Shown here: positions 1 through 64,000 of the stretch, in pieces
Position numbering within the stretch: the stretch's first letter is position 1
Layout of the letters: each line of letters starts with the position of its first letter
Assembly (NCBI GenBank): GCA_964540515.1
Contig: CAZIMS010000003.1
Span: forward strand, 10,010-74,009
Source: an uncultured Pseudomonadota bacterium
GTDB taxonomy: Bacteria > CALINM01
Direction of reading: 5' to 3'
DNA length: 64,000 bases
Position numbers and translations under genes: made by a program
The notes under the pieces: generated by a model
Told to the model about the DNA's origin: nothing
The model's database searches: none
The model's input: the letters and a program-made list of their open reading frames with translations, nothing else

Positions 1-279
1 ATCGAGCATTTAAAGAAGATATTCAAAACCTTTAGGGAGAAGGCTAAGTTTGCCGAGATGCTTACTAAAAGTCTCGACAGAAGTGATATTAAGGTCTATA
101 TCGGTGGGGAGCTCTCTTTGGACATAAATAATGCAGCATTAATTCTCTCGCCCTATAGTTCCTGTAATAACTCTATGGGTGCCATAGGTATTTTTGGCCC
201 TATGAGAATGGACTATAATAACCTAATCCCCTTTTTGCTTTCCACCTCTAAGTTTGTTAATAAAGTAATGAAAGGTTAG
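1..279 (+). CDS. hrcA: Heat-inducible transcription repressor HrcA, C-terminal fragment; the gene starts upstream of the window
   Basis: The frame is open from base 1. The C-terminal sequence GAIGIFGPMRMDY matches the conserved HrcA C-terminus, and the gene sits directly upstream of grpE-dnaK-dnaJ. Confidence 0.75.
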   Translation: MEHLKKIFKTFREKAKFAEMLTKSLDRSDIKVYIGGELSLDINNAALILSPYSSCNNSMGAIGIFGPMRMDYNNLIPFLLSTSKFVNKVMKG

Positions 280-334
280 TATTGTTAGAGATGAACGTAC
301 TTCTTGATACTAAAAGTGATAGTCGGAGGGATAT

Positions 335-913
335 ATGAGTGATGAAAAAAATGATTTAAAGGAAGAAACTCTTGAAGATTTGGAGGGAGAGAACGATGAA
401 AAAAGAGAGCCTTCTTCTGATGAGATAATAAAAAAACTTTCTGAAGAAAGAGATAGATATTATAACAACTGGCTTAAAGCTGAGGCAGAGCTTGATAATT
501 TTAAAAAGAGAGTTTTAAGAGAAAAAGAAGAGTTTAGAAAATTTGCTTTAGAAGGACTTATCAAAGAGATACTCACACCTATAGACTATCTTGAGATGGC
601 TCTCGAACACACAAAAAACGGTGAAAACTTATCTGCATTAGCACAGGGCATTGAATATACAATAAAAATATTTCTCGACCTATTAAAGGGCTATGGGGTG
701 GAGCAGATAAAGGCTGCTGATAAGTTTGATCCTAACTACTTCGAGGCTACTGAGGTTGAAGAAAGAGATGATGTAGAAGAAGGGACAATCCTTAAAGTTC
801 ATAGGAAGGCCTATAAAATTCAGGAAAGACTTCTTAGGGCAGGTATCGTAACAGTTTCTAAGAAGCCCGAAAAAAAAGATAAAGAAATAGAGAATGATAA
901 AAAGGAGGAATAA
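335..913 (+). CDS. grpE: Nucleotide exchange factor GrpE
   Basis: A 192-aa protein with an acidic N-terminus, a coiled-coil region and a GrpE-like C-terminus. It lies between hrcA and dnaK with a GGAGGG ribosome-binding site upstream. Confidence 0.85.
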   Translation: MSDEKNDLKEETLEDLEGENDEKREPSSDEIIKKLSEERDRYYNNWLKAEAELDNFKKRVLREKEEFRKFALEGLIKEILTPIDYLEMALEHTKNGENLSALAQGIEYTIKIFLDLLKGYGVEQIKAADKFDPNYFEATEVEERDDVEEGTILKVHRKAYKIQERLLRAGIVTVSKKPEKKDKEIENDKKEE

Positions 914-916
914 TTT

Positions 917-2821
917 ATGGGTAAGGTTATAGGAATTGATCTAGGAACGACTAACTCTTGTGTGGCAGTAATGCAAGGTAATGATGTAGTGGTAATACCA
1001 AATGCTGAAGGATCAAGAACTACTCCATCTGTCGTAGCTTTTACTGATAGTGGAGAGCTATTAGTTGGGCAGCTTGCAAAAAGACAGGCTGTTACAAATC
1101 CATTAAAAACTATCTATGCTGTAAAGAGATTAATAGGTAGAAAGTTTAATTCACCAGAGGTAAAAAGACATCAACAACTTGTGCCTTATAAAGTAGTAGA
1201 TTCAAACATCGGTGATGCCTGGGTTGAGATAGCAGGAAAACCTTATAGTCCTCAACAGATATCGGCCTACATACTTCAAAAGATGAAACAGACGGCGGAG
1301 GATTTTCTTGGCGAGAAGATAACAGAGGCAGTTATAACTGTTCCAGCCTATTTTAATGATAGTCAGAGACAAGCAACTAAAGATGCTGGAGAGATAGCAG
1401 GGCTTAAAGTTTTGAGAATAATAAACGAGCCTACAGCGGCTGCCTTAGCTTATGGTCTTGGCAAGAATAAGAAAGATGAAAAAGTTGCCGTTTTTGATTT
1501 AGGTGGGGGAACCTTTGATATATCTATACTTGAGATTGGGGAAGGCGTATATGAAGTTAGATCAACCAATGGGGATACATTTTTAGGTGGGGAGGATTTT
1601 GACCAAAGAATAGTTGATTATATTGCCGATGAGTTTAAAAAAGAGACAGGTATTGATATTAGAAATGATAGAATGGCATTGCAGAGATTAAAGGAGGCGG
1701 CAGAAAAGGCAAAATGTGAGCTATCTACGGTAATGGAGACAGAGATTAATCTACCCTTTATAACTGCCGACGCAACTGGTCCAAAGCACTTATTAATGAA
1801 AATAACAAGGTCTAAACTGGAAGCCCTTGTGTCTGATCTTATAGAAAGATTAGAAGAGCCCTGTAGAATTGCCTTAAAGGATGCAGGATTAAAACCAGAG
1901 GAGATAGATGAGGTTATTCTTGTGGGTGGTATGACAAGAATGCCAAAGGTACAAGAGAAGGTAAAAGAAATATTCAAGAAAGAACCTCATAAAGGCGTTA
2001 ATCCTGACGAGGTAGTAGCTATAGGTGCTGCAATCCAGGCAGGTGTTTTAAAAGGTGAGGTAAGAGATGTCTTGTTACTTGATGTAACACCTTTGTCCTT
2101 GGGTATAGAGACCTTAGGAGGAGTTTTTACTAAGATCATAGAGAAAAACACAACAATACCTTGTAAAAAAAGCCAGATATTTACCACCGCTGCCGATAAC
2201 CAGACTGCTGTAACCATAAAAGTATATCAAGGAGAGAGAGAGATGGCCCAGGATAATAAGTTTTTGGGTCAATTTGATCTTATTGGCATTCCACCAGCAC
2301 CAAGGGGAGTTCCTCAGATTGAGGTATCCTTTGACATAGATGCTAATGGAATAGTACATGTTAGTGCGAAAGATTTAGCCACACAAAAAGAACAATCCAT
2401 TAGAATTACTCCAAGTAGCGGTCTCTCTAAAGAGGAGATAGAAAAAATGATTAAGGACGCAGAGCTTCATGCAGAGGAAGATAAGAAGAAAAAGGAGTTA
2501 ATAGATGCAAGGAACCACTTAGACGGTCTTGTCTATACCGTTGAGAAGAGCTTGAAGGATTTTGGAGATAAGGTCGATGCAGCAACTAAAACGTCTGTAG
2601 AAGAGGCCCTTAGAAAAGCAAAAGATGCCTTAAACTCCAATGATATTAATACTATTAAAAGTGCCTCCGATGAGCTTTTACAAAAGTCCCATTCCCTTGC
2701 AGAGCTAATGTATAAACAGGCACAACAAGGTCAGCAAGGAGGTACTCAACAAGCAAGCGGTGCTGAGCAAAAAAGAGAAGATGTTGTTGATGCTACCTAT
2801 GAGGAAGAAAAGGATAAATAA
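917..2821 (+). CDS. dnaK: Molecular chaperone DnaK (Hsp70)
   Basis: A 634-aa protein carrying the Hsp70 signatures [28 protein letters not shown] and [12 protein letters not shown] strong AAGGAGG ribosome-binding site precedes it. Confidence 0.97.
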
Positions 2822-2854
2822 AAAAATATCCTTTCGTAAAAAGATGAAACTATA

Positions 2855-2900
2855 AAAAGATTGGGGCAACTGAGATTTCCGTACCCCAATCTTTATTTAA
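2855..2900 (+). terminator. Rho-independent terminator-like hairpin between dnaK and dnaJ
   Basis: Inverted repeat AAAGATTGGGG ... CCCCAATCTTT followed by ATTTA, 30 nt after the dnaK stop. It may act as an attenuating terminator ahead of dnaJ. Confidence 0.55.
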
Positions 2901-2935
2901 TAAAGCCCTTTTGTTATTTATTTTTGGAGGATTGA

Positions 2936-4057
2936 GTGGGAAAGAGAGACTACTATGAGGTTCTTGGTTTATCGAAAGATGCTACTGAAAATGATATTAA
3001 GAAGGCATATAGAAATCTTGCATTAAAATATCATCCTGATAGAAATCCAGGTGATAAAGAAGCAGAAGAAAGATTTAAAGAGATAAATGAAGCCTATGAA
3101 GTGCTCTCTGATCCACAAAAAAGGTCAAGGTATGATACCTTTGGTCACTCTATGAATGATAACCCCTTTTCTGGTGCAGAGGGTTTTGGAGGCTTTGGTT
3201 TTGGAACTACCTTTACTGATGTTTTCAATGACATATTCTCTGAATTTTTTGGTGCAAATCAAGGTAGGAGAAGACCAACAGCGGGTGAAGATCTACTCTA
3301 CAATCTAAAAATTTCTTTTATTGAATCAGCAAAGGGGGCAGAAAAGGAGATTCTTGTTCGCAAAAAGGTTATTTGCAAGACCTGTGATGGTGAAAGGATA
3401 AAGCCCGGTTCCAAACCTATTATATGTGGTACCTGTGGTGGTAGGGGTTCGGTAAGATATCAGCAGGGTTTTTTTAGTATTAGCAAGACTTGTCATAGCT
3501 GTAATGGTGCCGGCAAGATAATAAAAGACTATTGTCCAACCTGTCAAGGACAGGGCTATCAGTTTGAGAATAAAAATATCAAGGTTTCAATACCAGCTGG
3601 TGTAGAGGATGGCATGCGGCTAAAAATTAGGGGTGAGGGTAATCCTGGTGATAAAGGTGCACCTAAAGGGGATTTGTATATACAAATATCAGTGGAAGAA
3701 CATAACTTTTTTAAAAGGAATGGGGATGATGTAGTATGCGACTTTCCCATAAAATTTACTTTAGCTGCTTTAGGTGGGGAAGTACATGTGCCTACAATTG
3801 ATGGTAAAGTAAAACTAAAAATTCCTGAGGGGACTCAGAGTGACAGGATTTTTAGAATTAAAGGCAAAGGATTTCCCAACATGCACACAGGCAAGACAGG
3901 AGATCAGCTTATTAAGGTAAAAGTGGAAGTGCCTGTTAATCTCTCTCAAAAACAAAAGAAGTTACTTAAAGAGTTTGATGACCTCCTCGATGATTCCAAC
4001 AATCCTGAATCAAAAAGCTTCTTTGATAAAATAAAAGGATTTTTCTCTATACTCTAA
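2936..4057 (+). CDS. dnaJ: Molecular chaperone DnaJ (Hsp40)
   Basis: GTG start with GGAGG upstream. N-terminal J-domain DYYEVLG...[16 protein letters not shown], a G/F-rich linker, and four CxxCxGxG zinc-finger repeats ([32 protein letters not shown]). Confidence 0.95.
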
Positions 4058-4166
4058 AATATACATATCGTCCCTTCTTGTCATAAGTATTTCTAAAATA
4101 AAGAAGAAAAATTTCTAAGTTTGAAAAATAAACAAATCTTCTGTACTATGAAATAGGGGGATATAA

Positions 4167-5372
4167 ATGGACTTAAATAAGCTAAGGATAGACAAAGAAA
4201 AGCTTAAAAAAGATGGTAGAAATAGAAAAAAACTAATATTTTTTCTCTCTGTTTTTTTTATCTTCTTTTTGATAGTAACTTTCTCAAAGGTGGGGTTGGG
4301 TTTTCCAAAAAAGGTAAAAGAAACCACAGTATCTCTTTTGTATCCCTACCAAATAATTACGGTTTTTAATGCCAGTGGTTATGTTACGGCGGGTAAAAAG
4401 TCCTCAGTCTCATCAAAGATAACAGGTAAGATTAAAACTTTAAATGTTGAAGAGGGGACTAGGGTTAGGAAAAATGAGATACTTGCTATTTTGGAAGATG
4501 ACGAGCCCAAAGCCATAAAAAAACAGATAGAAGCACAGATAGAGGTTACGAAAAAAAACATCTTAGTAGCCCAAGAGGATCTAAAGGAGGCAGAGCGTCA
4601 GTATATTAGAAACAAAAACTTATACAATAAAGGCCTTATCTCAAAAAACACTTTTGAGCTATCTGAGACAAATTTAAATAAGGCAAAGGCTTTGCTCGAT
4701 TCCTTGAGTTCACAGCTTAAGTTAAACGAAAGCCAACTGGAACAGGCACTGGTAAATCTCGAAAACACAATTATAAGGGCACCCTTTGATGGCATAATAC
4801 TCACGAAAAATGCCGATATAGGTGATATAGTTACCCCTATTGGCTCTGCTGTTACCGCAAAGGCCTCTGTAGTTGATATGGCTGATATGAATACGCTATA
4901 TGTTGAAACAGATGTTTCGGAATCTTATATAGAAAAGGTAAAGATTAATCAGCCTGTCATAATAAGGCTCGATGCATTTCCAGAAAAAATCTATAACGGC
5001 AAAGTCTATAGCATAATACCTACAGCAAACAGAACTAAAGCCTCCATAACCGTTAAGGTAAACTTTACAGAGAGGGATAATAAGATTTTACCTGATATGA
5101 GTGCAAAGGTATCCTTTCTAAGCAGGGAATTAAAGAAAGAAGAAAAGGATGCCTTACTAATTATAAACAAGAATGCCCTTGTTAGAGAGGGTGATAAAAC
5201 AAAAGTCTATGTTATTAAAGATGAAAAGGTTTATCTTAAAGAGATATCCATCGGTAAAGAAATTGATGATAATGTTGAAATATTAGGGGGGTTGCAGTAT
5301 GGAGATAAGATTGTTTTAAATCCTCCTAAAGGGCTAAAAGATGGCTCAAAAATTAAAGTTGTCGAGGAATAA
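4167..5372 (+). CDS. HlyD/MacA-family periplasmic adaptor (membrane fusion protein) of an ABC exporter
   Basis: N-terminal transmembrane anchor, a coiled-coil hairpin region (EDLKEAERQY...NLNKAKALLDS), and beta-barrel/lipoyl-like segments typical of HlyD-family adaptors. The ABC ATPase follows 3 nt downstream. Confidence 0.75.
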   Translation: MDLNKLRIDKEKLKKDGRNRKKLIFFLSVFFIFFLIVTFSKVGLGFPKKVKETTVSLLYPYQIITVFNASGYVTAGKKSSVSSKITGKIKTLNVEEGTRVRKNEILAILEDDEPKAIKKQIEAQIEVTKKNILVAQEDLKEAERQYIRNKNLYNKGLISKNTFELSETNLNKAKALLDSLSSQLKLNESQLEQALVNLENTIIRAPFDGIILTKNADIGDIVTPIGSAVTAKASVVDMADMNTLYVETDVSESYIEKVKINQPVIIRLDAFPEKIYNGKVYSIIPTANRTKASITVKVNFTERDNKILPDMSAKVSFLSRELKKEEKDALLIINKNALVREGDKTKVYVIKDEKVYLKEISIGKEIDDNVEILGGLQYGDKIVLNPPKGLKDGSKIKVVEE

Positions 5373-5374
5373 GT

Positions 5375-6079
5375 TTGTATTCTCAAGACATAATAGTATC
5401 AATTACTGAACTCTATAAGAGCTACAGAAGGGGTGATCAGTTAATTCCAGTTCTATTAAATCTTAGTCTTTCAATAGATAGGGGCAACTTTGTAGCCTTG
5501 ATGGGACCTTCTGGTTCTGGAAAAAGCACGCTTCTTAATATCATTGCTGGTATAGATTATGCAGATAGTGGCAAAGTGATTGTAAACGGCACTAATATCT
5601 CCGTCCTCTCAGAAAAAGAGCTAACAGAGTGGCGACTTTTTAATGTAGGCTTTATCTTTCAATTTTATAACTTAATACCTGTCTTAACTGCCTATGAGAA
5701 TGTTTTACTCCCCCTAATGTTGACAAAACTCAGCCAATCAGAAAAGAAAGAGCACGCAACCTTTGCTCTGGAACTTGTTGGTTTAACCGATAGAAAAGAC
5801 CACTATCCTAATCAACTTTCAGGTGGGCAGCAACAAAGGGTTGCAATAGCGAGGGCTATTGTTACAGACCCTACGATAATAGTAGCTGACGAACCAACAG
5901 GTGATTTAGATAAAAACTCAGCAATACAGATCCTTGATTTGATTCATCGTCTTAATGAAGATCTGAAAAAGACCATAATCATGGTAACCCACGACCCCCG
6001 AGCTGCAAAATATGCAAAGACTATAAAGTATCTTGACAAGGGCGAGCTCATTGATGATATTTCTAAAATATCTATTTAA
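5375..6079 (+). CDS. ABC transporter ATP-binding protein (MacB/LolD-like)
   Basis: Walker [13 protein letters not shown] signature [14 protein letters not shown], and Walker [13 protein letters not shown]. Confidence 0.92.
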
Positions 6080-7211
6080 AAATCTTACGAGACATAAATT
6101 AAGAACCACCTTAACCATCTTAGGCATAGCAACGGCCATACTCTCTTACGGTTTATTAAGAACTATCATTGATGCTTGGTATGCAGGAGTATCCGCTGCT
6201 TCCACCAAAAGGTTAATCACAAGAAATGCCATATCCCTTGCCTTTTTTCTTCCTCTTTCATACAAAGATAAGATAAAACAAGTAGATGGGGTTTCTAAGG
6301 TTACCTATGCCAACTGGTTTGGTGGTGTTTATATATCGGAAAAGAATTTTTTCTTTAACGCCGCTGTTGATGCTATTAACTATATGGATTTAATACCGGA
6401 ATTCTTAATCTCCGATGAGGAGCTACTAAACTTTAAGAAAGATAGAAAGTCGGCTATTGTAGGTAGGAAATTAGCTGATAGATTTGGTTGGAAGATAGGC
6501 GATACAGTTATGCTTAGAGGCACCATATATCCTGGTAACTGGGATTTTGTTATCAAAGGTATATACAAAGGTAAAGATAAAAATACCGATGAGACCCAGT
6601 TTCTCTTTCATTTTGATTACCTAAATGAGTTCATGAAAAAAAAATATCCTCAAAGGGCAGACTTGGTTGGTTGGTTTATAGTTGAGATTGAAAAACCAGA
6701 GACAGCAGGTATAGTCTCACTAAACATTGACAAGCTCTTTAAAAACTCCCTTGCAGAGACTATTACAGAGACCGAGAAGGCCTTTCAGCTGGGTTTTGTA
6801 AGTATGACGGAGGCTATAGTCTCAGCAATTGAGGTAATTTCTTACCTTGTAATATTTATAATACTTGCGATTACAGCAAATACAATGGTTATATCGGCTA
6901 GAGAGAGAACAAAAGAGTATGCTGTAATGTTAACACTTGGTTACGGTTTAAAAAAGATTGGTCTTTTTCTCTTTTTTGAAACATTAATAATATCTCTATT
7001 AGGCGTATTGATAGGAATTACATTAACATACCCATCGGCTTTTTATTTTGGTAAGCTAATGGAGGCATATTTCCCCATCTTTAATGTTCCCAAAAAGATT
7101 ATATACATTGATATGCTTTTAGTTATAGTGGTAAGTTTATTCTCTACCTTTTTCCCTATATTGAGGATAAGAAAGATAAAAATTTACGATGCCTTAAGGT
7201 GGGTTGGCTGA
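6054..7211 (+). CDS. ABC transporter permease, FtsX/MacB-type (1 of 2)
   Basis: Four-transmembrane FtsX-like topology with a large periplasmic loop after TM1. The likely start is the ATG at 6054 ([18 protein letters not shown]) rather than the TTG at 6033. It overlaps the 3' end of the ATPase gene. Confidence 0.7.
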   Translation: MIFLKYLFKNLTRHKLRTTLTILGIATAILSYGLLRTIIDAWYAGVSAASTKRLITRNAISLAFFLPLSYKDKIKQVDGVSKVTYANWFGGVYISEKNFFFNAAVDAINYMDLIPEFLISDEELLNFKKDRKSAIVGRKLADRFGWKIGDTVMLRGTIYPGNWDFVIKGIYKGKDKNTDETQFLFHFDYLNEFMKKKYPQRADLVGWFIVEIEKPETAGIVSLNIDKLFKNSLAETITETEKAFQLGFVSMTEAIVSAIEVISYLVIFIILAITANTMVISARERTKEYAVMLTLGYGLKKIGLFLFFETLIISLLGVLIGITLTYPSAFYFGKLMEAYFPIFNVPKKIIYIDMLLVIVVSLFSTFFPILRIRKIKIYDALRWVG

Positions 7212-8377
7212 TGGAGCTTATCATCCTTTACTCCATAAGAAATTTGTTAAGAAGGAAGCTCACAACCTCTTTTACAGTATTCGGAATGGCTCTTGTAGTC
7301 TTTGTCTTCTCAGCAGTCATAATGTTAACAGAAGGGTTAAGACAGACTCTTGTTAAGACAGGCGATTACGATAATGTAGTAGTTTTAAGAAGATCCTCTC
7401 AAGCTGAGATGCAGAGTGTTATTGACAGGGAACAGGCAAACATTATAGAGACTATAGAAGAGATAAAGGTTGGACAGGAGGGAAGAAGATTAATCTCAAA
7501 AGAGGTTGTTACTTTGATAAGTCTGGATAAAAAAAGCACAGGAAAACCTTCTAATGTAACCATTCGTGGTATTGACGAAAACTCCTTTCTTTTAAGAAAA
7601 GGACTAAGGTTAGATAAAGGTAGAATGCCTATAACTGCAACAAATGAGATTATAGTAGGCAAAAGTATAGCAAAAAATTTTCTTAATGTAAAAATAGGAA
7701 ATTATATCACTTTTGGTGGTAGAAGTTGGCTTGTTGTAGGTATATTTGATGCAGGCAATAGAGGGTTTGACTCAGAGATTTGGTGTGATGCCAATCAGCT
7801 TATGCAAGCCTTTAGAAGAGGTGCCTACTCAACAATAATCTTTAAATTAAATGATGATAAACTTTTTGGTAAGGTTAAGGAAAAGATAGAGACTGATCCA
7901 CGTCTAACATTAGATGCAAAAAGAGAAGTAAAATATTATGAAGAGCAGTCGGAAGTAATGGCAAATTTTATAAATTATTTAGGTATCTCGATGACACTAA
8001 TATTTTCAACAGGAGCTATTCTTGGTGCTATGATTACAATGTATACAGCGGTAGCAAATAGGGAAAACGAGATAGGTACTCTTAGAGCAATAGGCTTCTC
8101 AAAAAAAAAGATTCTTATTACCTTTTTGATAGAGTCTATCCTTATTAGTTTTTTGGGGTTACTATTGGGGTTATTCTTTTCTTCCTTTTTACAGTTTTAT
8201 ACTATATCTACTTTAAACTGGCAAACCTTCTCAGAACTTGCCTTTAAGTTTAAGCTTACACCAAAGATAATTCTTTATTCAATGGCCTTTGCAATTTTTA
8301 TGGGTGTTTCAGGAGGGCTACTACCTGCTATCAGGGCGTCAAGGAAAAATATTATAGAGGTTTTAAGAACAGGATAG
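7211..8377 (+). CDS. ABC transporter permease, FtsX/MacB-type (2 of 2)
   Basis: Paralogous FtsX-like permease (MELIILYSIRNLLRRKLTTSF...). Its ATG overlaps the TGA stop of permease 1 (TGATG), indicating translational coupling. Confidence 0.7.
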   Translation: MELIILYSIRNLLRRKLTTSFTVFGMALVVFVFSAVIMLTEGLRQTLVKTGDYDNVVVLRRSSQAEMQSVIDREQANIIETIEEIKVGQEGRRLISKEVVTLISLDKKSTGKPSNVTIRGIDENSFLLRKGLRLDKGRMPITATNEIIVGKSIAKNFLNVKIGNYITFGGRSWLVVGIFDAGNRGFDSEIWCDANQLMQAFRRGAYSTIIFKLNDDKLFGKVKEKIETDPRLTLDAKREVKYYEEQSEVMANFINYLGISMTLIFSTGAILGAMITMYTAVANRENEIGTLRAIGFSKKKILITFLIESILISFLGLLLGLFFSSFLQFYTISTLNWQTFSELAFKFKLTPKIILYSMAFAIFMGVSGGLLPAIRASRKNIIEVLRTG

Positions 8378-8401
8378 GATATAATTATTTTGAGGGAGAA
8401 A

Positions 8402-8815
8402 ATGCTAAAAAACAAACATCTAGCCATATTAATTATTTGTATATATATAATAATTAGCGTAAAAACTCTTTATGCCCAAAATCTCAATAATTTCAAAACA
8501 ATAAAAATTAAGGTAGACGGTAGGGAACTTAATGTGGCACTTGCGGACACACCAAAAAAGAGGGAACAAGGCCTTTCTGGAACTGAACTTATTGATTTAA
8601 AAAGGAGAAACATTCAGGGAATGCTTTTTGTCTTTGAAGATGACAAAGAAAAGACATTTCAAGCATGGTATATGAGATATGATTTAATGCTATTAGTATT
8701 AGAAAAAATTAATGGATATAATTTTAGTGTAAGGCAAAGGGTTCCTTTGAGAGTGGCAACCACTGCAAAGGTATCAGGGAGATGGGTATTAGAAGTACCT
8801 ATTAAGAAAGATTAA
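8402..8815 (+). CDS. DUF192-family secreted protein
   Basis: Signal peptide, then a segment (VALADTPKKREQGLSGT...GMLFVFEDD...YMRYDL) that matches the DUF192 consensus (A.T...R..GLM.R ... GMLF.F ... M.NT..PLD). Confidence 0.55.
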   Translation: MLKNKHLAILIICIYIIISVKTLYAQNLNNFKTIKIKVDGRELNVALADTPKKREQGLSGTELIDLKRRNIQGMLFVFEDDKEKTFQAWYMRYDLMLLVLEKINGYNFSVRQRVPLRVATTAKVSGRWVLEVPIKKD

Positions 8816-8975
8816 AAAAAATTATTTTTTCAGTTGACTTATTTATAGACAAGTGTTATCCTTATTGGTAAAAGTGTGTTATTACTCTACTTTAAGAAGG
8901 TAGGATTAATTACTTGGCATACAATTTGAGTATAAATTTATAAGTAAAGATAGGTAAAATAGACGGGGGTAAAAG

Positions 8976-10310
8976 ATGCTAAACAAAAAAATATTGAACT
9001 TACTTAAAAGCAAAAAGATAGCCCTCCCTTTGACAATATTTTTATTATTGTTATTTAACAGTGGTGCTTACGCTATTTCGCTGGGTAATCCTGTTATAGT
9101 ATCTGACAGTAGGTTTCAGAGTTTAGGTGGGATAGCTACAGACGGTACTAATATTTATGTTGCCGATTATGGTGCAAATAAGATCTGGAGACTTGATGCC
9201 AGCAGAGTAGTAACTCCCCTCATTAATGTGTCCAAGCCAATCTCTGTTGCCCACGATAGCGGCAAACTATATGTTATAACTGAGAATGGAGGATTTACTT
9301 ATACTACTGCAGGGGCAAATACAACACCAAATAGTTTTGGTGCAGGGGTGGTTAAGGCTTCTGACATTATAGTTGATACTACATATATTTATATAGCAGA
9401 TATTTCTGCAAAAAATGTCAAAAGATATAATAAATCAACAGGTGCTTACGTTGATGCCATTGGTGGTCCTGTTAATACATCAGCTACAGATGCGCAGAGT
9501 GGTAAATTTTACATGCCATCAGGCCTTGCGCTTTCTGGTACAAAGTTACTTGTTTCTGACTACAATAATCCGAGTAACATAAGATATACATTAGCAGCTG
9601 CAGGTGGTACTACTGCATGTATAAGTGGTGTAACGGGCGATATAGGTTATAGAGTTACTAAGCCCACAAAACTCGCTAACAAATATGATAGCAAAATTGC
9701 TCGTCAAGATAGTAGGTATTATTACTATAACTTATGTCCAAACATGACAGGCCTAAATACAGGCACCAAGCCTGATAACATTGTCCTCTGTTCTCAGACA
9801 GAACTAATTAATGGTACTTGTCCTGATTTTGGTGGATACTTAGGTTATAAATCTACTGGTGTTGTGCCAGATAGTTATGAAGGTAAGCCTAAGGGCCTTG
9901 TTCAAATATTTAATGGTACTACCTTTGACAGATCCTATGTGTTAAAAAGCTTTAAAGACGCTACTAATTTTGTGATTGCTAATTATACGCTTACAAGTCT
10001 GTGGGCTGATGGCACATATATCTATACTCTTGACTCACAGGGTATGAAAATAGATATTTACGACGATATCTCAAACACCTCTTTTGCGAAGGGGACAAAT
10101 GATGCTAATTATACTTATATACCCTTCGCTAATGATAATCTGGCCAAATCAGCACCAGCAGGTTACGGCAGATATCACAAGGCTGGAAGGAAAACTTTGC
10201 CAACAAGCTTACAAAACTCCTTAGTTATATATAGAGATCTTGTTAAAAAAGGCACAGAGCTTGTAATATCAGACACAGCTGGTAAGGTTATATACTTTCC
10301 AATTCAGTAG
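8976..10310 (+). CDS. Secreted Asn/Thr-rich beta-propeller-like protein (NHL/SMP-30-like repeats)
   Basis: Signal peptide and repeated motifs such as YVADYGANKIWRLD, KLYVITENGG and YIYIADISAKNVKRY, resembling NHL / six-bladed propeller blades. It carries about 10 N-x-S/T sequons. Confidence 0.35.
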   Translation: MLNKKILNLLKSKKIALPLTIFLLLLFNSGAYAISLGNPVIVSDSRFQSLGGIATDGTNIYVADYGANKIWRLDASRVVTPLINVSKPISVAHDSGKLYVITENGGFTYTTAGANTTPNSFGAGVVKASDIIVDTTYIYIADISAKNVKRYNKSTGAYVDAIGGPVNTSATDAQSGKFYMPSGLALSGTKLLVSDYNNPSNIRYTLAAAGGTTACISGVTGDIGYRVTKPTKLANKYDSKIARQDSRYYYYNLCPNMTGLNTGTKPDNIVLCSQTELINGTCPDFGGYLGYKSTGVVPDSYEGKPKGLVQIFNGTTFDRSYVLKSFKDATNFVIANYTLTSLWADGTYIYTLDSQGMKIDIYDDISNTSFAKGTNDANYTYIPFANDNLAKSAPAGYGRYHKAGRKTLPTSLQNSLVIYRDLVKKGTELVISDTAGKVIYFPIQ

Positions 10311-10329
10311 TAAGGAGGGGGCTTAGAAA

Positions 10330-11106
10330 ATGAGAAGAGTTTTTGGCTTTATATTGGTGATGATTTTAATAAGCGTAAGTTTTAAGGTCTATGCAGCGAC
10401 AAAAAATGTCTCAAATACAATGCATAATTTAGCAACATGGTCTGGCAACACCATTAGATCTACAAATGTTAATGAAGTCTGCGTTTTTTGCCATACGCCT
10501 CACTCAGCGTCAGAAGTGCCATTATGGAATAGAGATACTGAGATGAGAGGCAATACTTATGTAGGCTTTATACCATACAGTACTGCTTATGCAACACAGT
10601 TTCTTTTAGGTATGGAAACACTTTTATGTATGAGTTGCCATGATGGCATTACATCTATGAGAGCCATACATAATAAACCCAATGTTTTAGGTAGCTCACC
10701 CATTACTATGACAACTGAGAATTTTACCGGTAATCCAGGTAGTTTTGCCGATATAGGTAACCCCGATGAATTCGCAAATATGTATAGTGTAAGTTTAGCA
10801 GATGCAGAGTCATATTATAGCACTGGTGGTGCAATGGTCTTTAGAGCATGGGCGGATCCAATTAGCGGTAGAGGTCTTGGTGATCATCCTATATCTATTA
10901 ACTATGACGAGGTTGTTGCAAATGCTCCATCTAAATATAGAACTAAGCCAGCAACATTAAGATTTTTTGGAGACGACAAGGATGTTTTAGAATGCACTAC
11001 CTGTCATGACCCACATGTTGATTATAATTTGGATACGAGGTATAGGCCCTTTCTTGCCTATAGCAATAGGTCTTCAGCTTTATGTTTTCAGTGCCATATA
11101 AAATAA
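10330..11106 (+). CDS. Tetraheme c-type cytochrome with a signal peptide or membrane anchor; possibly a NapC/NrfH-like electron entry module
   Basis: Four CxxCH motifs (CVFCH, CMSCH, CTTCH, CFQCH) and an N-terminal hydrophobic segment. GGAGGGGG ribosome-binding site upstream. Confidence 0.8.
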   Translation: MRRVFGFILVMILISVSFKVYAATKNVSNTMHNLATWSGNTIRSTNVNEVCVFCHTPHSASEVPLWNRDTEMRGNTYVGFIPYSTAYATQFLLGMETLLCMSCHDGITSMRAIHNKPNVLGSSPITMTTENFTGNPGSFADIGNPDEFANMYSVSLADAESYYSTGGAMVFRAWADPISGRGLGDHPISINYDEVVANAPSKYRTKPATLRFFGDDKDVLECTTCHDPHVDYNLDTRYRPFLAYSNRSSALCFQCHIK

Positions 11107-11123
11107 AATTTTAGGAGAACCTT

Positions 11124-14100
11124 ATGAAGCACCTAAGGTTAGCAATTTTATTAATAACAATTATAATGGGTGTAATGGCTAATCAAGTCTATGCTGTTGA
11201 TCCACCACATAACACTATTGATTGTTCAACTTGTCATGGTGCAGGTAGAGTTAGCTATGGTAGGCAAGGTCTTGACCTATCAACAGTGTGTTTAGACTGT
11301 CATAGACCAGGTGGGTTAGGCAAACCTGTAGGTACAAAGCCAGCTAATCTTTATGGTGCTTTAAACTCGATTACACCATTTGGTGAAGGTACTGAACATA
11401 GCTTCTCCGGTTATGACATCAATCCATTAGCTAAAGCAACAACAAGACCTAGGGATAATGAATTTGTAGGCGCCTATGGCACAAAGTTGGCAGGAATGCT
11501 TTCTTGTAACTCCTGTCACAATCCCCACAAGCAACCAAATAATGCAGTCGGCGGCAAGTTCTTGAGGGCAAAAGGCGATAAAAGTAACGTCTGTATTAAA
11601 TGCCATAGCCCTATGAATGTTACTGTAAAAGGTGGTTTTTCTCATCCTGTTAACAGTATGGTAGGGTTAAATGAAAGCGAATATTTCACACAACCGCAAT
11701 ATACAACACTTAAATCTGTATATAAAGCAAGCAATAACAACGTGACATGTCTTGTTTGTCATAAGGTTCATTATGGGTTTTCCAATCCAACAGCAACAAG
11801 TGGCAAAGGCAATGCTAAGTTAGGGCGTGTATATACCGATGACTGGCTTTGTGCACAATGTCATAAAATGTCAGTTCATGGTAATACTAAAGGATCACCG
11901 ACAGCAACATGTATAAGCTGTCATAGTACTCATAACCCCGGTAATAATATAAAACTTGTTAGAACTCAAGTTGTTGATTCAAGAGGGAAAACAAAAGCTC
12001 TTGTTTATACAGCCAACTCATTACCAACGGATTTTTATAATAACCAGGGTACAGGACTATGTCAGGCATGTCATACTAAGACCAAATACTTTAGAAACTA
12101 TTCAGTAACTAACTATATAATTACTGGTAACTCAACTCATAATCCAGATAATAGTAAGTGTATAATCTGTCATAGCCATGAGCCCGATGAAAATTTTGTT
12201 GCACCTTTAGTAGATGAAGTGCCTAATTTTCCACGAAGGGCCTTCGGTACTTCTTCCTGTAGCGGTTGTCATGCTTTTCCACCGAATAATGGTGCACACC
12301 TAAAGCATGCAAATAGTAATACTGATTTGACTGACTGTGCAGTATGCCATATAGGAGCAACAAACTTTACAACCCAAGGCGGCCATGCAAACCACGAGAT
12401 AGGCAACCTGCTTAATCTAAACGACAGGAATAAAAGAAACTTGGCTACTTTTATTACTAAAAACTCTACAAATAAATTATTAAATACTTGTGGAGGTGGA
12501 AGCCAGCCCTGCCATAGTCAGACAGGTACAGTTCCTACATGGGGTAGTACTTCGCTTTCTTGCGACGCCTGTCATGGTAATCCGCCATCAACAGGCAATC
12601 ATGTAGTGCATTCAGTGACTAATTCAATGCTCTGTACAGATTGTCACTACAACGTGACTAACAACACTGCTACCTTTAGACCCCATGCCTCAGCCTTAAG
12701 TACAGCAGGCCTTACTGATGAACAGGCATACAAAAAGAAGGCATGGGATATAACTTACACTTATGATATAAAGGTAGATGACAGAAATAGAAATAATGGG
12801 TTTAGTACCTATAGCTCTTATAACAAATCTTGTTCAAATATAGTATGTCATGACCCAAGTAATATAAACAAGAGAGCAAGATGGAATATTGATTCACCAA
12901 CATGTAATTTGTGCCATGGTAGCAATGCAACTAATATGACTACGGGCTCACATAGCCAACATTTAAATGCATCTGCTACTTTTGGTATTGCTATAACATG
13001 TAGTAGCTGTCATACAAATGTTGGACCTACTGCATATAACCATTTTATGTCAACACTTAATGCAATAGAGTTAGTAGGTCTTAATTATACAGGAGGTTTA
13101 GTCCCTGGCGATAACAGCTTTGGTTCCTGTGGTACAAACGCATGTCATAATAATGGTAGAGGTGGTGCTCCTATAAATAATACATACACTTGGGGTGTTA
13201 CACCTCCAGGTGACCAATGTGCAATCTGTCACGCAATGCCACCAGACACACCATATGTCGATGCCACATACTCTAAACACAAAGTGCATTGGATTAGCTA
13301 TATTCCAAACATTAGTCCTAAACTAACCCCTCAATGTACAATGTGTCATACTGCAGGTAATGCCTCTACACACATTAACAGCGCAGTAAACATGTTATAT
13401 GGTGGTAGTAATTACATTACAACATTTAGCTTTGGTGCCAACGTTAATGACCCAACTGATGATACCTGTCAGGCAACCTGTCATTCAAGCCCAACCTCAA
13501 ATCTTGTCTGGTCCGCAAGCAAACCAACAAGCTGTGATGCCTGCCATGGTTTCCCTGGATCTGCGACAAACCCACTAAATACAGGTAAACATCATAAACA
13601 CCATGTAGATAGTGATACTGACTATACAGAATGCGGTCAGTGCCATCCAAATGTAGAAGGTTATACAACAGCATTATCGGGCAAGCATGGTGATGGTACA
13701 AAAGATACTGGCCCTGGTGGTAACTCAAAAGTATCAAGCTGGATTAAAGCCACAGAATCTTGTACAAACAATTGTCATACAGTTGCAAATAACCTTTGGA
13801 AGGCAACCCAAAAAAATACAGCAGATCCTCTACAGTGTTACAACTGTCACGGCAACCCCCCAACTACAGGCAAACATACAGCCCATGTAACAAATAGCTC
13901 AATTGCCTGTGTAGCCTGTCATTTTGGTGCTAACACAACACCACATACCCCTCTTACACACAACGATGTTACTGGCACTGCTTCTAACGATGGCGATTTT
14001 CTATACAAGAAAGCTGTTGGTTGGAACTCGGCAGTTTATACAAGAACTATAGAAGTCGACGACAGATTATACAATAACGGCACTACCCCAACATGGGCAT

Positions 14101-15911
14101 CAGGTAGCTGTTCTACTAAGAAATGTCACAATCCTTCACCATCTGCAACTTATAGTGCAAACTGGACAAGTGGCGCTAATTCATGTACTCTATGTCATGG
14201 ATATATTGGAGCAACAACAGGTTTATCAACTGGTCACAATGCCCATGTGACAGCAAACACCAACTTTGGAATAAATATTACATGTACTAACTGCCATAGC
14301 AATAATGCTGGTAATTACAGGCACTTTATGGTTGGTGGTGTACCACGTGGGTATGTAGACTTTTCTGGAGCTGTTTTCTTTAGATATACAACAGCTGATA
14401 GAACTATACCAGGTACAAGAAACACTGGTTATTGTACAACTAATGTATGTCACAATGATGGACGAGGTGTAAGCTATCCAGCAGTGTCATCAAAAATACA
14501 TTGGGGAACTACACTTCCTAATAATGATCCTAACGTAGCGTGTAACATTTGTCATAAGTTTCAGATAAATACGAGAAGACATTTTGACCACTTCTCAACG
14601 GTAAGTACTGCTAAATATGGTCCAAGGTTACAGTTTACAACAGCTAACTGTAATCAGTGCCATAGCTTACAAACAAACTCAACACATATTAATACAGTTG
14701 TTAACTTTAGAGATGGTGGCGCTAACTTATCAACTACAAAATCTTGTAACAACTGTCATACCTCTGTGAATGCTCAGAGAGCAAAAGGTTACTGGTTATA
14801 CAGCTCAACGACGAGCTTTTTAAGATGTCAGACTTGTCATTTAACAACAGCTGGAACACCTGCATATAGCAAATACACAAGCTCAATTGCCGGAGGTGTG
14901 TACGCACCAGCATTTCCAGCCTATGCAACGCTAGGTCACGGAAGACCAACTGCATCTGGTAATTATGCTTCAGGTAATCCTCCTGCAAATCAGACATTAT
15001 GTACGAATTGTCATGGTATTACATCTTGGGGAAGTGGTGGAAGACATATAACCAATACAGCTAATGATTTCAAAAGATTGATACTATCTACTACAAATGC
15101 ACAATGTAATTACTGTCATGGAGCAAATCAGCCTGGCTTTGCAACTAAGAGCGGTATAGTATCTCATAAAGGTACAGTAAGATTTTCTTTCCCAGAACTT
15201 TCATGTGGTGAATGTCATGAGTTACACGGTGGTAGCACTAATAAACCTGTAAACAGTAACATAATGATGATCAGAGCCACAAATGCAACATACTATGCTC
15301 CATCCGCTACTGTAGTATTTACATCGCGGACCTTTGGCACTGATTCTTTTGACGAGGCTGAAAGTCCCTTTACTTCGGGATCTTCTAATAATGATGATAT
15401 CTGTGCGACTTGCCATGTAAATACTTACCACAATAGCAGGACCAAAGATGGTAAACATGGATCAGGAAACAATGGCACAGACTATGGCAACAGTCAGAGC
15501 TGTATAAACTGCCATAGCCATAAAAACTTCTTTACACCAGCTGGTTGCAATGGCTGTCACGGTACAGATGGGCCTGATGGTGCACCAAGAACATCTGGAG
15601 GCTCAAAATACTCAGGCAGCTATGGTGCCCATGCTATACATCTGGATCTTATATTCCCAAGAGTTGGAGTAACAACTAATAAATGTGATAAATGTCACGG
15701 GGCTGGTGCTACAGCAGGCACACACACTGGACATAATCAGGGTAATGGTAATGTTTTAAGATCTAACGTAACATTAAATGTAAGCACTGAATACGCCTTC
15801 AAGGGTACAAACCCAAGTTACGTTATGAGCACTGAGCCACAGTATGCCTATTGTGCAAGCACTAACTGTCATTTTGGACCATCTCCAAAATGGAAGTGCT
15901 TACCATACTAA
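11124..15911 (+). CDS. Giant secreted multiheme c-type cytochrome, 1595 aa, about 34 canonical plus about 8 variant heme sites
   Basis: Signal peptide MKHLRLAILLITIIMGVMANQVYA. I counted 34 CxxCH motifs and further Cx3CH, Cx4CH and Cx6CH sites (CSNIVCH, CGTNACH, CQATCH, CTNNCH, CSTKKCH, CTTNVCH, CASTNCH, CGGGSQPCH), often paired with a following CxxCHG-PP-xG-H module. The protein is extremely rich in Asn, Thr, Ser and Gly. Confidence 0.93.
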   Translation: MKHLRLAILLITIIMGVMANQVYAVDPPHNTIDCSTCHGAGRVSYGRQGLDLSTVCLDCHRPGGLGKPVGTKPANLYGALNSITPFGEGTEHSFSGYDINPLAKATTRPRDNEFVGAYGTKLAGMLSCNSCHNPHKQPNNAVGGKFLRAKGDKSNVCIKCHSPMNVTVKGGFSHPVNSMVGLNESEYFTQPQYTTLKSVYKASNNNVTCLVCHKVHYGFSNPTATSGKGNAKLGRVYTDDWLCAQCHKMSVHGNTKGSPTATCISCHSTHNPGNNIKLVRTQVVDSRGKTKALVYTANSLPTDFYNNQGTGLCQACHTKTKYFRNYSVTNYIITGNSTHNPDNSKCIICHSHEPDENFVAPLVDEVPNFPRRAFGTSSCSGCHAFPPNNGAHLKHANSNTDLTDCAVCHIGATNFTTQGGHANHEIGNLLNLNDRNKRNLATFITKNSTNKLLNTCGGGSQPCHSQTGTVPTWGSTSLSCDACHGNPPSTGNHVVHSVTNSMLCTDCHYNVTNNTATFRPHASALSTAGLTDEQAYKKKAWDITYTYDIKVDDRNRNNGFSTYSSYNKSCSNIVCHDPSNINKRARWNIDSPTCNLCHGSNATNMTTGSHSQHLNASATFGIAITCSSCHTNVGPTAYNHFMSTLNAIELVGLNYTGGLVPGDNSFGSCGTNACHNNGRGGAPINNTYTWGVTPPGDQCAICHAMPPDTPYVDATYSKHKVHWISYIPNISPKLTPQCTMCHTAGNASTHINSAVNMLYGGSNYITTFSFGANVNDPTDDTCQATCHSSPTSNLVWSASKPTSCDACHGFPGSATNPLNTGKHHKHHVDSDTDYTECGQCHPNVEGYTTALSGKHGDGTKDTGPGGNSKVSSWIKATESCTNNCHTVANNLWKATQKNTADPLQCYNCHGNPPTTGKHTAHVTNSSIACVACHFGANTTPHTPLTHNDVTGTASNDGDFLYKKAVGWNSAVYTRTIEVDDRLYNNGTTPTWASGSCSTKKCHNPSPSATYSANWTSGANSCTLCHGYIGATTGLSTGHNAHVTANTNFGINITCTNCHSNNAGNYRHFMVGGVPRGYVDFSGAVFFRYTTADRTIPGTRNTGYCTTNVCHNDGRGVSYPAVSSKIHWGTTLPNNDPNVACNICHKFQINTRRHFDHFSTVSTAKYGPRLQFTTANCNQCHSLQTNSTHINTVVNFRDGGANLSTTKSCNNCHTSVNAQRAKGYWLYSSTTSFLRCQTCHLTTAGTPAYSKYTSSIAGGVYAPAFPAYATLGHGRPTASGNYASGNPPANQTLCTNCHGITSWGSGGRHITNTANDFKRLILSTTNAQCNYCHGANQPGFATKSGIVSHKGTVRFSFPELSCGECHELHGGSTNKPVNSNIMMIRATNATYYAPSATVVFTSRTFGTDSFDEAESPFTSGSSNNDDICATCHVNTYHNSRTKDGKHGSGNNGTDYGNSQSCINCHSHKNFFTPAGCNGCHGTDGPDGAPRTSGGSKYSGSYGAHAIHLDLIFPRVGVTTNKCDKCHGAGATAGTHTGHNQGNGNVLRSNVTLNVSTEYAFKGTNPSYVMSTEPQYAYCASTNCHFGPSPKWKCLPY

Positions 15912-15968
15912 GCTGTAAAAGGGGTGATAAATATGAAGATATATAGCTTAATAAAAAGGAAGGTAAAT

Positions 15969-18900
15969 ATGAAAAAGATAGCATTAACATTCATATTGAT
16001 GCTACTTGTACCTGTAATTGCACAAGCTGCTGTTACAGTAGCAGACGTTGTTAAACATATTCCCACAGATGTGTCAGTGCAAGCAGGTGCATCAACTACA
16101 GACCTCAACAGAAATGTTATCACCCTTTCATATAGCTTAAGGTCAGATCAAACTAATGATGTGTTAACTAGTATTACAATTGATGATACTGGAACCCTTG
16201 CTGCAGGTGAGGCAGATCTTAAGGTTTATGTTAACCCTATGGGTAGAAATAGTACAAGGGGCGCCTTTCTTGTGGTAAACCAGCCATCTTGGAGTGCTGC
16301 GAGTGGGACTATAAACTTTTCGAGGAACATTGCACTTACACAAAATGTTAAAGCTTTTGTATTTATTGTATATGATTTAAGAAGCACCGCTGCAGGTAGA
16401 ACAATTCAGACATCAGTATCGTCCATGGGGCTTGCTGCTGGTAGTGGTAGTGGTACAAGCGTTCCTATAAACCAAACTTCAAATTTAAATAATGTAGTTG
16501 CAAAGACCGCATGTTATGATGATGTAAAGCTTAATCAATGTGGTATGTGTCACAACTATCAGGGCTATTACCAGATGTTTTATCCCCATTCATCAGCTAC
16601 ATCAAGAAAGGGGCATGAAAAACATGTTGGCCTTAATAGATTTGAATGCTTTATCTGCCATAACAATGCAAATAGATATCATACAAGGTATACCAGTGTA
16701 GCGCCACAACACATGAATAATGCTATTAACGTAGGCCCTAAGATTTGGGACAATGTATCTTCTGCCGGTGGATTAGGTGTTGGACATGGCAGTTACAATA
16801 GTTCAACAAGAGTATGTTCAAACGTATATTGTCATTCTAATGGTGCTGGCACGAGGGTTAACTCTCCTGCTTGGGGAACAAAGGCATCAGGCTGTACAGT
16901 ATGCCATGGGACACCACCAAACACAGGAGCACATAATGCCCACTGGACAAGGATAACAGGCCTTACTTCTCCAGGAGATTGTGGTATATGTCATAGGGAT
17001 GGTGGAACAGGCACCTTTCATCATGCCGATGGTCATGTAGATGTGTTATTCGATCCCGCCTATAACGACAGAAACTTAACAGCCACTTACAATACTGGTG
17101 CAAAGACATGCTCTAATGTAAGTTGTCATGGTGGTGTAACAACCCCAGCCTGGAATTCTGCTACAGGTGCATATAGACAGACAGTTACAGGTGCTGCTTT
17201 CACTTCAGAAAACAATACATGGTTAAGATGTGAGATGTGTCATGTAGTTGATAACATAACATCAGGACAAGAAACCAATGTTTCCAGATGGAATAGTGCA
17301 AGGTCTGGTAAACACAACGCCCATGCTGTGACAGGCCTTGCAAGTATGAGGGCATACACAGGTATAGTTAATGGTGTTAACTTTGGAAGAAAAAGAATGA
17401 GGGTATCAGTATGTTATGTCTGCCACAACAATGCACATTTTGATGGCACAGCAAATGATTATCGCTGGACAAAGGCCAGTATTTCCGATTACCATTTTTC
17501 CATTAACCCAGGTGGCACTAACAATACAATAGGTGGTAGCGCACAAAGAGGTGGTGGAACTGTAGGAGCAAATATATTTGATACTTATGTTGATAACTCA
17601 ACAACTGCTATAGCACTAAATACTTCACCGACTCAAAATGTCTTTTATATGAGGTCAACAGCTGATATATATCAATCTGGTACCTGTAACAACACAGACT
17701 GCCATGGTGGTGGTACATGGAGTTATGTGGCTACATTAGACTGTACTACATGTCATAGTAAGGTGATAAGGGGTAGAACAGCAAATGTAATTGCTGAGTT
17801 TAGTATGCCATCTCGCCATGTTCAGGGTGTAGCGGTTAACTCTCATCATTGTTACAGATGCCATTGGGAGGCTGACAATAATGCTGGAACAATAGTTAAA
17901 AACGCTTTATACCATGGTGATAATAAAGCACAGTTAGTTATCTATGATTCAACTAACAATGCGAGACCAACAACAGCAAATAGCGCAACCTTAACTGTCT
18001 TTAACAGAGCTACATCTGCAACTAGTTTGCGGGTTAATGCCCACTGTTTAGGCTGCCATAATGAAGGTGGAAAGGGAAAAGCAATCTTTCCAGGTGATAC
18101 AAGAACAACAAACCAGTATGCTTGGGATGGAAGCTCAATACAGGCGAGATATATGGCATATAGACGTTACTCGTCACATGTGTATAACGCAGTAACCTAC
18201 AACGTAGTTCCAAATAAAATTAAAACTTCTAGCTCACACTACTATATGAACCAGCATCAAAGAGGTGTTGCTGTTGGTGCAGCATGGTCAGATGACCAGA
18301 GCACGATTTTAGCAGCAGGCACCTTTGATGCCCAGGGAAGGCAGGGTTCTGTTGGTTGTTTAGACTGTCATAACTCACACGGCTCTAACATACCTTTTGG
18401 TACCTTTGGCTATACATCTTACAGCTCCTTTACTGGTAAACACAGGGGTGGTATATTAAAACAGACATGGGCAAATACTCATGGCTATGGTGATAATTAT
18501 ACACCGACTGAAAGAAATCTTAACGTTACTGGTGGTTTATGGGCAATATGGAGCGCCCAAGCAGCACTATGCTTTGACTGTCATTTAGGTCCTGATAAGG
18601 CCATTACAGCATATTTGGGATCAACCTATTCAAGCTGGTCTTCAGTAACTACTTTGCCACCAGATAGTAGGGGAGTAAGAAGAAACTACATTAGCTATGG
18701 TAGAAACGCTGGTAATATCATTGCAGGTTACTATGATCCTATAAATTATGAAGCTGCAATAACTAACAGAGCATCGATACACGGTAGAGGTAGATGGTAT
18801 ATAGATTTAAACACCGCAAATACTACCTATGGTAATAATGGCTATAGTTATGTACAAAATCAGAGAAACAATAGTGCAGCCTTCTGGTTTGGTGAGTTTA

Positions 18901-20264
18901 GTTATAAAAGAGGTACTATAATTGGTACCCATTTTAAAAAATACGATGGTGCCTACGTACAAGGTTATACTCCAAGAGACTGGAAAAATAGTGCTAATTC
19001 TGGTAATACTAGATCAGATCTAAGGGGTATGTGCACGCCATGTCATGATCCTCATGGAGTTAATGCCCTAAATGGAAGTCCCTACTTGGCAAATATAAGG
19101 TATTACTCTCCACAGCTTAAAGGTATGTGGCTAACAGGTTTATATTATGAAGACAGACCTGGAAATAGAGATACTTCTGCTAATTCCGAGGGCACTTACG
19201 CAGTTGTTAATACTTTTAGTACCAATACTCTTACTAATACGAGAGTAGCTCCAAGAATGGTTCCTACAAAAAGACTAAGCAGACCTAAACAAACAGGTAA
19301 TGGATATGGTTTTGGTTTGAATGACGGATTAGGTCAAGATGGTTTCTTTATTGATGATAATACCTTCGGCGTAACAATAAATAATGGTACTACTGCTGTT
19401 GAGTTGTTTAGTAATAATAATTATAATCTTGTGCATCAAAACTACTGGTTTGATAACTGGACTAATGGTCAAGTACATCCATTTCGTACAGGAGGGTCAG
19501 TTACTGTGAATATGATTTCGGAGAGTGAAAGTCAGTTTGCAGGTTTGTGCCTTGGTTGTCATCCAAAAAGCGTTTTAGTAAATACGCTATCATCTCATAA
19601 CAATAGAAGAGCGTCATTTCAAACGCATGCCCATAAAACAGTAAAAGGCTGGGCTGCAACGGCAAATTCGCCTGCAAATGCTGATATAGTACCAAACTAT
19701 TATATCAACAGAGCTTCTAACGCCGCAGGCTTAACGAACGCTTATACAACGACTAATAATTTTGGAAATATTTCAATGTCACCACTTCTATTGTATGCTA
19801 ATGGTGGTACTGCTGGAATAAGAGGATTAGATGCTCCTAATGTGCAGGTAGGTATTCACTTTTACTGGGGCTTACATTTACCAAAGCAGGCTGATACAAA
19901 CGCAAGCAACAATATACAGGTACAATATCATAACTTCCCATGCTCAAAGTGCCACACAGTTCACACCTCAAGGCTACCAAGACTTATGAAAACTAACTGT
20001 TTAGATGTAAGGCAGTCAAAAGATGTTGCAAATAACTGGGCATCAGGTAGTAATTTATTTAGACAGAAATTTGCAGAAGGTAATAATAACTGGTACATTA
20101 GAATGATTTATACAGGCACAAACAATAGTCCAGGAACATCAGGGACTACAGCAAATCTTCTCATCTGGAATCCAGCCAGAGCCGTTAGATGCCATAATAG
20201 TCCACTTGTTATGGATAACGTTAATCAAACCAGATGGAATGATGTAACTCCATGGGGTAATTAA
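15969..20264 (+). CDS. Giant secreted multiheme c-type cytochrome, about 1430 aa, about 17 heme sites
   Basis: Preferred start is MKKIALTFILMLLVPVIAQA (signal peptide, AAGGAAGG ribosome-binding site); the ORF track begins at a GTG at 15924. It has 14 CxxCH and 3 Cx4CH (CSNVYCH, CSNVSCH, CNNTDCH) motifs and an approximately 190-aa heme-free N-terminal domain. Confidence 0.9.
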   Translation: MKKIALTFILMLLVPVIAQAAVTVADVVKHIPTDVSVQAGASTTDLNRNVITLSYSLRSDQTNDVLTSITIDDTGTLAAGEADLKVYVNPMGRNSTRGAFLVVNQPSWSAASGTINFSRNIALTQNVKAFVFIVYDLRSTAAGRTIQTSVSSMGLAAGSGSGTSVPINQTSNLNNVVAKTACYDDVKLNQCGMCHNYQGYYQMFYPHSSATSRKGHEKHVGLNRFECFICHNNANRYHTRYTSVAPQHMNNAINVGPKIWDNVSSAGGLGVGHGSYNSSTRVCSNVYCHSNGAGTRVNSPAWGTKASGCTVCHGTPPNTGAHNAHWTRITGLTSPGDCGICHRDGGTGTFHHADGHVDVLFDPAYNDRNLTATYNTGAKTCSNVSCHGGVTTPAWNSATGAYRQTVTGAAFTSENNTWLRCEMCHVVDNITSGQETNVSRWNSARSGKHNAHAVTGLASMRAYTGIVNGVNFGRKRMRVSVCYVCHNNAHFDGTANDYRWTKASISDYHFSINPGGTNNTIGGSAQRGGGTVGANIFDTYVDNSTTAIALNTSPTQNVFYMRSTADIYQSGTCNNTDCHGGGTWSYVATLDCTTCHSKVIRGRTANVIAEFSMPSRHVQGVAVNSHHCYRCHWEADNNAGTIVKNALYHGDNKAQLVIYDSTNNARPTTANSATLTVFNRATSATSLRVNAHCLGCHNEGGKGKAIFPGDTRTTNQYAWDGSSIQARYMAYRRYSSHVYNAVTYNVVPNKIKTSSSHYYMNQHQRGVAVGAAWSDDQSTILAAGTFDAQGRQGSVGCLDCHNSHGSNIPFGTFGYTSYSSFTGKHRGGILKQTWANTHGYGDNYTPTERNLNVTGGLWAIWSAQAALCFDCHLGPDKAITAYLGSTYSSWSSVTTLPPDSRGVRRNYISYGRNAGNIIAGYYDPINYEAAITNRASIHGRGRWYIDLNTANTTYGNNGYSYVQNQRNNSAAFWFGEFSYKRGTIIGTHFKKYDGAYVQGYTPRDWKNSANSGNTRSDLRGMCTPCHDPHGVNALNGSPYLANIRYYSPQLKGMWLTGLYYEDRPGNRDTSANSEGTYAVVNTFSTNTLTNTRVAPRMVPTKRLSRPKQTGNGYGFGLNDGLGQDGFFIDDNTFGVTINNGTTAVELFSNNNYNLVHQNYWFDNWTNGQVHPFRTGGSVTVNMISESESQFAGLCLGCHPKSVLVNTLSSHNNRRASFQTHAHKTVKGWAATANSPANADIVPNYYINRASNAAGLTNAYTTTNNFGNISMSPLLLYANGGTAGIRGLDAPNVQVGIHFYWGLHLPKQADTNASNNIQVQYHNFPCSKCHTVHTSRLPRLMKTNCLDVRQSKDVANNWASGSNLFRQKFAEGNNNWYIRMIYTGTNNSPGTSGTTANLLIWNPARAVRCHNSPLVMDNVNQTRWNDVTPWGN

Positions 20265-20288
20265 AAAAAAAATAAAAGGAGGTTTGTG

Positions 20289-20345
20289 ATGAAAAAGTAT
20301 ATTAAACCCAAAAAAGTAGGTGCGAGTTCCGTTCATCCCTGCTAA
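20289..20345 (+). CDS. Candidate 18-aa small ORF (MKKYIKPKKVGASSVHPC) with a near-perfect Shine-Dalgarno sequence
   Basis: AAAGGAGG lies 6-7 nt upstream of the ATG. The ORF sits between the giant cytochrome stop and a rho-independent terminator. Confidence 0.25.
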   Translation: MKKYIKPKKVGASSVHPC

Positions 20346-20373
20346 TGAGAAGTTGCAAGTCAGTGTTATTGGT

Positions 20374-20404
20374 AAAAGGGCGTAAATTATACGCCCTTTT
20401 TTTA
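20374..20404 (+). terminator. Rho-independent terminator ending the cytochrome operon
   Basis: Stem GGGCGTA / TACGCCC with loop AATTA, followed by T8. Confidence 0.75.
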
Positions 20405-20564
20405 TTGATTTCAAAAGTCTTTTTATATTCTACTATAAAACTATGCAAAAGGGCTTTGATGAAGCAAAATTGGAAGCAATAAGACAGTTTCTTCTTACTC
20501 AAGAAAAAAAATATAAGGCAAATAAAGAAGAAGAGCAAAAAAAATCATCGAAACTCTAAAATCG

Positions 20565-20882
20565 TTGGAACCAATCTGGAAGAGATTTAAAATAGAAAAG
20601 GTGTATCTATACGGAAGTTTTGCTGATATGACCTTTTCGGCTCATTCAGACATTGATATTGCCGTATATCCCGATGTTGATTATAAGGTGTTTTCAAAGC
20701 TTTTTCATTATGTGAACAGACCTTTTAGACGGACGGTGGACCTGCGTTTATTGAGTGAGCTGCCCTTTCGTCAAAATGTGGAAAAAGAAGGAATTTTGAT
20801 TTATGAAAGAAAGGCTCGTCATATTAAAAAGTGTGATTGCTGTAGATCAAAAAAAACTGGACAAGCTTTTTACAAAAATTGA
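20565..20882 (+). CDS. Nucleotidyltransferase (MNT, HI0073-like) antitoxin-type protein; the N-terminus may be disrupted by a frameshift
   Basis: The GSFADMTFSAHSDIDIAV motif is the minimal nucleotidyltransferase G-S-x(9-13)-DxD signature. The ORF begins at a TTG, and upstream ORF 20443-20559 in another frame joins it across an A8 tract. Confidence 0.6.
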   Translation: MEPIWKRFKIEKVYLYGSFADMTFSAHSDIDIAVYPDVDYKVFSKLFHYVNRPFRRTVDLRLLSELPFRQNVEKEGILIYERKARHIKKCDCCRSKKTGQAFYKN

Positions 20883-20925
20883 AAGAGCTTATTTATCCTT
20901 TTTACAGTCAGGGTAATATGCTAAA

Positions 20926-21288
20926 TTGGTGGAAGCAGCATTCTATATAAATCAGCTTTATACTGGATTTGAAAGGATGTTTAAACACATAGCAAAAGTT
21001 TTTGAGAATAATATTGAAGATGACTTCTGGCATAAATCGCTTCTTGAGAGAATGTCTATTGAGATTGAGTCTGTAAGGCCTGCTGTTATATCTAAAAAGT
21101 ATTTTGATTATTTGAATGAGCTTCGATCATTTCACCATTTTTTCAGACATGCTTATGACACAGATATAGACAGAGAAAAGTTCAACATAGTTATAAAAAT
21201 GACAAAACATTTAGAGAAAACGGGAAGAAAAGATTTAGAAAAATTTGTTATATTCCTTCAAAACTTAATCAAGAAAATAGAAGGATGA
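20926..21288 (+). CDS. HEPN / nucleotidyltransferase substrate-binding protein (HI0074-like), toxin-antitoxin partner of the MNT
   Basis: A 120-aa helical protein whose RSFHHFFRHAYDTD fits the R-x(4-6)-H-x-Y HEPN/HI0074 motif. It lies directly downstream of the MNT gene. Confidence 0.6.
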   Translation: MVEAAFYINQLYTGFERMFKHIAKVFENNIEDDFWHKSLLERMSIEIESVRPAVISKKYFDYLNELRSFHHFFRHAYDTDIDREKFNIVIKMTKHLEKTGRKDLEKFVIFLQNLIKKIEG

Positions 21289-21386
21289 TCTTTAATATAT
21301 TTACTAATTTTTTCATTATCTCTACATAGAAAAGGTTTAAGTTTATTTCTTTTTTTTGAGATTAAAATATCTTATAATAAAGCATT

Positions 21387-24002
21387 ATGAATGAGAGAAA
21401 GATTACTAATTATCTATTGTTAGTCTTTACACTATCGTCATTTATCTTAAGACTTATACCATGGAAATACACTATAATTGATGGTGGTAAATGGGTACTA
21501 TTTGTACAACCCGATGCCTATTACCATTTAAGAAGAGCAACTATTTGGGCACAGAATTTTCCTAAAATTTTTACTCTTGATTATTATATGGCATATCCAT
21601 TTGGTGCTGAGTGTCCTTGGCCGCCACTTTATGATTGGCTTATTGCTGTTGTGACGATTATTTTAGGAGGCGGAAAATATAATGTTAATATATTACAGAT
21701 TGTAACAGCATTATTCCCACCGATCTTAGCGGCATTATGTATTTATCCCGTTTATAAAGTTGTTTTTTTGATATGGAAAAGCAATAGAGTAGCTTTAATA
21801 GCTGCCTTTTTTGCTATCTTGATGCCAGGTATGCTTAGTTATTCAACCATAGCTTCTGGTGATCATCATATAGCAGAAACCTTGATAGGACTTTGTTTTT
21901 ATTATTATGCATTAAAAATTGTAGATGCTGCAGAGGATAAAGGGATATCTAATAAAGATGTTTCTTTAACTGCAATATTTATAATAATAGGACTGTTAGT
22001 ATGGCAAGGAGAGGTAGTTTTCTTTACAATTTTTGCTATTTATCTTTTTATCCTTTTTTTAAAAATGAGAAATAACTTTGAATTTATAAAAAAGGTCTCG
22101 AAGGCATTTTTGATATCCTCAATAATTAGTTCATCTTTTTTGGCATTAATAAGATTCATTATTCCAGGAGGAACTCATCTAAGTCTTTTTAATTTTGGTT
22201 ATTTTTCATACTTTCAACCCTTATACATGCTGTTTTTATATTTAGGAGTCTTTTTATTTGGAAGGTTAATATTCATTTATATGAAAAACAAAAAAATTTT
22301 TTTAATATCACTTTTAAGCACAGCTATTTTTATATTAACCACTTTAATTATTATCAAACCCTTAAGAGTTGGAGTTTGGGAAGGTATAAACTTCCTTTTC
22401 AAAACTGATCCATGGCATGCAAGTATAAATGAGTTTCAAAGTACCTTTACTTTGAATTTTCTAAAAAGTAGCTTAGAAAGCTTTGAAGGATGGACTAATA
22501 TTATTTATTTTTTATCATTTTTACTTCCTTTTACATATTCTGTATTTTTTATTTATAAATGGCTTAAAAATAAAAAAATAAGCTATCTATTTGTTACAGA
22601 ACTACAAATTAAACCATCAAAAAGTAATAACTTCATTATCAATAGTGAGCACTTTAAATATAATAACTCAGATATTTTGAAAAGATTTTTCGAAAAAAAT
22701 AAAAATAAAACTTTATTTTTTATTGTAGTCGCCATTGCTTTTTTTCTTTTAGCACTATATCAAAAGAGATGGACCAACTCTTATAGTCCAATTCTTGCTA
22801 TTGGGCTTAGTTTGTTTGCTAACAATATATATATAAGAGTTAAAAAAGGACATTTTTTAATAAGAGAGTTTTTTCATTGGAGGTCAAAAAAGCTTAAAGA
22901 TAGTCCTGGTCTATTAACAAGAATCATTTTTTTGTGGGAAAAATCGCCATTAATACTCTCTTTAATAATAATAATTCTTTTCTTATTCCCCTATTATATA
23001 ATAGCTCAAGGTATATTGTTAAGAAAAGGCTATCCCATAGAGTCAGATCTGTATAATAGCTTACAATGGATGAGATTATATACTCCAAAAACAAGCTATC
23101 TCTATAAACCAAATGAAAAACCAGAATATGGTGTACTCGCCACTTGGGATATGGGACACTTTATACAATACATAGCAGAAAGACCTGCAATCGTAAATAA
23201 TTTTGGTCATCAGCTACCGGGAGATGGCTTTAAAACATCTATATATGTATGGAGTTGTGATAGTGAAGATGAGCTCACATCTATTTTAGATAAATACCAG
23301 GTAAGATATTTAATCCTGTCAGATCCAATTGTTTACTTTAATGATAATGTTAAAGCTTATACAAAGGAAGGTTTTCTTGAAAAAGCAATACAGTTTGAAA
23401 AAATTCATTACAATATACAAGTACCAGTTCCTACAGAAGAGTTTTTTCGACTACCATTGGCAAATACATGGTTATTTGATGGGAGTGCGAACAATTATAA
23501 AAGTGCTACAAAAAGGCTAAGGTTAGTCTTTGAGTCTCAAAATCCAACACCTTTTCAGTATTTCGAAGGGTTAGAAACTAAAAAAATTAAGATATTTGAA
23601 TATGTTAAAGGTGTAAAGGTTAAAGGAAAAACAAAACCAAAAGATATTATATACATAAGTGCAGATTTTATTACTAATTTTGATAGAGGCTTTAGATGGG
23701 AAGCTGCAGCTATAGCTGATGAAAATGGTAACTTTACCGCCTATTTGCCCTACGCAACAGCAGAAGATAACCTTTTTGTTAAACCATTATCTCCCTATTA
23801 TTTTTATAGCTCCCAAAAAGAAATCAAAGTATATACAACTAATAGTGAGGTAGAAAATGGTGTCGAAAAAAGCGTTGATATGAATTCGGGTGAAAATATC
23901 CCAGAGTTTAAAAGGGATGAGATAAGACAAAAGCTAATTGGCTTAGCAGGTCAGGTAAGGTCTAAAAATTTTATGAAGTTACATAGGAAGATTAATGAAT
24001 AG
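21387..24002 (+). CDS. STT3/AglB/PglB-like oligosaccharyltransferase homolog (GT-C), 871 aa, divergent
   Basis: About 13 N-terminal transmembrane helices. The first loop has QPDAYYHLRRA...YYMAYPFGAECPWPPLYD, compared with Stt3 DPWFNYRA...WYPLGR...YPGLM. The motif ATWDMGHF sits where WWDYG lies in Stt3/PglB, followed by an approximately 300-aa C-terminal soluble domain. Confidence 0.55.
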   Translation: MNERKITNYLLLVFTLSSFILRLIPWKYTIIDGGKWVLFVQPDAYYHLRRATIWAQNFPKIFTLDYYMAYPFGAECPWPPLYDWLIAVVTIILGGGKYNVNILQIVTALFPPILAALCIYPVYKVVFLIWKSNRVALIAAFFAILMPGMLSYSTIASGDHHIAETLIGLCFYYYALKIVDAAEDKGISNKDVSLTAIFIIIGLLVWQGEVVFFTIFAIYLFILFLKMRNNFEFIKKVSKAFLISSIISSSFLALIRFIIPGGTHLSLFNFGYFSYFQPLYMLFLYLGVFLFGRLIFIYMKNKKIFLISLLSTAIFILTTLIIIKPLRVGVWEGINFLFKTDPWHASINEFQSTFTLNFLKSSLESFEGWTNIIYFLSFLLPFTYSVFFIYKWLKNKKISYLFVTELQIKPSKSNNFIINSEHFKYNNSDILKRFFEKNKNKTLFFIVVAIAFFLLALYQKRWTNSYSPILAIGLSLFANNIYIRVKKGHFLIREFFHWRSKKLKDSPGLLTRIIFLWEKSPLILSLIIIILFLFPYYIIAQGILLRKGYPIESDLYNSLQWMRLYTPKTSYLYKPNEKPEYGVLATWDMGHFIQYIAERPAIVNNFGHQLPGDGFKTSIYVWSCDSEDELTSILDKYQVRYLILSDPIVYFNDNVKAYTKEGFLEKAIQFEKIHYNIQVPVPTEEFFRLPLANTWLFDGSANNYKSATKRLRLVFESQNPTPFQYFEGLETKKIKIFEYVKGVKVKGKTKPKDIIYISADFITNFDRGFRWEAAAIADENGNFTAYLPYATAEDNLFVKPLSPYYFYSSQKEIKVYTTNSEVENGVEKSVDMNSGENIPEFKRDEIRQKLIGLAGQVRSKNFMKLHRKINE

Positions 24003-24684
24003 TAATTATAGGATATCCGTAGTTATTCCTGTGTATAATGAAAAGGATAATATTAAAAAGATAGTTGAAGAGGTATTAAAACAAAAGGTAGATGAGATTA
24101 TTATTATAGATGACTGTTCTAATGATGGCACAAGAGATGTTTTAAATAATATAGTTGATGATAATATTAAAAAGATATATCACGAAAAAAACATGGGGAA
24201 AGGAGCTGCTGTAAGAACAGGACTAAAAAGAGTTACTGGCGATATAATTATAATTCAAGATGCAGATCTCGAGTATGACCCTAATGAGTATATTAAGCTT
24301 CTTGAACCAATCTTTAAGGATAAGGCAGATGTTGTTTATGGTAGTAGATTTAAAGGTGTTACGAGGGTTTTTTATTTTTGGCATTATTTAGGCAATAAGT
24401 TTCTTACATTCATCTGCAATTTACTTTATAATACTACTTTGTCAGATATGGAGACCTGTTATAAGGTCTTTAAAAGAGAGTGTGTGACAGATTTAGAGCT
24501 TAAATCTAACGGCTGGGGTTTTGACCCAGAGATTACAGCTCATTTTCTAAAGAAAAAAAACATTCGAATTGTTGAGGTGCCCATATCCTATTATGGAAGG
24601 ACCTATGACGAGGGAAAAAAGATTAGGTGGAAGCATGGCATAGTAGTTTTATTTACTATATTTTGGTGTAAGTTTATAAAGTGA
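23995..24684 (+). CDS. GT2 glycosyltransferase, polyprenyl/dolichyl-phosphate sugar synthase (Dpm1-like)
   Basis: A 229-aa protein with ISVVIPVYNEKDNI...IIIIDDCSNDGT...IIIQDADLEYDP, the classic GT-A DxD fold of Dpm1/GtrB-like enzymes. Its start overlaps the stop of the OST-like gene. Confidence 0.8.
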   Translation: MNSNYRISVVIPVYNEKDNIKKIVEEVLKQKVDEIIIIDDCSNDGTRDVLNNIVDDNIKKIYHEKNMGKGAAVRTGLKRVTGDIIIIQDADLEYDPNEYIKLLEPIFKDKADVVYGSRFKGVTRVFYFWHYLGNKFLTFICNLLYNTTLSDMETCYKVFKRECVTDLELKSNGWGFDPEITAHFLKKKNIRIVEVPISYYGRTYDEGKKIRWKHGIVVLFTIFWCKFIK

Positions 24685-25745
24685 TGATTAGAAAGTTAAT
24701 ACTAATTTTTTTACTGCTTTTACCTCATATTTCTTATGCAAAAGAAGTAGAGCTTCTTAAATATAATACTATTAATGATATTGAAGAGATAAAAGCTGAT
24801 GAAGATACAGCCATTTTAATCCTATCGAGTAGATATTACATTGATGATCTAAGAAAGTTAGTTGGCGATAGGGGATATATTTACTGGGTTCTGCCTTTTT
24901 CTCAAGTAGAAGAAAAAGATTTGCTTGCATTTAGACATCTTGCCGAGACTTTAGGCAGGCATGTTAAAATAAACTTCACATCTGAAGGAGCCTATGTAGA
25001 AGAAGAAGGATGGTTAGATTACAAAATTATTTCTTATTTAGATCTTAACAAAGTTGTTTATGAGAAGATTGTAATATTGTTAGATGTTGATTTTTTCTTT
25101 AGACTTTATATTAATAGTATTTCAAAGGTTAACAATGAGAAAACCTTAGAGATAATGAAGTTTTACCGCAGCATTGAAAGTTATGAGCTTAATGTAAATC
25201 AGATATATTTAATATTAAGTAGAGATATTAATCTCCCTGAATGGGCTGAGGAGTTTGGTTATCTTATAGAAAAGATTTATCATTATTGGAAGAAAAAAGA
25301 GTTCCCAACAAGTTACGTTTTATTGGATGAGGTGGGCAAATATATAGTTTTTGCACAGTATGAAGAAGCCTATGAAATATTATTAGATGTGTTTCCAGAA
25401 CAGTCAGAAAATCCCTATTTTTATGAAAAAATGCTTTTTATAAGTTCAAAATTACGTGCCTTTAACGATATGTTAAAAGCTTTTGAGGAAGGATACAAAA
25501 GAAATAGTGCTATTATTTTTTTAGTGCCTGATATTGCAAAAGAATTATTGCAAAAGAGAGAGTTTTATCCTTCCTATCTATTAGTTAAAAGTGCCTATGA
25601 AAAGGAGATTTGGAATAAAGAGATAAAAAAGTTACTTGAAGATATTATTTTAGAAGGCTATAAATTCTATAATATGTTAAATGAAGATAGTGAGCTTTTT
25701 GAGTTTTTTAAGTCTGAATTGGAAAAGTTAAAAAGTAAGAAGTAG
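24681..25745 (+). CDS. Secreted hypothetical protein (354 aa)
   Basis: Signal peptide MMIRKLILIFLLLLPHISYA. No recognisable domain. Translationally coupled to the GT2 gene (ATGA overlap). Confidence 0.5.
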   Translation: MMIRKLILIFLLLLPHISYAKEVELLKYNTINDIEEIKADEDTAILILSSRYYIDDLRKLVGDRGYIYWVLPFSQVEEKDLLAFRHLAETLGRHVKINFTSEGAYVEEEGWLDYKIISYLDLNKVVYEKIVILLDVDFFFRLYINSISKVNNEKTLEIMKFYRSIESYELNVNQIYLILSRDINLPEWAEEFGYLIEKIYHYWKKKEFPTSYVLLDEVGKYIVFAQYEEAYEILLDVFPEQSENPYFYEKMLFISSKLRAFNDMLKAFEEGYKRNSAIIFLVPDIAKELLQKREFYPSYLLVKSAYEKEIWNKEIKKLLEDIILEGYKFYNMLNEDSELFEFFKSELEKLKSKK

Positions 25746-25764
25746 GGTTTACTGGGAGGTCATT

Positions 25765-27909
25765 ATGTATAGAATAGCCCTTATTGCTTTATCTTTCCTG
25801 TTTATTTTCTCTTGTGCAGGACCAAAGTTTATGAATAAATATGAGATAGAGTATGACGATAACTTTAAAGAATATGTTCTCTATCTTCATGGTGATTACA
25901 AAAATTGTAATAATGTAAAAATCGAGGTGTCCAAAGATGGTAAAAAGCTATTTCAGCAGGAATTATCTGGGAAAGTATCAGATTTTGCGGTAAATATACC
26001 TATAAAAAATCTTGATCTCGGTGAAAATATAGCAACGATTCTTTGTGATGAAAAAAAAGAAGATATTTCCATATCTATTTGGAATTTTAGAAATCCTATC
26101 TTGAGATATGTCTTTTCTCATAACTACAATGACAGTTTGGTTACACCAGAAGTAGAAGAGTTGATGGAAACAGATTTGTTTTTAAATGAGTTTAGAGAAT
26201 TTATACTTAAATCGGAAAAAAATTTTGTTAAAGCATCACCACTTATTGAGTTTTTAGATTATAAAAATAAATCAAAAATTCTTGATGAAGCAGCAAAAAA
26301 AAATTATGCCAGTAAAGAGAGTATGCTGGTTTTTTATGAGTATTTAAAAGGGCTTCTTTTTGACGATAGCTGTTTTAACGTAATAGATACATTGTTTAGC
26401 AGAAAAGACTATTATACAGATATGGAAGTTTTTAACATCCTTATGAGTAGACCTGAAAAAAGGATTTATGATAGATATTTTAATTTCTTTTTAAAAGAGC
26501 CCCATCTAAAGACTGCAATTTTAGAACATTTAATTGCTGATAGGGAATCACAGTTTTTTTTCGAGGCACTCATCTATTTTAAAGATAGAATTAGAAAAGA
26601 AGGATTAAAAGATCCCTTTGTGCTTAAATTTGCTAAAAATTACTTTGCCTATAATAGCCAAGAGTTACCTTTTATTATAGAAATGATGAAAGGTCAGTTT
26701 TATAAAGATGGCATTTTACTTTTGGATATAAATGATTTATATGAAGATAGTGGGAAAGAGGTTTTCAAGCATTATAAAGATTTTAATAAAGTAACAAAAA
26801 TTTATGTTTTAAAAAGACTTTTGCCTATTATTGGGGAAGACGAGGCTATTTTTACTACCGTAATTGAAGAAAGAGATAAAGATTTTATAGCAATACAATT
26901 AGAATATATATCAGCTTTTCCAAATAGGTATGATGATAAAACCTGGAGCTTTATTAAAAAATTAGTTGATGAAAATTATATAAAACTAGAAGTTTATAAT
27001 TATCTTCTAAACGCACCTTTAGAAATGAAAAAATATGGGTTTAGAAAAATTTATGAACAAAAAGGAAATCTTGAAAATTTAGTGAATCTTAAAGGTGTAG
27101 ATGATGAATATTATGAGAATGAACTTGTTAAAATTGCAAAAAAAACAAGAAAAAAAGATGCAGTAATGCTATTAGCTCATTTTAAAGAAAAATATTTAGA
27201 TTTTCTTATTGAAGTATACAAAGATGAGAAAAATGTAAACGACAGGGCAGATTTATTAGAAATGATAGCAGGATTGGGTACAAGGGGATATGATTTTGCT
27301 TTAAATGAAGTTCTTATTAAACCCTATAAGTTAGAATATGCAAAGGTATTGACAACATTAACACTAACGGCTAATGAGGAAAACTTAAAAAAGATTTTAG
27401 AAGATATAATGGGTTATCCAAAAGAATATTTCATTGAAGTAACTATAGGTCTTGAAAATGATAAAAAAAGGATAGACTGTGATAAGATTTTGCCTCAATG
27501 GTTTTATAACAAAAAAGATGAAGAAGAGATTATTAGAGTTGGATGGGTTTGGGCATATTGTTGTCCCCAAAGCTATTTAGACTATATTAAACTTGTTGAA
27601 GAAAGATATGGGAAAAATGAGAAGATTGTTAATGAGACCTTGGATGGCCTGATAGACATTATGAGTATCTTTAAGATAGATTATAAAGAGTTTACCAAAA
27701 ATTATGCTAAAAGCTACTTTGAGAGATTTCCTAATAAATATACCAAACTGAAGGTAGCAGAAATTTTAGGTGAGGTAGGAAGTAAGGAAGATATAAGCTA
27801 TTTCCATAGGTTAATTGAGGGCGAAGATGATACCGATTATATTGATATGATTATATATTTTAAAGAGATATTAAAGAACAGATATAATATTGTTGATGAA
27901 ACTAAATAA
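25765..27909 (+). CDS. Lipoprotein, 714 aa, helical-repeat rich, unknown function
   Basis: Lipobox LFIFSCAG after an N-terminal signal sequence, with a GGAGG ribosome-binding site. No catalytic motif recognised. Confidence 0.5.
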   Translation: MYRIALIALSFLFIFSCAGPKFMNKYEIEYDDNFKEYVLYLHGDYKNCNNVKIEVSKDGKKLFQQELSGKVSDFAVNIPIKNLDLGENIATILCDEKKEDISISIWNFRNPILRYVFSHNYNDSLVTPEVEELMETDLFLNEFREFILKSEKNFVKASPLIEFLDYKNKSKILDEAAKKNYASKESMLVFYEYLKGLLFDDSCFNVIDTLFSRKDYYTDMEVFNILMSRPEKRIYDRYFNFFLKEPHLKTAILEHLIADRESQFFFEALIYFKDRIRKEGLKDPFVLKFAKNYFAYNSQELPFIIEMMKGQFYKDGILLLDINDLYEDSGKEVFKHYKDFNKVTKIYVLKRLLPIIGEDEAIFTTVIEERDKDFIAIQLEYISAFPNRYDDKTWSFIKKLVDENYIKLEVYNYLLNAPLEMKKYGFRKIYEQKGNLENLVNLKGVDDEYYENELVKIAKKTRKKDAVMLLAHFKEKYLDFLIEVYKDEKNVNDRADLLEMIAGLGTRGYDFALNEVLIKPYKLEYAKVLTTLTLTANEENLKKILEDIMGYPKEYFIEVTIGLENDKKRIDCDKILPQWFYNKKDEEEIIRVGWVWAYCCPQSYLDYIKLVEERYGKNEKIVNETLDGLIDIMSIFKIDYKEFTKNYAKSYFERFPNKYTKLKVAEILGEVGSKEDISYFHRLIEGEDDTDYIDMIIYFKEILKNRYNIVDETK

Positions 27910-28822
27910 AATTTTAATTATCTTTCTTCTTTTTTTTAATGTAAAAATTGTTTTTGCACTAAAGATAGAGCCAGATTTCATCAAGATTGGAGAAATATTA
28001 AAAGAAACGGAATACACTTTTAATATTAAAGTTTTTAATAATAGCAATGAGCCAATAGAGATCTTAGGGGTTATAAATCAATGTGGCTTAAATTTTAATC
28101 TTGAGAGGAAATATCTGTCTCCCCTGAAAGCTATATATGGCGAATTAAGATTCAACTCGGGCACTAACCCCGGCAGATTTATTGAATCTGTGAAGATAGT
28201 ATATAAAGAGAAAGACACAATTAAACAAAAAACACTTACTGTTAGCTGGTTCAATAAAGTTGAGTTTTATAGCAAACTTTTTATTTTGGATAAGAAAATT
28301 GATTTAGGTGAAATAAAACAAAATAGAAGCAAAAAATTTTTCATAGAAGTTGTTAATGCTGGTAATAGCGAGGGGGAGATTTTATTTCATGCCCTTGATG
28401 AAGGTTTGACTACAAATGTTAGAGAGAAGATACCCCCCAAATCTAATAAATTTTTGGAACTTAAGCTTGATGCTAAAACAGAAGTTATAAAAAAAAGATT
28501 AAGCTATGAGAAGCTTGATGTAAGAGGGGGTAGTGGTTTTGTAGAAATATTTGGAAGACCTTCTCAAATTTATTCTATTAGTATTGATAATCCTGTAAAA
28601 AAAGACCAGACCTATGAGTTAAGTTTGATAATGAATAATGTAAATAGTTTAGGGCAGTTATTAGAAGTTAGAGATGTTCATGGAAATAAATACGCTTTTG
28701 ATAGATCAGCGATTTTTAGAGGGGATAACATTATCAAGGTGTTTGTGCCAGAAAAAAATATTGATATTGTAGTTAAAAATGGAATTGTTTTGACTGTTAA
28801 GTTTCTACTTAATGATGAATAA
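27890..28822 (+). CDS. Secreted protein with two DUF1573-like (Ig-like) repeats
   Basis: Signal peptide. Repeats IKIGEILKETEYTFNIKVFNNSNEPIEILGVINQCG and IDLGEIKQNRSKKFFIEVVNAGNSEGEILF resemble the DUF1573 consensus (DFG.i..g....F...N.G..pL.I). Confidence 0.35.
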   Translation: MLMKLNKILIIFLLFFNVKIVFALKIEPDFIKIGEILKETEYTFNIKVFNNSNEPIEILGVINQCGLNFNLERKYLSPLKAIYGELRFNSGTNPGRFIESVKIVYKEKDTIKQKTLTVSWFNKVEFYSKLFILDKKIDLGEIKQNRSKKFFIEVVNAGNSEGEILFHALDEGLTTNVREKIPPKSNKFLELKLDAKTEVIKKRLSYEKLDVRGGSGFVEIFGRPSQIYSISIDNPVKKDQTYELSLIMNNVNSLGQLLEVRDVHGNKYAFDRSAIFRGDNIIKVFVPEKNIDIVVKNGIVLTVKFLLNDE

Positions 28823-30500
28823 TAACTTAAAGAAGCACTACTTTTACCTGTACATCTCAGTAATTATTTTTATGTCCCTTATAATTTATGGAAAAACAGT
28901 ATTTTTTTCCTTTGTTACCGATGATTGGATGAATATTTTTGACAATAGTTTGTATTTTTCTTTGGAAGATATTAAAAGGATCTTTACTTCTACTCAGATT
29001 AATTATAGAGACGAAAGTTATTATAGGCCCTTAGATACAATCTATTTCCTAATCACATTTAATCTTTTTAATGACAATCCCTTTTATTACCATATCCTTA
29101 ATATATTTTTTTTTATATTTTTCCTTATTTTATTTTATTGCTATTGCTTAAAAAAGTTTTCTGATAGAAACTTAGCTTTAATTTTAATATTACTTTTTTT
29201 GTCTCATCCTATAAATGTAGAAACTGTTTCATGGATTTCAGCAAGAAATCAGATTTTAATAGGCATTTTTTTTGTCTTGGCGATAACTTTTTCTGAAAAA
29301 ATTTTTGAGAAAGGCAACATTAATATTTTTCTAATTTTAATTTCTGGTGTTATGGCCTCTCTAATACACGAGATAGGGTTAATGGTATTTCCATTGGTAA
29401 TTTTTTTGGTTTTTAATCAATCAGTAAATATAAATGTAGCAAAAATTAAAAAAAAACAAATAATTTTGTTATTTTCTTTTTCTATTATTGTAATTTTATA
29501 TTTGTATGTAAGAAGTTTTTTGGGAATTACTTTAAAAATTGAACATAGTTTATATGAGAGATTATTAACGTCTTTTATTATTTTTAAAAAAACAATTTTT
29601 AATCTTGTCTTCCCCTTTAATCTCAAACTCTATTATCATGAGTTAGTGGTCAAGAAATCAATGGATTTAGAAGTAATGAGTTCAATATTAATTTTTGTGT
29701 GTTTTTTAACTGTTACTACCTTTATTGCTTTGAAAAATCCTATTGCAAGAGTTGGTTATTTCTTCTTTTGGCTAACATACGTACCTTTTTCAGGAGTTTT
29801 CAAGTTAATTGATAGGTCTTTTATATCTGACAGATATCTTTTTTTGCCCTTATGTGGAATACTGATAATGTTTTTTGCGGTTGCAAAAAAAAATTTATCT
29901 AACTATTCTAAATACCTTTATTTAGTATCTTTTTTTGTTATTATAATTTTTTCCATTATAAGTTTTAATAGAGTGGATATCTGGAAAAATGACTTAGAAA
30001 ACGCAAAAGAGCTCGTGAGAGAATATCCTGAAGAAGACAGTTATAGAAATAACCTTGCGATACTCTATTTAAACAATGGTGATTTGGATGCTGCAGAAAA
30101 GGAGTTTTTAGAAGCAATGAAAATAGCCAAATACCAAAAAGATTATTTAGTCGCTACAGAGGCTTTTATCAGTATTATAAAAGGCAATAGGGAGGAGGCT
30201 AAAAAAATTTATTTGAATTACTTAAATACAAATAAGTATAACATGAAAATTAATTATAACTTAGGGGTACTTTTTTTAGAAGAAGGTGATAGAGAAAAGG
30301 CAAAATATCATCTTGAACTTGCAAAGAAAGTAGCAAAAAAATACTTAAGAGAATATCCAGACATTTTGAATAATTTAGGAGTTATCGAATTTATTAGTGG
30401 AAATAATAAAAATGCAGAAAGTTATTTTCTCGAAGGATTAAAAATTAGACCCTATGACAAAAGGCTATTGCAAAATATAGAAAAAATAAGAAAAGATTAG
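28812..30500 (+). CDS. TMTC/DUF1736-like GT-C glycosyltransferase: N-terminal multi-TM domain plus C-terminal TPR repeats (paralog 1)
   Basis: Motifs FSFVTDDW (DD in the first loop), YYRPL, SARNQ and ISDRYLFLP, then TPR repeats (NNLAILYLNNGDLDAAEKEF...). This is the architecture of TMTC-type O-mannosyltransferase-like proteins. Confidence 0.65.
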   Translation: MMNNNLKKHYFYLYISVIIFMSLIIYGKTVFFSFVTDDWMNIFDNSLYFSLEDIKRIFTSTQINYRDESYYRPLDTIYFLITFNLFNDNPFYYHILNIFFFIFFLILFYCYCLKKFSDRNLALILILLFLSHPINVETVSWISARNQILIGIFFVLAITFSEKIFEKGNINIFLILISGVMASLIHEIGLMVFPLVIFLVFNQSVNINVAKIKKKQIILLFSFSIIVILYLYVRSFLGITLKIEHSLYERLLTSFIIFKKTIFNLVFPFNLKLYYHELVVKKSMDLEVMSSILIFVCFLTVTTFIALKNPIARVGYFFFWLTYVPFSGVFKLIDRSFISDRYLFLPLCGILIMFFAVAKKNLSNYSKYLYLVSFFVIIIFSIISFNRVDIWKNDLENAKELVREYPEEDSYRNNLAILYLNNGDLDAAEKEFLEAMKIAKYQKDYLVATEAFISIIKGNREEAKKIYLNYLNTNKYNMKINYNLGVLFLEEGDREKAKYHLELAKKVAKKYLREYPDILNNLGVIEFISGNNKNAESYFLEGLKIRPYDKRLLQNIEKIRKD

Positions 30501-30506
30501 GGTTAT

Positions 30507-31706
30507 ATGAGATTAATTGTTTATCAGGTAGATTTAAGGATGACTATCCTGTGTCAATTTTTGTGATTTATATCTACAATCTCATTATATTTAGTAACAC
30601 TCTTTTATTTGATCTTGTTTGGGATGATATCTCCTTTCTACTGGAAAACCTCAAAATAATAGAATTAAATAGATTTTTATTTTTTTGTAGAACCCATGCC
30701 CACTGATATTTGGCCTATTAATTATAGACCTCTGCTGATGTTTAGTTTTGGCTTGGATTGCGCTCTTTGGGGATATAAATCCTTAATCTTTTAGATTGTA
30801 TTTTGAGTATCTTAGATTATTGTTTTTCCTCTACCAACTTAAATTGATTTATCATCAATTGCCTATATAAAGATTTTTTTCAGTTTGGATATATGCCATA
30901 CGCAATTTTCTTAGTTATTATATTTATTTTCTTTTTTAAAATAAGGGGAAGATATGGATTTTTTTTGTTTTGTCTCAATAATAATCTCACTTATAACGGC
31001 CTCAGATTTCTAAGTCTTATTGATATCTCACCTCTCGAAGAAAGGTATTTATATTTTCCGAGGGTTTTTTTGGTTTTCTTTAGTTCTATTTATTATAAAA
31101 GAAGTAAATAAAAAGGTAGTTCTTTATATAGCAATTGGTTTTATGGGACTTTATAGTTTTTTTTGGAATTTTAATTGGAAGAACCAAGGTGGCTTTCTGA
31201 CAAAAAAGATAAAAGATGATCCTAACTATAAAGGAGTTCATCATGAGTTTGCCCCTTTTAATCTTATAAAAGGAAATATTGATTTTTCCGAAAGGCCTTC
31301 CAAGAAAGCAATAGATATAAGAAGAGATTATTTAGAGGCTTATGTAATGTCTGAGAACCTATACAGTCTAACAAGAAGGGATGAAGAAGCTCTCCCCTAT
31401 TACTAAAAAGCTTCTCAGATAAATAAGCATAACCTTCTAATTTAAAATAATATTGCTACTACCTACCAAAATATGATGAAATTAGATAAGGCGCTTCTAA
31501 ATTACTACAGGGCTTTTCAAATTGATGAAAATTTTTATAAAACAAATTATAATCTTGGTTATTTACTTTGGAGAGTTAACAGAAATTTAGAAGCTATTAA
31601 CTTTTTGAGAAGGCCTTATAGTATAATAAATAATATTAACTTGCTAAAAGATATTAGACAATTTGAAATAGATATAGAAAAAGAGTTAAGAAATGGGGAA
31701 AGATAA
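30507..31706 (+). pseudogene. Decayed TMTC/DUF1736-like paralog (frameshifts and an internal deletion)
   Basis: Fragments in three frames carry the family motifs: LFDLVWDDISFL, then a shift in a T-run to PINYRPLLMFSFGLD, then LEERYLYFP (30893-31111), then WNFNWKNQ...KDDPNYKG plus TPR remnants (31020-31706). Total length is well short of the roughly 1.7 kb of the intact paralogs. Confidence 0.7.
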
Positions 31707-33765
31707 AAAGATTTTTTTCAGTATTTTAGGTGTGGTAATACTTTTTAATATTATCAACAGATTGAGCTTTTTAAGATATGTCTTTGCCTTTCCCGAACTT
31801 AGACTTGTTGGTCCTGATAGTTTTTATCATTTAAAAAGAATAATTTATACCTTTGAAAATTATCCAGAGATGCTTATGTTTGATCCTTTTTTATCATATC
31901 CAGAGGGTGATTTTGTTCCATGGCCGCCTTTATTTGATTTCATAGGTGGTAGTCTTGCAAAAATAATTGGTAATCCTATTTATTCATCTGTTTTTTTAAA
32001 TTTTTTTGTAGGGTTATTAACTCTATTATTAATATTGTTATATTTAAGTAAAAGGCATATAACAGCGACTATAGTCTCACTTAGTATATTAGCAGTTTCA
32101 ACATTATTTGTTAGTTCTCAGAGCGTTGGCAATATAGACCATCATGCTTTAGAAGTTTTTTTGGTTTTATCTTTTTATCTGTCTTTTGCTTACTTAGAGA
32201 ATAAAATTTGGAAGGTTATCATTTTATCTATTATAGTAACACTAAGCTTCTTCAATTGGCCAGGTGCACCTTTATATTATGGTCCCGTTTTTTTATTTAA
32301 TTTAGTTAATATGATAAAGAAAGAAAACAATAAGTTCAATTGGGTTAATATAGCCATTCCGTTCTTTGTTTCAGGTTCTTTAATCTATCTGTATTTGACT
32401 TTTTCTGGTTATAATGTCTTTGATTATTCTTACAGATTTTTTTCAAGGTTTCATGTAGATTTTTGCTTCTTCGTTGCCTTTGTGTCATTTGCTGCAATTC
32501 TTTATGGGGCAAAGCATATACCAAAATTTATTCCCTTAACTCTAACAGTAGTCATTTTTGTAATTTTTAGGGGGATATTCTTTGAGGTTTTTGGTGGAAT
32601 GGGCTATCTAACAAAGACGGCAGAGAGTCAACTTATGGGTTTAGTCAGTGAGTCACAACCATTGTTTTTTGGTAATAATAGATTTTTTATTGATGATTTT
32701 GTTAGAAATCTGTTTTTTTTTAGTATTTTTTATCTCATCAGTCCCTTTATTATTTATAGAGAGATTAAGAAGAAAAATAATGAATTACTTTTTTTTGCCT
32801 TAGTATATTTTTTCTTGTTAACATTTTTTCAGATCAGAATGGGTATCTTTTTTGTTCCTTTTATAGCAATTTTCTGTGGTTATTTAGCTTTTGAATATTA
32901 TAAATCAGGAAAAACATTTATAAAAAAGCATATTTTTTTAATAGTAGCTCTAATAAATATGCTTGTTATGACAATAATATGGTTTAGACTGGGTTATGAA
33001 AATTATGATTTTGGGAAACACACTATCTATGAAACTATGAATTACCTTAGGGAGAATACTAAAGATAAAGAGAGGTTTCAAAGAGGTGAGGTGCCCTATG
33101 GTATTTTTACTGCCTGGGACATTGGGCATTACGTAGTAACCTTGGGAAACAGGCCTGCAATCGCACATAACTTTATTACCAATGCAAGAAATAATAAGGA
33201 ACTTGAGTATATAAAGGCTATTTACTCAAAATCTGAAGATGAGATTGTTAGTTTGATGGATAAAAACAATACCCCCTATTTAATCATATCTAATCTTTAT
33301 CAGTATGTGGCAAATAGTTGGAGTTTAGTTTATAATTCTTATAATCCCTATGTAACAGAATATGAAGATAAGGTAGAGTTAAATGATAATATTAATGATT
33401 TATTTTTGAATAATCTTGTATTTGGAGGCTATCCCTCTAAGCACTTAAGAATAGTCTTTGAAGCCGATTTTAAAGATAACTTACATGATTACATAGCTAT
33501 TGTAGAAAGGGTTAAGGGGGTAAAATTAGTAACAAAAGAGAAAGGGGTCATTATAGTAAACTTAAAAACAAAAAATGGAGACCTTGAACTTTCATATAAT
33601 CCTGAAAATATTGGCCAAAAATATATCTTTACAGTACCATATTCAACAGATAAGAAATTTGATGTAATAGTAGATAGTGTACTATTTAAAAATGAGAGGG
33701 GTATAAAGAGGCTTTTCATAAGTGAGGAAGAAGTGATTAATGGAGTTGAAAGAATTTTATTTTAG
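31693..33765 (+). CDS. STT3/AglB-like oligosaccharyltransferase homolog (GT-C), 690 aa, paralog of 21387-24002
   Basis: Same motif set: GPDSFYHLKRI...LSYPEGDFVPWPPLFD in loop 1, GNIDHHALE, and FTAWDIGHYV at the WWDYG position, followed by a C-terminal soluble domain. Confidence 0.55.
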   Translation: MGKDKKIFFSILGVVILFNIINRLSFLRYVFAFPELRLVGPDSFYHLKRIIYTFENYPEMLMFDPFLSYPEGDFVPWPPLFDFIGGSLAKIIGNPIYSSVFLNFFVGLLTLLLILLYLSKRHITATIVSLSILAVSTLFVSSQSVGNIDHHALEVFLVLSFYLSFAYLENKIWKVIILSIIVTLSFFNWPGAPLYYGPVFLFNLVNMIKKENNKFNWVNIAIPFFVSGSLIYLYLTFSGYNVFDYSYRFFSRFHVDFCFFVAFVSFAAILYGAKHIPKFIPLTLTVVIFVIFRGIFFEVFGGMGYLTKTAESQLMGLVSESQPLFFGNNRFFIDDFVRNLFFFSIFYLISPFIIYREIKKKNNELLFFALVYFFLLTFFQIRMGIFFVPFIAIFCGYLAFEYYKSGKTFIKKHIFLIVALINMLVMTIIWFRLGYENYDFGKHTIYETMNYLRENTKDKERFQRGEVPYGIFTAWDIGHYVVTLGNRPAIAHNFITNARNNKELEYIKAIYSKSEDEIVSLMDKNNTPYLIISNLYQYVANSWSLVYNSYNPYVTEYEDKVELNDNINDLFLNNLVFGGYPSKHLRIVFEADFKDNLHDYIAIVERVKGVKLVTKEKGVIIVNLKTKNGDLELSYNPENIGQKYIFTVPYSTDKKFDVIVDSVLFKNERGIKRLFISEEEVINGVERILF

Positions 33766-33783
33766 TTATATGGATACTACAAA

Positions 33784-35505
33784 ATGATTTTTGAAAGATA
33801 TTTTGATAAAAAGATAAGTTTCTTTGTTTTTATATCAATTTTAACTATTTTATGCTTCTTTAATGCCCTCTTTATGGATTTTGTATGGGATGATATTGTA
33901 CACTTAGATAAATTTAAATTTATATTAAAGAATTTTTCTGATTTATTGGATTTTTTCAAAAGTACCAATATTGTTGGACAACCTTTTTACTATAGACCAC
34001 TAATGTTAATAAGCTACGGATTAGATTATCTTCTTTATAATACTAATTCCTTCGGATATCACTTAACTTCATTAATAATTCATATTCTAAATGTTTTTTT
34101 AGTATTTCTGATTACTGAGAAAATATTAAATAAAAATGTTGCTCTTTTAAGCTCCATTATATTTGCTATTCATCCCGTTCACGCTGAACCAGTTGTCTGG
34201 ATATCCGCTCGAGCAGATGTGTTAAGTGCATTATTCTTATTTGCTTCTTTTTATTTTTATCTGAAATTATTAGATGAAGGGAAATACAAATATTTTGGTG
34301 CAACAATATTTTTCTATGCCTTAACAATTTTAACCAAAGAAACCTCAATAGTCTTACCGATAATTTTTTTGATATATCCTTTCTTCAAGAATGATAAGTT
34401 TAAAAAAAATATATATATTACCTTTCTTTTCACTTTGCTTTTGTCTATAGGATATATTATTGTTAGGATTAATATTGTAAACAGTTTTTGGGGAACTGAT
34501 TATTTCCCTTTTCAGTCGAAAATAGCAACTATCCCTTTAGTTATTTTAAGTTACTTCAAATTGTTTTTTTATCCCTTTGACCTAAGGTTGTTATATAATG
34601 AGCCAAAGATATTGTCAGAGCCAAATTTATATTCATTTATTAGTTGGGGGATTTTATTTTTATTCATTTTATTTATATTTACTCTCTACAAACGAGAAAG
34701 ACTGATTACTTTTTTCTTGGTATTCTACCTACTTTTTCTTTTACCTGTTTCAGGTATAGCTACATTTATAAGAGTGTCTTTAATTGCCGATAGATATTTA
34801 TACTTACCCTCCTATGGTCTAATTGTTTTTTGTTCTTATTATTTTTTAAAACTTTATGAGGTTTTTAAAAGTGAGAAGGCAAAAAAATATCTGGAAAAAT
34901 TGTTTTTTGTTTATTTATTAATACTTTTTTTATTGACTGTTTTTAGGAACTTTCACTGGAGCGACCAATTTAATTTTTTATCGAAAATGATAAAAGATAA
35001 ACCTGATTATTATGGAGCTTATATTCATTTAGGAACTTATTATCTATCAGCAAAAAGGTTTAATGAAGCTGAAGATGCCTTTGAGACTGCTTTAAAATAT
35101 ATGGGCGAAGAAGATATACATATAGTTATGAATAATTTTTGTGTTTTATATTTTGAGAAAGGTGATTATGTTGAAGCAGAAAAATATTGTCTTAAAAGTA
35201 TAGAGCTGAACAAAGAGTATTCTTTTCCTTATTATAATCTTGCTTCAATTTATTTAGAAACAGATCAGCTAAACAAATCCTATATTGTAATACAAGAAGC
35301 TATAAAGTATGATAAACTAAACCCAGATTTCTATAATAAGGCAGGTTATATAGCTTTACTTTTAGGGCATATTGATGAAGCAATAATGTACATAGATAAA
35401 GCAATAGAATTAGATCCTAAAAATGAGATGTTTAGAAGAAATAAAGAAATAATATTAAAATTTGGATTTTCTTCAAAGGTGCAAGATGTTGTACAAAAAC
35501 CTTAA
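33784..35505 (+). CDS. TMTC/DUF1736-like TM+TPR GT-C glycosyltransferase (paralog)
   Basis: MDFVWDDIVHL, FYYRPLML, SARADV and IADRYLYLP, followed by C-terminal TPRs. Confidence 0.65.
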   Translation: MIFERYFDKKISFFVFISILTILCFFNALFMDFVWDDIVHLDKFKFILKNFSDLLDFFKSTNIVGQPFYYRPLMLISYGLDYLLYNTNSFGYHLTSLIIHILNVFLVFLITEKILNKNVALLSSIIFAIHPVHAEPVVWISARADVLSALFLFASFYFYLKLLDEGKYKYFGATIFFYALTILTKETSIVLPIIFLIYPFFKNDKFKKNIYITFLFTLLLSIGYIIVRINIVNSFWGTDYFPFQSKIATIPLVILSYFKLFFYPFDLRLLYNEPKILSEPNLYSFISWGILFLFILFIFTLYKRERLITFFLVFYLLFLLPVSGIATFIRVSLIADRYLYLPSYGLIVFCSYYFLKLYEVFKSEKAKKYLEKLFFVYLLILFLLTVFRNFHWSDQFNFLSKMIKDKPDYYGAYIHLGTYYLSAKRFNEAEDAFETALKYMGEEDIHIVMNNFCVLYFEKGDYVEAEKYCLKSIELNKEYSFPYYNLASIYLETDQLNKSYIVIQEAIKYDKLNPDFYNKAGYIALLLGHIDEAIMYIDKAIELDPKNEMFRRNKEIILKFGFSSKVQDVVQKP

Positions 35506-36945
35506 TATATATCCTCTTCCTGTAAAATATCGGCGATCAAAGATGCTAAAAAATACTCTTGGCAGCGCTATGGTAAGATAATAATTTTTTATTTTTATAA
35601 ACTTATAGTATCTATGTTTAATAATTTTTTTTACTAACCATTTTGGAAAAAGGAATAAATAATTATAAAGAAATATAAGACCATAATAGTTTTCATCATT
35701 AAATTCACGCCAATGAAGCCCCTTTTTTGAGTGTAATCCTTCTTCGACAATCCTTATATCATTTTCCTTTAAATAGCCTTTGTCTAAGGCATAATTTGTA
35801 ATACTTGTCTTAGGGTAGTAGTTTAAGAAAAAAAGACTAATTAAATTTGGTCTATGTTCATTATAAGTAAGAATAGCCTTTTCATGATTTTCAATAGTAT
35901 CATCGGGGATACCTATTAGATGGTCTGTTTGAAGAAAGATTTTATGTTTTTTTACAATTTCAATTGATTCTATGATTTTTTTATTAGAAGTAGGTCTTCT
36001 AAGAACATTTTTGCAAAGCTCTTCATTAAAAGATTGTACCCCCATTTGTATATCAAGGCAATTTGCTTTTTTTAGCAACTCTATCTTTTCTTCATCTATA
36101 TTGAGGGGACTGAGACTACAGAGAAAAGGTAATCCAATATATTTTTTATAATCTCTTGAAAAATCTATCAACCAGTTTTTGTTTAATCCAAATAAATCGT
36201 CGGCAAAATGGACATATTTAATACCAAATTTTTTTTTTGCATATAAAAGCTCTTCTAGTACATTTTCAACAGATCTTTGTCGGATGATTAACCTGCTCTT
36301 TAAGGTTTTATAGTAATCGTTAATGCAATAAGAACAATAATAGGGACATCCTCTACTTGTAATTATTAAGTATTCTCTTTTGAGAAAGGGCATCTCTTTA
36401 TAAAAAGGTTCTTTGTTAGGGAATGGGATTTTATCGAGATCTGAAAGAGGACCTTCTAAAAACTCTCCTAACAAAACATTGTCTCTCTTAAAAACGATAC
36501 CTTCAACGGGTTTATCAGGAAGAAATATTTCCTTTTCTTTTATTTCAAGGCTATTTATAAAATTTTTTAAAGATATCTCTCCCTCTCCTATGGAAATGGC
36601 GTCTATGAAAGCATTTGATATTACTTTTTCTGGGACTAAGGTAGTATGAATACCACCAAAAATTATTAATGTTTTTGGTGATATTTTTTTTACTTCCTTA
36701 GCTAAGTTTAATTGAAAGATATAATTATCTGTTAATGCAGAAAAACAGACTATTTTTGTTTCTCTATCTATTATTTTCTTAGCGAGTTCTGAATAATTAA
36801 TTTTAAAAGATGATTTCAGATAAGGGTCAAAGGACCTATAAAAGAATAAATCAGATTCCACTCCTTCTTTTTTTAAAATTGAAAGGAGATAAGCAATACC
36901 TAAATTCTCAAAATCCGGATAGACAAATAAAACTTTTTTTTTCAT
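35473..36945 (-). CDS. B12-binding domain radical SAM protein (class B radical SAM, possible methyltransferase)
   Basis: N-terminal Rossmann-like B12-binding region (MKKKVLFVYPDFENLG...) and the radical SAM cluster motif SRGCPYYCSYC. Its 3' end overlaps the convergent TMTC-like gene by 33 nt. Confidence 0.75.
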   Translation of the reverse strand: MKKKVLFVYPDFENLGIAYLLSILKKEGVESDLFFYRSFDPYLKSSFKINYSELAKKIIDRETKIVCFSALTDNYIFQLNLAKEVKKISPKTLIIFGGIHTTLVPEKVISNAFIDAISIGEGEISLKNFINSLEIKEKEIFLPDKPVEGIVFKRDNVLLGEFLEGPLSDLDKIPFPNKEPFYKEMPFLKREYLIITSRGCPYYCSYCINDYYKTLKSRLIIRQRSVENVLEELLYAKKKFGIKYVHFADDLFGLNKNWLIDFSRDYKKYIGLPFLCSLSPLNIDEEKIELLKKANCLDIQMGVQSFNEELCKNVLRRPTSNKKIIESIEIVKKHKIFLQTDHLIGIPDDTIENHEKAILTYNEHRPNLISLFFLNYYPKTSITNYALDKGYLKENDIRIVEEGLHSKKGLHWREFNDENYYGLIFLYNYLFLFPKWLVKKIIKHRYYKFIKIKNYYLTIALPRVFFSIFDRRYFTGRGYILRFLYNILHL

Positions 36946-36998
36946 GATTTAATTTCTTTTATTATAAAATCATTATAAGGAGATTAGAATAGTTTTTT

Positions 36999-38768
36999 AT
37001 GGAAAAAATTAAACAAAGAAATTTAATTTTTTTGTCTTTTGTGATTGTCGTAATTTGTGTTTTTGTTTATTTCAAGAGCTTAGGATATGACTTTGTATGG
37101 GATGACCTTATTTATATTCTCAACAACCCACATCTAAAAGATTGGGCTATGGCAAAAGATTTTTTCTTCAACGGGATGCCAACTTTTAAAGACAGTGTCC
37201 ACTACAGACCGATAACAATGAGCTTTATGTTGCTTCAATATAAGCTTTTTCTGAAAGATGCCATTTACTATAGGATTTTTTCATTAATTTTACATCTTTT
37301 ATGTAGTATATGGATTTTTCTTATATTACAGAAAGCTACTAAAAAGACGGTACCCTCTTTTTGGGGTGCCCTTATTTTTTCCGTTCATCCAGCTTTGGTA
37401 GATGCTGTAGCATGGATATCGGGCTTTGTCGAACCTCTCTGTGGGATATTTCTTTTTGCTTCTTTTTTCTTTTTAATAAAATTTTGTGAAAATTTTAATA
37501 GAAAATTTTTTTATCTCTCATTTCCACTTTATTTTATATCAATTTTTGTCAAAGAGATGGCTTTGACATTTTTTTTAATATTTTGGTTATATGCATATTT
37601 TTTTGTTGAGAAAGATAAATTTAAAAAACTTCTACCCTATCTTATAAGCTATATAATTCCAGCTTTTATATATATATCTTTAAGAATAAGTATTTTACCA
37701 AAACCGTATGGCCAAACATCAGATTTTATCTATCAAATTTACTATCCGATTTTACATTATGCATATTTTGTTAGCTATATCTTTAACCCCTTTTCCATAA
37801 AACTTATAAAATATGAAGTTGATCTAACAGGCTCGATTAATTACTTGTTTCTGGGAGTATTCATTATTTTATTTTTATTTTCCATTGCCATTATCGCTTT
37901 TCTATTCAGAAAAAGAAAGACCCTTTTGTTTGCTTTTTTATATTTTTTGATTACCTTAATACCGGTTGTTGGGTTTATAGCACCTATAAATATTTTTGGC
38001 AGGTATCTTTATATCCCAATTTTAGGTGTTCTAATAATTTTTACTGAGTTTATTGATTATTTATCGTCAAAGAAGGTATTTTTAGCCTATGGGATTTTGG
38101 TTTTTATAGTTTTGTTTTTTAGCTTCTTTACCTACCAAAGACTTGATTATTTCAAGGATAACTTTACCTATTTCAAAAGGGCTTCAGAGGAATCTAATAA
38201 AAATGATGCTGCTTATGTCCATTTAGCGAAACATTATCAAGACATGGGTGACTTAGAAAAGGCAAAGGAAGTTTTAAATAGGTGTATTGATATTAAAGGC
38301 AAATTTCAATCTAAATGTTATTCCATGTTGGCTCTCGTTTTCTTGTCTGAAAGTAAATTTGATGAAGCAGAAAAGGCACTCTCAATTTCTCATATATTAG
38401 ACCATAAAAATGATGAAGTATTTTATGGATATGGCAGGTTTTTTTTAGAGAAGGGGGATTTTGAAAGGGCCTATGATTTTTTGAATCAGGCTATCTCTTT
38501 AAATCCTGATGACCCATTATATTTTTATACTATGACCCAATTGTTCATTTTCAAAAAAGATTATGAGACAGCACTTCTTTACGCAAAAAAAGCTCTCTCT
38601 CTTAGTGAAGATAATGTAGATAGCCTAAATCTAATGGGCATTATTTATGCTGAAATGAAAAATTATGAAATGGCAAAAACTTATTTTAAGAAAGCCTTGA
38701 AGATGGCTCCTCAAGATGATTTTATTAAAAAAAATATTGAGAGATTAGAAAGTATCTATAAAAAATAA
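36999..38768 (+). CDS. TMTC/DUF1736-like TM+TPR GT-C glycosyltransferase (paralog)
   Basis: YDFVWDDLIYIL, VHYRPITM and GRYLYIP, followed by C-terminal TPRs (AAYVHLAKHYQDMGDLEKAKE...). Confidence 0.65.
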   Translation: MEKIKQRNLIFLSFVIVVICVFVYFKSLGYDFVWDDLIYILNNPHLKDWAMAKDFFFNGMPTFKDSVHYRPITMSFMLLQYKLFLKDAIYYRIFSLILHLLCSIWIFLILQKATKKTVPSFWGALIFSVHPALVDAVAWISGFVEPLCGIFLFASFFFLIKFCENFNRKFFYLSFPLYFISIFVKEMALTFFLIFWLYAYFFVEKDKFKKLLPYLISYIIPAFIYISLRISILPKPYGQTSDFIYQIYYPILHYAYFVSYIFNPFSIKLIKYEVDLTGSINYLFLGVFIILFLFSIAIIAFLFRKRKTLLFAFLYFLITLIPVVGFIAPINIFGRYLYIPILGVLIIFTEFIDYLSSKKVFLAYGILVFIVLFFSFFTYQRLDYFKDNFTYFKRASEESNKNDAAYVHLAKHYQDMGDLEKAKEVLNRCIDIKGKFQSKCYSMLALVFLSESKFDEAEKALSISHILDHKNDEVFYGYGRFFLEKGDFERAYDFLNQAISLNPDDPLYFYTMTQLFIFKKDYETALLYAKKALSLSEDNVDSLNLMGIIYAEMKNYEMAKTYFKKALKMAPQDDFIKKNIERLESIYKK

Positions 38769-38791
38769 AAGGTAAATGAAATAATTATATT

Positions 38792-40645
38792 ATGAACATT
38801 ATCGGTATATCTTCCTTTTATCACGACTCAGCTGTATGTTTGTTAATAGATGGTAAGGTTATTAATGCTATCCAAGAAGAGAGATTTAGTCGTATAAAAA
38901 ACGATATGTCTTTTCCTATCAATGCTTTAGATTTTTGTCTAAAAAATAATGGATTAGGTATCGAGGATATTGATCTATTTGTATTTTATGAGAAGCCATT
39001 TGTTAAGTTTGAAAGGATTTTGGAGAATGTATTAATAAATGCGCCAAAGGGACTAAAATCGTTTGTTAAACAGATTCCTGTATGGATAAAAGAAAAAATC
39101 TTTCTTAAAGATATTATTTATAACTATCTAAAAAATGTGAAGGATGATAAAGCGCTCTTTAATAAGATTGCTTTTGTGCCACATCATTTTGCCCACGCAG
39201 GAAGTGCCTTTTATCCCTCTAACTTTGATGAATCCGCTATTATTACCATAGATGGTGTGGGAGAATGGGCAACAGCCTCTATAGGCCATGGTAGAGAAAA
39301 CAAGATAAGAGTATTCAAAGAGATGTATTTTCCCCATTCAATAGGACTCTTTTACTCTTCTGTTACATATTATTTAGGTTTTAAGGTAAACTCTGATGAG
39401 TATAAGGTTATGGGGCTTGCCCCCTATGGGAATGAAAGGTCAAAAGATTATGAGGCAATTTACGATAAGTTTAAACAGATTATTAAGATAAATGATGATG
39501 GTTCCGTGTTTCTTAAACAGAATTTTTTTGATTACCTCTATGAAGACAGGATGGTAAAAGATCTAAAATGGAAAGAGCTTTTTGGATTCGAAAGAAGAAA
39601 GAAAGATGAAAAGATTGAACAATGGCATTGTGATATGGCTCTGGCAAGTCAGAGAATATTAGAATCTGCTATATTAAAAATGTGTAAACTCGCTAAAGAG
39701 ATTACAAGATCTAAAAATTTATGTTTAGCAGGCGGCGTGGCTTTAAATTGTGTAGCTAACTCAAGGATTTTAGAAGAAAACATCTTTGATAATATCTGGA
39801 TACAACCAGCGGCAGGAGATGCAGGTGGGGCTATGGGAGCTGCTTTTTGTGGTTATCATATCTATTTTGATAAGCAAAGAGAGATAATTAAGGAAGATTA
39901 TGACAAACTTAATTGGAGCTTTTTAGGACCAGAATTTTCTAACTTGCAGATTATTCCTGTATTAAAAAAATATAAGTTAAGTTACTTACACTTTGATAAC
40001 TTTGAAAAATTAGTTGATGAAGCAGTGAAGGAGCTTATTAAAGGAAAGGTGATAGGCTGGTTTCAGGGAAGAATGGAGTGGGGGCCAAGGGCTTTGGGAA
40101 ATAGGAGTATTTTAGCTGATCCAAGAAACAAGGAGATGCAAAGGATTGTTAATTTAAAAGTTAAATTTAGAGAGGGCTTTCGTCCCTTTGCACCAGCAGT
40201 GTTAGAAGAAGATTTTAGAGAGGTCTTTGAAGAGAGGACAGGCTCCCCCTATATGCTTCTAGTCTCTAAAATTAAAGAAGGCCTTAGAAAATATTGTCAC
40301 AGCATTGATAATATGTCTGTGGAGGATAAGATTAATTATTCAAGCTCAGTTTTTCCAGCTGTAACACATCTTGATTTTTCAGCAAGGGCTCAGATTGTAA
40401 ATGAAAGATCTAACTATAAGTTTTATAGATTATTAAAAAAGTTTAAGGAAAATACAGGTTTTGGTATAATATTAAATACCAGCTTCAATGTAAAGGATGA
40501 ACCTATTGTGTGTAGCCCTGAAGATGCCATAAAGTGTTATTTGAAGACAGATATTGATCTTTTATTTATCGAAGATTTCATAGTTTACAAAAAAAGTGAA
40601 AAGGCATATTTTAATAGAGCTTTTAATTTTTTTGAGAGTAACTAA
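38792..40645 (+). CDS. Carbamoyltransferase, NodU/CmcH family
   Basis: N-terminus MNIIGISSFYHDSAVCLLIDGKVINAIQEERFSRIKND is the signature start of NodU/CmcH O-carbamoyltransferases (Kae1/YgjD-like fold). The protein is 617 aa. Confidence 0.85.
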   Translation: MNIIGISSFYHDSAVCLLIDGKVINAIQEERFSRIKNDMSFPINALDFCLKNNGLGIEDIDLFVFYEKPFVKFERILENVLINAPKGLKSFVKQIPVWIKEKIFLKDIIYNYLKNVKDDKALFNKIAFVPHHFAHAGSAFYPSNFDESAIITIDGVGEWATASIGHGRENKIRVFKEMYFPHSIGLFYSSVTYYLGFKVNSDEYKVMGLAPYGNERSKDYEAIYDKFKQIIKINDDGSVFLKQNFFDYLYEDRMVKDLKWKELFGFERRKKDEKIEQWHCDMALASQRILESAILKMCKLAKEITRSKNLCLAGGVALNCVANSRILEENIFDNIWIQPAAGDAGGAMGAAFCGYHIYFDKQREIIKEDYDKLNWSFLGPEFSNLQIIPVLKKYKLSYLHFDNFEKLVDEAVKELIKGKVIGWFQGRMEWGPRALGNRSILADPRNKEMQRIVNLKVKFREGFRPFAPAVLEEDFREVFEERTGSPYMLLVSKIKEGLRKYCHSIDNMSVEDKINYSSSVFPAVTHLDFSARAQIVNERSNYKFYRLLKKFKENTGFGIILNTSFNVKDEPIVCSPEDAIKCYLKTDIDLLFIEDFIVYKKSEKAYFNRAFNFFESN

Positions 40646-40757
40646 AAAGTGGTGGTTAGCCCCAATTATAATTTTTCTTCTATTGTTGAGTATCATTTTG
40701 TATTCAGAGTTAACAGGACTCTCTCCTTTTATTTATACATTTTTTTAGTGGTACTAT

Positions 40758-41114
40758 ATGAAAGATACAAAAATTAATAGATTACCATTGTTAATAATTA
40801 TTTTTTTATTGCTCCTTTACGGAAAATACCTCTGGATATATATACCATTGATTTTGCTGATTCTAATAGAGCTATCTACTAAATCCTTAAGGTTATATGT
40901 ATATGCTTTAAAAAAAACTGTAAAAATTATAGGCACTGTGAATAACTGGGTTTTTCTTACTATAACTTATTTTTTGATCATAATCCCCATATCTTTTTTT
41001 TATAAAAAGAGTAAGAAATCAAAGATTAATTACTATACAAACTCATCTATCCCTTCTACTTTTTTGAATGTGGATTATAAAATTGATAGGGCAAGCTTCT
41101 TTAATCAATGGTAA
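40758..41114 (+). CDS. Small membrane protein (118 aa) adjacent to the carbamoyltransferase
   Basis: Two or three predicted transmembrane helices and a basic tail. No known motif. Confidence 0.4.
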   Translation: MKDTKINRLPLLIIIFLLLLYGKYLWIYIPLILLILIELSTKSLRLYVYALKKTVKIIGTVNNWVFLTITYFLIIIPISFFYKKSKKSKINYYTNSSIPSTFLNVDYKIDRASFFNQW

Positions 41115-42283
41115 TTTGGCATTTTGTTATCTGATTTTTCTAAAAAATTTTTTGATAAAAACTCTACAAGCAGTTCAGCGATTATACTGTTTGCTTTATC
41201 GTTTGGGTGTTTGTCTTTGGGATGCACCCATAGCTCATAGTCTTTATAAACTCTAAAATATGGGAATAAATCAATGTATGTTATTTTATTTTCTTGAAAA
41301 ACATTATGCATAAAGCTATGAATCTTAAAGAAAGGATACTCATCGTTGAGCTTATATAGGATAGGAAAAAACAAAACTATAAACTTAATATTTCTTCTAT
41401 CACATTCATTCTTAAGCTCTATCAAAGAAGTAATATTTAGTTGCAAATCATCTAAGTTATCTTCGGAATAAAGGTTGTAGTAGCTTTGTATAGTTTGGCT
41501 TTTTAGATCCCTTAAAAAGAACATTAGATCGATAAATCTGTATAGGTAAGAAAAGCTAAAAAATCTATCACTGTAATCAATATTCATAGGGGCACCTTCA
41601 AATAAGTCTAAAATTCGGGGATTGGGTTCAATTTTGTTGTTTTTTTTATCATAATAAAAAATGTTACCTTCAACATCATTTATGTTGAAGCCGTAAATAA
41701 CAATATCAGGAGTTAGTCTTAAGGCTATATCCATAAATATATGATAGCAGTTAAAAATGTTGTTTCCAGGGGATGCAAGGTTCATACATTCTATGTCTTT
41801 GTTAGGGAAAAGCTCTCTAAGTTTTTTACATACTTTCTCTGGGTAGGTTTCAGCATCAAAAAGCCCCCACCCAAAGGTAAAGGAGTCACCTAAAAAGGCA
41901 ACTCTAACTGAGTTTTTTGGTTTTTTCTCATCAAAGTCTTTACCTCTAAAGCCATAGTTATTTGTTTTTATAAAACCCCTTTTCTCAGTTGAAGAAAAAA
42001 AGCTGGAAGAAGGATAGATAAACTCCCACACACTATTGGGCTGGGGAAGTAAATATAAAATTTTGTTGTATCCATTAATCTCTCGAGTTTTAATTCTTAC
42101 GTTAGGTGCCTTAAGCTCATAGCTCTTGAAAATACGATTGTAAATAAAAGGAATTCTAAGAATAATCTCGGCAACTATAATCAGATATAAAAGATATAAA
42201 AAAGCTTGTATAAGCTTTGACTTCTTTATAATTATTTGTGGTGACATTAAAGATATTTTAAGAATTTCTCTTTTTTTTAGCAA
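41105..42283 (-). CDS. Membrane-anchored SGNH/GDSL-family hydrolase (esterase or acyltransferase-like)
   Basis: N-terminal transmembrane helix. Block I is AFLGDSFTFGWG (GDS), block III is GFNINDVEG (GxND), and block V is DKHPND (DxxH). Confidence 0.65.
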   Translation of the reverse strand: MLKKREILKISLMSPQIIIKKSKLIQAFLYLLYLIIVAEIILRIPFIYNRIFKSYELKAPNVRIKTREINGYNKILYLLPQPNSVWEFIYPSSSFFSSTEKRGFIKTNNYGFRGKDFDEKKPKNSVRVAFLGDSFTFGWGLFDAETYPEKVCKKLRELFPNKDIECMNLASPGNNIFNCYHIFMDIALRLTPDIVIYGFNINDVEGNIFYYDKKNNKIEPNPRILDLFEGAPMNIDYSDRFFSFSYLYRFIDLMFFLRDLKSQTIQSYYNLYSEDNLDDLQLNITSLIELKNECDRRNIKFIVLFFPILYKLNDEYPFFKIHSFMHNVFQENKITYIDLFPYFRVYKDYELWVHPKDKHPNDKANSIIAELLVEFLSKNFLEKSDNKMPNYH

Positions 42284-42396
42284 GCACCGTTATAAATTAA
42301 AAATAGGCTAATATTAAGTTTTGTTAAAGTTACAATTTTTTATTTAAAATCGACAATTTGACAAAGGTTTGATACATTTGTTAGCATAAGATTATT

Positions 42397-45342
42397 ATGA
42401 GACTTATAGTTATCTATGTGCTCTTTGCATTATCTGGTTTCTCTGCGCTGATTTACGAGCTTTTGTTTACCTACTATCTTAAATTGTTTTTAGGGCACTC
42501 TTCCTATTCTCAAACCTTAGTCTTAGCAGTTTTTATGGGAGGATTGACTATAGGCTCTTTTTTAATAGGTTATTTTATTAGGAAGATAAAGGATCCTGCT
42601 TTTTTTTATATTTTAGTAGAGGTTATTGTTGGATTATATGCCATTTTTTTTGATCCTATTTTTAGAAGCTTTATTGACTTTTCCTATAGATTTGTTATTC
42701 CAGATATTTCAGAGCCCCTATATATAGATCTCTACAGAATAATCTCCTCTACTATTCTAATTATCCCACAGTTTATTCTTTTGGGTACTACTTTTCCTTT
42801 AATAAGTTCCTTCTTATTTAAACTTGAGAATAACATTAATAGAGGCAAGATTTTAGCAAGCTTATATTTTACTAATACAATTGGTGGGGTGGCAGGCATC
42901 TTTTTGTCAGGTTTTATTCTACTTGATTATTTAGGTCTTAGAGAGACTATAACTTTAGCTGGTTATGTAAATATTTTTATAGCATTAGTAATTATCTTTT
43001 TACAAAAAAAAGAAAAAATTAAGGACACTACTAAGGATATTACTGATACGTTACCAAATTCTTTAAAATTAGACGATAGATATTATCTACTTTTTTTTGT
43101 TGCCTTTCTTACAGGTTTTTCTTCTTTTATTTATGAAGTGACCTGGATAAGGATGCTATCTTTAATTTTTGGGAACTCTGTTCATTCCTTTGAGATAATG
43201 CTTCTTTCTTTTCTATTAGGACTTGCCTTTGGTGGCTTCTTTTTGAGCAAGAGGATAGAAAATATAAATAATTGTATTTTTTATCTCATCAAGGTACAGG
43301 TGCTTATGGGTTTTTTTGCCATTGCAACTTTGCCTTTTTATAACATTTCTTTTGATATTTTTTGTTATCTTTTTAATATTTTCCCTAAAACTCAAGAAGG
43401 TTATCATCTTTACAATTTTGTTACTCAATCTATATCCATCTTAATAATGTTTCCTGCCACATTTTTTGCTGGTATGACATTGCCTTTGATAACGCATATC
43501 TTGATTAAGAATGGCTATGGTGAAAAAGTAATAGGCTATGTCTATGGAGTTAATACTATTGGAGCTGTTTTAGGAATTACTATTACTATATATTTTCTGA
43601 TTCCTATAATAGGTCTTAAGGATTCTCTTATTATAGGTGCCTTGATTGATATTATGATTGGTATTGAGCTTTTTTTAAAGTTTGGTGGTGAAAGAAAAAG
43701 TTTATTCAACAAAAAATATTTTTACTTTGCTACAGCTTTAACAGTTGTCCTTATAGGTTATTTTTTTGATCCCAAACCTTTAAAGCTTGTTTCAGGAATT
43801 TACAGGACAGGAGAGTTAATCAAAGATAAAGAAGCAAAAATTATCTATTATAAAGATGGCAAGACGGCAAGTATATCGGTTGTAAATATTGATGATGCCC
43901 TTTCTATTAGAACAAATGGAAAAAGTGATAGTGCTTTATGCATAGATCCTAAGAGACCTCCCGAGTTAGATGAGTACACGGTCTTCTTGTTAGGGTATCT
44001 ACCACAGCTATATATGCCAGAGGCAAAGAGTGCTGTAAATATTGGAATGGGAACAGGGGTAAGCAGTAATATATTATTAAGTAATAGAAATATTGAAGAG
44101 GTCTATACTGTTGAGATTGAGAAAGAGGTTGTAAAGGCAGGTAAGTTTTTCTCGCCCTTTAATGACCTTGTCTTTAAAGACGCAAGAAGCAAGATAGTTA
44201 TTGATGATGCGAGGAACTTTTTCATAAAGAATAAAAAAAAGTATGATATCATTATTTCGGAGCCTTCTAATCCTTGGATAACAGGAGTTGCTAGTCTTTT
44301 TACTAATGAGTTTTATAAGATTGTTGCTGAGGATCTAAAAGACGATGGGGTCTTGGTTCAATGGCTTCAGTTGTATGAGATTGATATTAGATTGATGGTA
44401 TCGGTATTTAAAGCCTTGTCTGAGCATTTTGAAGATTATTATATATACGCACCTAATGATAATGAGGTGCTTATAATATTAAAGAAGAAAGGGAAGCTGG
44501 GGACAATAAAAAGTCTTGTGACAAACAATGAAGTAAATTATTTTTTAAATAAACTAAATATAAATACCCTTTGTGACATTAAAGTCAGAAAAATTGGCAG
44601 TAAAGAGACAATGGAGAAATTTTTTAATACTTTTGATATCACAGCAAATAGTGATTACTTACCTATCCTTGAAAGACAAGCACCAATGGCAAGATTTATG
44701 AATGTTGGTGCAGGAGACTTCTTAAAAATAGCCAATTATTATGTGCCTTTACTTAGATTTTTTGAGGAAGAAAATAAAGGATTTAATTATGTTACCGATA
44801 ATAGCTGCTTTTCAAGGTCTAAGATGGCTTATAAAGCAAAAGTTGTAAGAGACATCTTCCTTTATGATGAGATTTGTTATAATACGCCAAAAGAGATACT
44901 GGAAGATATGTTAAAATTAAAAGCATATTTAAAGGATCCAGAAAAAGTTCTTAGCTTTGATGAGAGGATGAATTTACTGTTGGGTCTTGCTATAACAACA
45001 ATTCCCTACTTAGATGAGAGAGATTTGACTAATATGTGGGATAGTGTCATAAAAAGCAAAGCCTATCTAAGAATGACTGATATAGAAAAAAGTTGGATAG
45101 AACTATTTAGGAGTATCAGTGTTAGGGATATTTATAAGATGAGAGACCAGTCAAAAAAGATTATTCTTACTCTCAAGCAGATGCCTCAGATAGCTAAAGA
45201 GTATCTCTATACCTCTTATTTATTAAGTGATGTCTTATTGGGGTCAAAGAGTAATACTATTAATAATGAGATTAGGATTGAAAGAAGTTTTTGGGGTGAA
45301 AATACAATTATCTATGATTATCTGATGAGCCTATATCTATGA
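42397..45342 (+). CDS. Fused MFS-like membrane domain plus spermidine synthase-like (aminopropyltransferase fold) protein, 981 aa
   Basis: About 12 N-terminal transmembrane helices. The central domain has VNIGMGTGV...IVIDDARNFF...YDIIISEPSNPW, the polyamine aminopropyltransferase (PABS) signature. A C-terminal extension of about 400 aa follows. Confidence 0.7.
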   Translation: MRLIVIYVLFALSGFSALIYELLFTYYLKLFLGHSSYSQTLVLAVFMGGLTIGSFLIGYFIRKIKDPAFFYILVEVIVGLYAIFFDPIFRSFIDFSYRFVIPDISEPLYIDLYRIISSTILIIPQFILLGTTFPLISSFLFKLENNINRGKILASLYFTNTIGGVAGIFLSGFILLDYLGLRETITLAGYVNIFIALVIIFLQKKEKIKDTTKDITDTLPNSLKLDDRYYLLFFVAFLTGFSSFIYEVTWIRMLSLIFGNSVHSFEIMLLSFLLGLAFGGFFLSKRIENINNCIFYLIKVQVLMGFFAIATLPFYNISFDIFCYLFNIFPKTQEGYHLYNFVTQSISILIMFPATFFAGMTLPLITHILIKNGYGEKVIGYVYGVNTIGAVLGITITIYFLIPIIGLKDSLIIGALIDIMIGIELFLKFGGERKSLFNKKYFYFATALTVVLIGYFFDPKPLKLVSGIYRTGELIKDKEAKIIYYKDGKTASISVVNIDDALSIRTNGKSDSALCIDPKRPPELDEYTVFLLGYLPQLYMPEAKSAVNIGMGTGVSSNILLSNRNIEEVYTVEIEKEVVKAGKFFSPFNDLVFKDARSKIVIDDARNFFIKNKKKYDIIISEPSNPWITGVASLFTNEFYKIVAEDLKDDGVLVQWLQLYEIDIRLMVSVFKALSEHFEDYYIYAPNDNEVLIILKKKGKLGTIKSLVTNNEVNYFLNKLNINTLCDIKVRKIGSKETMEKFFNTFDITANSDYLPILERQAPMARFMNVGAGDFLKIANYYVPLLRFFEEENKGFNYVTDNSCFSRSKMAYKAKVVRDIFLYDEICYNTPKEILEDMLKLKAYLKDPEKVLSFDERMNLLLGLAITTIPYLDERDLTNMWDSVIKSKAYLRMTDIEKSWIELFRSISVRDIYKMRDQSKKIILTLKQMPQIAKEYLYTSYLLSDVLLGSKSNTINNEIRIERSFWGENTIIYDYLMSLYL

Positions 45343-46598
45343 GTAGAGAACATAAAGAGATTAAAAAATGTAGAATTTGTGGTAATGATGATTTTGAGGA
45401 GATAATATCTTTAGGTAATTTAGCCTTTACAGGCATTTTTCCCAAAAAAAAAACTATATCTGTACCTTATGGTCCCCTAACGGTTATTAAGTGTTCAGAA
45501 AAGAATGGAAAAGGCTGTGGAGTCCTTCAGTTAAAACATAGTTTCGATAAGTATAAGCTTTATGGCGAGAGTTATGGCTATAGGTCAGCCCTAAATGTAA
45601 GTATGGTTAATCATCTGAAAGATATTTCTATGGATATTAAAAAAATCTTGGATCTGAAAAAAGACGATATTATCTTGGATATAGGTAGTAATGACGGCAC
45701 CTTTCTTTCCTTTTTCGAAAAAGATTACATACTGATAGGCGTTGATCCAACAGCTCTAAAGTTTATTAAATATTATAGAGATGACATTATGGTAATAGCA
45801 GATTTTTTTAGCAAAGATAAGGTTATTAAGCTTATAGGTAAAAAAAGACCTAAGGTTATAACTTCTATTGCTATGTTTTATGATTTAGAAGATCCTGTAG
45901 CCTTTGCTAAAGAGATTAATGATCTACTTGATGATGATGGATTATGGGTATTTGAACAGAGCTATACTCCCAATATTTTTAAAAAAAACGGCTATGATAC
46001 AATATGTCATGAGCATTTACTTTATTACTCATTGAGAGATATAAAATTGATCTTGGATAAGTCTGGTTTTAAGATTTTAGAGATAAAACTAAATAACGTA
46101 AACGGTGCGAGCATAAGGTTATATGCTGCAAAAAGTAGATCGAGATATAAAAGTGCTACAAAGAAGATAAAAGCCATCTTGGAATATGAAAGAAGGATTG
46201 GTTTTTATGAAGAGCCTTTTTTTAAAAATTTTAGAGAGGCTATTTTAAGACACAAAGATGAACTAGTTGGTTTTATTGAGAATGAAATCAAGAAGGGCAA
46301 AAAGTTTTTTGGTTACGGTGCTTCTACAAAAGGTAATGTAATCCTACAGTTTTGTGGTATAAACGATAGGCATATTAAATATATAGCGGAGGTAAATGAG
46401 GATAAGTTTGGTAACTATACCCCAGGAAGTTTGATTAAGATTATATCCGAAAGAGATGCAAGGCAGCTTAGACCAGATTATTTTTTGGTTCTGCCATGGC
46501 ATTTTAAAAAAGGGATTATTTCAAAAGAAGATTCCTATCTTAAAAGTGGTGGCAAACTGGTTTTTCCCCTTCCTAACTTAGAGGTAATTAATGGCTAA
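45339..46598 (+). CDS. SAM-dependent C-methyltransferase with an N-terminal zinc ribbon (sugar C-methyltransferase family, TylCIII/NovU-like)
   Basis: N-terminal CRICGNDDFEEI...C..C zinc-binding domain, a class I methyltransferase core (ILDIGSNDGTF), and a C-terminal domain typical of the Methyltransf_13/14 pair. Confidence 0.7.
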   Translation: MSREHKEIKKCRICGNDDFEEIISLGNLAFTGIFPKKKTISVPYGPLTVIKCSEKNGKGCGVLQLKHSFDKYKLYGESYGYRSALNVSMVNHLKDISMDIKKILDLKKDDIILDIGSNDGTFLSFFEKDYILIGVDPTALKFIKYYRDDIMVIADFFSKDKVIKLIGKKRPKVITSIAMFYDLEDPVAFAKEINDLLDDDGLWVFEQSYTPNIFKKNGYDTICHEHLLYYSLRDIKLILDKSGFKILEIKLNNVNGASIRLYAAKSRSRYKSATKKIKAILEYERRIGFYEEPFFKNFREAILRHKDELVGFIENEIKKGKKFFGYGASTKGNVILQFCGINDRHIKYIAEVNEDKFGNYTPGSLIKIISERDARQLRPDYFLVLPWHFKKGIISKEDSYLKSGGKLVFPLPNLEVING

Positions 46599-47523
46599 TG
46601 TTTTTATAGTAGGTGCTGGCGGTCAGGATGGCAGGATCTTGTTGAACTATCTCAAGAATGAAGAGGTTATATGCTTCTATAAAGAGAGGATATCTTTTTT
46701 ATCTGAAAGAAGGGAGATAAATATAGAAGAATATAAAAAAGAGATAGTTTTTGATATGGTAAGAAGATATAATCCTCAATATTTATACTATCTGGCAGGT
46801 TATCACCATTCTTCCGAAGAAAGTCAAGGGCTTGATATTGATGTATTTGAGAGGAGTAATTTTACCCATGCAGTCTTGTTTAGTTATTTTCTGGAAGCAA
46901 TGAGATTGTATGCCCCTAAGGGTCGTATCTTTTATGCAGCCTCATCTTTAATTTATGGCAATCCTAAGGTAGAGATATTAGATGAGAATAGGCCTATAAA
47001 TCCTATATGCCTTTATGGTATTACAAAGGCCACAGGATTTTTTTTAGCCAAATATTATAGAGAAAAACATAATATGTTTGTTTCTAATGGAATCCTATTT
47101 AATCACGAATCTGAATATAGACCCGAGAGATTTCTTTTTACTAAGGTAATCAAAAGGGCCTTTGCCATAAAAAATGGTTTAGAAAATAAACTATTAATTG
47201 GGAATCTCAAGGCGGTAAACGACTGGGGATATGCCTATGATTATGTGAAGGCAATGATTAATATTTTAAATCTTAAAAATGCTGATGATTTTGTAATAGC
47301 GAGCGGTGAGGCTCACAGCGTAGAAGAGCTTGTGGAGATAGTTTTTTCCCATTTAGGTTTAAACTATAAGGATTATGTATGTGAAGATAGTAGCTTAATT
47401 GTAAGAAATAAGCCTGTCTTGATAGGAAATCCTTCAAAATTAATTAAAGCGACTGGCTGGAAGAGAGAGGTTAGTTTTAAAGAGATGATAATAAGAATTA
47501 TGGATGCTTTAAGAGATGGATAG
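46591..47523 (+). CDS. NAD(P)-dependent sugar nucleotide 4,6-dehydratase/reductase of the GDP-mannose 4,6-dehydratase (Gmd/Rmd) family
   Basis: Rossmann motif VGAGGQDGRIL, catalytic YGITKATGFFLAKYY (YxxxK), and ILFNHESEYRPERFLFTKVIKR matching the Gmd NHESPRRGxxFVTRKI block. Confidence 0.7.
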   Translation: MANVFIVGAGGQDGRILLNYLKNEEVICFYKERISFLSERREINIEEYKKEIVFDMVRRYNPQYLYYLAGYHHSSEESQGLDIDVFERSNFTHAVLFSYFLEAMRLYAPKGRIFYAASSLIYGNPKVEILDENRPINPICLYGITKATGFFLAKYYREKHNMFVSNGILFNHESEYRPERFLFTKVIKRAFAIKNGLENKLLIGNLKAVNDWGYAYDYVKAMINILNLKNADDFVIASGEAHSVEELVEIVFSHLGLNYKDYVCEDSSLIVRNKPVLIGNPSKLIKATGWKREVSFKEMIIRIMDALRDG

Positions 47524-48226
47524 ACTACTAATTTTTATTCCTACCTACAATGAAAAAGAGAATGTTAAAGAAATGGTTAGACAGATCAACTCTACAAATT
47601 TAGAGTTGGACCTTCTTTTTGCTGATGACAACTCTCCTGATGGAACAGGTAAGATACTTAATGAACTAAAAAAGGAATATAAAAACCTCTTAGTGGTTCA
47701 TAGAGAAAAGAAAATGGGTATAGGTAGTGCCCACAAGTTTGGCATTAAATACGCCTATGATAATAATTATGATTATCTGATTACTATGGATTGTGATTTT
47801 ACCCATAGTCCTTCTGATATAACAAAATTTTTGAAAGAAAAAGACTATGATGTTGTAGTAGGTACACGTTATAAAGATAAGAAAAGTTTAGAAGATTGGA
47901 ATTTATATAGAAGATTTCTAACAAAATTAGGACATTTCTTAACAAAAACCCTATTATCTTTAGAGTATGATGCGACAGGTGCTTTTAGATTATACAATTT
48001 AAAGAAGATTGATAGTGAAATTTTTGATAAAGTTGAATCTAATGGTTATGCCTTTTTTTTTGAGAGCTTATTTTTCCTAAACTTAAAGGGTTATAAGATT
48101 AAAGAAGTTCCCATAATCCTTCCCAAGAGAACTTATGGCAGCTCAAAAATGTCCTTTCTTGAGATCTTTAAAAGCCTCAAAAGGCTTGGAAGACTTTTTT
48201 TGTACAGAACTGGAATTTTAAGATGA
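47516..48226 (+). CDS. GT2 glycosyltransferase, polyprenyl-phosphate sugar synthase (Dpm1-like), copy 2
   Basis: LLIFIPTYNEKENV...LLFADDNSPDGT...ITMDCDFTH. Confidence 0.8.
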   Translation: MDRLLIFIPTYNEKENVKEMVRQINSTNLELDLLFADDNSPDGTGKILNELKKEYKNLLVVHREKKMGIGSAHKFGIKYAYDNNYDYLITMDCDFTHSPSDITKFLKEKDYDVVVGTRYKDKKSLEDWNLYRRFLTKLGHFLTKTLLSLEYDATGAFRLYNLKKIDSEIFDKVESNGYAFFFESLFFLNLKGYKIKEVPIILPKRTYGSSKMSFLEIFKSLKRLGRLFLYRTGILR

Positions 48227-48870
48227 CTATGGACTGGGAAGAGTACTGGCAGGCAAAAAAAGTTGGGAAGAGACCTTTTTATGATATTATTGCCTCTCTA
48301 TACAGATTTTTTATAATAAGAAGAAGCCTAAATTATTTTATCAAGAAATATGCCAAAAAAGAGAATTATCTCCTCCACGCAGGCTCAGGGAGTGGTGAAG
48401 TAGATAAAGACCTAATATATAATTATAAGATATTTGCTATTGATAGCTCAGCTGAGGCGATGAATATTAACAGAGTTGATAATTATAAAGTGAGAGGCGA
48501 TATCTTTTTCTTACCCTTTAGGGATAATACTTTTGATATAGTCTATAATCTCGGAGTGCTTGAACACTTTAGTAGAGGTGAGATAATAAAATTGCTTTGT
48601 GAGTTTAAAAGAGTTCTCAAGAAGAAAGGCTATCTTATAGTTTTTATACCACCAGAGTTTGGATTAACGGTGGTCTTTTTCAAATTACTCAAGAAGTTTT
48701 TAAAAATTTTTATGAGAAGTGAGGTTGAGTTTCATCCCAAAGAGCCATCGAGACTAAAGTCTAAAAAAGAAGCTCTGGAATTTTTAGATGAGTCTGGTTT
48801 AAAATTAAAAGAATATTACTTTGGCATAAGAGACCTCTTTACTTATTCTGTAATAATAGCTGAAAAATGA
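48223..48870 (+). CDS. Class I SAM-dependent methyltransferase
   Basis: LLHAGSGSGEVD (motif I) and a downstream acidic-loop motif. The protein is 215 aa. Confidence 0.6.
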   Translation: MTMDWEEYWQAKKVGKRPFYDIIASLYRFFIIRRSLNYFIKKYAKKENYLLHAGSGSGEVDKDLIYNYKIFAIDSSAEAMNINRVDNYKVRGDIFFLPFRDNTFDIVYNLGVLEHFSRGEIIKLLCEFKRVLKKKGYLIVFIPPEFGLTVVFFKLLKKFLKIFMRSEVEFHPKEPSRLKSKKEALEFLDESGLKLKEYYFGIRDLFTYSVIIAEK

Positions 48871-50420
48871 TCAAGACAGAAAAAAAACTCTACATTTTTT
48901 TATTACTTTTAATAACCTCAATATTTTATCTGAGAGTTTTCTTCCTTGATTTTGTATGGGATGATATACCTCAGGTAATACATAATACAACGGTTAAAAA
49001 TTTTGATCTTTTCAATATGTTTATAAAAGATGGAGAGTGGGGGATAGCAGTTAGGGAGACAAAAACACCTTACTATAGGCCAATCTTTATATTATCTTTA
49101 GCCATAGATTACCTTATTGCTGGTGAAAATCCAGCGTTTTTTCATACAACCAATCTAATATTACATCTTCTTCTAACTTTAGCAATATTTTATACGCTTT
49201 CTTACTACTTTGAGGATAAATTTTATGCCTTTTTAGGCTCCTTGTTTGTAGCTCTTTATCCTGCAAGGGCTGAGGCTGTTGTCTATGTAAGTGCAAGGCT
49301 TCATATTTTAGGAGCTCTTTTTTCGATATTAACCTTTTATCTATTAAAAAGATATTTTACTGAAAATAATAAAAAACTATATTACCTTTCAGTTTTAACC
49401 TTTTTTCTAAGTATCTTTAGTTTTGAGATGAGTCTCTTCTTGCCAGTCTTTGTAATTTTAGAAAATGGCTTCTCAAAGTTGAAAAATACAGTCAAGATAT
49501 TGGCGCCTCATATTGTTCTGATTATAATCTATTTTCTTGCAAGATGGTTAGTACTTACGAAGTATATATGGTTTGATGTGCCCTTTCCTACAAAGTTTTT
49601 TACTGGATTAGCCACTTTTGTTAAGTATTTAGAGATAATTTTTTTCCCCTTTAATCTGAAAACCTTTTATGAAAATTTTGATTATTTCAAGAAAAATATT
49701 GATTTAGATGTGGCTTTTGGTTTTGTCTTGCTTAGCCTATTAATATACAGTCTCTACATATCTTACAAGAAAAATAGGGTAATATTTTTGGGGCTACTGT
49801 GGTTTTTGTTAACATTCTTCTTTGTATCTAATATCCCCTATCTTATGTATCCATCACTAATAGCAGAAAGATATCTTTACTTTCCATTAATAGGACTTGC
49901 TTTTATTATCCCTGAGTGTTTTAGAGTTTCTATAAAGGATGAGAATAAAAAAAAGATAATAATAGTAAGTGTTACTATTTTGTTTTTAATACCTGCCTTC
50001 TATTCAATTTATAAAAGGACAACACCTTATAAAAACAATCTTCTCTTTTGGCAAGAGGCTATAAAGGATGCCCCTAAAAATACTTATGCCCTTGATCAGC
50101 TTGCGCAGGTTTATTTAGGAATGAATAACTATTTTGAGGCTTTAAGGCTCTATGAGATAATTGCTGAGATTAATCCAGGAGATTTTGATAATTATACAAA
50201 GATGGGCAATTTTTATTTAAAATTTGGCAATTATTTAAACGCTGAGATTTACTACAACAAGGCTTTAGAGATAAAAGAGTATGATGAGGCCTATTGGGGG
50301 CTTGCAAGAGTTAATATATTAAAAAATGATTTTGAGAAAGCCAAAATCTACCTTGAAAAGGCTATAAAAATATCCCCTCATAAGAAAAAATATAGAGAAA
50401 GCTTACAGAGTATTAGGTAA
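48867..50420 (+). CDS. TMTC/DUF1736-like TM+TPR GT-C glycosyltransferase (paralog)
   Basis: LDFVWDDIPQV, PYYRPIFIL, SARLHI and IAERYLYFP, followed by C-terminal TPRs. Confidence 0.65.
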   Translation: MIKTEKKLYIFLLLLITSIFYLRVFFLDFVWDDIPQVIHNTTVKNFDLFNMFIKDGEWGIAVRETKTPYYRPIFILSLAIDYLIAGENPAFFHTTNLILHLLLTLAIFYTLSYYFEDKFYAFLGSLFVALYPARAEAVVYVSARLHILGALFSILTFYLLKRYFTENNKKLYYLSVLTFFLSIFSFEMSLFLPVFVILENGFSKLKNTVKILAPHIVLIIIYFLARWLVLTKYIWFDVPFPTKFFTGLATFVKYLEIIFFPFNLKTFYENFDYFKKNIDLDVAFGFVLLSLLIYSLYISYKKNRVIFLGLLWFLLTFFFVSNIPYLMYPSLIAERYLYFPLIGLAFIIPECFRVSIKDENKKKIIIVSVTILFLIPAFYSIYKRTTPYKNNLLFWQEAIKDAPKNTYALDQLAQVYLGMNNYFEALRLYEIIAEINPGDFDNYTKMGNFYLKFGNYLNAEIYYNKALEIKEYDEAYWGLARVNILKNDFEKAKIYLEKAIKISPHKKKYRESLQSIR

Positions 50421-52201
50421 TGATATCTTTTAAAAAAATAAAAAATGAAAAAATTTATTCTTATTTAGCTTTTATAGTTTTTATAAGCCTTTTAGTCTTT
50501 GCTAATACCCTCTTTTTTGACTATGTGTGGGATGATACTCACCAGATTAAATATAACAGGTCTCTAAGGGATATCAAAAACATTTATGATTTCTTTCTCA
50601 GCCCAATACCTGAGATGCCCATGTATTACCGCCCCATCTTTATGTTGTCACTATTAATTGATTATCAGATATGGGGACCTTCTCCCTTTGGGTTTCATCT
50701 AACTAATATCTTACTAAACATTTTCTCTAATATACTAATTTTCATTGTAGTAGAAAGAATTTTTAAATCGAGGGCTATTGCCTTTATAGCAGCTCTTATA
50801 TTTGCTGTTCATCCATCCCATTCTTCATCGGTATCTTATATATCAGCAAGAAATGAGTTACTTTGTGGTTTTTTTGTTCTCCATGCCTTTTCTTTTTATA
50901 CAAAATATAAGATGGAAAGAAACAAGAGAATACATCTTTTATTAAGTCTTACTTTTTACATTCTTGCTTTACTATCTAAAGAAATGGCTATTACTATGCC
51001 TTTTCTTGTTTTACTTTATGAGTATGCCTTTCACAAAGAAGATATAAGAAGAGACTTTAAGCATATATTTCTATTTATCTTTACTACATTCATTTATTTC
51101 TTAATTAGGCTACTTGTTTTAGAAGCAGAAGCACAAAGCTTTCCTCTTTTATGGAGATTGGCTACATTCTCGAAGGTACTTTTATATGACCTCTTTATGC
51201 TTTTTTTTCCCTTCTTTCATAAGGCCTTCCATAAAGTTGAGATCTTAGAGGGTTTTTCTAACTTTTTATCGTTATTATATCTTTTGTGTGTCCTGCTGAT
51301 TTTGGCTTTAACTATCTTTTTAAGCAAGTATGATAGGAGACTCTTTTTCCCCTTTACATGGATTATTATCTCATTAATTCCGGCAACAACTATAATAACT
51401 TTTATTTACCCTACTCTTGTTGCCGAGAGATACCTATATATACCTTCTATGGGTTTGGCGATGTTTTTAGCTGTTTTTTATTATGATATTTATAATCTAA
51501 TTACAAAAAAATTTCCTCGAAAGGCCCTTTTCTTAAAAATAGCCTTTGGATTAATAACGCTGGTCTTTTTAGTGCTTACATTCGAAAGAAATTTTGAGTA
51601 TAAGGACAATCTAACTCTATGGAAGACTGCTAAAGAGGATGAGCCCTATGAGCCCTATGTTATAGATAAATTAGCGCAATCTCTAATTGAAAAAAAATAT
51701 TACGCTCAAGCTGAGGTGGAGCTTAAAAGGCTTGAGATGATAGACTATAATAACCCTCAGGTGCATCAAAAACTTGGTAATCTATATAAGAGATGGGGAA
51801 GATATGATTTAGCAGAGGCTAAATATTTATTAGCTCTAAAATTTGCACCAGATGACAACTTGGTTCTTGATGATCTTGCAGATTTATATAAGAGAAAGGG
51901 TGATTTAGATAGAGCATTAAGTATCTTTTTGCGCTCCATAGAGATAGAGCCTAAGGACTCTAATGTAAACTATGAAATAGGAGAGATCTTACTGCAAAAA
52001 AATGATTTATTTCAAGCAGAGAAGTTTTTCCTGAATGCCATTGCCTATAATCCAGATCATCATCTTGCCTTTTCGAGATTGGGAGAGATATATATGTTTA
52101 TAGGAAGAATAGATCTGGCTAAAGAGATGTTTAAGAAAGCCCTTGTATTAGAACCTGAAAATGAGGATTACAAAAACAAACTTTTGATGATAGGGCAATA
52201 G
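50420..52201 (+). CDS. TMTC/DUF1736-like TM+TPR GT-C glycosyltransferase (paralog)
   Basis: FDYVWDDTHQI, MYYRPIFML, SARNEL and VAERYLYIP, followed by C-terminal TPRs. Confidence 0.65.
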   Translation: MISFKKIKNEKIYSYLAFIVFISLLVFANTLFFDYVWDDTHQIKYNRSLRDIKNIYDFFLSPIPEMPMYYRPIFMLSLLIDYQIWGPSPFGFHLTNILLNIFSNILIFIVVERIFKSRAIAFIAALIFAVHPSHSSSVSYISARNELLCGFFVLHAFSFYTKYKMERNKRIHLLLSLTFYILALLSKEMAITMPFLVLLYEYAFHKEDIRRDFKHIFLFIFTTFIYFLIRLLVLEAEAQSFPLLWRLATFSKVLLYDLFMLFFPFFHKAFHKVEILEGFSNFLSLLYLLCVLLILALTIFLSKYDRRLFFPFTWIIISLIPATTIITFIYPTLVAERYLYIPSMGLAMFLAVFYYDIYNLITKKFPRKALFLKIAFGLITLVFLVLTFERNFEYKDNLTLWKTAKEDEPYEPYVIDKLAQSLIEKKYYAQAEVELKRLEMIDYNNPQVHQKLGNLYKRWGRYDLAEAKYLLALKFAPDDNLVLDDLADLYKRKGDLDRALSIFLRSIEIEPKDSNVNYEIGEILLQKNDLFQAEKFFLNAIAYNPDHHLAFSRLGEIYMFIGRIDLAKEMFKKALVLEPENEDYKNKLLMIGQ

Positions 52202-52246
52202 AGTATTTAGGTTTTTAAGGTATAAAATTAAAAATTATCTGATAAA

Positions 52247-52978
52247 ATGATTTCTATGGATAAAGACATCTCTGTGGTCATTCCAGCCTATAATGAAGAA
52301 AAAATAATAGAGCAAACGGTAAAAAAAATTAGAGAATATCTAAGTTCGAAGGGATTTAGCTACGAGATTATAGCTGTAAATGATGGTTCTTCTGATAGGA
52401 CGGAAGAAATTTTGATAAAACTAAAAAATGAGATTGAGGAGCTAAAAGTTATTAATCATAAGGAAAATATGGGCAAAGGGAGATCTGTTAAAGATGGGGT
52501 TTTAAACTCTTTAGGAGAGCTAATATTATTTACAGATGCAGATCTGTCAGCTCCAATAGAAAACTTAGATGGGTTAATAGAAGAGTTAAAAAAGGGGTAC
52601 GATGTGGTTATCGCATCAAGAGAGATTGAAGGGGCAAAGGTAAGAAAAAGAACTTTAATTAGAAGGGTACTTAGCAAAGTTTTTAATCTTGCCATAAAAA
52701 TATTTGGTTTTAAAGGTTTTAGAGATACCCAGTGTGGTTTTAAACTTTTTAAATCTACTGTAGCCCAGTTTCTTTTTCTCAAATCAAGAATAAATGGATA
52801 TGCCTTTGATGTAGAGATACTGCATATAGCAGAAAAAAGGGGCTATAAAATAAAGGAATATCCCATCTTATGGATAGATAGAAAAGATTCAAAGATGAGG
52901 CTTTTTAAAGATGGACTAAGAATGCTGAAAGAGGTTATAAAGATTAGGTATTATGATTGGAAAGGCTATTATATATAA
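52247..52978 (+). CDS. GT2 glycosyltransferase, polyprenyl-phosphate sugar synthase (Dpm1-like), copy 3
   Basis: ISVVIPAYNEEKII...IIAVNDGSSDRT...ILFTDADLSAP. Confidence 0.8.
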   Translation: MISMDKDISVVIPAYNEEKIIEQTVKKIREYLSSKGFSYEIIAVNDGSSDRTEEILIKLKNEIEELKVINHKENMGKGRSVKDGVLNSLGELILFTDADLSAPIENLDGLIEELKKGYDVVIASREIEGAKVRKRTLIRRVLSKVFNLAIKIFGFKGFRDTQCGFKLFKSTVAQFLFLKSRINGYAFDVEILHIAEKRGYKIKEYPILWIDRKDSKMRLFKDGLRMLKEVIKIRYYDWKGYYI

Positions 52979-54602
52979 AGAGTGGAAGGAAAAACATTAT
53001 TATCTTTTTTTTATAGCTCTAAATCTTGTCTTATATTTTAATACACTATTTTTTGGTTTTGTCTGGGATGATATTAGACAGATTGTGTTTAATGATAGGC
53101 TAATATCTCAGATAGTAGATTTATCATTTCTCTTTAGCCCAGTAGGAGAAAATGTTTCTTACTATAGGCCAATCTTTTTTCTATCTTTAGCTATTGAGGC
53201 ATTTTTGTTTAAAGGACAGGCCTTTGGATTTCATTTAGGAAATATAATTTTACAGATATTGGTAGTTATTTTTATCTTTAAGCTTTTAAGAGCGATGAAT
53301 ATTGATAGTAGTTTGTCTCTTTTAACAGCTTTTATCTTTTCCATTCATCCGTCCCACTCGGAGCCTGTTTCTTGGATTTCTGCAAGAAATGAGATTTTAT
53401 ATAGTCTTTTTGGTTTAATCTCATTCTATCTTTATATTAGAGGTAGCTATCTTTCTTTTCTTTTTTTTGTCCTCTCTTTGCTTTCTAAAGAGACTGCCAT
53501 AATCTTACCAGTGCTGATCTTTCTTTATGAGATAATATTTAATGGCAAGTTAGAAAAAAAGCGAATCTTTTTCATCATTTCGTTCTTTTTATTGTCCTTT
53601 TGCTATTTAGTATTTAGGAAGTTTCTTCTTCCAGAACCTTTTGGCGACGAGGTTTATGTTAATGTAAGAGTTTTTACGACTATAAATAATTTAGCCTTTT
53701 ACTTAAAAAAGATGTTTTTTCCCTTTGATTTAAAAGTTTTTTACAGTGGTCTCATTAAAAATAGTTTTGATAGAGAGGTTGCTTTTTCGTTAATCACCCT
53801 AATCTTATTCTCCATTTTTAGCTTTTTAGTAGTTAGGAGGGATAGAAGAGTCCTTTTTTTTATCCTATGGTTTATTCTTCTTATTTTGCCTGTATCAGGT
53901 GTTGTTGTTACATCAACTATAACATATGGCTCTGATAGATATTTATATCTACCTTCTTTAGGGTTATCTTTTTTGTTTGCCCTTTTTTTATCAAAGCTGT
54001 CACCAAAAAAACTATTAATAGTACTTTGCTTTCTTCTATTTGTTTTAGGTGGCTATTCTGTAAAAAGAAATTTTTCCTACAAGGATCAGCCAACATTTAT
54101 CAATGAGGCATTAAAAGATGCGCCATCGGATCCTCTCGTTTTAAACGAAATCGGAGTTTATTATTATTTCATAGGGAGGCTTGATCTCGCAGAAGAGGTG
54201 TTTAAAAAGGTAATAGCTTTGAGTCCAAAAAGTTATGGTGGTTACTACGACCTTGCGAGGGTACAGTATGATATAGGGCTTTTATTGGAGGCGAAGGATA
54301 ATTTTCTAAAGGCCCTTGAGCTAAAACCCAACTTTTCACCAACATATTATTTCTTAGGAGAGATAGCTCTTAAAGAAAAAAGATTAGAAGAGGCATATAA
54401 ATTATTTTCCGATGCCATAAGATATAATAAAAACTATGCAGATGCTTACAATAGGCTTGGTGAGATTGAAGTATTAAAAGGAAACTTAAGAGAAGCTTAT
54501 TCGCTCTTTGAAAGAGCCTACTCCCTTGAGCCCGACAGAGATTACTTAAACAACATGAAGAAAATTGAGGGGTCTATAAATCCCTATTCCCCGAGAAGGT
54601 AA
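52953..54602 (+). CDS. TMTC/DUF1736-like TM+TPR GT-C glycosyltransferase (paralog)
   Basis: FGFVWDDIRQI, SYYRPIFFL, SARNEI and GSDRYLYLP, followed by C-terminal TPRs. Confidence 0.65.
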   Translation: MIGKAIIYKEWKEKHYYLFFIALNLVLYFNTLFFGFVWDDIRQIVFNDRLISQIVDLSFLFSPVGENVSYYRPIFFLSLAIEAFLFKGQAFGFHLGNIILQILVVIFIFKLLRAMNIDSSLSLLTAFIFSIHPSHSEPVSWISARNEILYSLFGLISFYLYIRGSYLSFLFFVLSLLSKETAIILPVLIFLYEIIFNGKLEKKRIFFIISFFLLSFCYLVFRKFLLPEPFGDEVYVNVRVFTTINNLAFYLKKMFFPFDLKVFYSGLIKNSFDREVAFSLITLILFSIFSFLVVRRDRRVLFFILWFILLILPVSGVVVTSTITYGSDRYLYLPSLGLSFLFALFLSKLSPKKLLIVLCFLLFVLGGYSVKRNFSYKDQPTFINEALKDAPSDPLVLNEIGVYYYFIGRLDLAEEVFKKVIALSPKSYGGYYDLARVQYDIGLLLEAKDNFLKALELKPNFSPTYYFLGEIALKEKRLEEAYKLFSDAIRYNKNYADAYNRLGEIEVLKGNLREAYSLFERAYSLEPDRDYLNNMKKIEGSINPYSPRR

Positions 54603-55971
54603 GCCATCTAATAGCCCTTTTAAAAACGTAGTAGAGATGTTCAAGGCTTTTTATGCTTTTTATAAAATCAATTATTATGCGGGGTCTGAAATAAAACTTG
54701 ATGAGAGCCTTCCTTCTATACCATGTAAGCTCTGAGACAGTAAGATTGGGAGGAGCCCATATTGTTGACTGTAAAGAGGGGCTAAACTTTTCCCAGTGGT
54801 CAATCTTTAAAAGGCCATCTCTTAAAAGCTCATGATAGATTGTTGTACCTGGTAGTGGCTGGAAGGTTGCAAAGGATGCCCTTCTAAGTGGGAGAGATAA
54901 GGCAAAATCTATAGTATTTTTAATATCATCCTTTGTCTCTCCAGGATATCCCAGTATAAAAAAGGCGTTTATGTCAAGATCAAACCTTTTTAGGAGCTCA
55001 ATTTTTTCCTTTATCTTCTCAACCGTTAGAGATTTCTTCATAAGTTTTAAAATTCTATTGCTTCCTGATTCTATTCCAATAGAAAGGGCATAGCATCCTG
55101 AGTTCTTCATATAAGAGACCATCTCTTCATCTAAAGTGTCAATTCTTACCCCATTCGGGCAAGTCCAAGTTATGTCTGGAAACTCCTCTTTTAGTTTTTT
55201 ACAGAAGGAGATGACATAATCTTTTTTAAAGGTAAAGTTGTCATCTTCAATATGAATCTCTTTTACGCCATAGTTATTGTATAGCAGTCTAATCTCATCA
55301 ATTACATTTTCAACACTTCTTTGTCTAATCCTTCTACCTGATACTATGTGTCCTCCACAGAAGGTGCACAAATAGGGACAGCCTCTTGAGGTAATAATAG
55401 GTGCTATAGGGTATTGTTTGAAAAATGCTCCGTGTGGAGCCATTGGATATGTATTAGGAGGTATAAGCTCCCATGCGACAGAGAAATCATCTAAATTTTC
55501 TGGAAATATAGGTGGGTTTTTATAAATTTTATCATCCTTTAAATAGGCTATACCTTCAATATCTTCAATATTAGGTTCCCCGGTTTCTAAATATCTTATA
55601 AGCTTTGGAAAGCCTATCTCGCTTTCGCCAATAAAAACATAATCAACGAGATTTTTGAAAAAGTTGAGAGTTTCATCAGGCAAAGCTGTTGGGTGGGGGC
55701 CACCAAGAATAGTCTTGGCATGCCTATTAGAAAACTTAATAATTTCAAGATATTTTTTGCAAAGAGATAGGTCTTTTGTGAATAGTGTTATACCTATAAC
55801 ATCATAATTTTTTATTTTATCAGGCAGTTGTTTTAAAGTAACGCCTTCTTTTAGGGCATCTAAAATTTTTACGTTATAATTTTTTATAACTGTAGAGGCT
55901 AAATACCCCAAAGATATGGGTGGTATAATCTCATCGGCTGTGCTATTTAGTTTGATGAGTAAGATATTCAT
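54574..55971 (-). CDS. B12-binding domain radical SAM protein, paralog of 35473-36945
   Basis: SRGCPYLCTFCGG radical SAM motif, and IRQRSVENV shared with the other copy. Its 3' end overlaps the convergent TMTC-like gene by 29 nt. Confidence 0.75.
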   Translation of the reverse strand: MNILLIKLNSTADEIIPPISLGYLASTVIKNYNVKILDALKEGVTLKQLPDKIKNYDVIGITLFTKDLSLCKKYLEIIKFSNRHAKTILGGPHPTALPDETLNFFKNLVDYVFIGESEIGFPKLIRYLETGEPNIEDIEGIAYLKDDKIYKNPPIFPENLDDFSVAWELIPPNTYPMAPHGAFFKQYPIAPIITSRGCPYLCTFCGGHIVSGRRIRQRSVENVIDEIRLLYNNYGVKEIHIEDDNFTFKKDYVISFCKKLKEEFPDITWTCPNGVRIDTLDEEMVSYMKNSGCYALSIGIESGSNRILKLMKKSLTVEKIKEKIELLKRFDLDINAFFILGYPGETKDDIKNTIDFALSLPLRRASFATFQPLPGTTIYHELLRDGLLKIDHWEKFSPSLQSTIWAPPNLTVSELTWYRRKALIKFYFRPRIIIDFIKSIKSLEHLYYVFKRAIRWLTFSGNRDL

Positions 55972-56277
55972 TGAGATTAATTTAACACAAGATATAACAT
56001 TTTGCCATAGACAAAAAAGGTAAAATGTTAAGCATTAGAGGCTTTTTATACATCTTTTTATATGTTAGTCAGGAAAGAGTTCATAAATTTTTTTTAAACT
56101 TAAGTGCTAAAAATATTTAAAATCCTGAGTATTTAGCTTGTATTAAGCGATAACTTGTATTAATGGCGCTATGAGTTTTTTAATATTTTTATAAAAGATT
56201 TTAGGAAAATGTTGAATTTATATACAATATCTGATATATTTGCCATAAAGGTTATCTCTTTCTAATTAAAGGAGCTT

Positions 56278-57267
56278 ATGATGACAGTAGGGACAACTCT
56301 TACAAAGTTTATCCTTGAAATGCAAAGGTCCTATCCAGAAGCAAAAGGTGAGTTTACCTCACTTATAAATGATGTTGCTACAGCTGCTAAGGTTGTTACA
56401 AGAGAAGTCAGAAAGGCTGGGCTTGTTGATATATTAGGCGGTACTGGTAAAGAGAATGTACATGGCGAAAAAGTGCAGAAGTTAGATGTTTTCGCTAACG
56501 AAACATTTATTAAACACTTAGAGCATACAGGATATCTCGCAGCCTTTGCATCGGAAGAGATGGACAATTTTTGTCCTGTGCCAGAGTATTATCCAAGAGG
56601 TAAGTATATAATGGTAATGGATCCTCTTGATGGCTCCTCAAATATTGATGTAAACATTAGTATTGGGACAATTTTTTGTGTATTCAAGAGGGTGAGCAAA
56701 GGAGATCATCCTGATGTAAGTGACTTTCTCCAAAGTGGGAGTAGGATAGTTGCTGCTGGCTATGTCATTTATGGTTCCAGCACAATGCTTGTATATTCAA
56801 CAGGTCAGGGTGTGCACGGATTTACTCTCGACCCCAGTATCGGAGAGTTTCTCCTTTCTCACGAGAATATAAAAATTCCTGCGAAGGGTAAAGTTTATAG
56901 TATTAACGAAGGCAATTTTAATATTTGGGAAGACTGGACAAAGAAATACGTAGAATACACAAAAAACAAGAGAGAAAAATCATTAAGATATGTAGGCACC
57001 CTTGTGGCAGATGTTCATAGAACACTTTTAAAGGGTGGTATCTTTTTATACCCAGGAGACAAGAAAAATCCAGAGGGGAAATTAAGACTTCTTTATGAGT
57101 GTCTTCCAATGGCTTATCTAATTGAACAAGCTGGCGGTATTGCTACAGATGGTAATATGAGAATCTTAGACAAAACCCCAAAAGATTTACACGAAAGGTC
57201 ACCTTTAATTATTGGAAGCATAGAAGATGTTAAGGATGTATTAAACTTTATAAAGGAGGAATTGTGA
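56278..57267 (+). CDS. fbp: Fructose-1,6-bisphosphatase class I
   Basis: A 329-aa protein with typical FBPase I blocks (LINDVATAAK, VMDPLDGSSNIDVN, YECLPMAYLIEQAGG). Confidence 0.85.
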   Translation: MMTVGTTLTKFILEMQRSYPEAKGEFTSLINDVATAAKVVTREVRKAGLVDILGGTGKENVHGEKVQKLDVFANETFIKHLEHTGYLAAFASEEMDNFCPVPEYYPRGKYIMVMDPLDGSSNIDVNISIGTIFCVFKRVSKGDHPDVSDFLQSGSRIVAAGYVIYGSSTMLVYSTGQGVHGFTLDPSIGEFLLSHENIKIPAKGKVYSINEGNFNIWEDWTKKYVEYTKNKREKSLRYVGTLVADVHRTLLKGGIFLYPGDKKNPEGKLRLLYECLPMAYLIEQAGGIATDGNMRILDKTPKDLHERSPLIIGSIEDVKDVLNFIKEEL

Positions 57268-58064
57268 AAAAGCTGATATTAATCATTTCTATTTTTATAT
57301 TAACTGCCTGTGCAGGCTCTTCTGATAAGGTTCAGACAGAGTATTTCAAAGATTTTCAGTCTCAGCTTGTTGCCCTATCACAAAGAGTTGATGCTCTGGA
57401 AGCAAAGGCAAGAAGAGAGTCAACCACTAAGTTAGATGTAACCGAAAAAATAGATAAGATAGAAGAAAGATTAGTATCTGTAGAAAAAAATATTGATAGA
57501 ATTAAGTCTAACCCGATCTTAGAGGTTACCGAATCGGCTAAACTGACTCCGGTCCCGACTTCAGGAGTTATAAGTATAAAACCTGAAGGTATCGTTAAGG
57601 TTGCAGAAGTAAAGGCTAAACAAGAGGCAGCAGAGATCAAGAAAGAAGAACCCAAGATAGAGGTGGCTAAAAAAGAAGAGAAACCTCTAATGTTAAAAGT
57701 AGTAGAGGAGAAAGAGACAAGTCAAAGCTTATACAACAAAGGTTATGAGATGTATAATCAAGGGAAATATCCCCAGACTATATCCATTTTTAGGGATTTT
57801 TTACAGAAATACCCAAAGGATAACTTAGCTGATAACGCACAGTATTGGATAGCAGAAAGTTATTATGCTCAAAAGCTTTTTGAGAAGGCTATAGAAGAGT
57901 TTAAAAAAGTAGAAAAACATCCTGATGGCAATAAAGCACCAGATGCCTATTATAAGATATATTTAGCCTATACGGAGATGGGAAAGAAAAAAGAAGCGGA
58001 AAAATGGAAGAAAGAGCTTTTGAAGAAATTTAAAGACTCGGAACCTGCAAAGAAAATTAAGTAA
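57264..58064 (+). CDS. CpoB/YbgF-like protein (coiled-coil plus C-terminal TPR); lipoprotein-type signal
   Basis: Lipobox LTAC, an N-terminal coiled coil, and a C-terminus NAQYWIAESYYAQKLFEKAIEEFKKVEKHPDGNKAPDAYYKIYLAY matching the YbgF/CpoB TPR region. Confidence 0.55.
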   Translation: MKKLILIISIFILTACAGSSDKVQTEYFKDFQSQLVALSQRVDALEAKARRESTTKLDVTEKIDKIEERLVSVEKNIDRIKSNPILEVTESAKLTPVPTSGVISIKPEGIVKVAEVKAKQEAAEIKKEEPKIEVAKKEEKPLMLKVVEEKETSQSLYNKGYEMYNQGKYPQTISIFRDFLQKYPKDNLADNAQYWIAESYYAQKLFEKAIEEFKKVEKHPDGNKAPDAYYKIYLAYTEMGKKKEAEKWKKELLKKFKDSEPAKKIK

Positions 58065-58081
58065 GCTTTTGGATATTATTT

Positions 58082-59146
58082 ATGAAAAAAAACTTTACCA
58101 AAACATTATTTTTAATAGCCTTAGCAGGTTTTTTTCTATCTAATCAGGCTTTACAAAGTCAAGAATATAAAGAACATACTGTTAGGAAAGGTGATACCCT
58201 CTGGGGGCTCTCTGAAAAATACAAAAAGGATCCCTTTAAATGGATTAACATATGGAAGTTAAACCCAAAGGTTACAGATCCTCACTGGATTTATCCGGGA
58301 TGGACTTTAAGGATATACAAAGATGAGATAGTTGTTAAGAAGAGTCAAGAGAAGGCTGAGCTTAAAGAAGAAACTGTTATGCCCGAGCCAACTGTAGAGA
58401 TTGAAGAAAAGGTTATATACGAAGAAAAGGCAAGAGAGATTGCCATTGAAGAGAAAAAAGAGGAAAAGGAGCAGGTAAAAAAGTATGTTTTAGAACTAAG
58501 AGAGTTAGAAAGACTGGGACTATTATTTCCTAAGCCAATAGATAGTAAGATTAAGATCTTAACCTCTGTGGATATTAACAAAAAGATGGGAGAATTAGGG
58601 ACAGAGTATTTTGTTGAAGGAGGCGATATAAACTCTGTAAAAGTAAATGATGTATATACAGTTGTTAGGTATAACAAAGACATAGTAGATTCTGTAACAG
58701 GACGTTTTTTCGGGAAATACTATACAAAAGTAGGCAAGATTAAGATTACGGAAGTATATCCAAATATGTCTGTTGGGAGAATAATTAAATCCTACAGAGA
58801 GATTAATGAGGGTGATATATTAGTTAAAGAAAAGGATATGGAGAACTATGAAGTAGTTCTTAATAGGGCTGACGTTTTTCTCGAAGGTACTATAATTGAT
58901 GGGATTGACCATAGTTTCTTTATTTCAGATAAAACCTTTGTTTTTGTTGACAAAGGGACCTCCGATGGGCTTTCAAAGGGGAATGTGTTGAAAATAGAGA
59001 AGATGTTAGGTGGAAAAAGTGAAAGGTATCTTGATCTAGGGAGAATGGTTGTTGTAAAGACCTGGGATAGCATCTCCTGTGCTTATGTAATTGAGATAAG
59101 GGATGTTGTTGAGGCAGGTTATAGATTTTCTACCTTTGTAAAGTAA
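58082..59146 (+). CDS. LysM domain-containing envelope protein
   Basis: Signal peptide, then HTVRKGDTLWGLSEKY...W..I...N, which is a LysM motif. Confidence 0.6.
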   Translation: MKKNFTKTLFLIALAGFFLSNQALQSQEYKEHTVRKGDTLWGLSEKYKKDPFKWINIWKLNPKVTDPHWIYPGWTLRIYKDEIVVKKSQEKAELKEETVMPEPTVEIEEKVIYEEKAREIAIEEKKEEKEQVKKYVLELRELERLGLLFPKPIDSKIKILTSVDINKKMGELGTEYFVEGGDINSVKVNDVYTVVRYNKDIVDSVTGRFFGKYYTKVGKIKITEVYPNMSVGRIIKSYREINEGDILVKEKDMENYEVVLNRADVFLEGTIIDGIDHSFFISDKTFVFVDKGTSDGLSKGNVLKIEKMLGGKSERYLDLGRMVVVKTWDSISCAYVIEIRDVVEAGYRFSTFVK

Positions 59147-59195
59147 CAAATATAAAGTTTACAAAATATTAGTTTCCTATTTATAAGGAGAAGAG

Positions 59196-59780
59196 ATGAA
59201 AAAACCTATAATATATTCCCTTTTAATATCTCTATTGCTTATTGGAGGAGCCTATTACTATTTCTTTATACTCCAATCAGAACCAGAAATATCACCACTT
59301 CCATCAAAGGTAAAGCTGGTAATGCCGCCTCTTTCTTCTGTGCAAGTGGCTAAAGAGACGAGCAAAGACACCAAAAAAGAAGAGAAAAAACCTGAGATAA
59401 AGAAGGAAGAGCCAAAATTAACTGGCAAGGAAGAGAAAAAGGTTGAGGCAAAAAAAGAAGAGCCAAAGAAAGTAGAGACTAAGGAAGCTGCAAAGGAGAA
59501 GGTAGAGGAAAAAAAGAAGGAAGTGCCTAAAAAGAAAGAAGAACCCAAAAAGCCAAGATATTATCAAGTGATTGCTGTGTTTAAAAACCAAGAAGAGGCA
59601 AAGTCTGTTAAAGATAACCTTCTGTCATTAGGTTACCATACTGCTAAGGTGGTTAATAAAAATGGGGTTAGCCATGTGATATTATCGCCCTTTACGGATT
59701 ATTACGAAGCAGATTATGTGAGGAAAAATATAGAGTTAGAGACAAAAAGAAAAGACTTTAAGACTAAAGCAGTTTATTGA
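59196..59780 (+). CDS. SPOR domain-containing protein (septal peptidoglycan binding)
   Basis: N-terminal transmembrane helix, a K/E-rich linker, and C-terminal YYQVIAVFKNQEEAKSVKDNLLSLGYHTAKVV, the SPOR fold signature. Confidence 0.65.
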   Translation: MKKPIIYSLLISLLLIGGAYYYFFILQSEPEISPLPSKVKLVMPPLSSVQVAKETSKDTKKEEKKPEIKKEEPKLTGKEEKKVEAKKEEPKKVETKEAAKEKVEEKKKEVPKKKEEPKKPRYYQVIAVFKNQEEAKSVKDNLLSLGYHTAKVVNKNGVSHVILSPFTDYYEADYVRKNIELETKRKDFKTKAVY

Positions 59781-59805
59781 TTAATAATAAAGAAAGGAGT
59801 AGAGT

Positions 59806-60822
59806 ATGAGTATTGTGGCGATTGATATAGGTTTTGGTTATACTAAAGCAACAAACGGCAGTAATGATTTGATTTTTAAGTCCATTCTTGGAGAGGCAAC
59901 AGATATACAGTTTCAGGATGAGCTTTTCCCCAGAAAAAAGCAAGACCTTTTAAACATTAAGATAGAGGGGAAAAATTTTTTTGTTGGTGAGCTCGCAGAA
60001 AGGCAGTCAAATGTTAGGCTTTTCACACTTGACCAGACTCAGTTTATAACGCAGTTTGCAAAGGTACTTGCCCTTGTCACCTTAGGGAATATGGTAGATA
60101 ATTATGATAATGTTAATCTTGTTACTGGCCTACCTGTAGGATATTATAAGCAATATAAGGATGCCTTAGCCTCTAATCTTTTAGGAGAACACAAGTTCTC
60201 TCTCGTAAAAAGCTCTAATGAAGAGATAGAAAAGATATTTACAATTAGCAAAATTAGGATAATCCCCCAGCCCTATGGTAGCCTTCTTAATGTATTTCTT
60301 GATGATGAGGGGAAGGCTAAAAATACAGATATCTTTAAGCAAAAAATTGGCATTATTGATATCGGTTTCAGAACTACGGACTATATTATCTCAGACAAGC
60401 TTCAGTACTCAGAGAGGGGTAGCAAAACTACCGATAACGGTATCTCTAAGGCCTTTTCTGTTATTGCCAATAAGCTTAGAGAAAAAAGTGGAGTTAACGT
60501 AGAGATATTTAAGATCTATGATTCTATAATCAAAGGTAGTATTAAGATTAAAGGTAAGGAGTATGATTTAACAGCTGTAAGAGAACAGGTGCTACAACAG
60601 TTGGCTTCACAGATTGCTTCTGATACGGAAAGATTCTGGATTGATGATTGGGATATAGATACTGTTTTAATAAGCGGTGGTGGCGGAACGTTGTTAGAGA
60701 AATATCTAAAACCTTTACTTGCTAATGCTCAGGCAGCCTTTGATAGTTCAGTTGATGGAAGGTTTTTTAATGTTAAAGGTTACTTAAAATATGGAAAAAG
60801 TATCTGGTTTGGAGAAAAATAG
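59806..60822 (+). CDS. Actin-like ATPase (ParM/StbA/Alp-like fold), chromosomal
   Basis: MSIVAIDIGFGYTKA (phosphate 1), IIDIGFRTTDYII (phosphate 2) and VLISGGGGTLL (adenosine motif) are spaced as in actin/ParM-superfamily proteins. Confidence 0.45.
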   Translation: MSIVAIDIGFGYTKATNGSNDLIFKSILGEATDIQFQDELFPRKKQDLLNIKIEGKNFFVGELAERQSNVRLFTLDQTQFITQFAKVLALVTLGNMVDNYDNVNLVTGLPVGYYKQYKDALASNLLGEHKFSLVKSSNEEIEKIFTISKIRIIPQPYGSLLNVFLDDEGKAKNTDIFKQKIGIIDIGFRTTDYIISDKLQYSERGSKTTDNGISKAFSVIANKLREKSGVNVEIFKIYDSIIKGSIKIKGKEYDLTAVREQVLQQLASQIASDTERFWIDDWDIDTVLISGGGGTLLEKYLKPLLANAQAAFDSSVDGRFFNVKGYLKYGKSIWFGEK

Positions 60823-60827
60823 TTGTT

Positions 60828-62144
60828 ATGATACTTGATAGACTTTTCTTTAAAGGAAGAGTCATAGACATAAAAACAGAGATAGAGGGTGGTTTTGCCA
60901 CCTTCTTTACTATGTGTTATATAATCTTTGTCCAACCAGCAATTCTTTCAAAGTTAGGAATGGATTTTGGTCCCGTTATGGTTGCTACATGTATCTCATC
61001 GGCTGTAGCGACTATTTTAATGGGGCTATTAGCAAACTACCCAATAGCCTTAGCACCAGGCATGGGACATAATTTTTTATTTGTTATTACGGCTACATCT
61101 TTAGCCATTAGTTGGGAGAAGGCCTTAGGAATTATCTTTATATCAGGGAGTCTTTTTATAATTCTTTCGGTTATCCCTTTTAGGGAGAAAATAATAAATG
61201 ATATGCCCAACAGTCTTAAATATGGTATATCGGTAGGGATAGGACTATTAATAACATTAATAGGATTGCAGTGGGCTGGTATAGTGGTATCAAAGCCTGG
61301 AACGTTTATAGGACTTGGTGAGTTAGCCTTTTTACCTGTAATAATCACATTAATTGGTCTTTTGATTATAATATTTCTTCATATAAAGGGGTTTAGATCG
61401 GCTGTTTTGTGGGGTATTTTAGGTTCCACCATAGTTTCTTTGCTCACAGGGGTATCAAAGTTTCACGGTGTCGTTAGCCTCCCACCATCTATAGAGCCAA
61501 CATTTTTTAAGTTTCAGCTTTTAGATATAATTTCTATTGACTATCTTACTCCTATTTTTATTTTTTTGTTTCTTGATGTCTTTGATACGGTGGGCACATT
61601 AGTGGGCGTAGGAGAACAGGGTGGTTTTATACATCAAGGTAAGCTACCCCGAGCAAAATCAGCCTTTATGGCAGATGCTATTGGTACTTTAACAGGTAGT
61701 ATATTAGGCACCTCTACAGTAACAAGCTACATAGAAAGTGCTTCAGGCATAAGTGTTGGGGCTAAGACAGGTCTTGCAAGTATCGTAACAGGGTTACTTT
61801 TTATTGTTGCCCTTTTCTTTTATCCCCTTGTTCAGACCGTAGGTGGTGGCTATGAATTCAATGGTTATTACTATTATCCCACCATATCTTCGGCACTTAT
61901 CTTTGTAGGCTTTTTAATGACCCAAAATGTAAAGAAGATTAATTTTAAAGACCTCGAAGAGGGTTTTCCTGCCTTTATTTCAATGATAATGATACCTCTA
62001 ACCTTTAGCATAACCGATGGGATAGCCTTTGGCTTCATAAGCTATAGTCTCATTGAGATCTTTAAAGGTAGGCTCAAAGAGCAAAACAAACTTGTTTTTA
62101 CAATCTCCCTAATTTTTCTTCTGAAATATATATTCATTTCATGA
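60828..62144 (+). CDS. NCS2-family purine permease (AzgA-like adenine/guanine/hypoxanthine transporter)
   Basis: FFTMCYIIFVQPAILSKLGMDFGPVMVATCISSAVATILMGLLANYPIALAPGMGHNFLF matches the AzgA subfamily N-terminus. Confidence 0.75.
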   Translation: MILDRLFFKGRVIDIKTEIEGGFATFFTMCYIIFVQPAILSKLGMDFGPVMVATCISSAVATILMGLLANYPIALAPGMGHNFLFVITATSLAISWEKALGIIFISGSLFIILSVIPFREKIINDMPNSLKYGISVGIGLLITLIGLQWAGIVVSKPGTFIGLGELAFLPVIITLIGLLIIIFLHIKGFRSAVLWGILGSTIVSLLTGVSKFHGVVSLPPSIEPTFFKFQLLDIISIDYLTPIFIFLFLDVFDTVGTLVGVGEQGGFIHQGKLPRAKSAFMADAIGTLTGSILGTSTVTSYIESASGISVGAKTGLASIVTGLLFIVALFFYPLVQTVGGGYEFNGYYYYPTISSALIFVGFLMTQNVKKINFKDLEEGFPAFISMIMIPLTFSITDGIAFGFISYSLIEIFKGRLKEQNKLVFTISLIFLLKYIFIS

Positions 62145-63496
62145 AAGATAAAATTATCAACATTATAGAAAAAAGCTTTGACAGGGAAGATCTTTTTCTC
62201 TCAGATATCCCAGAAAAATATCATTATGATGAATCAACTATCTATAAGGCTGAACCAGAGGCAGTATTTTTACCTGATTGTGCAGAAAAAATAATAGATT
62301 TTATAAAGATTGCTAATGAAAGCAATATCAAAATTATCCCCCGAGGCGCAGGCACAGGGGTATGCGGTGGAGCTGTAGCTACTTATGGTGGGGTTATTTT
62401 ATCTCTTGAAAGGATGGATAAGATTCTTGACATAGATGAGACAAATCTGACTGCAACTGTTTATGGTGGTTTAATAAATGGTTTTTTGAAGGAAGAGCTC
62501 AAAAAAATTGGATATTATTATCCACCAGATCCACAGAGTTTTGAGACCTCAACCATTGGGGGTAATATCGCTACAAATGCTGGAGGCCCTTCTGCCATAA
62601 AGTATGGCACAACAAAAGATTATGTAATGTCTCTTTCTGTAATTACAGGGGAGGGGATACAGTTAAATACTGGCGGTAAAGTCTATAAATGTTCTTCTGG
62701 TTATAATCTAAATGAGCTTTTTATCGGTTCAGAGGGCACACTTGGTATAATCCTTACGGCTACATTAAACTTTATAAGGTTACCAGAAAAAAAGGTATTC
62801 TTTCTCGTCCCTTTTCAAAATGTATTAGATGTGATGACCTTTTTTAGAGAAAGCATAAAGTCTCATATTAATTTTTCTGCCTTAGAGTTTATAGATGAGA
62901 GCGCCAAAAGGTTAGTGGAGATTTTTCTAAAGAGGAAACTACCTAAATCTGATATTGCCAGCTGCTATCTCTTCATAGAATATGAAGGAGATATTGATGA
63001 AAACAAAATATTTGAGCTTATTGAGAAGAGTAAGGGGCTGGAGCTTTTTTATGCAAAGGATAAAAATCAGGAAGAGAGACTATGGGAGGCAAGAAGAAAG
63101 ATTGCCTATGCTGTAAAAGATTACGCTAAGAAGGTCTATAAGGCAGATGTAGTGGTGCCAAGAGGAAGCATACCAATTTTTTTAGAGAAGCTTAGGAAGT
63201 TTGAAAGTGATGATTTGATTATAGCTACCTTTGGTCATATAGGTGATGGCAATATTCATCTAAACATCCTTGATAGAGATGGCGATAAACCAAATGAGTC
63301 TTATGAGCTAATGAGAAAGGTTATGGCCATAGTAAATGAACTAAAGGGTTTCCCATCAGGAGAACATGGCATAGGTTTAGCTAAAAAAGAGTTTTTAAAA
63401 AACTTTTTTTCGGTTTATCATATAGATAGGTGGAAAGCTATAAAAAGGGTTTTTGACCCAAAAAATATAATGAATCCAGGTAAGATCTTTGATTAA
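62141..63496 (+). CDS. FAD-binding oxidoreductase (GlcD/D-lactate dehydrogenase-like)
   Basis: IIPRGAGTGVCGGAV FAD-binding PCMH motif and a C-terminal FAD-oxidase domain ending NPGKIFD. Confidence 0.8.
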   Translation: MKDKIINIIEKSFDREDLFLSDIPEKYHYDESTIYKAEPEAVFLPDCAEKIIDFIKIANESNIKIIPRGAGTGVCGGAVATYGGVILSLERMDKILDIDETNLTATVYGGLINGFLKEELKKIGYYYPPDPQSFETSTIGGNIATNAGGPSAIKYGTTKDYVMSLSVITGEGIQLNTGGKVYKCSSGYNLNELFIGSEGTLGIILTATLNFIRLPEKKVFFLVPFQNVLDVMTFFRESIKSHINFSALEFIDESAKRLVEIFLKRKLPKSDIASCYLFIEYEGDIDENKIFELIEKSKGLELFYAKDKNQEERLWEARRKIAYAVKDYAKKVYKADVVVPRGSIPIFLEKLRKFESDDLIIATFGHIGDGNIHLNILDRDGDKPNESYELMRKVMAIVNELKGFPSGEHGIGLAKKEFLKNFFSVYHIDRWKAIKRVFDPKNIMNPGKIFD

Positions 63497-64000
63497 TAGA
63501 AAAGTTTTTTTGTTTATCCTAATTTTAATAACCTTTACAGGTTGTTTCTTAGTAGTCACTCACGAAGATAGGGATCCAACGGTACTTGCTGTTCACCTTC
63601 TGCCGCCCAAGCTTGAAGAGCTTAAACCAGAAAAACCCATTGATAGTTTTGTTGCCATATTCCCCTTTTATTTTGATATAAAGTTTTCAGAAAAGGGCTA
63701 CCCCTATTTTCTTGATTACTCCCATTTACCAAGAGAGTTTAATGAAAACTTGGCAGTCCTTTTAGAGAACGGAATTTTTACAAAAGTAGATATTGCCGGT
63801 GAGCTAACTACACTAAAAGATAAAGATTTTTATGTTAAAACCCTACAAGATTTAAATTATGATACTGGCATATATGGTAGTGTAAAAAAATTCCACATGG
63901 AGAAGAAGGGCGATTACTGGATTGGTGAAGTGCTTATAGAATATAATATTGTTAGCTATGATGGATTTGAGGTAGGTAAGTATGTATTTGAGAGAAAATT
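63489..64000 (+). CDS. Lipoprotein, partial (runs off the window end)
   Basis: TTG start candidates at 63489 and 63510. The frame then stays open to the window end with a lipobox ITFTGC after a hydrophobic leader. Confidence 0.4.
   Translation, partial: MINRKVFLFILILITFTGCFLVVTHEDRDPTVLAVHLLPPKLEELKPEKPIDSFVAIFPFYFDIKFSEKGYPYFLDYSHLPREFNENLAVLLENGIFTKVDIAGELTTLKDKDFYVKTLQDLNYDTGIYGSVKKFHMEKKGDYWIGEVLIEYNIVSYDGFEVGKYVFERK

Follow-up and report, generated by a model that had tools for sequence, protein, structure and literature searches.

A putative archaeal-type glycosylation locus beside giant multiheme cytochromes in an uncultured Pseudomonadota bacterium

Do giant secreted multiheme cytochromes come with protein glycosylation machinery of their own? 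The question is raised by a stretch of 64,000 nt from an uncultured Pseudomonadota bacterium (hereafter the window), in which a cytochrome cluster and the glycosyltransferase-like genes downstream of it occupy positions 8976-55971. The analysis described below indicates that this is probably an archaeal-type, cytochrome-linked N-glycosylation system in bacteria, the biochemistry of which is putative.

Organization of the locus

Every open reading frame of a preliminary description made from the sequence alone is present where it was placed (Table 1). The cytochrome cluster (8976-20264) comprises an NHL beta-propeller, a 4-heme cytochrome, a cytochrome with 34 CxxCH motifs (cytA, which carries an additional two Cx3CH and five Cx4CH motifs) and one with 14 (cytB). 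Signal peptides and CxxCH counts of 4, 34 and 14 confirm the view that the upstream proteins are secreted and multiheme. CytB and AglB1 are separated by an inserted toxin-antitoxin pair. Downstream lie two STT3/AglB-fold oligosaccharyltransferase homologs, six intact TMTC-like GT-C enzymes with TPR domains and one pseudogene of this kind, three DPMS/ArnC-like GT2 enzymes, and sugar-tailoring enzymes.

Table 1. Features of the locus in window coordinates
Feature	Position	Strand	Basis or remark
Secreted NHL-repeat beta-propeller, first cytochrome-cluster gene	8976..10310	+	Pfam NHL; signal peptide
Small secreted cytochrome, 4 CxxCH, 258 aa	10330..11106	+	Pfam Paired_CXXCH_1
cytA, giant multiheme cytochrome, 1595 aa	11124..15911	+	Pfam Cytochrome_C7; MtrC/MtrF domains II/IV
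cytB, giant multiheme cytochrome, 1446 aa, 14 CxxCH	15924..20264	+	Conserved adjacency to AglB-like gene
AglB1, archaeal-type STT3/AglB oligosaccharyltransferase homolog, 871 aa	21387..24002	+	Pfam AglB_core-like, AglB_L1 above threshold
GT2a, AglJ/DPMS-like polyprenyl-phosphate glycosyltransferase	23995..24684	+	AglJ E 1e-36; P. furiosus DPMS 5mlz E 9e-19
p354, secreted protein	24681..25745	+	Conserved core member
p714, lipoprotein	25765..27909	+	Conserved core member; ...FSCAG lipobox-like
DUF1573 (Ig/ASH-like) secreted protein, last forward-strand core gene	27890..28822	+	Pfam DUF1573; kept in relatives
TMTC-like GT-C + TPR enzyme 1, first insertion gene	28812..30500	+	TPR Pfam matches; DD, YRP, HPxxxE, DRYLY motifs
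Pseudogene of TMTC-like GT-C + TPR enzyme	30542..31604	+	tblastn
AglB2, second, shorter STT3/AglB homolog, 690 aa	31693..33765	+	TIGR04154; aligns to AfAglB-L over residues 10-502
TMTC-like GT-C + TPR enzyme 2	33784..35505	+	
B12-binding radical SAM enzyme 1, within insertion	35473..36945	-	
TMTC-like GT-C + TPR enzyme 3	36999..38768	+	Shared motifs
NodU/CmcH-type carbamoyltransferase	38792..40645	+	Pfam Carbam_trans_N, Carbam_trans_C; NodU E 7e-43
SGNH/GDSL esterase or acyltransferase-like protein	41105..42283	-	
Fused MFS / spermidine-synthase-like membrane protein, 981 aa	42397..45342	+	NF037959
C-methyltransferase, Methyltransf_13/14 type	45339..46598	+	
GDP-mannose-4,6-dehydratase-like NDP-sugar dehydratase or epimerase	46591..47523	+	
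GT2b, PpgS/ArnC-like polyprenyl-phosphate glycosyltransferase	47516..48226	+	Sequence matches
Class I SAM methyltransferase	48223..48870	+	
TMTC-like GT-C + TPR enzyme 4	48867..50420	+	Shared motifs
TMTC-like GT-C + TPR enzyme 5	50420..52201	+	Shared motifs
GT2c, GtrB/DPMS/ArnC-like polyprenyl-phosphate glycosyltransferase	52247..52978	+	Sequence matches
TMTC-like GT-C + TPR enzyme 6, last insertion gene	52953..54602	+	Shared motifs
B12-binding radical SAM enzyme 2, core partner	54574..55971	-	Parted from core by insertion here

These downstream genes had been presented as one island of about 35 kb. The genes themselves are as described but not their unity: a low-GC insertion of 26 kb (28812-54602), seen complete only in the window's lineage, splits a conserved core composed of AglB1, an AglJ-like GT2, two secreted proteins, a DUF1573 protein and a B12-binding radical SAM enzyme. 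Among related loci (designated by L numbers and grouped in clades A to D), p354 has orthologs in all clade A-C loci that reach beyond the GT2 gene and itself gave no match in family and PDB searches; p714, for which searches returned no family match and only faint HEAT-like hints, has an ortholog upstream of AglB in clade B. Radical SAM enzyme 2 has orthologs, 66-77% identical, flanking the cassette in L003, L008, L010, L011, L013, L019 and L025, and a 49% ortholog in the clade D locus L021.

Seven TMTC/DUF1736-like enzymes had been proposed within the island. Six are intact genes encoding a TM plus TPR GT-C architecture, but 30542-31604, counted as the seventh, is a pseudogene, both truncated and frame-shifted; in tblastn it matches residues 8-89 and approximately 285-538 of a paralog, and it shows a switch of frame as well as an internal deletion. 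Membership in Pfam DUF1736 does not hold for any of the six intact enzymes at E<=0.01; one matches PMT_2, and few database homologs carry DUF1736. The enzymes share the published TMTC motifs DD, YRP, KE and (E/D)RxxY, and a structural model (pLDDT 94.7) displays a GT-C fold joined to an OGT-like TPR domain. The predicted sugar-tailoring functions are likewise represented, namely a carbamoyltransferase, a C-methyltransferase, a GDP-mannose-dehydratase-like enzyme, a methyltransferase, an SGNH esterase and two B12-radical-SAM enzymes. C-methyltransferases of the Methyltransf_13/14 type methylate NDP-sugars. Enzyme 1 has orthologs in L005 (41%) and in L014 (34%), where it adjoins cytB. As a block, however, the 26 kb of TMTC-like and tailoring genes falls outside the conserved cytochrome-linked unit to which it had been assigned, and it is missing from related loci that extend beyond the cassette; its link to the cytochromes is therefore much weaker than that of AglB.

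An assembly artefact or a decaying, non-functional island would account for the pseudogene, the toxin-antitoxin pair and the low GC of the block relative to its flanks. Such an origin is nonetheless very improbable, given that the identical locus, in the same arrangement, is found in independent assemblies (NCBI, Logan) on contigs of up to 188 kb, that all genes but the pseudogene are intact, that catalytic residues are invariant in relatives 31-61% identical, and that numerous neighboring genes share a few bases, in an operon-like manner.

Oligosaccharyltransferase and lipid-sugar synthase homologs

Profile, PDB sequence and fold matches all uphold the earlier identification of AglB1 and AglB2 as STT3/AglB homologs. 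Both match NCBIfam archaeo_STT3 (TIGR04154), with E values of 7e-99 for AglB1 and 6.5e-51 for AglB2, and A. fulgidus AglB-L (AfAglB-L) is the PDB entry that fits best by sequence as well as by fold. The AF2 model of AglB1 (pLDDT 83) returned A. fulgidus AglB-L (7e9s) as its top Foldseek match (E 8e-31, TM 0.71), followed by eukaryotic STT3 and then PglB (E 1.5e-8), with ArnT/PMT proteins far behind (E ~1e-2). An ArnT/PMT-type fold, which the preliminary description had named as evidence that would count against its assignment, was rejected on the basis of this structure comparison, in which the oligosaccharyltransferase-like proteins show a complete STT3/AglB fold with its C-terminal domain.

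The metal-binding and catalytic residues of A. fulgidus AglB are D47, D161, H163 and E360 (PMC8342417). D43, D159, H161 and E349 of AglB1, within which the motifs D159-H-H161 and SINE349 are found, align to these positions and are invariant in 29 homologs. AglB2, approximately 24% identical to AglB1, keeps D42, DHH, VSES and AWDIGH. Fold comparison and the retained catalytic residues thus make both proteins look like active oligosaccharyltransferases.

In known enzymes TIXE is the motif that pairs with the backbone of the sequon and activates the amide of Asn, and WWDYG and DK/MI jointly form the Ser/Thr pocket (PMC8342417). The entire family to which the window's proteins belong carries xWDxGH in place of WWDYG (TWDMG in AglB1). 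Because the first Trp is absent family-wide, recognition of N-x-S/T is not assured and the acceptor motif is uncertain. The enzymes might accordingly be cytochrome-linked without being classical Asn-x-Ser/Thr oligosaccharyltransferases, acting on another acceptor motif or residue or transferring a single sugar or non-glycan group from a polyprenyl-phosphate donor. Consistent with this are the altered pocket motif, the presence of DPY19, a related GT-C C-mannosyltransferase, among the fold matches, the conservation beside AglB of one GT2 only, an AglJ/DPMS-like lipid-monosaccharide synthase, and the lack of a universally conserved sequon in cytB. Invariance of both DXD motifs and of the TIXE-like SINE motif, together with retention of the second Trp, Asp and Gly of WWDYG, makes this alternative quite unlikely.

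The three Dpm1-like GT2 enzymes anticipated earlier, each of about 230 aa, find their best matches in P. furiosus DPMS, ArnC, GtrB, AglJ and PpgS (PpgS, GtrB, ArnC and DPMS for GT2b and GT2c), and by sequence they look like lipid-sugar synthases. GT2a and AglB1 overlap at the 3' end of the latter, and relatives conserve GT2a at 70-78%; counting against a fixed unit, in clade D the GT2 is not adjacent to AglB.

Cytochrome linkage and sequons among relatives

The linkage between oligosaccharyltransferase-like and cytochrome genes proved stronger than could be known from the window. Of 14 distinct lineages, 10 (the window, L007, L010, L018, L013/L019, L025 and L020-L023) encode a cytB-like cytochrome directly upstream of an AglB-like gene, with examples in clades A, B and D; that these lineages are distinct follows from AglB identities spanning 88% to 31%. 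In clade D, the most distant, AglB identity is down to 31-34% (31-36% to that of other clades) and the cytB-AglB gap measures 24-144 bp. Chance or inherited gene order alone explains poorly an adjacency kept in ten lineages at such divergence. The cytB family is tiny, with nine close homologs in the protein database; of the five that could be located on contigs, four adjoin an AglB cassette. Against the link, AglB was not found within 10 kb downstream of the L014 cytB ortholog. Orthologs of the remaining cluster genes occur in L007 (4-CxxCH cytochrome, 74%; cytA, 82%), L013 (46% for the 4-CxxCH cytochrome, with a homologous SGL/NHL protein in the same position as the window's NHL gene) and, for cytA at about 40%, L010, L013 and L018.

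Retention of the island in relatives lacking the cytochromes, previously proposed as an argument against a dedicated system, was found in part: in clade C (L003, L008, L012) the core cassette is retained but no cytochrome gene adjoins it. This clade would fit a locus with a general role in envelope glycosylation or in making a cell-surface glycan. AglB1, AglB2 and the TMTC-like enzymes would then act on a wide range of periplasmic or surface proteins, on a surface layer or on a polysaccharide, and the cytochromes would be neighbors through surface-gene clustering or a few among many substrates. PglB and AglB systems known so far are general. Furthermore, 755-aa paralogs adjoin glmS/glmU and not cytochromes, an Ig-like Big_1 surface protein follows AglB in clade D, and TM+TPR homologs are widespread across phyla in bacteria without such cytochromes, which also counts against a cytochrome-linked function. 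We nevertheless judge a general role rather unlikely in view of the cytB-AglB adjacency and its short clade D gaps, and of the few, non-conserved sequons in the other conserved cassette proteins.

Sequon statistics in the window offer the general role some further support. The cytochrome-cluster proteins had been called saturated with N-x-S/T. The counts (29 in cytA, 25 in cytB; ~1.8 per 100 aa) do represent roughly four times the density of neighboring genes, but shuffled sequences give 30.7+/-4.8 and 25.5+/-4.5, respectively (z ~0); the density equals compositional expectation, the term overstates it, and the argument built upon it is compositional. The 258-aa cytochrome has 3 sequons only, and the NHL protein alone exceeds expectation (10 vs 5.2). 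Sequon Asn residues of the cytochromes are conserved no better than other Asn, and no sequon common to all clades was found in cytB. In favor of a cytochrome-linked role, cytB orthologs of clades B and D show a modest enrichment of N-x-T (z 1.6-2.8 in six of seven), which the reversed motif lacks in all but one case. Finally, the cytochromes contain almost none of the bacterial extended sequons D/E-x-N-x-S/T (0-3 per protein), as would suit an enzyme of AglB type better than one of PglB type.

A proposed two-layered pathway and its precedents

The genes present, their folds, the catalytic residues they retain and their conserved synteny are observed directly, and from these we infer every biochemical step as well as the identity of the acceptor. 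As a whole, the region stands about an even chance of being a two-layered locus for cytochrome-linked protein glycosylation. The conserved first layer would be the operon-like cassette around the archaeal-type single-subunit oligosaccharyltransferase AglB1, in which the AglJ/DPMS-like GT2 loads sugar onto polyprenyl phosphate at the cytoplasmic face, the lipid-linked glycan is flipped, and AglB1 transfers it to secreted proteins in the periplasm. The likeliest acceptors are the giant multiheme cytochromes encoded directly upstream, above all the 14-heme cytB family; the two secreted proteins, the DUF1573 protein and the B12-radical-SAM enzyme belong to the same conserved unit. The second layer contributes the AglB2 paralog, two further polyprenyl-phosphate GT2s and six TMTC-like GT-C enzymes whose TPR domains are periplasmic, along with enzymes for making C-methylated, deoxy, methylated and carbamoylated sugars; together these may add or elaborate further glycans on the periplasmic side from polyprenyl-phosphate-sugar donors. 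A flippase, an initiating phosphoglycosyltransferase and a nucleotidyltransferase were not recognized in the locus, which counts against this pathway. An AglB cassette beside cytochrome genes, enlarged by a 26 kb sugar-transfer block, leads us to predict that the cytochromes are probably sugar-coated.

The earlier statement that no such bacterial system had been described was too strong. Desulfovibrio gigas HmcA is an N-glycosylated multiheme cytochrome (PMC4894442). In Geobacter, a cluster encoding GT2, GT4, GT39, TPR and methyltransferase proteins directly follows the extracellular cytochrome cluster of OmcE, a protein whose glycosylation in G. sulfurreducens is reported as likely (bioRxiv 10.1101/2025.10.22.684050). 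The locus in the window resembles the OmcE locus in that glycosylation genes adjoin an extracellular cytochrome cluster.

Gene content and conserved core of the locus

ORF calling together with Pfam and NCBIfam scans confirmed the gene content that had been described from the sequence beforehand, and bacterial envelope markers (a BamD-like lipoprotein, SPOR and LysM proteins, and an HlyD/MacB-type efflux system) flank the locus. One correction concerns the TMTC-like genes, which combine a GT-C membrane domain with TPRs. Seven had been counted; six are intact, and the seventh is a pseudogene in which paralogue residues 8-89 and ~285-538 survive, with a change of frame. NCBI assembly GCA_900096875.1 and a Logan assembly made independently both contain the same locus, on contigs of at most 188 kb. 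The pseudogene speaks for, and the independent recovery against, the idea that the locus is an assembly artefact or a decaying island, an account that we consider highly improbable.

Features of the window and of related loci
Feature	Position	Description
Cytochrome cluster	8976-20264	secreted NHL beta-propeller, 4-CxxCH cytochrome, cytA, cytB
cytA	11124-15911 (+)	giant multihaem cytochrome, 1595 aa, 34 CxxCH by motif count
cytB	15924-20264 (+)	giant multihaem cytochrome, 1446 aa, 14 CxxCH by motif count
Toxin-antitoxin pair	20565-20882, 20926-21288	MNT-like nucleotidyltransferase/HepT
Glycosylation genes, main enzymes	21387-55971	2 STT3/AglB homologues, 6 intact TM+TPR proteins, 3 short GT2s
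Tailoring and other genes	within 21387-55971	carbamoyltransferase, C-methyltransferase, GDP-mannose-dehydratase-like enzyme, methyltransferase, SGNH esterase, fused MFS/spermidine-synthase-like protein, 2 B12-radical-SAM enzymes
AglB1	21387-24002	oligosaccharyltransferase homologue, 871 aa
GT2a	23995-24684	short GT2
p354	24681-25745	secreted cassette protein
p714	25765-27909	secreted cassette protein, 714-aa lipoprotein
Insertion	28812-54602	26 kb
TM+TPR pseudogene	30542-31604	
AglB2	31693-33765	oligosaccharyltransferase homologue, 690 aa
MFS/spermidine-synthase-like fusion	42397-45342	membrane protein, 981 aa
GT2b	47516-48226	short GT2
GT2c	52247-52978	short GT2
Core B12-radical-SAM gene	54574-55971 (minus strand)	
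ParM/Alp-like actin homologue	59806-60822	
L006 paralogue region	9887-15369	755-aa AglB-like paralogue, glmS, glmU
L008 upstream genes	7491-9176	inositol-phosphate synthase and phosphatidyltransferase
L012 upstream genes	1339-3017	inositol-phosphate synthase and phosphatidyltransferase
L014 cytB region	13-6391	cytB orthologue, then TM+TPR gene

The window DNA is low in GC overall. GC content is 27-32% in the AglB core cassette and insertion, 38-41% in the cytochrome genes and 34-37% in the flanks, with a sharp step between the cytochromes (11124-20264) and the cassette plus insertion (21387-54602); amino acid composition may account for part of this contrast. The toxin-antitoxin pair between cytB and AglB1 looks like a recent insertion in the window, since the cytB-AglB gap in the related locus L007 is just 180 bp and the pair is absent there. 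The MFS/spermidine-synthase-like fusion is the sole transporter-like protein inside the glycosylation insertion, and a flippase role for it would be pure speculation. The actin homologue (Pfam ALP_N plus an 'archaeal actin MreB-like C-terminal' domain) lies amid chromosomal housekeeping genes.

The core conserved in related loci comprises AglB1, GT2a, p354, p714 (sometimes encoded upstream), a DUF1573 protein and an opposite-strand B12-radical-SAM gene. Because the window copy of the radical-SAM gene lies at the far end of the glycosylation genes, the stretch between it and the DUF1573 gene reads as an insertion. This insertion is absent from L003, L008, L010-L013, L019 and L025, and its first gene was found besides the window in L005 only. 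All four clades defined by AglB identity have the core B12-radical-SAM enzyme with their AglB cassette (the window, L003, L008, L010, L011, L013, L019, L021 and L025), and it is 66-77% identical where AglB is 45-51% identical. NCBIfam searches with both B12-radical-SAM enzymes of the window returned just sub-threshold generic class-B matches (HpnJ-like for the core enzyme). No family, PDB or informative Pfam match was found for p354 or p714; no more than faint HEAT- or TPR-like similarity emerged when their profiles were compared with PDB sequences and all orthologues were scanned with Pfam. The clade D loci have a Big_1/invasin-like Ig protein and TPR- or BamB-like proteins instead of the two.

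AglB-type oligosaccharyltransferases and their cytochrome neighbours

The presence of two STT3/AglB-like oligosaccharyltransferase (OST) homologues is borne out by Pfam and NCBIfam matches, by fold and by metal and catalytic residues. AglB1 exceeds the Pfam cut-offs for AglB_core-like (49 bits; cut-off 27) and AglB_L1 (52 bits; cut-off 23.6), and the clade D homologue matches PF02516 STT3 (74 bits; cut-off 24.5). Against NCBIfam TIGR04154 (archaeo_STT3), which describes the archaeosortase-A-associated OST with a curated cut-off of 450 bits, AglB1 scores 332 bits (E 7e-99) and AglB2 174 bits; judged by these scores, both are related to this subfamily but not members of it. An AlphaFold model of AglB1 (AF2, 29 homologues, pLDDT 83) predicts a multi-pass TM domain and a C-terminal globular STT3/AglB-type domain. 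A Foldseek search with this model places A. fulgidus AglB (AfAglB; E 8e-31, TM 0.71) first, followed by eukaryotic STT3 and then DPY19 and PglB, with PglB 3rce in 20th place (E 1.5e-8, TM 0.40) and ArnT and PMT trailing at E ~1e-2. The preliminary description had allowed that these proteins might fold as ArnT/PMT-type enzymes lacking an STT3 C-terminal domain; the AglB1 model contains such a domain, and fold and motifs rule out the ArnT/PMT reading.

The metal and catalytic residues of AfAglB are D47, D161, H163 and E360 of TIXE (PMC8342417). AglB1 D43, D159-H-H161 and S-I-N-E349 align with AfAglB D47, D161-H-H163 and T-I-A-E360 and are invariant in the family, and AglB2, ~24% identical to AglB1, keeps D42, DHH and VSES. 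Both GT66 DXD motifs, which supply the metal ligands, and the TIXE/SVSE motif of EL5 are thus present. The canonical WWDYG motif is absent: AglB1 reads TWDMG and AglB2 AWDIG, and 16 of the 16 family members examined carry xWDxGH, in which the second Trp, Asp and Gly are retained, the first Trp is never present and the Tyr is replaced. WWDYG and DK/MI jointly form the +2 Ser/Thr pocket (PMC8342417), and since WWDYG departs from the canonical form in the whole family, acceptor specificity is uncertain. A non-canonical acceptor or chemistry of the AglB-like enzymes, a reading favoured by the altered motif and opposed by the retained metal and catalytic residues, is in our judgement improbable.

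The AglB1 family is small, comprising 34 database clusters and four loci in 185,579 species-representative genomes.

Groups of AglB1-like loci and their upstream cytochromes
Group	Loci	AglB identity to window	Cytochrome upstream
Clade A	window, L007, L005	59-61%	yes; L005 cut at AglB start
Clade B	L010, L018, L013/L019, L025	45-47%	yes
Clade C	L003, L008, L011/L016, L012	~50%	no; L011 cut upstream
Clade D	L020-L023	31-34%	yes
755-aa paralogues	L006, L026, L027	~31%	no; glmS/glmU in L006, probably L026

Among clade A, B and D loci whose sequence extends upstream of the AglB-like gene, all have a cytB-like cytochrome immediately before it; they amount to 10 distinct lineages. The gap measures 24-144 bp in clade D; in clade B it measures 2.1-3.7 kb and is filled by a p66x lipoprotein gene, sometimes together with a radical-SAM gene. 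In the reverse direction, the close homologues of cytB number only nine; five could be assigned to contigs (window, L007, L010, L013 and L014), and four of these five adjoin an AglB cassette. The exception is L014, where a cytB orthologue (53% identical) is followed by a TM+TPR gene, whose product is 34% identical to window TM+TPR 1, with no AglB within 10 kb downstream; identity levels suggest that this may be the unlinked cytB of clade C. L014 is also the sole hint outside the window lineage linking TMTC-like enzymes to cytochromes.

The persistence of the cytB-AglB adjacency down to ~31% identity argues, at the level of gene order, for functional coupling of cytB-type cytochromes with this OST family; no comparable claim can be made for the TMTC-like block. 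The proposal of a dedicated glycosylation system for the cytochromes gains from the recurrent AglB adjacency and is much weaker in its TMTC-like part, the insertion being missing from related loci. Conservation of the island apart from cytochromes, named beforehand as counting against this proposal, is seen in part: the clade C core cassette sits without adjacent cytochromes and follows inositol-phosphate synthase genes instead, while clades A, B and D keep the adjacency. The clade C pattern speaks for, and the retained adjacency against, a locus that serves general envelope glycosylation, which we regard as fairly unlikely. For glycosylation of the cytochromes by the AglB cassette, as read from gene neighbourhoods and sequence relationships, we put the chances at about even.

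Other neighbourhoods were also recorded. In L008 and L012, a myo-inositol-1-phosphate synthase and a CDP-alcohol phosphatidyltransferase lie upstream of the cassette, across two small ORFs. The 755-aa AglB-like paralogue in L006 has the same xWDxGH motif and lies beside glmS and glmU, as Pfam confirms; the L026 ORFs at the corresponding place agree with these in size and position alone, and L027 is without such neighbours. The same MAGs hold both the long AglB form and the 755-aa form.

Candidate acceptors, sugar donors and a proposed pathway

The sequon argument of the preliminary description proved neutral rather than supportive. The two giant cytochromes contain 29 and 25 N-x-S/T sequons (~1.8 per 100 aa, most neighbouring proteins having 0.1-0.6), both consist of ~10% Asn and 18-21% Ser+Thr, and 300 shuffles of their sequences give matching counts of 30.7+/-4.8 and 25.5+/-4.5. 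In orthologues at 82% identity, sequon Asn residues are no better conserved than others (22 of 29 versus 99 of 131 kept), and orthologue comparison found no sequon kept across all clades. Count relative to composition, Asn conservation and all-clade retention thus yield no usable signal for the window proteins. Weak positive hints come from N-x-T in six of seven clade B and D cytB orthologues (z = 1.6-2.8; the reversed-motif control is flat except in L021, z 2.5) and from the NHL beta-propeller, with 10 sequons versus 5.2 expected. The PglB-type D/E-x-N-x-S/T sequon is nearly absent (0-3 per cytochrome), which together with the low fold rank places AglB1 outside the bacterial PglB group. The p354, p714 and DUF1573 proteins were ruled out as dedicated acceptors, their sequons being few and non-conserved.

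The three Dpm1-like GT2 enzymes hold up, in that their best matches are lipid-phosphate sugar synthases. All match Pfam Glycos_transf_2 (E 2e-38, 3e-27 and 9e-32). GT2a is closest to AglJ (E 1e-36) and P. furiosus dolichol-phosphate-mannose synthase (DPMS), and GT2b and GT2c to PpgS, GtrB, ArnC and DPMS; the best PDB matches are 5mlz DPMS, ArnC and GtrB, and the best NCBIfam matches are AglJ, PpgS and PgfS, all under equivalog cut-offs. AglJ, DPMS, PpgS, GtrB and ArnC are polyprenyl-phosphate sugar synthases, whose products are donors for GT-C enzymes.

The six intact TM+TPR proteins, 24-32% identical to each other, have the TMTC arrangement of a GT-C membrane domain followed by a C-terminal TPR domain. 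They share FVWDD, YYRP, HPxHxE, SKE(M/T)A and ADRYLYLP, which correspond to the published TMTC motifs DD in EL1, SHKSYRP, KET(Q)xxT and ERxxY (PMC7801869), and among 64 homologues D37 and P72 are invariant and D36 and Y70 at least 90% conserved. The DUF1736-like label does not hold: Pfam DUF1736 (PF08409) is unmatched at E<=0.01 in six of six, and it is rare in the homologues (at least two, P0110 and P0121, among the 120 listed). PMT_2 matches one paralogue (E 2.5e-13). Homologues are widespread in bacteria; their annotation is usually no more than TPR protein, and sometimes protein O-mannosyltransferase. In a search of PDB sequences, matches to TPR proteins overwhelmed the full-length profile, and the TM domain alone found no match.

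A pathway can be proposed from these assignments. GT2a would place a sugar on polyprenyl phosphate at the cytoplasmic face of the membrane, and some flippase would carry the lipid-linked sugar across; the locus has no recognisable flippase, initiating phosphoglycosyltransferase or nucleotidyltransferase. AglB1 would then transfer the sugar or a short glycan onto secreted periplasmic proteins, most probably cytB and cytA. In this genome, AglB2, the six periplasm-facing GT-C/TPR enzymes, GT2b, GT2c and the tailoring enzymes may add or elaborate further glycans.

In sum, the earlier observation is largely confirmed and its interpretation partly supported. A bolder reading, possible although we doubt it, is that a bacterial family of archaeal-type AglB co-evolved with one giant cytochrome family as substrate-dedicated N-glycosylation, with xWDxGH setting a non-canonical acceptor site. 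In this genome it would have expanded to two tiers in the manner of the ER, with an OST and, supplied with polyprenyl-phosphate sugars, six periplasmic GT-C enzymes, and would coat extracellular electron-transfer proteins with C-methylated, carbamoylated glycans. To our knowledge, the bacterial N-OSTs known so far are general enzymes of the PglB type; if this reading is true, an enzyme of AglB type that serves a single substrate family would be a new branch of bacterial N-glycosylation, and the family could yield OSTs with unusual acceptor rules for glycoengineering. The locus also joins bacterial TMTC-like GT-C enzymes, a large uncharacterised family, with candidate donors and candidate acceptors. 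Glycans are thought to insulate or organise cytochromes, as discussed for OmcE and OmcS (PMC9473688), and the conserved, compact OST-cytochrome gene pair offers a direct handle on what glycosylation does to giant multihaem cytochromes.

Relation to known systems

The claim that no bacterial system of this kind had been described requires narrowing, since a glycosylation island beside extracellular cytochromes is an already described pattern. A 2025 preprint reports for Geobacter and Geomonas that 15-70 glycosylation genes commonly follow the OmcE clusters of cytochromes and beta-propellers, with GT2, GT39, TPR and methyltransferase genes among them, and reads cryo-EM densities on OmcE as likely glycosylation (bioRxiv 10.1101/2025.10.22.684050; see also PMC9473688). 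The Pfam content of the window matches this description: multihaem cytochromes and a beta-propeller are followed by GT2, GT39 (PMT-clan GT-C), TPR, methyltransferase and sugar-modification genes. ORF calls and Pfam scans showed no beta-barrel gene in the window and gave no sign of an OmcE homologue, and its cytochromes are giant proteins and not nanowire subunits. The description of the Geobacter cluster mentions no STT3/AglB-type OST, a contrast that rests on that description. Literature searches for bacterial AglB-like OSTs, and for the assembly and run accessions, found nothing; synteny of an AglB-type OST family with one particular cytochrome family appears to be undescribed in bacteria.

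Like PglB of Campylobacter and Desulfovibrio, AglB1 would, judging by the genes, be an STT3-family OST of one subunit that works in the periplasm of a Gram-negative host. PglB acts as a general enzyme, and HmcA, the 16-haem cytochrome of D. gigas, is periplasmic. HmcA provides an example of an N-glycosylated multihaem cytochrome, at a site without an acidic -2 residue (PMC4894442). Unlike PglB systems, the window has no pgl-type lipid-linked-oligosaccharide assembly operon, the AglB1 model is far closer to AglB than to PglB, and synteny with the cytochrome genes extends to the OST gene itself.

The TM+TPR proteins resemble eukaryotic TMTC1-4 in having a multi-pass GT-C domain and then a C-terminal TPR domain on the extracytoplasmic side, and in the first-loop DD, (S)YRP, HPxHxE, KE(T/M) and (E/D)RxxY motifs. 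DPMS-like GT2 genes that could supply a lipid-linked donor are likewise present. Unlike TMTC1-4, the six window proteins show no detectable Pfam DUF1736 loop, and their widespread bacterial homologues are uncharacterised.

The closest characterised match is archaeal. A. fulgidus AglB-L is the best match of AglB1 by both sequence and fold (PDB 7e9s, 5gmy and 3waj). The two agree in their set of domains (TM core, AglB core domain and AglB_L1 peripheral domain), and AglB1 keeps both DXD motifs, the unusual D-H-H among them, as well as a TIXE-type motif. Unlike AfAglB, AglB1 belongs to a bacterial host (its contig carries BamD-like, SPOR, LysM and MacAB/HlyD-type genes), is just 19-20% identical and has xWDxGH in place of WWDYG; in contrast to that system, the window genes adjoin multihaem cytochromes, with no archaeosortase or S-layer context seen. 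As in the euryarchaeal AglB/AglJ pathway, an AglJ/DPMS-like GT2 adjoins AglB1, and AfAglB together with AglJ is the nearest characterised enzyme pair.

Follow-up and report, generated by a model that had tools for sequence, protein, structure and literature searches.

The window analysed here, a stretch of 64,000 nucleotides of DNA, comes from an uncultured low-GC (~30% GC) host, a bacterium, and its genes include SPOR, LysM, BamD-like and MacB/FtsX genes. It carries an extracellular-electron-transfer-type cassette in which a DUF192 protein is followed by a block of four proteins, an NHL beta-propeller, a tetrahaem cytochrome and two giant CxxxxCH/CxxCH cytochromes:

8390..8815, + strand: DUF192-family exported protein, 141 aa, first gene of the cassette (Pfam PF02643)
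8976..10310, + strand: NHL-like six-bladed beta-propeller, 444 aa, Sec signal peptide (Pfam NHL)
10330..11106, + strand: tetrahaem c-type cytochrome, 258 aa, Sec signal peptide, 4 CxxCH (Pfam Paired_CXXCH_1)
11124..15911, + strand: giant multihaem cytochrome, 1595 aa, 34 CxxCH and 7 CxxxCH/CxxxxCH (TIGR01904)
15924..20264, + strand: second giant multihaem cytochrome, 14 CxxCH and 3 CxxxxCH (TIGR01904, PF09698)

Our analysis confirms the existence and the description of the four block proteins as given by an earlier reading of the letters alone (the sequence-only reading). With a GTG start the second giant cytochrome has 1446 aa; if translation begins at the ATG at 15969, it has 1431. All four proteins have Sec-type signal peptides, which in the giant cytochromes are N-terminal and end in VYA or AQA. 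By profile matches to TIGR01904 (68 bits for the 1595-aa and 46 bits for the 1446-aa protein, cut-off 27) and PF09698 (29 bits for the 1446-aa protein, cut-off 21.7), both giant proteins are assigned to the CxxxxCH/CxxCH multihaem family, and the 1595-aa protein has further Pfam matches to Cytochrome_C7 and to MtrC/MtrF domains II/IV; an AF2 model of its residues 1-800 was unusable (pLDDT 43). The NHL-like protein matches PF01436 with 23 bits (cut-off 20), and its AF2 model, of medium confidence (pTM 0.69, pLDDT 65), matches the NHL domains of TRIM2, TRIM3 and Brat (E 1e-10, target-normalised TM about 0.75; 0.74-0.75 for TRIM2). A lineage-specific insertion at about residues 198-306 is modelled with low confidence. 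The DUF192 gene also lies upstream of the NHL gene in relatives L011 and L012.

Downstream of the cassette, the window contains the following features:

20374..20400, + strand: intrinsic-terminator-like hairpin, 11-bp stem with 5 G-C pairs, then a T-run
20565..21288, + strand: MNT/HEPN-type toxin-antitoxin pair, Polbeta nucleotidyltransferase and HepT-like (Pfam PF18765, PF20797)
21387..24002, + strand: STT3-family OST, archaeal AglB type, 871 aa (Pfam AglB_core-like, AglB_L1)
23995..24684, + strand: GT2 glycosyltransferase, 229 aa, overlapping the OST stop codon (Pfam Glycos_transf_2)
24681..28822, + strand: three exported proteins of 354 aa (no family), 714 aa (lipoprotein, no family) and 310 aa (DUF1573)
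31693..33765, + strand: second, more divergent STT3/AglB-like paralogue, 690 aa (weak Pfam AglB_core-like match)

The 871-aa OST, encoded about 1.1 kb downstream of the cytochrome block, begins with a membrane domain that crosses the membrane many times, with 15 partly overlapping hydrophobic windows within residues 1-546, and continues with a periplasmic domain. It matches AglB_core-like with 49 bits (cut-off 27) and AglB_L1 with 52 bits (cut-off 23.6), and its homologues also match PF02516 (STT3). Against the NCBIfam model TIGR04154 (archaeo_STT3) it scores 332 bits (E 7e-99) and the 690-aa paralogue, in which the motifs GPDSFYH, NIDHH and AWDIGH are present, scores 174 bits; since both lie below the cut-off of 450, they are relatives of this archaeosortase-A-associated subfamily and not members of it. 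The closest solved relative of the 871-aa enzyme is Archaeoglobus fulgidus AglB-L (5GMY/3WAJ), to whose DPWYY, NDHH and WWDYGH motifs D43, D159/H161 and W587-D-x-G-H align. An alignment of 20 OST homologues shows D43, D159-H160-H161, E349, W587, G590 and H591 unchanged throughout and D588 kept in at least 90%. Where WWDYG has its first Trp, the window enzyme has Thr (TWDMGH) and relatives have P, A, S or Q, a change that may affect how the +2 Ser/Thr is recognised. As judged from these profile matches and alignments, the neighbouring OST is a real member of the AglB type with intact catalytic motifs, and a putative transferase of lipid-linked glycans to the Asn of N-x-S/T. The GT2 protein, whose best NCBIfam match is archaeal AglJ (127 bits, under the cut-off), is likely a polyprenyl-phosphate sugar synthase, and its gene always directly follows the OST gene in relatives (L003, L004, L006, L007, L008, L010 and L011). 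Most relatives also keep the three exported proteins behind the OST, although in L003 and L010 the lipoprotein is not called; for the 354-aa and 714-aa proteins, no related solved structure was found.

The sequence-only reading had described an extreme density of N-x-S/T sequons in the block, with ~10, 3, ~27 and ~25 in the NHL-like, tetrahaem, 1595-aa and second giant proteins. Recounting N[^P][ST] gives 10, 3, 29 and 25, and every example sequon quoted is found in the sequences. With 1.79 sequons per 100 aa, the block is indeed far denser than its surroundings: the remaining 41 ORFs have 0.39, and the same value holds for seven exported non-membrane proteins elsewhere in the window. Equally real are the compositional biases noted then: N+T+S+G amounts to 30.6-40.0% in the block versus 14.3-26.7% elsewhere, and K+E to 4.2-8.1% versus 7.5-34.5%. 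In the 1595-aa cytochrome, N makes up 10.0%, T 11.7%, S 8.9%, G 9.4%, K 4.4% and E 1.4%, and the cytochromes contain ~18-21% Ser+Thr.

The word "extreme" holds for the raw counts, which are high, but not for the comparison with chance, because the cytochrome counts are no more than composition predicts. We shuffled each protein 2000 times, counted N[^P][ST] and took P as the probability of a count at least as high as the observed one. The tetrahaem cytochrome has 3 sequons against 3.0±1.5 in shuffled sequences (P 0.59), the 1595-aa cytochrome 29 against 31.1±4.7 (P 0.72) and the second giant cytochrome 25 against 25.7±4.3 in its 1446-aa version (P 0.60) or 25.6 in its 1431-aa version; pooled, the three cytochromes show no excess (57 observed, 59.9 expected). 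Restricting the shuffling to 50-aa blocks leaves the result unchanged. About 10% Asn combined with about 20% Ser+Thr gives roughly 1.8 sequons per 100 residues by chance, as seen, and over all 45 ORFs the observed counts follow those expected from composition (r=0.97). The reversed motif is as common as the sequon in the cytochromes (6 in the tetrahaem, 35 in the 1595-aa and 34 in the second giant protein), and orthologues give observed/expected counts of 31/30.2, 25/25.8, 55/55.6, 22/22.2 and 22/20.7. Other exported proteins are likewise near expectation, with 1 sequon versus 0.6 in the DUF192 protein and 1, 3 and 2 versus 1.2, 2.9 and 2.3 in the 354-, 714- and 310-aa proteins, which are not sequon-rich. 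The extended sequon D/E-x-N-x-S/T of the Campylobacter PglB type is nearly absent from the block proteins (1, 0, 0 and 3 in block order, against 0.4, 0.2, 1.5 and 1.4 expected). The cytochrome density is therefore uninformative on glycosylation, being equal to compositional expectation, although the shuffles condition on composition and so leave room for selection for glycosylation that works through composition itself.

Neither does the position of the sequons set them apart. The Asn of a sequon lies no nearer to a haem motif than Asn elsewhere does (Mann-Whitney P 0.53 and 0.57). Sequon density in the 1595-aa cytochrome is 1.94 per 100 aa in the vicinity of haem motifs and 1.95 away from them, and N/T/S/G content is likewise equal in both. 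When the positional conservation of sequons among orthologues was compared with that of eight control tripeptides, it was 0.59-0.66 at 82-84% identity, 0.18 at 56% and 0.14-0.15 at 38-48%, not exceeding the controls, which at 56% identity were conserved at 0.25-0.54. In an alignment of 20 homologues over the first 800 residues, the haem-motif Cys and His are invariant, only four invariant columns hold any other residue, and none of the sequon Asn residues is conserved. Half of what the sequence-only reading had named as its refutation was thus observed, a density that tracks Asn/Thr content with no enrichment near haem, whereas the other half, uniformly high density in secreted proteins, was not, the other exported proteins of the window being sequon-poor.

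The same make-up is found throughout the CxxxxCH/CxxCH giant-cytochrome family, at 0.8-2.4 sequons per 100 aa. Of the 1595-aa protein 55 homologues were compared: every one is rich in N/T/S/G and most are K/E-poor, with individual densities of 0.4-3.0 sequons per 100 aa; the values are 2.11 in Geopsychrobacter, 1.8-1.9 in Geothermobacter and 1.3-1.4 in Geomonas, whose genomes have 55-65% GC. No OST gene lies within 10 kb of the NHL, small and giant cytochrome cassettes of Geopsychrobacter and Geomonas RF6. The cytochrome counts thus equal composition expectation, and the trait is independent of genomic GC and of an OST within 10 kb. Because this composition is common to relatives with no glycosylation enzyme gene nearby, sequon count alone is no proof of glycosylation; the family-wide argument would be weaker if the other hosts N-glycosylate as well, and a Geobacter PglB homologue (from one species) is among those listed by Ollis et al. 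We consider it quite probable that the sequon density is a passive by-product of an Asn/Thr/Ser/Gly-rich, Lys/Glu-poor composition shared by the whole family. Behind such a composition may stand an uncharged, loop-rich extracellular architecture that wraps haems, and not selection for sites of glycosylation.

Among the block proteins, the NHL-like propeller alone lies above composition expectation, and modestly so: it has 10 sequons against 5.2±2.0 in shuffled sequences (P 0.02), and its reversed motifs are fewer than expected (1 versus 5.3). One could therefore propose that the propeller alone is a selected N-glycoprotein in this lineage and that the cytochromes are at most incidental substrates. 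Its closest orthologue, in L011, has 13 sequons versus 4.6 expected (P<0.001) and the homologue P0211 has 9 versus 5.1 (P 0.05), but six homologues (L012, L013, P0212, P0215, P0217 and P0231) show no excess, and the two clearest excesses come from close relatives, which are not independent of each other. At 73% identity, the window and L011 propellers share six sequons in the same alignment columns, while further sequons have moved a few residues along the loop that holds them (PVNTSAT versus PVDMNAT; ANTT versus FNTT). Eight of the sequon Asn residues lie at strand ends or in loops of the AF2 model and the other two inside the low-confidence insertion, yet Asn favours turns anyway, the model is only of medium confidence (pLDDT 65), the counts are low and the test was run on four proteins. 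This excess, found in no other block protein, together with sequon turnover within loops makes the propeller the best glycosylation candidate of the block; selection on the propeller alone is nevertheless a possibility that we hold tentatively and judge rather unlikely.

A more far-reaching proposal, in line with the sequence-only reading, is that the adjacent OST has the cytochromes as its dedicated and heavily N-glycosylated substrates, their sequons having accumulated adaptively. An OST with intact catalytic motifs 1.1 kb downstream, the Sec export of the proteins and the precedent of Desulfovibrio gigas HmcA speak for it, as does a small excess in two orthologues of the second cytochrome (L012, 42 versus 31.9, P 0.025; L010, 37 versus 30.8). 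The cassette adjoins the OST in the window, in L007/L011, in L010 and in L012, that is in two of three OST subclades and among relatives whose OSTs are 46-61% identical, and this recurrent adjacency hints at functional coupling. It is missing in the third subclade (L006/L008), however, and in the MAG GCA_037442505.1 the cassette and both OSTs are on different contigs. In L007 and L011 the cytochrome gene is directly followed by the OST, whereas in the window a hairpin and a toxin-antitoxin pair intervene. Among the terminator-like sites in 8300-24100, this hairpin, 110 nt past the stop codon of the second giant cytochrome gene, is listed first and is the richest in G-C pairs (5); the toxin-antitoxin pair is absent in the closest relatives. 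The OST and the AglJ-like GT2 beside the cassette would form a separate transcription unit here. Also against adaptive accumulation are the lack of excess over composition in the window and its closest orthologues, the equally frequent reversed motif, the unconserved sequon positions and the homologues that match or exceed this density with no OST within 10 kb. We regard it as improbable.

O-glycosylation has also to be weighed, in which case N-x-S/T would be irrelevant and S/T-rich exports would be decorated by six PMT_2+TPR GT-C enzymes (TMTC/PMT-like). Six such paralogous membrane proteins with a conserved F-V-W-D-D loop motif are encoded at 28812-54602, and the Ser+Thr content of the cytochromes given above would offer acceptors. 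But nothing links these enzymes to protein substrates, lipids or polysaccharides being possible instead, their genes are not kept beside the cassette in relatives, and S/T richness is common to the whole cytochrome family, which makes this explanation very unlikely. As for base composition, GC is ~40% across 10-20 kb against ~27-32% downstream; GC3 of the block is 0.27-0.28, the same as in the rest of the window, and GC2 is 0.43-0.52 (0.27 and 0.52 in the gene of the 1595-aa cytochrome), so the extra GC lies wholly in GC2 and is driven by amino-acid content. That the block is a foreign island from a recent higher-GC donor, with make-up and sequon density as base-composition artefacts, is suggested by the raised GC but contradicted by the GC3 result, by the same cassette in the same context in relatives and by the same amino-acid bias in homologues from 55-65% GC genomes, and is extremely improbable.

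The passive, compositional reading of sequon density does not oppose glycosylation as such. Being Sec-exported, the four block proteins should encounter the OST at the outer face of the inner membrane, and its active site would face the compartment that they cross. The claim that these proteins are OST substrates therefore keeps the support of a real adjoining OST, Sec export, recurrent adjacency and the HmcA precedent, and loses that of sequon density. We infer that the chances are about evenly balanced for some of the roughly 67 block sequons being glycosylated: glycosylation is plausible, yet sequon density is no evidence for it.

Several known systems resemble parts of this locus. Archaeal AglB systems (A. 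fulgidus AglB-L, 3WAJ/5GMY; Haloferax AglJ) provide the best solved relative and the best NCBIfam model for the window OST, as well as the model closest to its GT2, and the catalytic D, DxH, [ST]-I-x-E and W-D-x-G positions are alike. In contrast to them, the window host is bacterial, both curated NCBIfam cut-offs are missed and the motif reads T/Q/P/A/S-W-D-x-G-H; an earlier study already placed STT3 homologues from bacteria within the euryarchaeal ones (PMC4973528). The giant cytochromes of Geopsychrobacter electrodiphilus (2706 aa) and Geomonas sp. RF6 (2092 aa) are 25-30% identical to the 1595-aa protein over up to 87% of its length, and their cassettes have the same order of NHL protein, small multihaem cytochrome, giant cytochrome and second giant protein. 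Giant cytochromes of Desulfuromonadales/Geobacterales share the N/T/S/G-rich, K/E-poor composition and sequon density, but the window proteins are shorter, with 34 and 14 CxxCH versus 39-62, and their cassette belongs to a lineage of roughly 30% GC and adjoins an AglB-type OST, unlike those of the two cultured genomes, which have none within 10 kb. An NHL gene also adjoins outer-surface multihaem cytochrome genes in the Uet cluster (UetHI) of Tenderiales/Gallionella (PMC10734462) and in Desulfovibrio ferrophilus (DFE_0451/0463; PMC9769857), and NHL and multihaem domains are fused in homologues P0058 and P0081. The likeness to these clusters is one of gene neighbourhood; no porin or peptidyl-prolyl isomerase partner was seen in the window, and its cytochromes are far larger. 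The closest precedent for glycosylation is D. gigas HmcA, a 16-haem periplasmic cytochrome that is N-glycosylated at TANGT via a PglB with relaxed sequon needs (PMC4894442). HmcA has one documented site and a PglB-type OST, whereas the window OST is of the AglB type, the sites here are predicted candidates and the cytochromes are unrelated to HmcA in size and family. Even so, HmcA is a bacterial multihaem cytochrome that is modified at a minimal N-x-T sequon with no acidic -2 residue (PMC4894442), and the window proteins, like the HmcA site, make do almost entirely without D/E-x-N-x-S/T (1, 0, 0, 3).

The cytochrome block consists of four co-directional genes separated by gaps of 13-20 nt, and all four encoded proteins start with a predicted Sec-type signal peptide:

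8976-10310: NHL-like protein, 444 aa
10330-11106: tetrahaem cytochrome, 258 aa
11124-15911: giant cytochrome, 1595 aa, with 34 CxxCH and 7 CxxxCH/CxxxxCH motifs
15924-20264: giant cytochrome, 1446 aa (1431 aa from the ATG at 15969), with 14 CxxCH and 3 CxxxxCH motifs

Both giant proteins score above the cut-off of TIGR01904, the model for CxxxxCH/CxxCH cytochromes. Gene clusters for extracellular electron transfer are known to place NHL propellers next to outer-surface multihaem cytochromes (PMC10734462, PMC9769857), and two homologues of the 1595-aa cytochrome (P0058 and P0081) carry an N-terminal NHL/SGL propeller fused to 23-31 CxxCH motifs, a Rosetta-stone-type link between propeller and cytochrome. 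A PDB sequence search with the 1595-aa cytochrome gave no matches, and the AF2 model of its residues 1-800, built on a 20-sequence alignment, has a mean pLDDT of 43, which is too low to judge coil content or exposure.

The sequence-only reading had described these proteins as extremely rich in N-x-S/T sequons, biased towards Asn, Thr, Ser and Gly and depleted in Lys and Glu, and had considered them consistent with substrates of the adjacent OST-like enzymes. As a description this is accurate. Counted as N[^P][ST], the four proteins hold 10, 3, 29 and 25 sequons, essentially the numbers claimed, and every example sequon quoted occurs in them. The density in the block is 1.79 per 100 aa against 0.39 in the other 41 ORFs of the window, and it is likewise 0.39 in the seven other exported non-membrane proteins. 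N+T+S+G make up 31-40% of the block proteins versus 14-27% elsewhere in the window, and K+E 4-8% versus 7.5-35%. As a signal of glycosylation, however, the density has no significance for the cytochromes, where the counts equal the composition expectation, and is weak for the propeller. Composition-preserving shuffles of the 258-, 1595- and 1446-aa cytochromes give 3.0±1.5, 31.1±4.7 and 25.7±4.3 sequons against the 3, 29 and 25 observed, with the same outcome when shuffling is confined to 50-aa blocks. Pooled, the three cytochromes have 57 sequons versus 59.9 expected, in a test that conditions on composition and so leaves room for selection acting through composition itself. Across all 45 ORFs of the window, observed and expected counts correlate with r=0.97. 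The same three cytochromes contain 6, 35 and 34 copies of the reversed tripeptide [ST]-x-N. These statistics cover the 64-kb window and a few further loci of the organism. The 41 ORFs outside 8976-20264 are slightly sequon-poor (64 observed vs 78.7 expected, Poisson P 0.05), and most of this deficit comes from large membrane proteins, such as the second STT3-like paralogue at 31693-33765 (1 vs 4.5) and, at 42397-45342 (1 vs 5.6), a 981-aa fusion of an MFS-like multi-spanning membrane domain with a spermine/spermidine-synthase-like domain.

That the sequon density evolved for the purpose of glycosylation appears to us very unlikely. An enrichment near the haem modules was not found: densities within about 12 residues of haem motifs and beyond are 1.94 vs 1.95 and 1.30 vs 1.70 per 100 aa, and Asn residues within sequons are not nearer to haem motifs than the remaining Asn (P 0.53 and 0.57). 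Of Campylobacter-type D/E-x-N-x-S/T motifs the three cytochromes have 0, 0 and 3, absent or at chance level, and the NxT:NxS ratio of 20:9 in the 1595-aa protein does not differ significantly from the expected 17.7:13.4. Orthologous cassettes recovered from four other assemblies follow composition to a large extent. The cytochromes of loci L007/L011, which share 82-84% identity with the window proteins, have 31 sequons vs 30.2 expected and 25 vs 25.8; those of L010 have 22 vs 22.2 and 37 vs 30.8, those of L012 have 55 vs 55.6 and 42 vs 31.9, and that of L013 has 22 vs 20.7. The conservation of sequon positions does not exceed that of eight control tripeptides, with 18% kept at 56% identity versus 25-54% for the controls. 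When 20 sequences are aligned over residues 1-800 of the 1595-aa cytochrome, all but four of the invariant columns are haem Cys/His or distal His, and none of the sequon Asn residues is conserved.

In the cytochromes, the high density of sequons arises as a by-product of an amino-acid make-up shared throughout the family. All 55 detectable homologues of the 1595-aa cytochrome are rich in N, T, S and G, mostly poor in K and E, and carry 0.4-3.0 sequons per 100 aa; among cultured organisms the values are 2.11 in Geopsychrobacter electrodiphilus, 1.8-1.9 in Geothermobacter, 1.3-1.4 in Geomonas and 0.8 in Geotalea. Because these cultured homologues come from genomes of 55-65% GC, the bias is a property of the protein family and not of a low-GC host (the window has about 30% GC). 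Nor is the block, with its GC of 40%, a foreign island: horizontal transfer was rejected as the source, since GC3 (0.27-0.28) is like that of the remainder of the window and the excess is confined to codon position 2 (GC2 0.43-0.52 vs about 0.27 elsewhere). The make-up may reflect an uncharged, loop-rich polypeptide that wraps many haems and is exposed outside the cell, as general knowledge of multihaem cytochrome structure would suggest.

The NHL-like propeller is the sole block protein above expectation, with 10 sequons vs 5.2±2.0 (P 0.02) and 1 reversed motif vs 5.3 expected. The nearest orthologue, which comes from L011 and is 73% identical, has 13 vs 4.6±2.0 (P<0.001), and a further homologue, P0211, has 9 vs 5.1 expected. 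Six sequons share an alignment column between the window and L011 propellers, while several others have moved a few residues within the same loop. The AlphaFold model (pTM 0.69) superposes on the six-bladed NHL propellers of TRIM2/Brat and places eight sequon Asn at strand ends or loops and the remaining two inside a low-confidence insertion. The excess is absent in the orthologues of L012 and L013 and in P0212, P0215, P0217 and P0231. This modest excess in one lineage is the only hint of sequon selection within the block.

The OST context is genuine. The OST at 21387-24002 (871 aa) combines a multi-spanning membrane domain with Pfam AglB_core-like and AglB_L1 domains; its top NCBIfam model is archaeo_STT3 (332 bits, under the cut-off of 450) and its top solved relative is Archaeoglobus fulgidus AglB-L. 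Residues D43, D159/H161 and W587-D588-x-G590-H591 align with the DPWYY, NDHH and WWDYGH stretches of AglB-L, which in the work of Matsumoto et al. 2013 reportedly comprise catalytic and sequon-binding residues. Across 20 homologues these positions and E349 (S-I-N-E) show no or almost no variation. The first Trp of WWDYG is substituted, giving TWDMGH in the window OST. That some bacterial STT3 homologues nest within the euryarchaeal ones has been described before (PMC4973528). The invariant partners of the OST are a GT2, nearest archaeal AglJ and overlapping the OST stop codon, and a downstream DUF1573 protein. In most relatives OST-GT2 is followed, as at 24681-27909 here, by an exported protein of about 354 aa and a lipoprotein of about 714 aa (the latter uncalled in loci L003 and L010); neither matched a Pfam family or a PDB sequence, and both are possible accessory subunits of the OST or partners dedicated to it. 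B12-binding radical SAM proteins are encoded by two opposite-strand genes (35473-36945 and 54574-55971), and such a protein may belong to the glycan pathway, since an orthologue adjoins the OST module in loci L006, L008, L010 and L012. Six paralogues join an N-terminal GT-C (PMT_2-like) domain to C-terminal TPRs:

28812-30500: GT-C/TPR protein
33784-35505: GT-C/TPR protein
36999-38768: GT-C/TPR protein
48867-50420: GT-C/TPR protein
50420-52201: GT-C/TPR protein
52953-54602: GT-C/TPR protein

The first loop of all six holds an F-[VT]-[WD]-D-D motif, so they are TMTC/PMT-like, and a role as protein O-glycosyltransferases is possible. Together with genes for sugar modification they make up a glycosylation island of roughly 33 kb.

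The window has the cassette immediately upstream of its OST, as do L007/L011, whose OST is 61% identical, and L010 and L012, whose OSTs are about 46% identical. No cassette is found upstream in L006/L008 (OST about 51% identical), and MAG GCA_037442505.1 carries the cassette (L013) and both OSTs (L005, L006) on separate contigs. In a neighbour-joining OST tree the two subclades with adjacency bracket the one without it. This is most simply read as an ancient linkage with a single loss. The pattern hints at functional coupling, but a gene order handed down within a single lineage could also account for it. A strong terminator-like hairpin (20374-20400, + strand; 11-bp stem, then a T-run) just 3' of the last cytochrome gene and an MNT/HEPN toxin-antitoxin pair (Polbeta nucleotidyltransferase and HepT-like, 20565-21288) separate cytochromes and OST, which are therefore probably distinct transcription units in the window. 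The pair is absent at the matching position in the closest relatives, L007 and L011.

The host is bacterial, as SPOR, LysM, BamD/YfiO-like and MacB/FtsX proteins are encoded in the window; an actin-like protein (ALP_N and MreB-like_C domains, 59806-60822) adjoins the SPOR- and LysM-domain genes. DnaK identity is 87-92% within the MAG clade and then falls to 72-77% with mixed phyla, and an OST profile scan of GTDB genomes returned 4 loci only, all in MAGs.

AglB-type and some bacterial OSTs accept the minimal N-x-S/T. The block proteins would pass, unfolded during export, an OST predicted to be intact in its catalytic residues, so some sites may well be glycosylated, and for at least one sequon we consider the case about evenly balanced. 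That this uncultured, deep-branching lineage kept an AglB-like OST and an AglJ-like GT2 beside an electron-transfer cassette over deep divergence, coating propeller and giant cytochromes with N-glycans, is possible but rather doubtful. If true, it would be a glycosylated bacterial electron conduit, in which about 67 sequons form a ready-made, if unselected, acceptor field, and the glycans would matter for the stability, mineral contact and conductivity of the cytochromes. A caution follows for similar cases: chance alone predicts many N-x-S/T motifs in extracellular proteins rich in Asn, Thr and Ser, and a high count should be taken as a sign of glycosylation only after controlling for composition. 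The context is of moderate value, an AglB-type OST with intact catalytic residues standing repeatedly beside an NHL and giant-cytochrome cassette in a poorly known bacterial lineage. It offers a concrete candidate that can be put to the test, both for N-glycosylation in bacteria other than Campylobacterota and Desulfovibrio and for electron-transfer proteins that are glycosylated. For glyco-engineering the OST could be attractive, as the sites in its natural neighbours are limited to the minimal N-x-S/T.

Full-text searches turned up no publication that deals with sequons in multihaem cytochromes and none joining an OST with multihaem cytochromes beyond Desulfovibrio gigas HmcA, whose TANGT site exemplifies minimal-sequon N-glycosylation (PMC4894442); a search on extracellular-protein composition gave nothing useful. 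The gene order of the window, NHL protein, small multihaem cytochrome, giant cytochrome and second giant protein, recurs in Geopsychrobacter and Geomonas RF6, with no OST gene within 10 kb of the cassette in either. An argument that Geobacterales lack N-OSTs was dropped, as a PglB homologue from a Geobacter species is listed by Ollis et al. Sequons exceed the composition expectation in the Geopsychrobacter locus (L014 10001-18121, 57 vs 42.9, P 0.006) and the Geomonas RF6 locus (L015 9974-16279, 30 vs 21.2, P 0.02), which differs from the window cytochromes and may reflect a repeated-module motif or real glycosylation. The giant-cytochrome cassette, which is typical of its family, and the bacterial OST of AglB-like type are both of already known kinds.

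What the first reader, a model, noticed from the sequence alone, without database searches (positions are those of the whole stretch)
11124..20264. Two giant multiheme c-type cytochromes with paired Cx3-4CH / CxxCHG modules
The 1595-aa protein has about 34 CxxCH motifs plus about 8 heme sites with longer spacing (Cx3CH, Cx4CH, Cx6CH); the approximately 1430-aa protein has 14 plus 3. A repeat unit of C-x4-CH followed by CxxCHG-PP-xG-H-x-H (for example CSTKKCHN...CTLCHGYIGATTGLSTGHNAHV) recurs many times. This recalls the Geobacter-type paired-motif extracellular cytochromes. A heme complement this large in a single polypeptide suggests an extracellular electron conduit or nanowire-like function. 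The tetraheme protein at 10330-11106 could be its membrane-side electron donor.
Basis: seen in the sequence. Interest (0 to 1): 0.75.

Follow-up and report, generated by a model that had tools for sequence, protein, structure and literature searches.

The report
Giant cytochromes in an OmcE-nanowire locus
The two huge haem proteins are real (42 and 17 haem sites), belong to a known Geobacter-type family, and sit directly after a close relative of OmcE, a protein shown elsewhere to polymerise into conductive filaments outside the cell, so the region looks like a full "cytochrome nanowire" gene set in an uncultured bacterium.

Summary
ORF 11124-15911 (1595 aa) has 34 CxxCH, 2 Cx3CH, 5 Cx4CH and 1 Cx6CH. 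ORF 15969-20264 (1431 aa) has 14 CxxCH and 3 Cx4CH. Shuffled sequences give fewer than 1. Both proteins pass the curated cut-off of NCBIfam TIGR01904 (CxxxxCH/CxxCH domain cytochrome), so the family assignment is right.

The reading of the neighbouring tetrahaem protein (10330-11106) as a membrane-side donor is not supported. It is an OmcE homologue: E=1e-22 to PDB 7TFS and 7e-21 to 9YUQ, both solved nanowire filaments. It has the four CxxCH motifs plus four further invariant histidines.

The four genes (NHL propeller, OmcE-like subunit, 42-haem protein, 17-haem protein) lie close together. They are followed by a terminator-like hairpin and then a roughly 33-kb protein-glycosylation island. 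The order propeller, OmcE-like, giant cytochrome recurs in 9 of 9 loci examined, including Geopsychrobacter and Geothermobacter. This matches the published description of omcE clusters.

Differences from that description: no outer-membrane beta-barrel in the window, one propeller that is not a lipoprotein, and archaeal-type STT3/AglB transferases. The roles of the two giants are inferred, not shown. Verdict: new members of a known kind, moderately interesting.

The parts
8390..8815 (+). DUF192 (COG1430) small secreted protein. It is a peripheral, possibly associated gene.
   Evidence: Pfam PF02643 at 29 bits. A DUF192-like gene sits directly upstream of the NHL gene in L003 and L088. Small unannotated genes sit at the same place in L001 and L089.
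8976..10310 (+). Protein A, 444 aa: NHL-type beta-propeller with a Sec (SPase I) signal peptide and no lipobox.
   Evidence: Pfam NHL at 23 bits. The N-terminus reads ...FNSGAYA/ISLG, with no Cys before residue 215. An NHL/SGL/FG-GAP propeller gene lies immediately upstream of the OmcE-like gene in 9/9 loci. NHL domains are fused to relatives of C in P0024 and P0047.
10330..11106 (+). Protein B, 258 aa: OmcE-family tetrahaem cytochrome, the putative polymerising nanowire subunit.
   Evidence: phmmer against PDB gives 7tfs_A E=1.3e-22 and 9yuq_N E=7.1e-21. 7TFS is the OmcE filament (PMC12954529). 9YUQ is the D. soudanensis OmcE nanowire (bioRxiv 10.1101/2025.10.22.684050). In a 114-sequence alignment the four CxxCH motifs (51, 100, 222, 252) and H32, H58, H186, H229 are invariant. 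For the AF2 model (pLDDT 64), the only significant Foldseek PDB hit is 7TFS, E=4e-5, prob 1.00.
11124..15911 (+). Protein C, 1595 aa, about 175 kDa before haem: 42-haem cytochrome. It has a signal peptide and a mature N-terminus VDPPH. An N-terminal paired-CXXCH region is followed by eight triheme CxxxxCH/CxxCH-type modules (about 346-1200). A c7/MtrC-domain-like region spans about 1200-1530, and a terminal Cx4CH is followed by SPKWKCLPY.
   Evidence: TIGR01904 scores 68 bits with 6 stretches. Pfam gives Cytochrome_C7 111 bits, MtrC/MtrF II-IV domain 97 bits and c3_2 84 bits. There are 92 His for 42 haems, enough for bis-His ligation. Orthologues of 82%, 82% and 53% identity keep every haem motif.
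15969..20264 (+). Protein D, 1431 aa (alternative starts at 15924 GTG and 15933 ATG): 17-haem cytochrome. It has a signal peptide and a Cys-free N-terminal domain (about 25-180). Three CxxxxCH/CxxCH modules span about 190-500. A six-haem domain (about 565-890) follows, then a haem-sparse C-terminal domain (about 930-1431, 3 CxxCH) ending in WNDVTPW.
   Evidence: TIGR01904 scores 46 bits with 3 stretches. Only nine full-length relatives were found (43-84% identity), with every haem motif invariant. A profile of the C-terminal 887 aa finds 508 representatives, of which 199 reach E<=1e-30. These mostly match the 565-890 domain inside other large cytochromes. The C-terminal tail is shared with the second giant cytochrome of the Geopsychrobacter-like locus (36% identity over 114 aa).
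20374..20400 (+). Terminator-like hairpin plus T-run, 110 nt after the stop of D. It is the probable end of the A-B-C-D transcription unit.
   Evidence: An 11-bp stem (5 GC pairs) followed by TTTATTGATT. The gaps A-B and B-C are 19 and 17 nt, and C-D is 12-57 nt depending on the start used.
21387..24002 (+). Archaeal-type STT3/AglB oligosaccharyltransferase, 871 aa. It is the first gene of a roughly 33-kb glycosylation island (21387-54602) that follows the cytochrome genes.
   Evidence: Pfam AglB_L1 52 bits and AglB_core-like 49 bits. TIGR04154 scores 332 bits, below its cut-off of 450. An STT3 gene follows the D orthologue directly in L001 and lies two genes further on in L003. The rest of the island holds GT2 genes, PMT_2/TPR proteins, methyltransferases, a carbamoyltransferase and B12-radical SAM genes.

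Best explanation
The two giant cytochromes are the two accessory multihaem cytochromes of an OmcE-type cytochrome-nanowire locus. The host is an uncultured, low-GC, delta-proteobacterium-like organism.

The four closely spaced genes encode, in order:
1. A secreted NHL beta-propeller (A).
2. An OmcE-family tetrahaem subunit (B).
3. A 42-haem CxxxxCH/CxxCH cytochrome (C).
4. A 17-haem cytochrome of the same family (D).

Shown here: the haem-site counts, the family membership of B, C and D, Sec signal peptides on all four, the conserved gene order, and the adjacent glycosylation island.

Inferred mechanism:
- All four proteins are exported by Sec and loaded with haem in the periplasm.
- B polymerises into a filament with an insulated haem chain, as OmcE does.
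- C, built from about eight triheme modules plus c7/MtrC-like modules, folds into a long single-chain haem wire. If the spacing matches the roughly 13 Angstrom per haem predicted for 27-haem relatives, it would be several tens of nm long. It would carry electrons from periplasmic or inner-membrane donors to the base of the filament, or along the cell surface.
- D supplies a second, shorter haem chain. It is attached to a large haem-poor C-terminal domain that acts as an anchor, docking or substrate-contact module.
- The propeller assists assembly or anchoring.
- The downstream glycosyltransferases decorate the exposed proteins.
For: - Motif counts and chance control.
- TIGR01904 above cut-off for C and D.
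- MtrC/MtrF-domain and c7 hits in C.
- B resembles the OmcE filament subunits 7TFS and 9YUQ by sequence, by invariant ligand histidines and by fold.
- Identity of 7TFS and 9YUQ: PMC12954529 and bioRxiv 10.1101/2025.10.22.684050.
- That preprint states that omcE clusters always hold two multihaem cytochromes, beta-propeller proteins, the OmcE subunit and a beta-barrel. It adds that the commoner form is followed by 15-70 glycosyltransferase (GT2/4/39), methyltransferase, sugar-modification and TPR genes. The window has GT2, PMT_2 (GT39-like)/TPR, methyltransferase and sugar-modification genes directly downstream.
- The order propeller, OmcE-like, giant cytochrome occurs in 9/9 loci: the window, L001, L003, L084, L085, L086, L088, L089 and L090.
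- B is 31% identical to the Geopsychrobacter-like OmcE-like protein (E 1e-33). D shares modules and the C-terminal tail with that locus's second giant.
- NHL-cytochrome fusions P0024 and P0047.
- 27-haem relatives are predicted to be about 350 Angstrom wires with Fe-Fe distances below 15 Angstrom (PMC11492766).
- Short intergenic gaps and a terminator-like hairpin after D.
Against: - No outer-membrane beta-barrel is present in the 64-kb window or within 10 kb of the relatives' loci. The published omcE clusters have one.
- There is only one propeller, and it is not a lipoprotein.
- Nothing here shows that B polymerises, that C or D leave the periplasm, or that they contact B.
- N-x-S/T sequons are not enriched beyond composition in C (z=-0.5) or D (z=-0.2). 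The glycosylation link therefore rests on adjacency alone.
- The structure model of the C-terminal part of D failed (pLDDT 26.6), and no model of C was made. The wire geometry is borrowed from published predictions for relatives.
- No solved structure resembles C or D by sequence.
Confidence: 0.68

Rival explanations
1. C and D form a self-sufficient extracellular conduit or nanowire, and the tetrahaem protein B feeds them from the membrane side.
For: B is small, sits directly upstream and has four haems. C and D have signal peptides and many haems.
Against: B has a cleavable signal peptide and no membrane helix. It does not match NapC/NirT (Pfam Cytochrom_NNT is absent from its hits). It is homologous to the extracellular OmcE filament subunit.
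Confidence: 0.07
2. C and D are periplasmic proteins. They would act as a trans-periplasmic wire or an electron-storage capacitor and never cross the outer membrane. Their link to the OmcE-like filament would be only that they supply it with electrons.
For: No porin, lipobox or recognisable secretion signal lies next to them. The Desulfuromonadia survey notes many periplasmic wire-like cytochromes and suggests electron storage for high-haem proteins (PMC11492766).
Against: A 42-haem chain at the spacing predicted for relatives would be far longer than a periplasm. C carries MtrC/MtrF-type domains, which are known from surface cytochromes. Relatives of this family are predicted to be extracellular (PMC11492766). 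None of this is decisive.
Confidence: 0.2
3. The genes encode a porin-cytochrome (Mtr/Pcc-type) outer-membrane conduit.
For: There are weak hits to the DmsE/MtrA decahaem family (TIGR03508, 55 bits in C). There are also MtrC/MtrF domain hits.
Against: TIGR03508 is far below its cut-off of 192 bits. No beta-barrel gene was found anywhere in the window or in the flanks of the relatives. No cytochrome here is a lipoprotein.
Confidence: 0.05
4. D is not mainly a wire. Its haem-poor C-terminal 500-870 residues would form a catalytic or substrate-binding domain, for example a surface reductase or oxidase for a mineral, metal or sulfur compound. The N-terminal modules would feed it electrons.
For: Haem density drops from 1 per 38 aa in C to about 1 per 110-170 aa in D after residue 700. 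This region is the most conserved part of D. It has long invariant blocks, two extra invariant Cys and an invariant R-C-H. The domain recurs at the C-terminus of other large cytochromes.
Against: There is no match to any enzyme family in Pfam, NCBIfam or PDB. No CxxCK or other known catalytic haem motif was seen. The model was too poor to search by fold.
Confidence: 0.15

Closest known systems
CxxxxCH/CxxCH domain c-type cytochromes (NCBIfam TIGR01904 / Pfam PF09698) of Desulfuromonadia. Examples are the roughly 2700-aa proteins of Geopsychrobacter electrodiphilus and Geothermobacter (P0010, P0012, P0015) and the 24+3-motif, roughly 1000-aa proteins of Geotalea and Geomonas (P0042, P0033).
   Same: - The same module (long-spaced motif, then CxxCH-G-x-PP...H-x-x-H, then a third CxxCH), with scores above the curated cut-off.
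- Signal peptide followed by an x-P-P-H mature N-terminus in many members.
- The same gene neighbours.
- 26-30% identity over about 80% of C.
   Different: - The host is not a Desulfuromonadale. Its DnaK is 88% identical to one uncultured 'Deltaproteobacteria' MAG and at most 76% to anything else, and the window's GC is 27-41%.
- C is shorter (42 motifs against 70-75).
- C ends in SPKWKCLPY rather than CHTQLPK.
OmcE cytochrome nanowire and the omcE gene cluster of Geobacter and Desulfuromonas (PDB 7TFS, 9YUQ; bioRxiv 10.1101/2025.10.22.684050).
   Same: - B has the OmcE sequence signature, ligand histidines and fold.
- The cluster holds a beta-propeller gene and two multihaem cytochromes.
- It is followed by a large island of glycosyltransferase, methyltransferase and TPR genes.
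   Different: - No large beta-barrel gene.
- One propeller rather than two, and it is not a lipoprotein.
- The island includes two archaeal-type STT3/AglB transferases, which that paper does not mention (one search found no 'oligosaccharyl').
- The lineage appears to lie outside Desulfuromonadia. Its phylum was not determined here.
OmcS nanowire and its osc (omcS companion) operon in G. sulfurreducens.
   Same: It has the same logic of a polymerising cytochrome encoded with dedicated folding, secretion and morphology factors (PMC13194489).
   Different: B is tetrahaem and OmcE-like, not hexahaem and OmcS-like. Homology of A, C or D to Osc proteins could not be tested here because no sequences were available.
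GSU1996 dodecahaem 'nanowire' cytochrome (concatenated c7 modules).
   Same: Both use a single polypeptide built by repeating small multihaem modules. C scores 111 bits on Pfam Cytochrome_C7.
   Different: A sequence search of PDB with C, or with its profile, does not retrieve it. The modules of C are triheme with a long-spaced first motif. C has 42 haems, not 12.
MtrCAB / Pcc porin-cytochrome conduits.
   Same: C has MtrC/MtrF domain II/IV-like stretches (97 bits), and the presumed role in extracellular electron transfer is shared.
   Different: There is no porin, no MtrA/DmsE-type decahaem (TIGR03508 at 55 bits against a cut-off of 192) and no lipoprotein cytochrome.

Membership tests
CxxxxCH/CxxCH domain c-type cytochrome (TIGR01904 / PF09698) | The score against the curated family model reaches the trusted cut-off. 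| tested here: met
   TIGR01904 scores 68.0 bits for C and 46.0 bits for D, against a cut-off of 27. PF09698 scores 29.0 for D, above the cut-off of 21.7, but 19.9 for C, just below it.
CxxxxCH/CxxCH domain c-type cytochrome (TIGR01904 / PF09698) | Repeated pairs of a long-spaced haem motif followed by a canonical CxxCH. | tested here: met
   There are 7 such pairs in C and 3 in D at spacings of 19-40 aa. The family model finds 6 and 3 stretches. The internal repeats align at E 1e-27 to 1e-34.
CxxxxCH/CxxCH domain c-type cytochrome (TIGR01904 / PF09698) | Covalent haem is actually attached at the long-spaced motifs. | not testable with these tools
   This needs mass spectrometry or haem staining of the protein.
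OmcE-family nanowire subunit (protein B) | Sequence homology to the OmcE subunits of solved filaments. | tested here: met
   7tfs_A E=1.3e-22 and 9yuq_N E=7.1e-21, with the alignment covering both halves of B.
OmcE-family nanowire subunit (protein B) | Four CxxCH motifs plus four further conserved haem-ligand histidines. | tested here: met
   C51/C54/H55, C100/C103/H104, C222/C225/H226, C252/C255/H256 and H32, H58, H186, H229 are invariant in 114 sequences. This matches the description in bioRxiv 10.1101/2025.10.22.684050.
OmcE-family nanowire subunit (protein B) | OmcE fold. | tested here: inconclusive
   The only significant Foldseek PDB hit is 7TFS (E=4e-5, prob 1.00). However, TM is only 0.37-0.44 and the haem-free model has a mean pLDDT of 64.
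OmcE-family nanowire subunit (protein B) | Polymerises into an extracellular filament with inter-subunit histidine ligation. | not testable with these tools
   This needs cryo-EM of appendages, or at least a multimer model with haems.
omcE-type gene cluster (as described in bioRxiv 10.1101/2025.10.22.684050) | Two multihaem cytochromes encoded beside the OmcE gene. | tested here: met
   C and D lie directly downstream of B. The same holds in L001, L003, L084 and L086.
omcE-type gene cluster (as described in bioRxiv 10.1101/2025.10.22.684050) | Two beta-propeller lipoproteins. | tested here: not met
   There is one NHL propeller gene (A). Its signal peptide has no lipobox Cys. A 714-aa lipoprotein of unknown fold lies at 25765-27909.
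omcE-type gene cluster (as described in bioRxiv 10.1101/2025.10.22.684050) | A large outer-membrane beta-barrel gene in the cluster. | tested here: not met
   No porin or beta-barrel family hit was found in any of the 49 ORFs of the window. None was found in the 10-kb flanks of L084, L085 or L086. The rest of the 188-kb contig was not available.
omcE-type gene cluster (as described in bioRxiv 10.1101/2025.10.22.684050) | Followed by 15-70 genes for glycosyltransferases (GT2/4/39), sugar modification, methyltransferases and TPR proteins (the commoner form). | tested here: met
   Region 21387-54602 holds 4 GT2 genes, six PMT_2-like/TPR membrane proteins and 2 STT3/AglB genes. It also holds a C-methyltransferase, other methyltransferases, a GDP-mannose-dehydratase-like gene, a carbamoyltransferase and 2 B12-radical SAM genes.
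Porin-cytochrome conduit (MtrCAB / Pcc) | A porin gene plus a periplasmic MtrA/DmsE-type decahaem plus a lipoprotein surface cytochrome. | tested here: not met
   There is no porin. TIGR03508 scores 55 bits against a cut-off of 192. No lipobox is present on B, C or D.
   B has a cleavable signal (VYA/AT). PF03264 is not among its hits.

The most novel reading that the evidence does not exclude
A bacterial lineage outside the Desulfuromonadia builds an OmcE-type nanowire without a dedicated porin. In this reading the 42-haem and 17-haem single-chain wires act as the covalently concatenated base or adaptor that plugs into the filament. The whole surface assembly would be N-glycosylated by archaeal-type AglB/STT3 transferases encoded next door. 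The N-x-S site at N246 of B, conserved 19/19 in this clade, would be one target. That would make it a glycosylated, modular 'wire-on-a-wire' system and a rare case of AglB-type N-glycosylation of a bacterial respiratory protein.
Probability: 0.15. Interest if true: 0.72.

Novelty: new member of a known kind. Interest (0 to 1): 0.45.

Why it matters
Cytochrome nanowires are known structurally from a handful of organisms. How they are fed with electrons, anchored and exported is an open question (PMC12307469).

This locus shows that giant CxxxxCH/CxxCH cytochromes are constant neighbours of OmcE-like subunits, together with an NHL propeller. The association holds from Desulfuromonadales to a distant uncultured lineage. 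That singles the giants out as candidates for the missing link between the cell and the filament.

It also gives a compact four-gene set, without a porin, that could be tested by heterologous expression. The adjacency of archaeal-type oligosaccharyltransferases offers a concrete hypothesis for the glycan-like densities seen on Geobacter OmcE.

For the first-stage scan the lesson is practical. The large haem count is real but ordinary for this family. The informative gene was the small one beside it.

Tried and rejected
1. AlphaFold2 of the C-terminal 887 aa of D with a 7-sequence alignment gave mean pLDDT 26.6. It was unusable and no fold search was run.
2. Scanning one genome per species (GTDB) for C found 20 pattern hits but no true relative. 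The organism was placed through DnaK instead.
3. N-glycosylation sequon enrichment: C z=-0.5 and D z=-0.2, B none, A z=+2.4. This gives no support beyond the N/S/T-rich composition.
4. The hematite-binding-like [ST]P[ST] motif was found 5 times in C against 3.5 expected, and 2 times in D against 1.5. It is not enriched.
5. Sequence and profile searches of PDB with C and D found nothing below E=0.1.
6. I tested whether C or D contains a whole OmcE-like unit that could dock into the filament. The OmcE-family profile matches only a 45-aa paired-CXXCH stretch of C (118-162, 26.8 bits) and nothing convincing in D. The idea is neither supported nor excluded.
7. The tRNA and Rfam scans of the window found nothing.
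8. Sigma-70-like promoter matches are no more frequent than in shuffles (43 against 48).
9. The OmcE structure paper (PMC9357133) and the osc-operon paper (Shen et al. 2025) are not in the held library. The Geobacter cluster composition is therefore cited from the 2025 preprint only.
10. Horizontal transfer was considered as the cause of the 40% GC of the cytochrome genes against 27-30% downstream. It was not pursued, because the Cys/His/Gly/Ala/Thr-rich composition may explain it.

Full report
**Observation.**
- The window carries two long same-strand ORFs at the stated coordinates.
- C (11124-15911, 1595 aa) has 34 CxxCH, 2 Cx3CH, 5 Cx4CH and 1 Cx6CH, giving 42 motifs.
- D (15924-20264) has 14 CxxCH and 3 Cx4CH, giving 17 motifs.
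- D most likely starts at the ATG at 15969, behind an AAGGAAGG ribosome-binding site. That gives the 1431-aa protein found in public annotation.
- In C, 84 of 85 cysteines lie in these motifs. In D, 34 of 37 do.
- Shuffled sequences give on average 0.25 and 0.04 CxxCH.
- C has 92 histidines for 42 haems, so bis-His ligation throughout is possible.
- All motifs are invariant in orthologues down to 53-56% identity for C and 43-47% for D. The sites are therefore under selection.

**Repeat structure.**
- Each long-spaced motif in C, except the last, is followed 22-36 residues later by a CxxCH. This CxxCH is usually continued by G/A-x-PP...G-H-x-x-H.
- A third CxxCH follows 24-39 residues after that. 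The unit is therefore triheme and about 100 aa long. It occurs eight times between about 346 and 1200.
- A higher-order duplication of about 430 aa is evident: 401-769 against 833-1207, 31-34% identity, E down to 1e-34.
- The last third of C matches Pfam Cytochrome_C7 (111 bits) and the MtrC/MtrF domain II/IV model (97 bits).
- D has a Cys-free N-terminal domain and three CxxxxCH/CxxCH modules. A six-haem domain follows, then a roughly 500-aa region with only three haem sites.

**Family.**
- NCBIfam TIGR01904 (CxxxxCH/CxxCH domain c-type cytochrome) scores 68 bits on C and 46 bits on D, against a cut-off of 27.
- Relatives of C are 82%, 82% and 53% identical proteins of the same length. There is also a 2734-aa version (41% identity over half of C).
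- More distant relatives are the roughly 2700-aa cytochromes of Geopsychrobacter and Geothermobacter and the 24+3-motif, roughly 1000-aa proteins of Geotalea and Geomonas.
- The 2734-aa homologue contains a 349-aa exact internal duplicate. Length in this family changes by module duplication.
- A survey of Desulfuromonadia reports up to 87 motifs per polypeptide. It predicts 27-haem relatives to be about 350 Angstrom wires (PMC11492766). 42 haems is therefore large but not unusual for the family.
- No solved structure resembles C or D by sequence or profile.

**The small neighbour is the key.**
- Protein B (10330-11106, 258 aa, four CxxCH) matches two PDB chains strongly: 7tfs_A (E=1.3e-22) and 9yuq_N (E=7e-21).
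- 7TFS is the Geobacter sulfurreducens OmcE nanowire (PMC12954529). 9YUQ is the Desulfuromonas soudanensis OmcE nanowire bundle (bioRxiv 10.1101/2025.10.22.684050).
- In an alignment of 114 homologues, the four CxxCH motifs and four further histidines (H32, H58, H186, H229) are invariant. This is the signature that the preprint gives for OmcE homologues.
- An AlphaFold2 model (pLDDT 64) has 7TFS as its only significant PDB fold match: E=4e-5, prob 1.00, TM 0.37-0.44.
- B has a cleavable signal peptide, no anchor and no NapC/NirT match.

**Gene context.**
- A (8976-10310) is a secreted NHL-type propeller.
- The gaps A-B and B-C are 19 and 17 nt, and C-D is at most 57 nt. A strong terminator-like hairpin follows D.
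- Downstream, after an inserted MNT/HepT toxin-antitoxin pair, lies a roughly 33-kb island. It holds:
  - two archaeal-type STT3/AglB transferases,
  - four GT2 genes,
  - six PMT_2-like/TPR membrane proteins,
  - methyltransferases,
  - a carbamoyltransferase,
  - sugar-modification genes,
  - B12-radical SAM genes.
- The preprint describes omcE clusters as always encoding two multihaem cytochromes, two beta-propeller lipoproteins, OmcE and a large beta-barrel. In the commoner form, 15-70 glycosylation-type genes follow. The window fits this closely.
- The order propeller, OmcE-like, giant cytochrome is found in all nine loci I could inspect. These include Geopsychrobacter-like, Geothermobacter and other Desulfuromonadales-type loci, where a sensor kinase and a sigma-54 regulator sit upstream.
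- D shares its modules and its extreme C-terminal tail (QYH-x-FPCSKCH...RLPRLM-x-TNCLD...WN-x-VTPW) with the second giant cytochrome of the Geopsychrobacter-like locus.
- NHL domains occur fused to relatives of C (P0024, P0047).

**Organism.**
- The window is part of a 188-kb NCBI contig.
- Its DnaK is 88% identical to one uncultured 'Deltaproteobacteria' MAG. That MAG has its own NHL, OmcE-like and 1753-aa cytochrome locus (L085).
- DnaK is no more than 76% identical to anything else among species representatives.
- GC is 27-41%.
- The host is therefore not a Desulfuromonadale.

**Mechanism (inferred).**
- All four proteins are exported by Sec and matured in the periplasm.
- B polymerises into an OmcE-like filament.
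- C forms a long single-chain haem wire linking periplasmic donors to the filament or the surface.
- D adds a shorter chain joined to a conserved haem-poor domain for anchoring, docking or substrate contact.
- The propeller helps assembly.
- The island glycosylates the exposed parts.
- The family assignments, motif conservation and synteny are shown. Localisation, polymerisation, contacts and glycosylation are not.

**Points against.**
- No beta-barrel gene is in the window or the flanks of the relatives.
- There is only one propeller, and it is not a lipoprotein.
- Sequons are not enriched beyond composition in C or D.
- The only structure attempt on D failed.

**D beyond its small clade.**
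- The word-indexed search found only nine full-length relatives.
- An exhaustive profile search with the C-terminal 887 aa found 508 representatives. Most match the 565-890 hexahaem domain inside other large cytochromes. Fewer match the last roughly 480 aa.
- Sampled members carry only generic cytochrome Pfam hits and 'hypothetical' names.
- This domain is uncharacterised, and it is the least understood part of the locus.

**Verdict.**
The family guess is correct.
- The functional picture needs re-centring on the OmcE-like gene.
- The proteins are new members of a known family in a known type of cluster, with some variant features: no porin, archaeal-type oligosaccharyltransferases and a distant host.
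- Interest is moderate.

Noticed in passing
window 20565-21288: A nucleotidyltransferase (MNT/Polbeta) and HepT-like toxin-antitoxin pair sits between cytochrome D and the STT3 gene. In the 82%-identical locus L001 the STT3 gene follows the D orthologue directly. The pair therefore looks like a recent insertion.
   Followed up: partly
window 21387-54602: A roughly 33-kb protein-glycosylation island. It holds two archaeal-type STT3/AglB genes (TIGR04154, 332 and 174 bits, below the cut-off of 450) and four GT2 genes. It also has six paralogous multi-pass membrane proteins with an N-terminal V-W-D-D motif, a PMT_2-like core and C-terminal TPRs. A carbamoyltransferase, a C-methyltransferase and two B12-radical SAM genes complete it. 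GC is only 27-30%, against 35-41% for the genes upstream of it.
   Followed up: partly
window 11065-11073 (B residues N246-S248): An N-x-S sequon just before the last haem motif of the OmcE-like protein. It is conserved in 19/19 members of the near clade (46% identity or more) but in only 6/95 of the remaining homologues, which have N-x-G-S there. It is a possible N-glycosylation site matching the adjacent STT3 genes.
   Followed up: partly
window 20220-20264 and 15879-15911; P0093-P0122: The extreme C-termini are conserved. D, its family and many other large cytochromes end in W-N-x-[VI]-T-[PG]-W. C ends in SPKWKCLPY, which carries its only non-haem cysteine. The 2700-aa Desulfuromonadales homologues end in CHTQLPK. 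These may be sorting, docking or capping signals.
   Followed up: no
L003 10001-18205 (P0004): The 2734-aa homologue of C holds a 349-aa exact internal duplicate at an offset of 741 aa. Two 74%-identical orthologues from independent assemblies show the same offset. Haem-module number therefore expands by recent tandem duplication.
   Followed up: partly
window 8914-8929: TGGCAT-N5-TTGA, a partial sigma-54 (-24/-12) match, lies upstream of the NHL gene. In L084, L086 and L090 a sensor kinase and a sigma-54-dependent response regulator sit directly upstream of the equivalent gene.
   Followed up: no
L085 10001-23133: In the closest related MAG the C-like cytochrome (1753 aa) ends with the D-type tail (NWKTPW). 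It is followed not by a D orthologue but by a 2625-aa fn3/DUF2341 protein. This suggests that modules are shuffled between the two giants.
   Followed up: no
L002, L088, L089: Public contigs repeatedly end inside or just before the giant cytochrome genes, presumably because the internal repeats break assemblies. Surveys based on short contigs will undercount these proteins.
   Followed up: no
window 25765-27909: A 714-aa predicted lipoprotein (signal ...FIFSC) with no family match in Pfam or NCBIfam. It is conserved next to the STT3-GT2 genes in L001. It might be the missing second propeller-like component, or it might belong to the glycosylation machinery.
   Followed up: partly
window 59806-60822 and 42397-45342: An actin-like ALP_N / archaeal-MreB-like_C protein, and a 981-aa protein joining a multi-pass (weak MFS match) region to a spermine-synthase-like domain. 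Both are unusual, and both appear unrelated to the finding.
   Followed up: no
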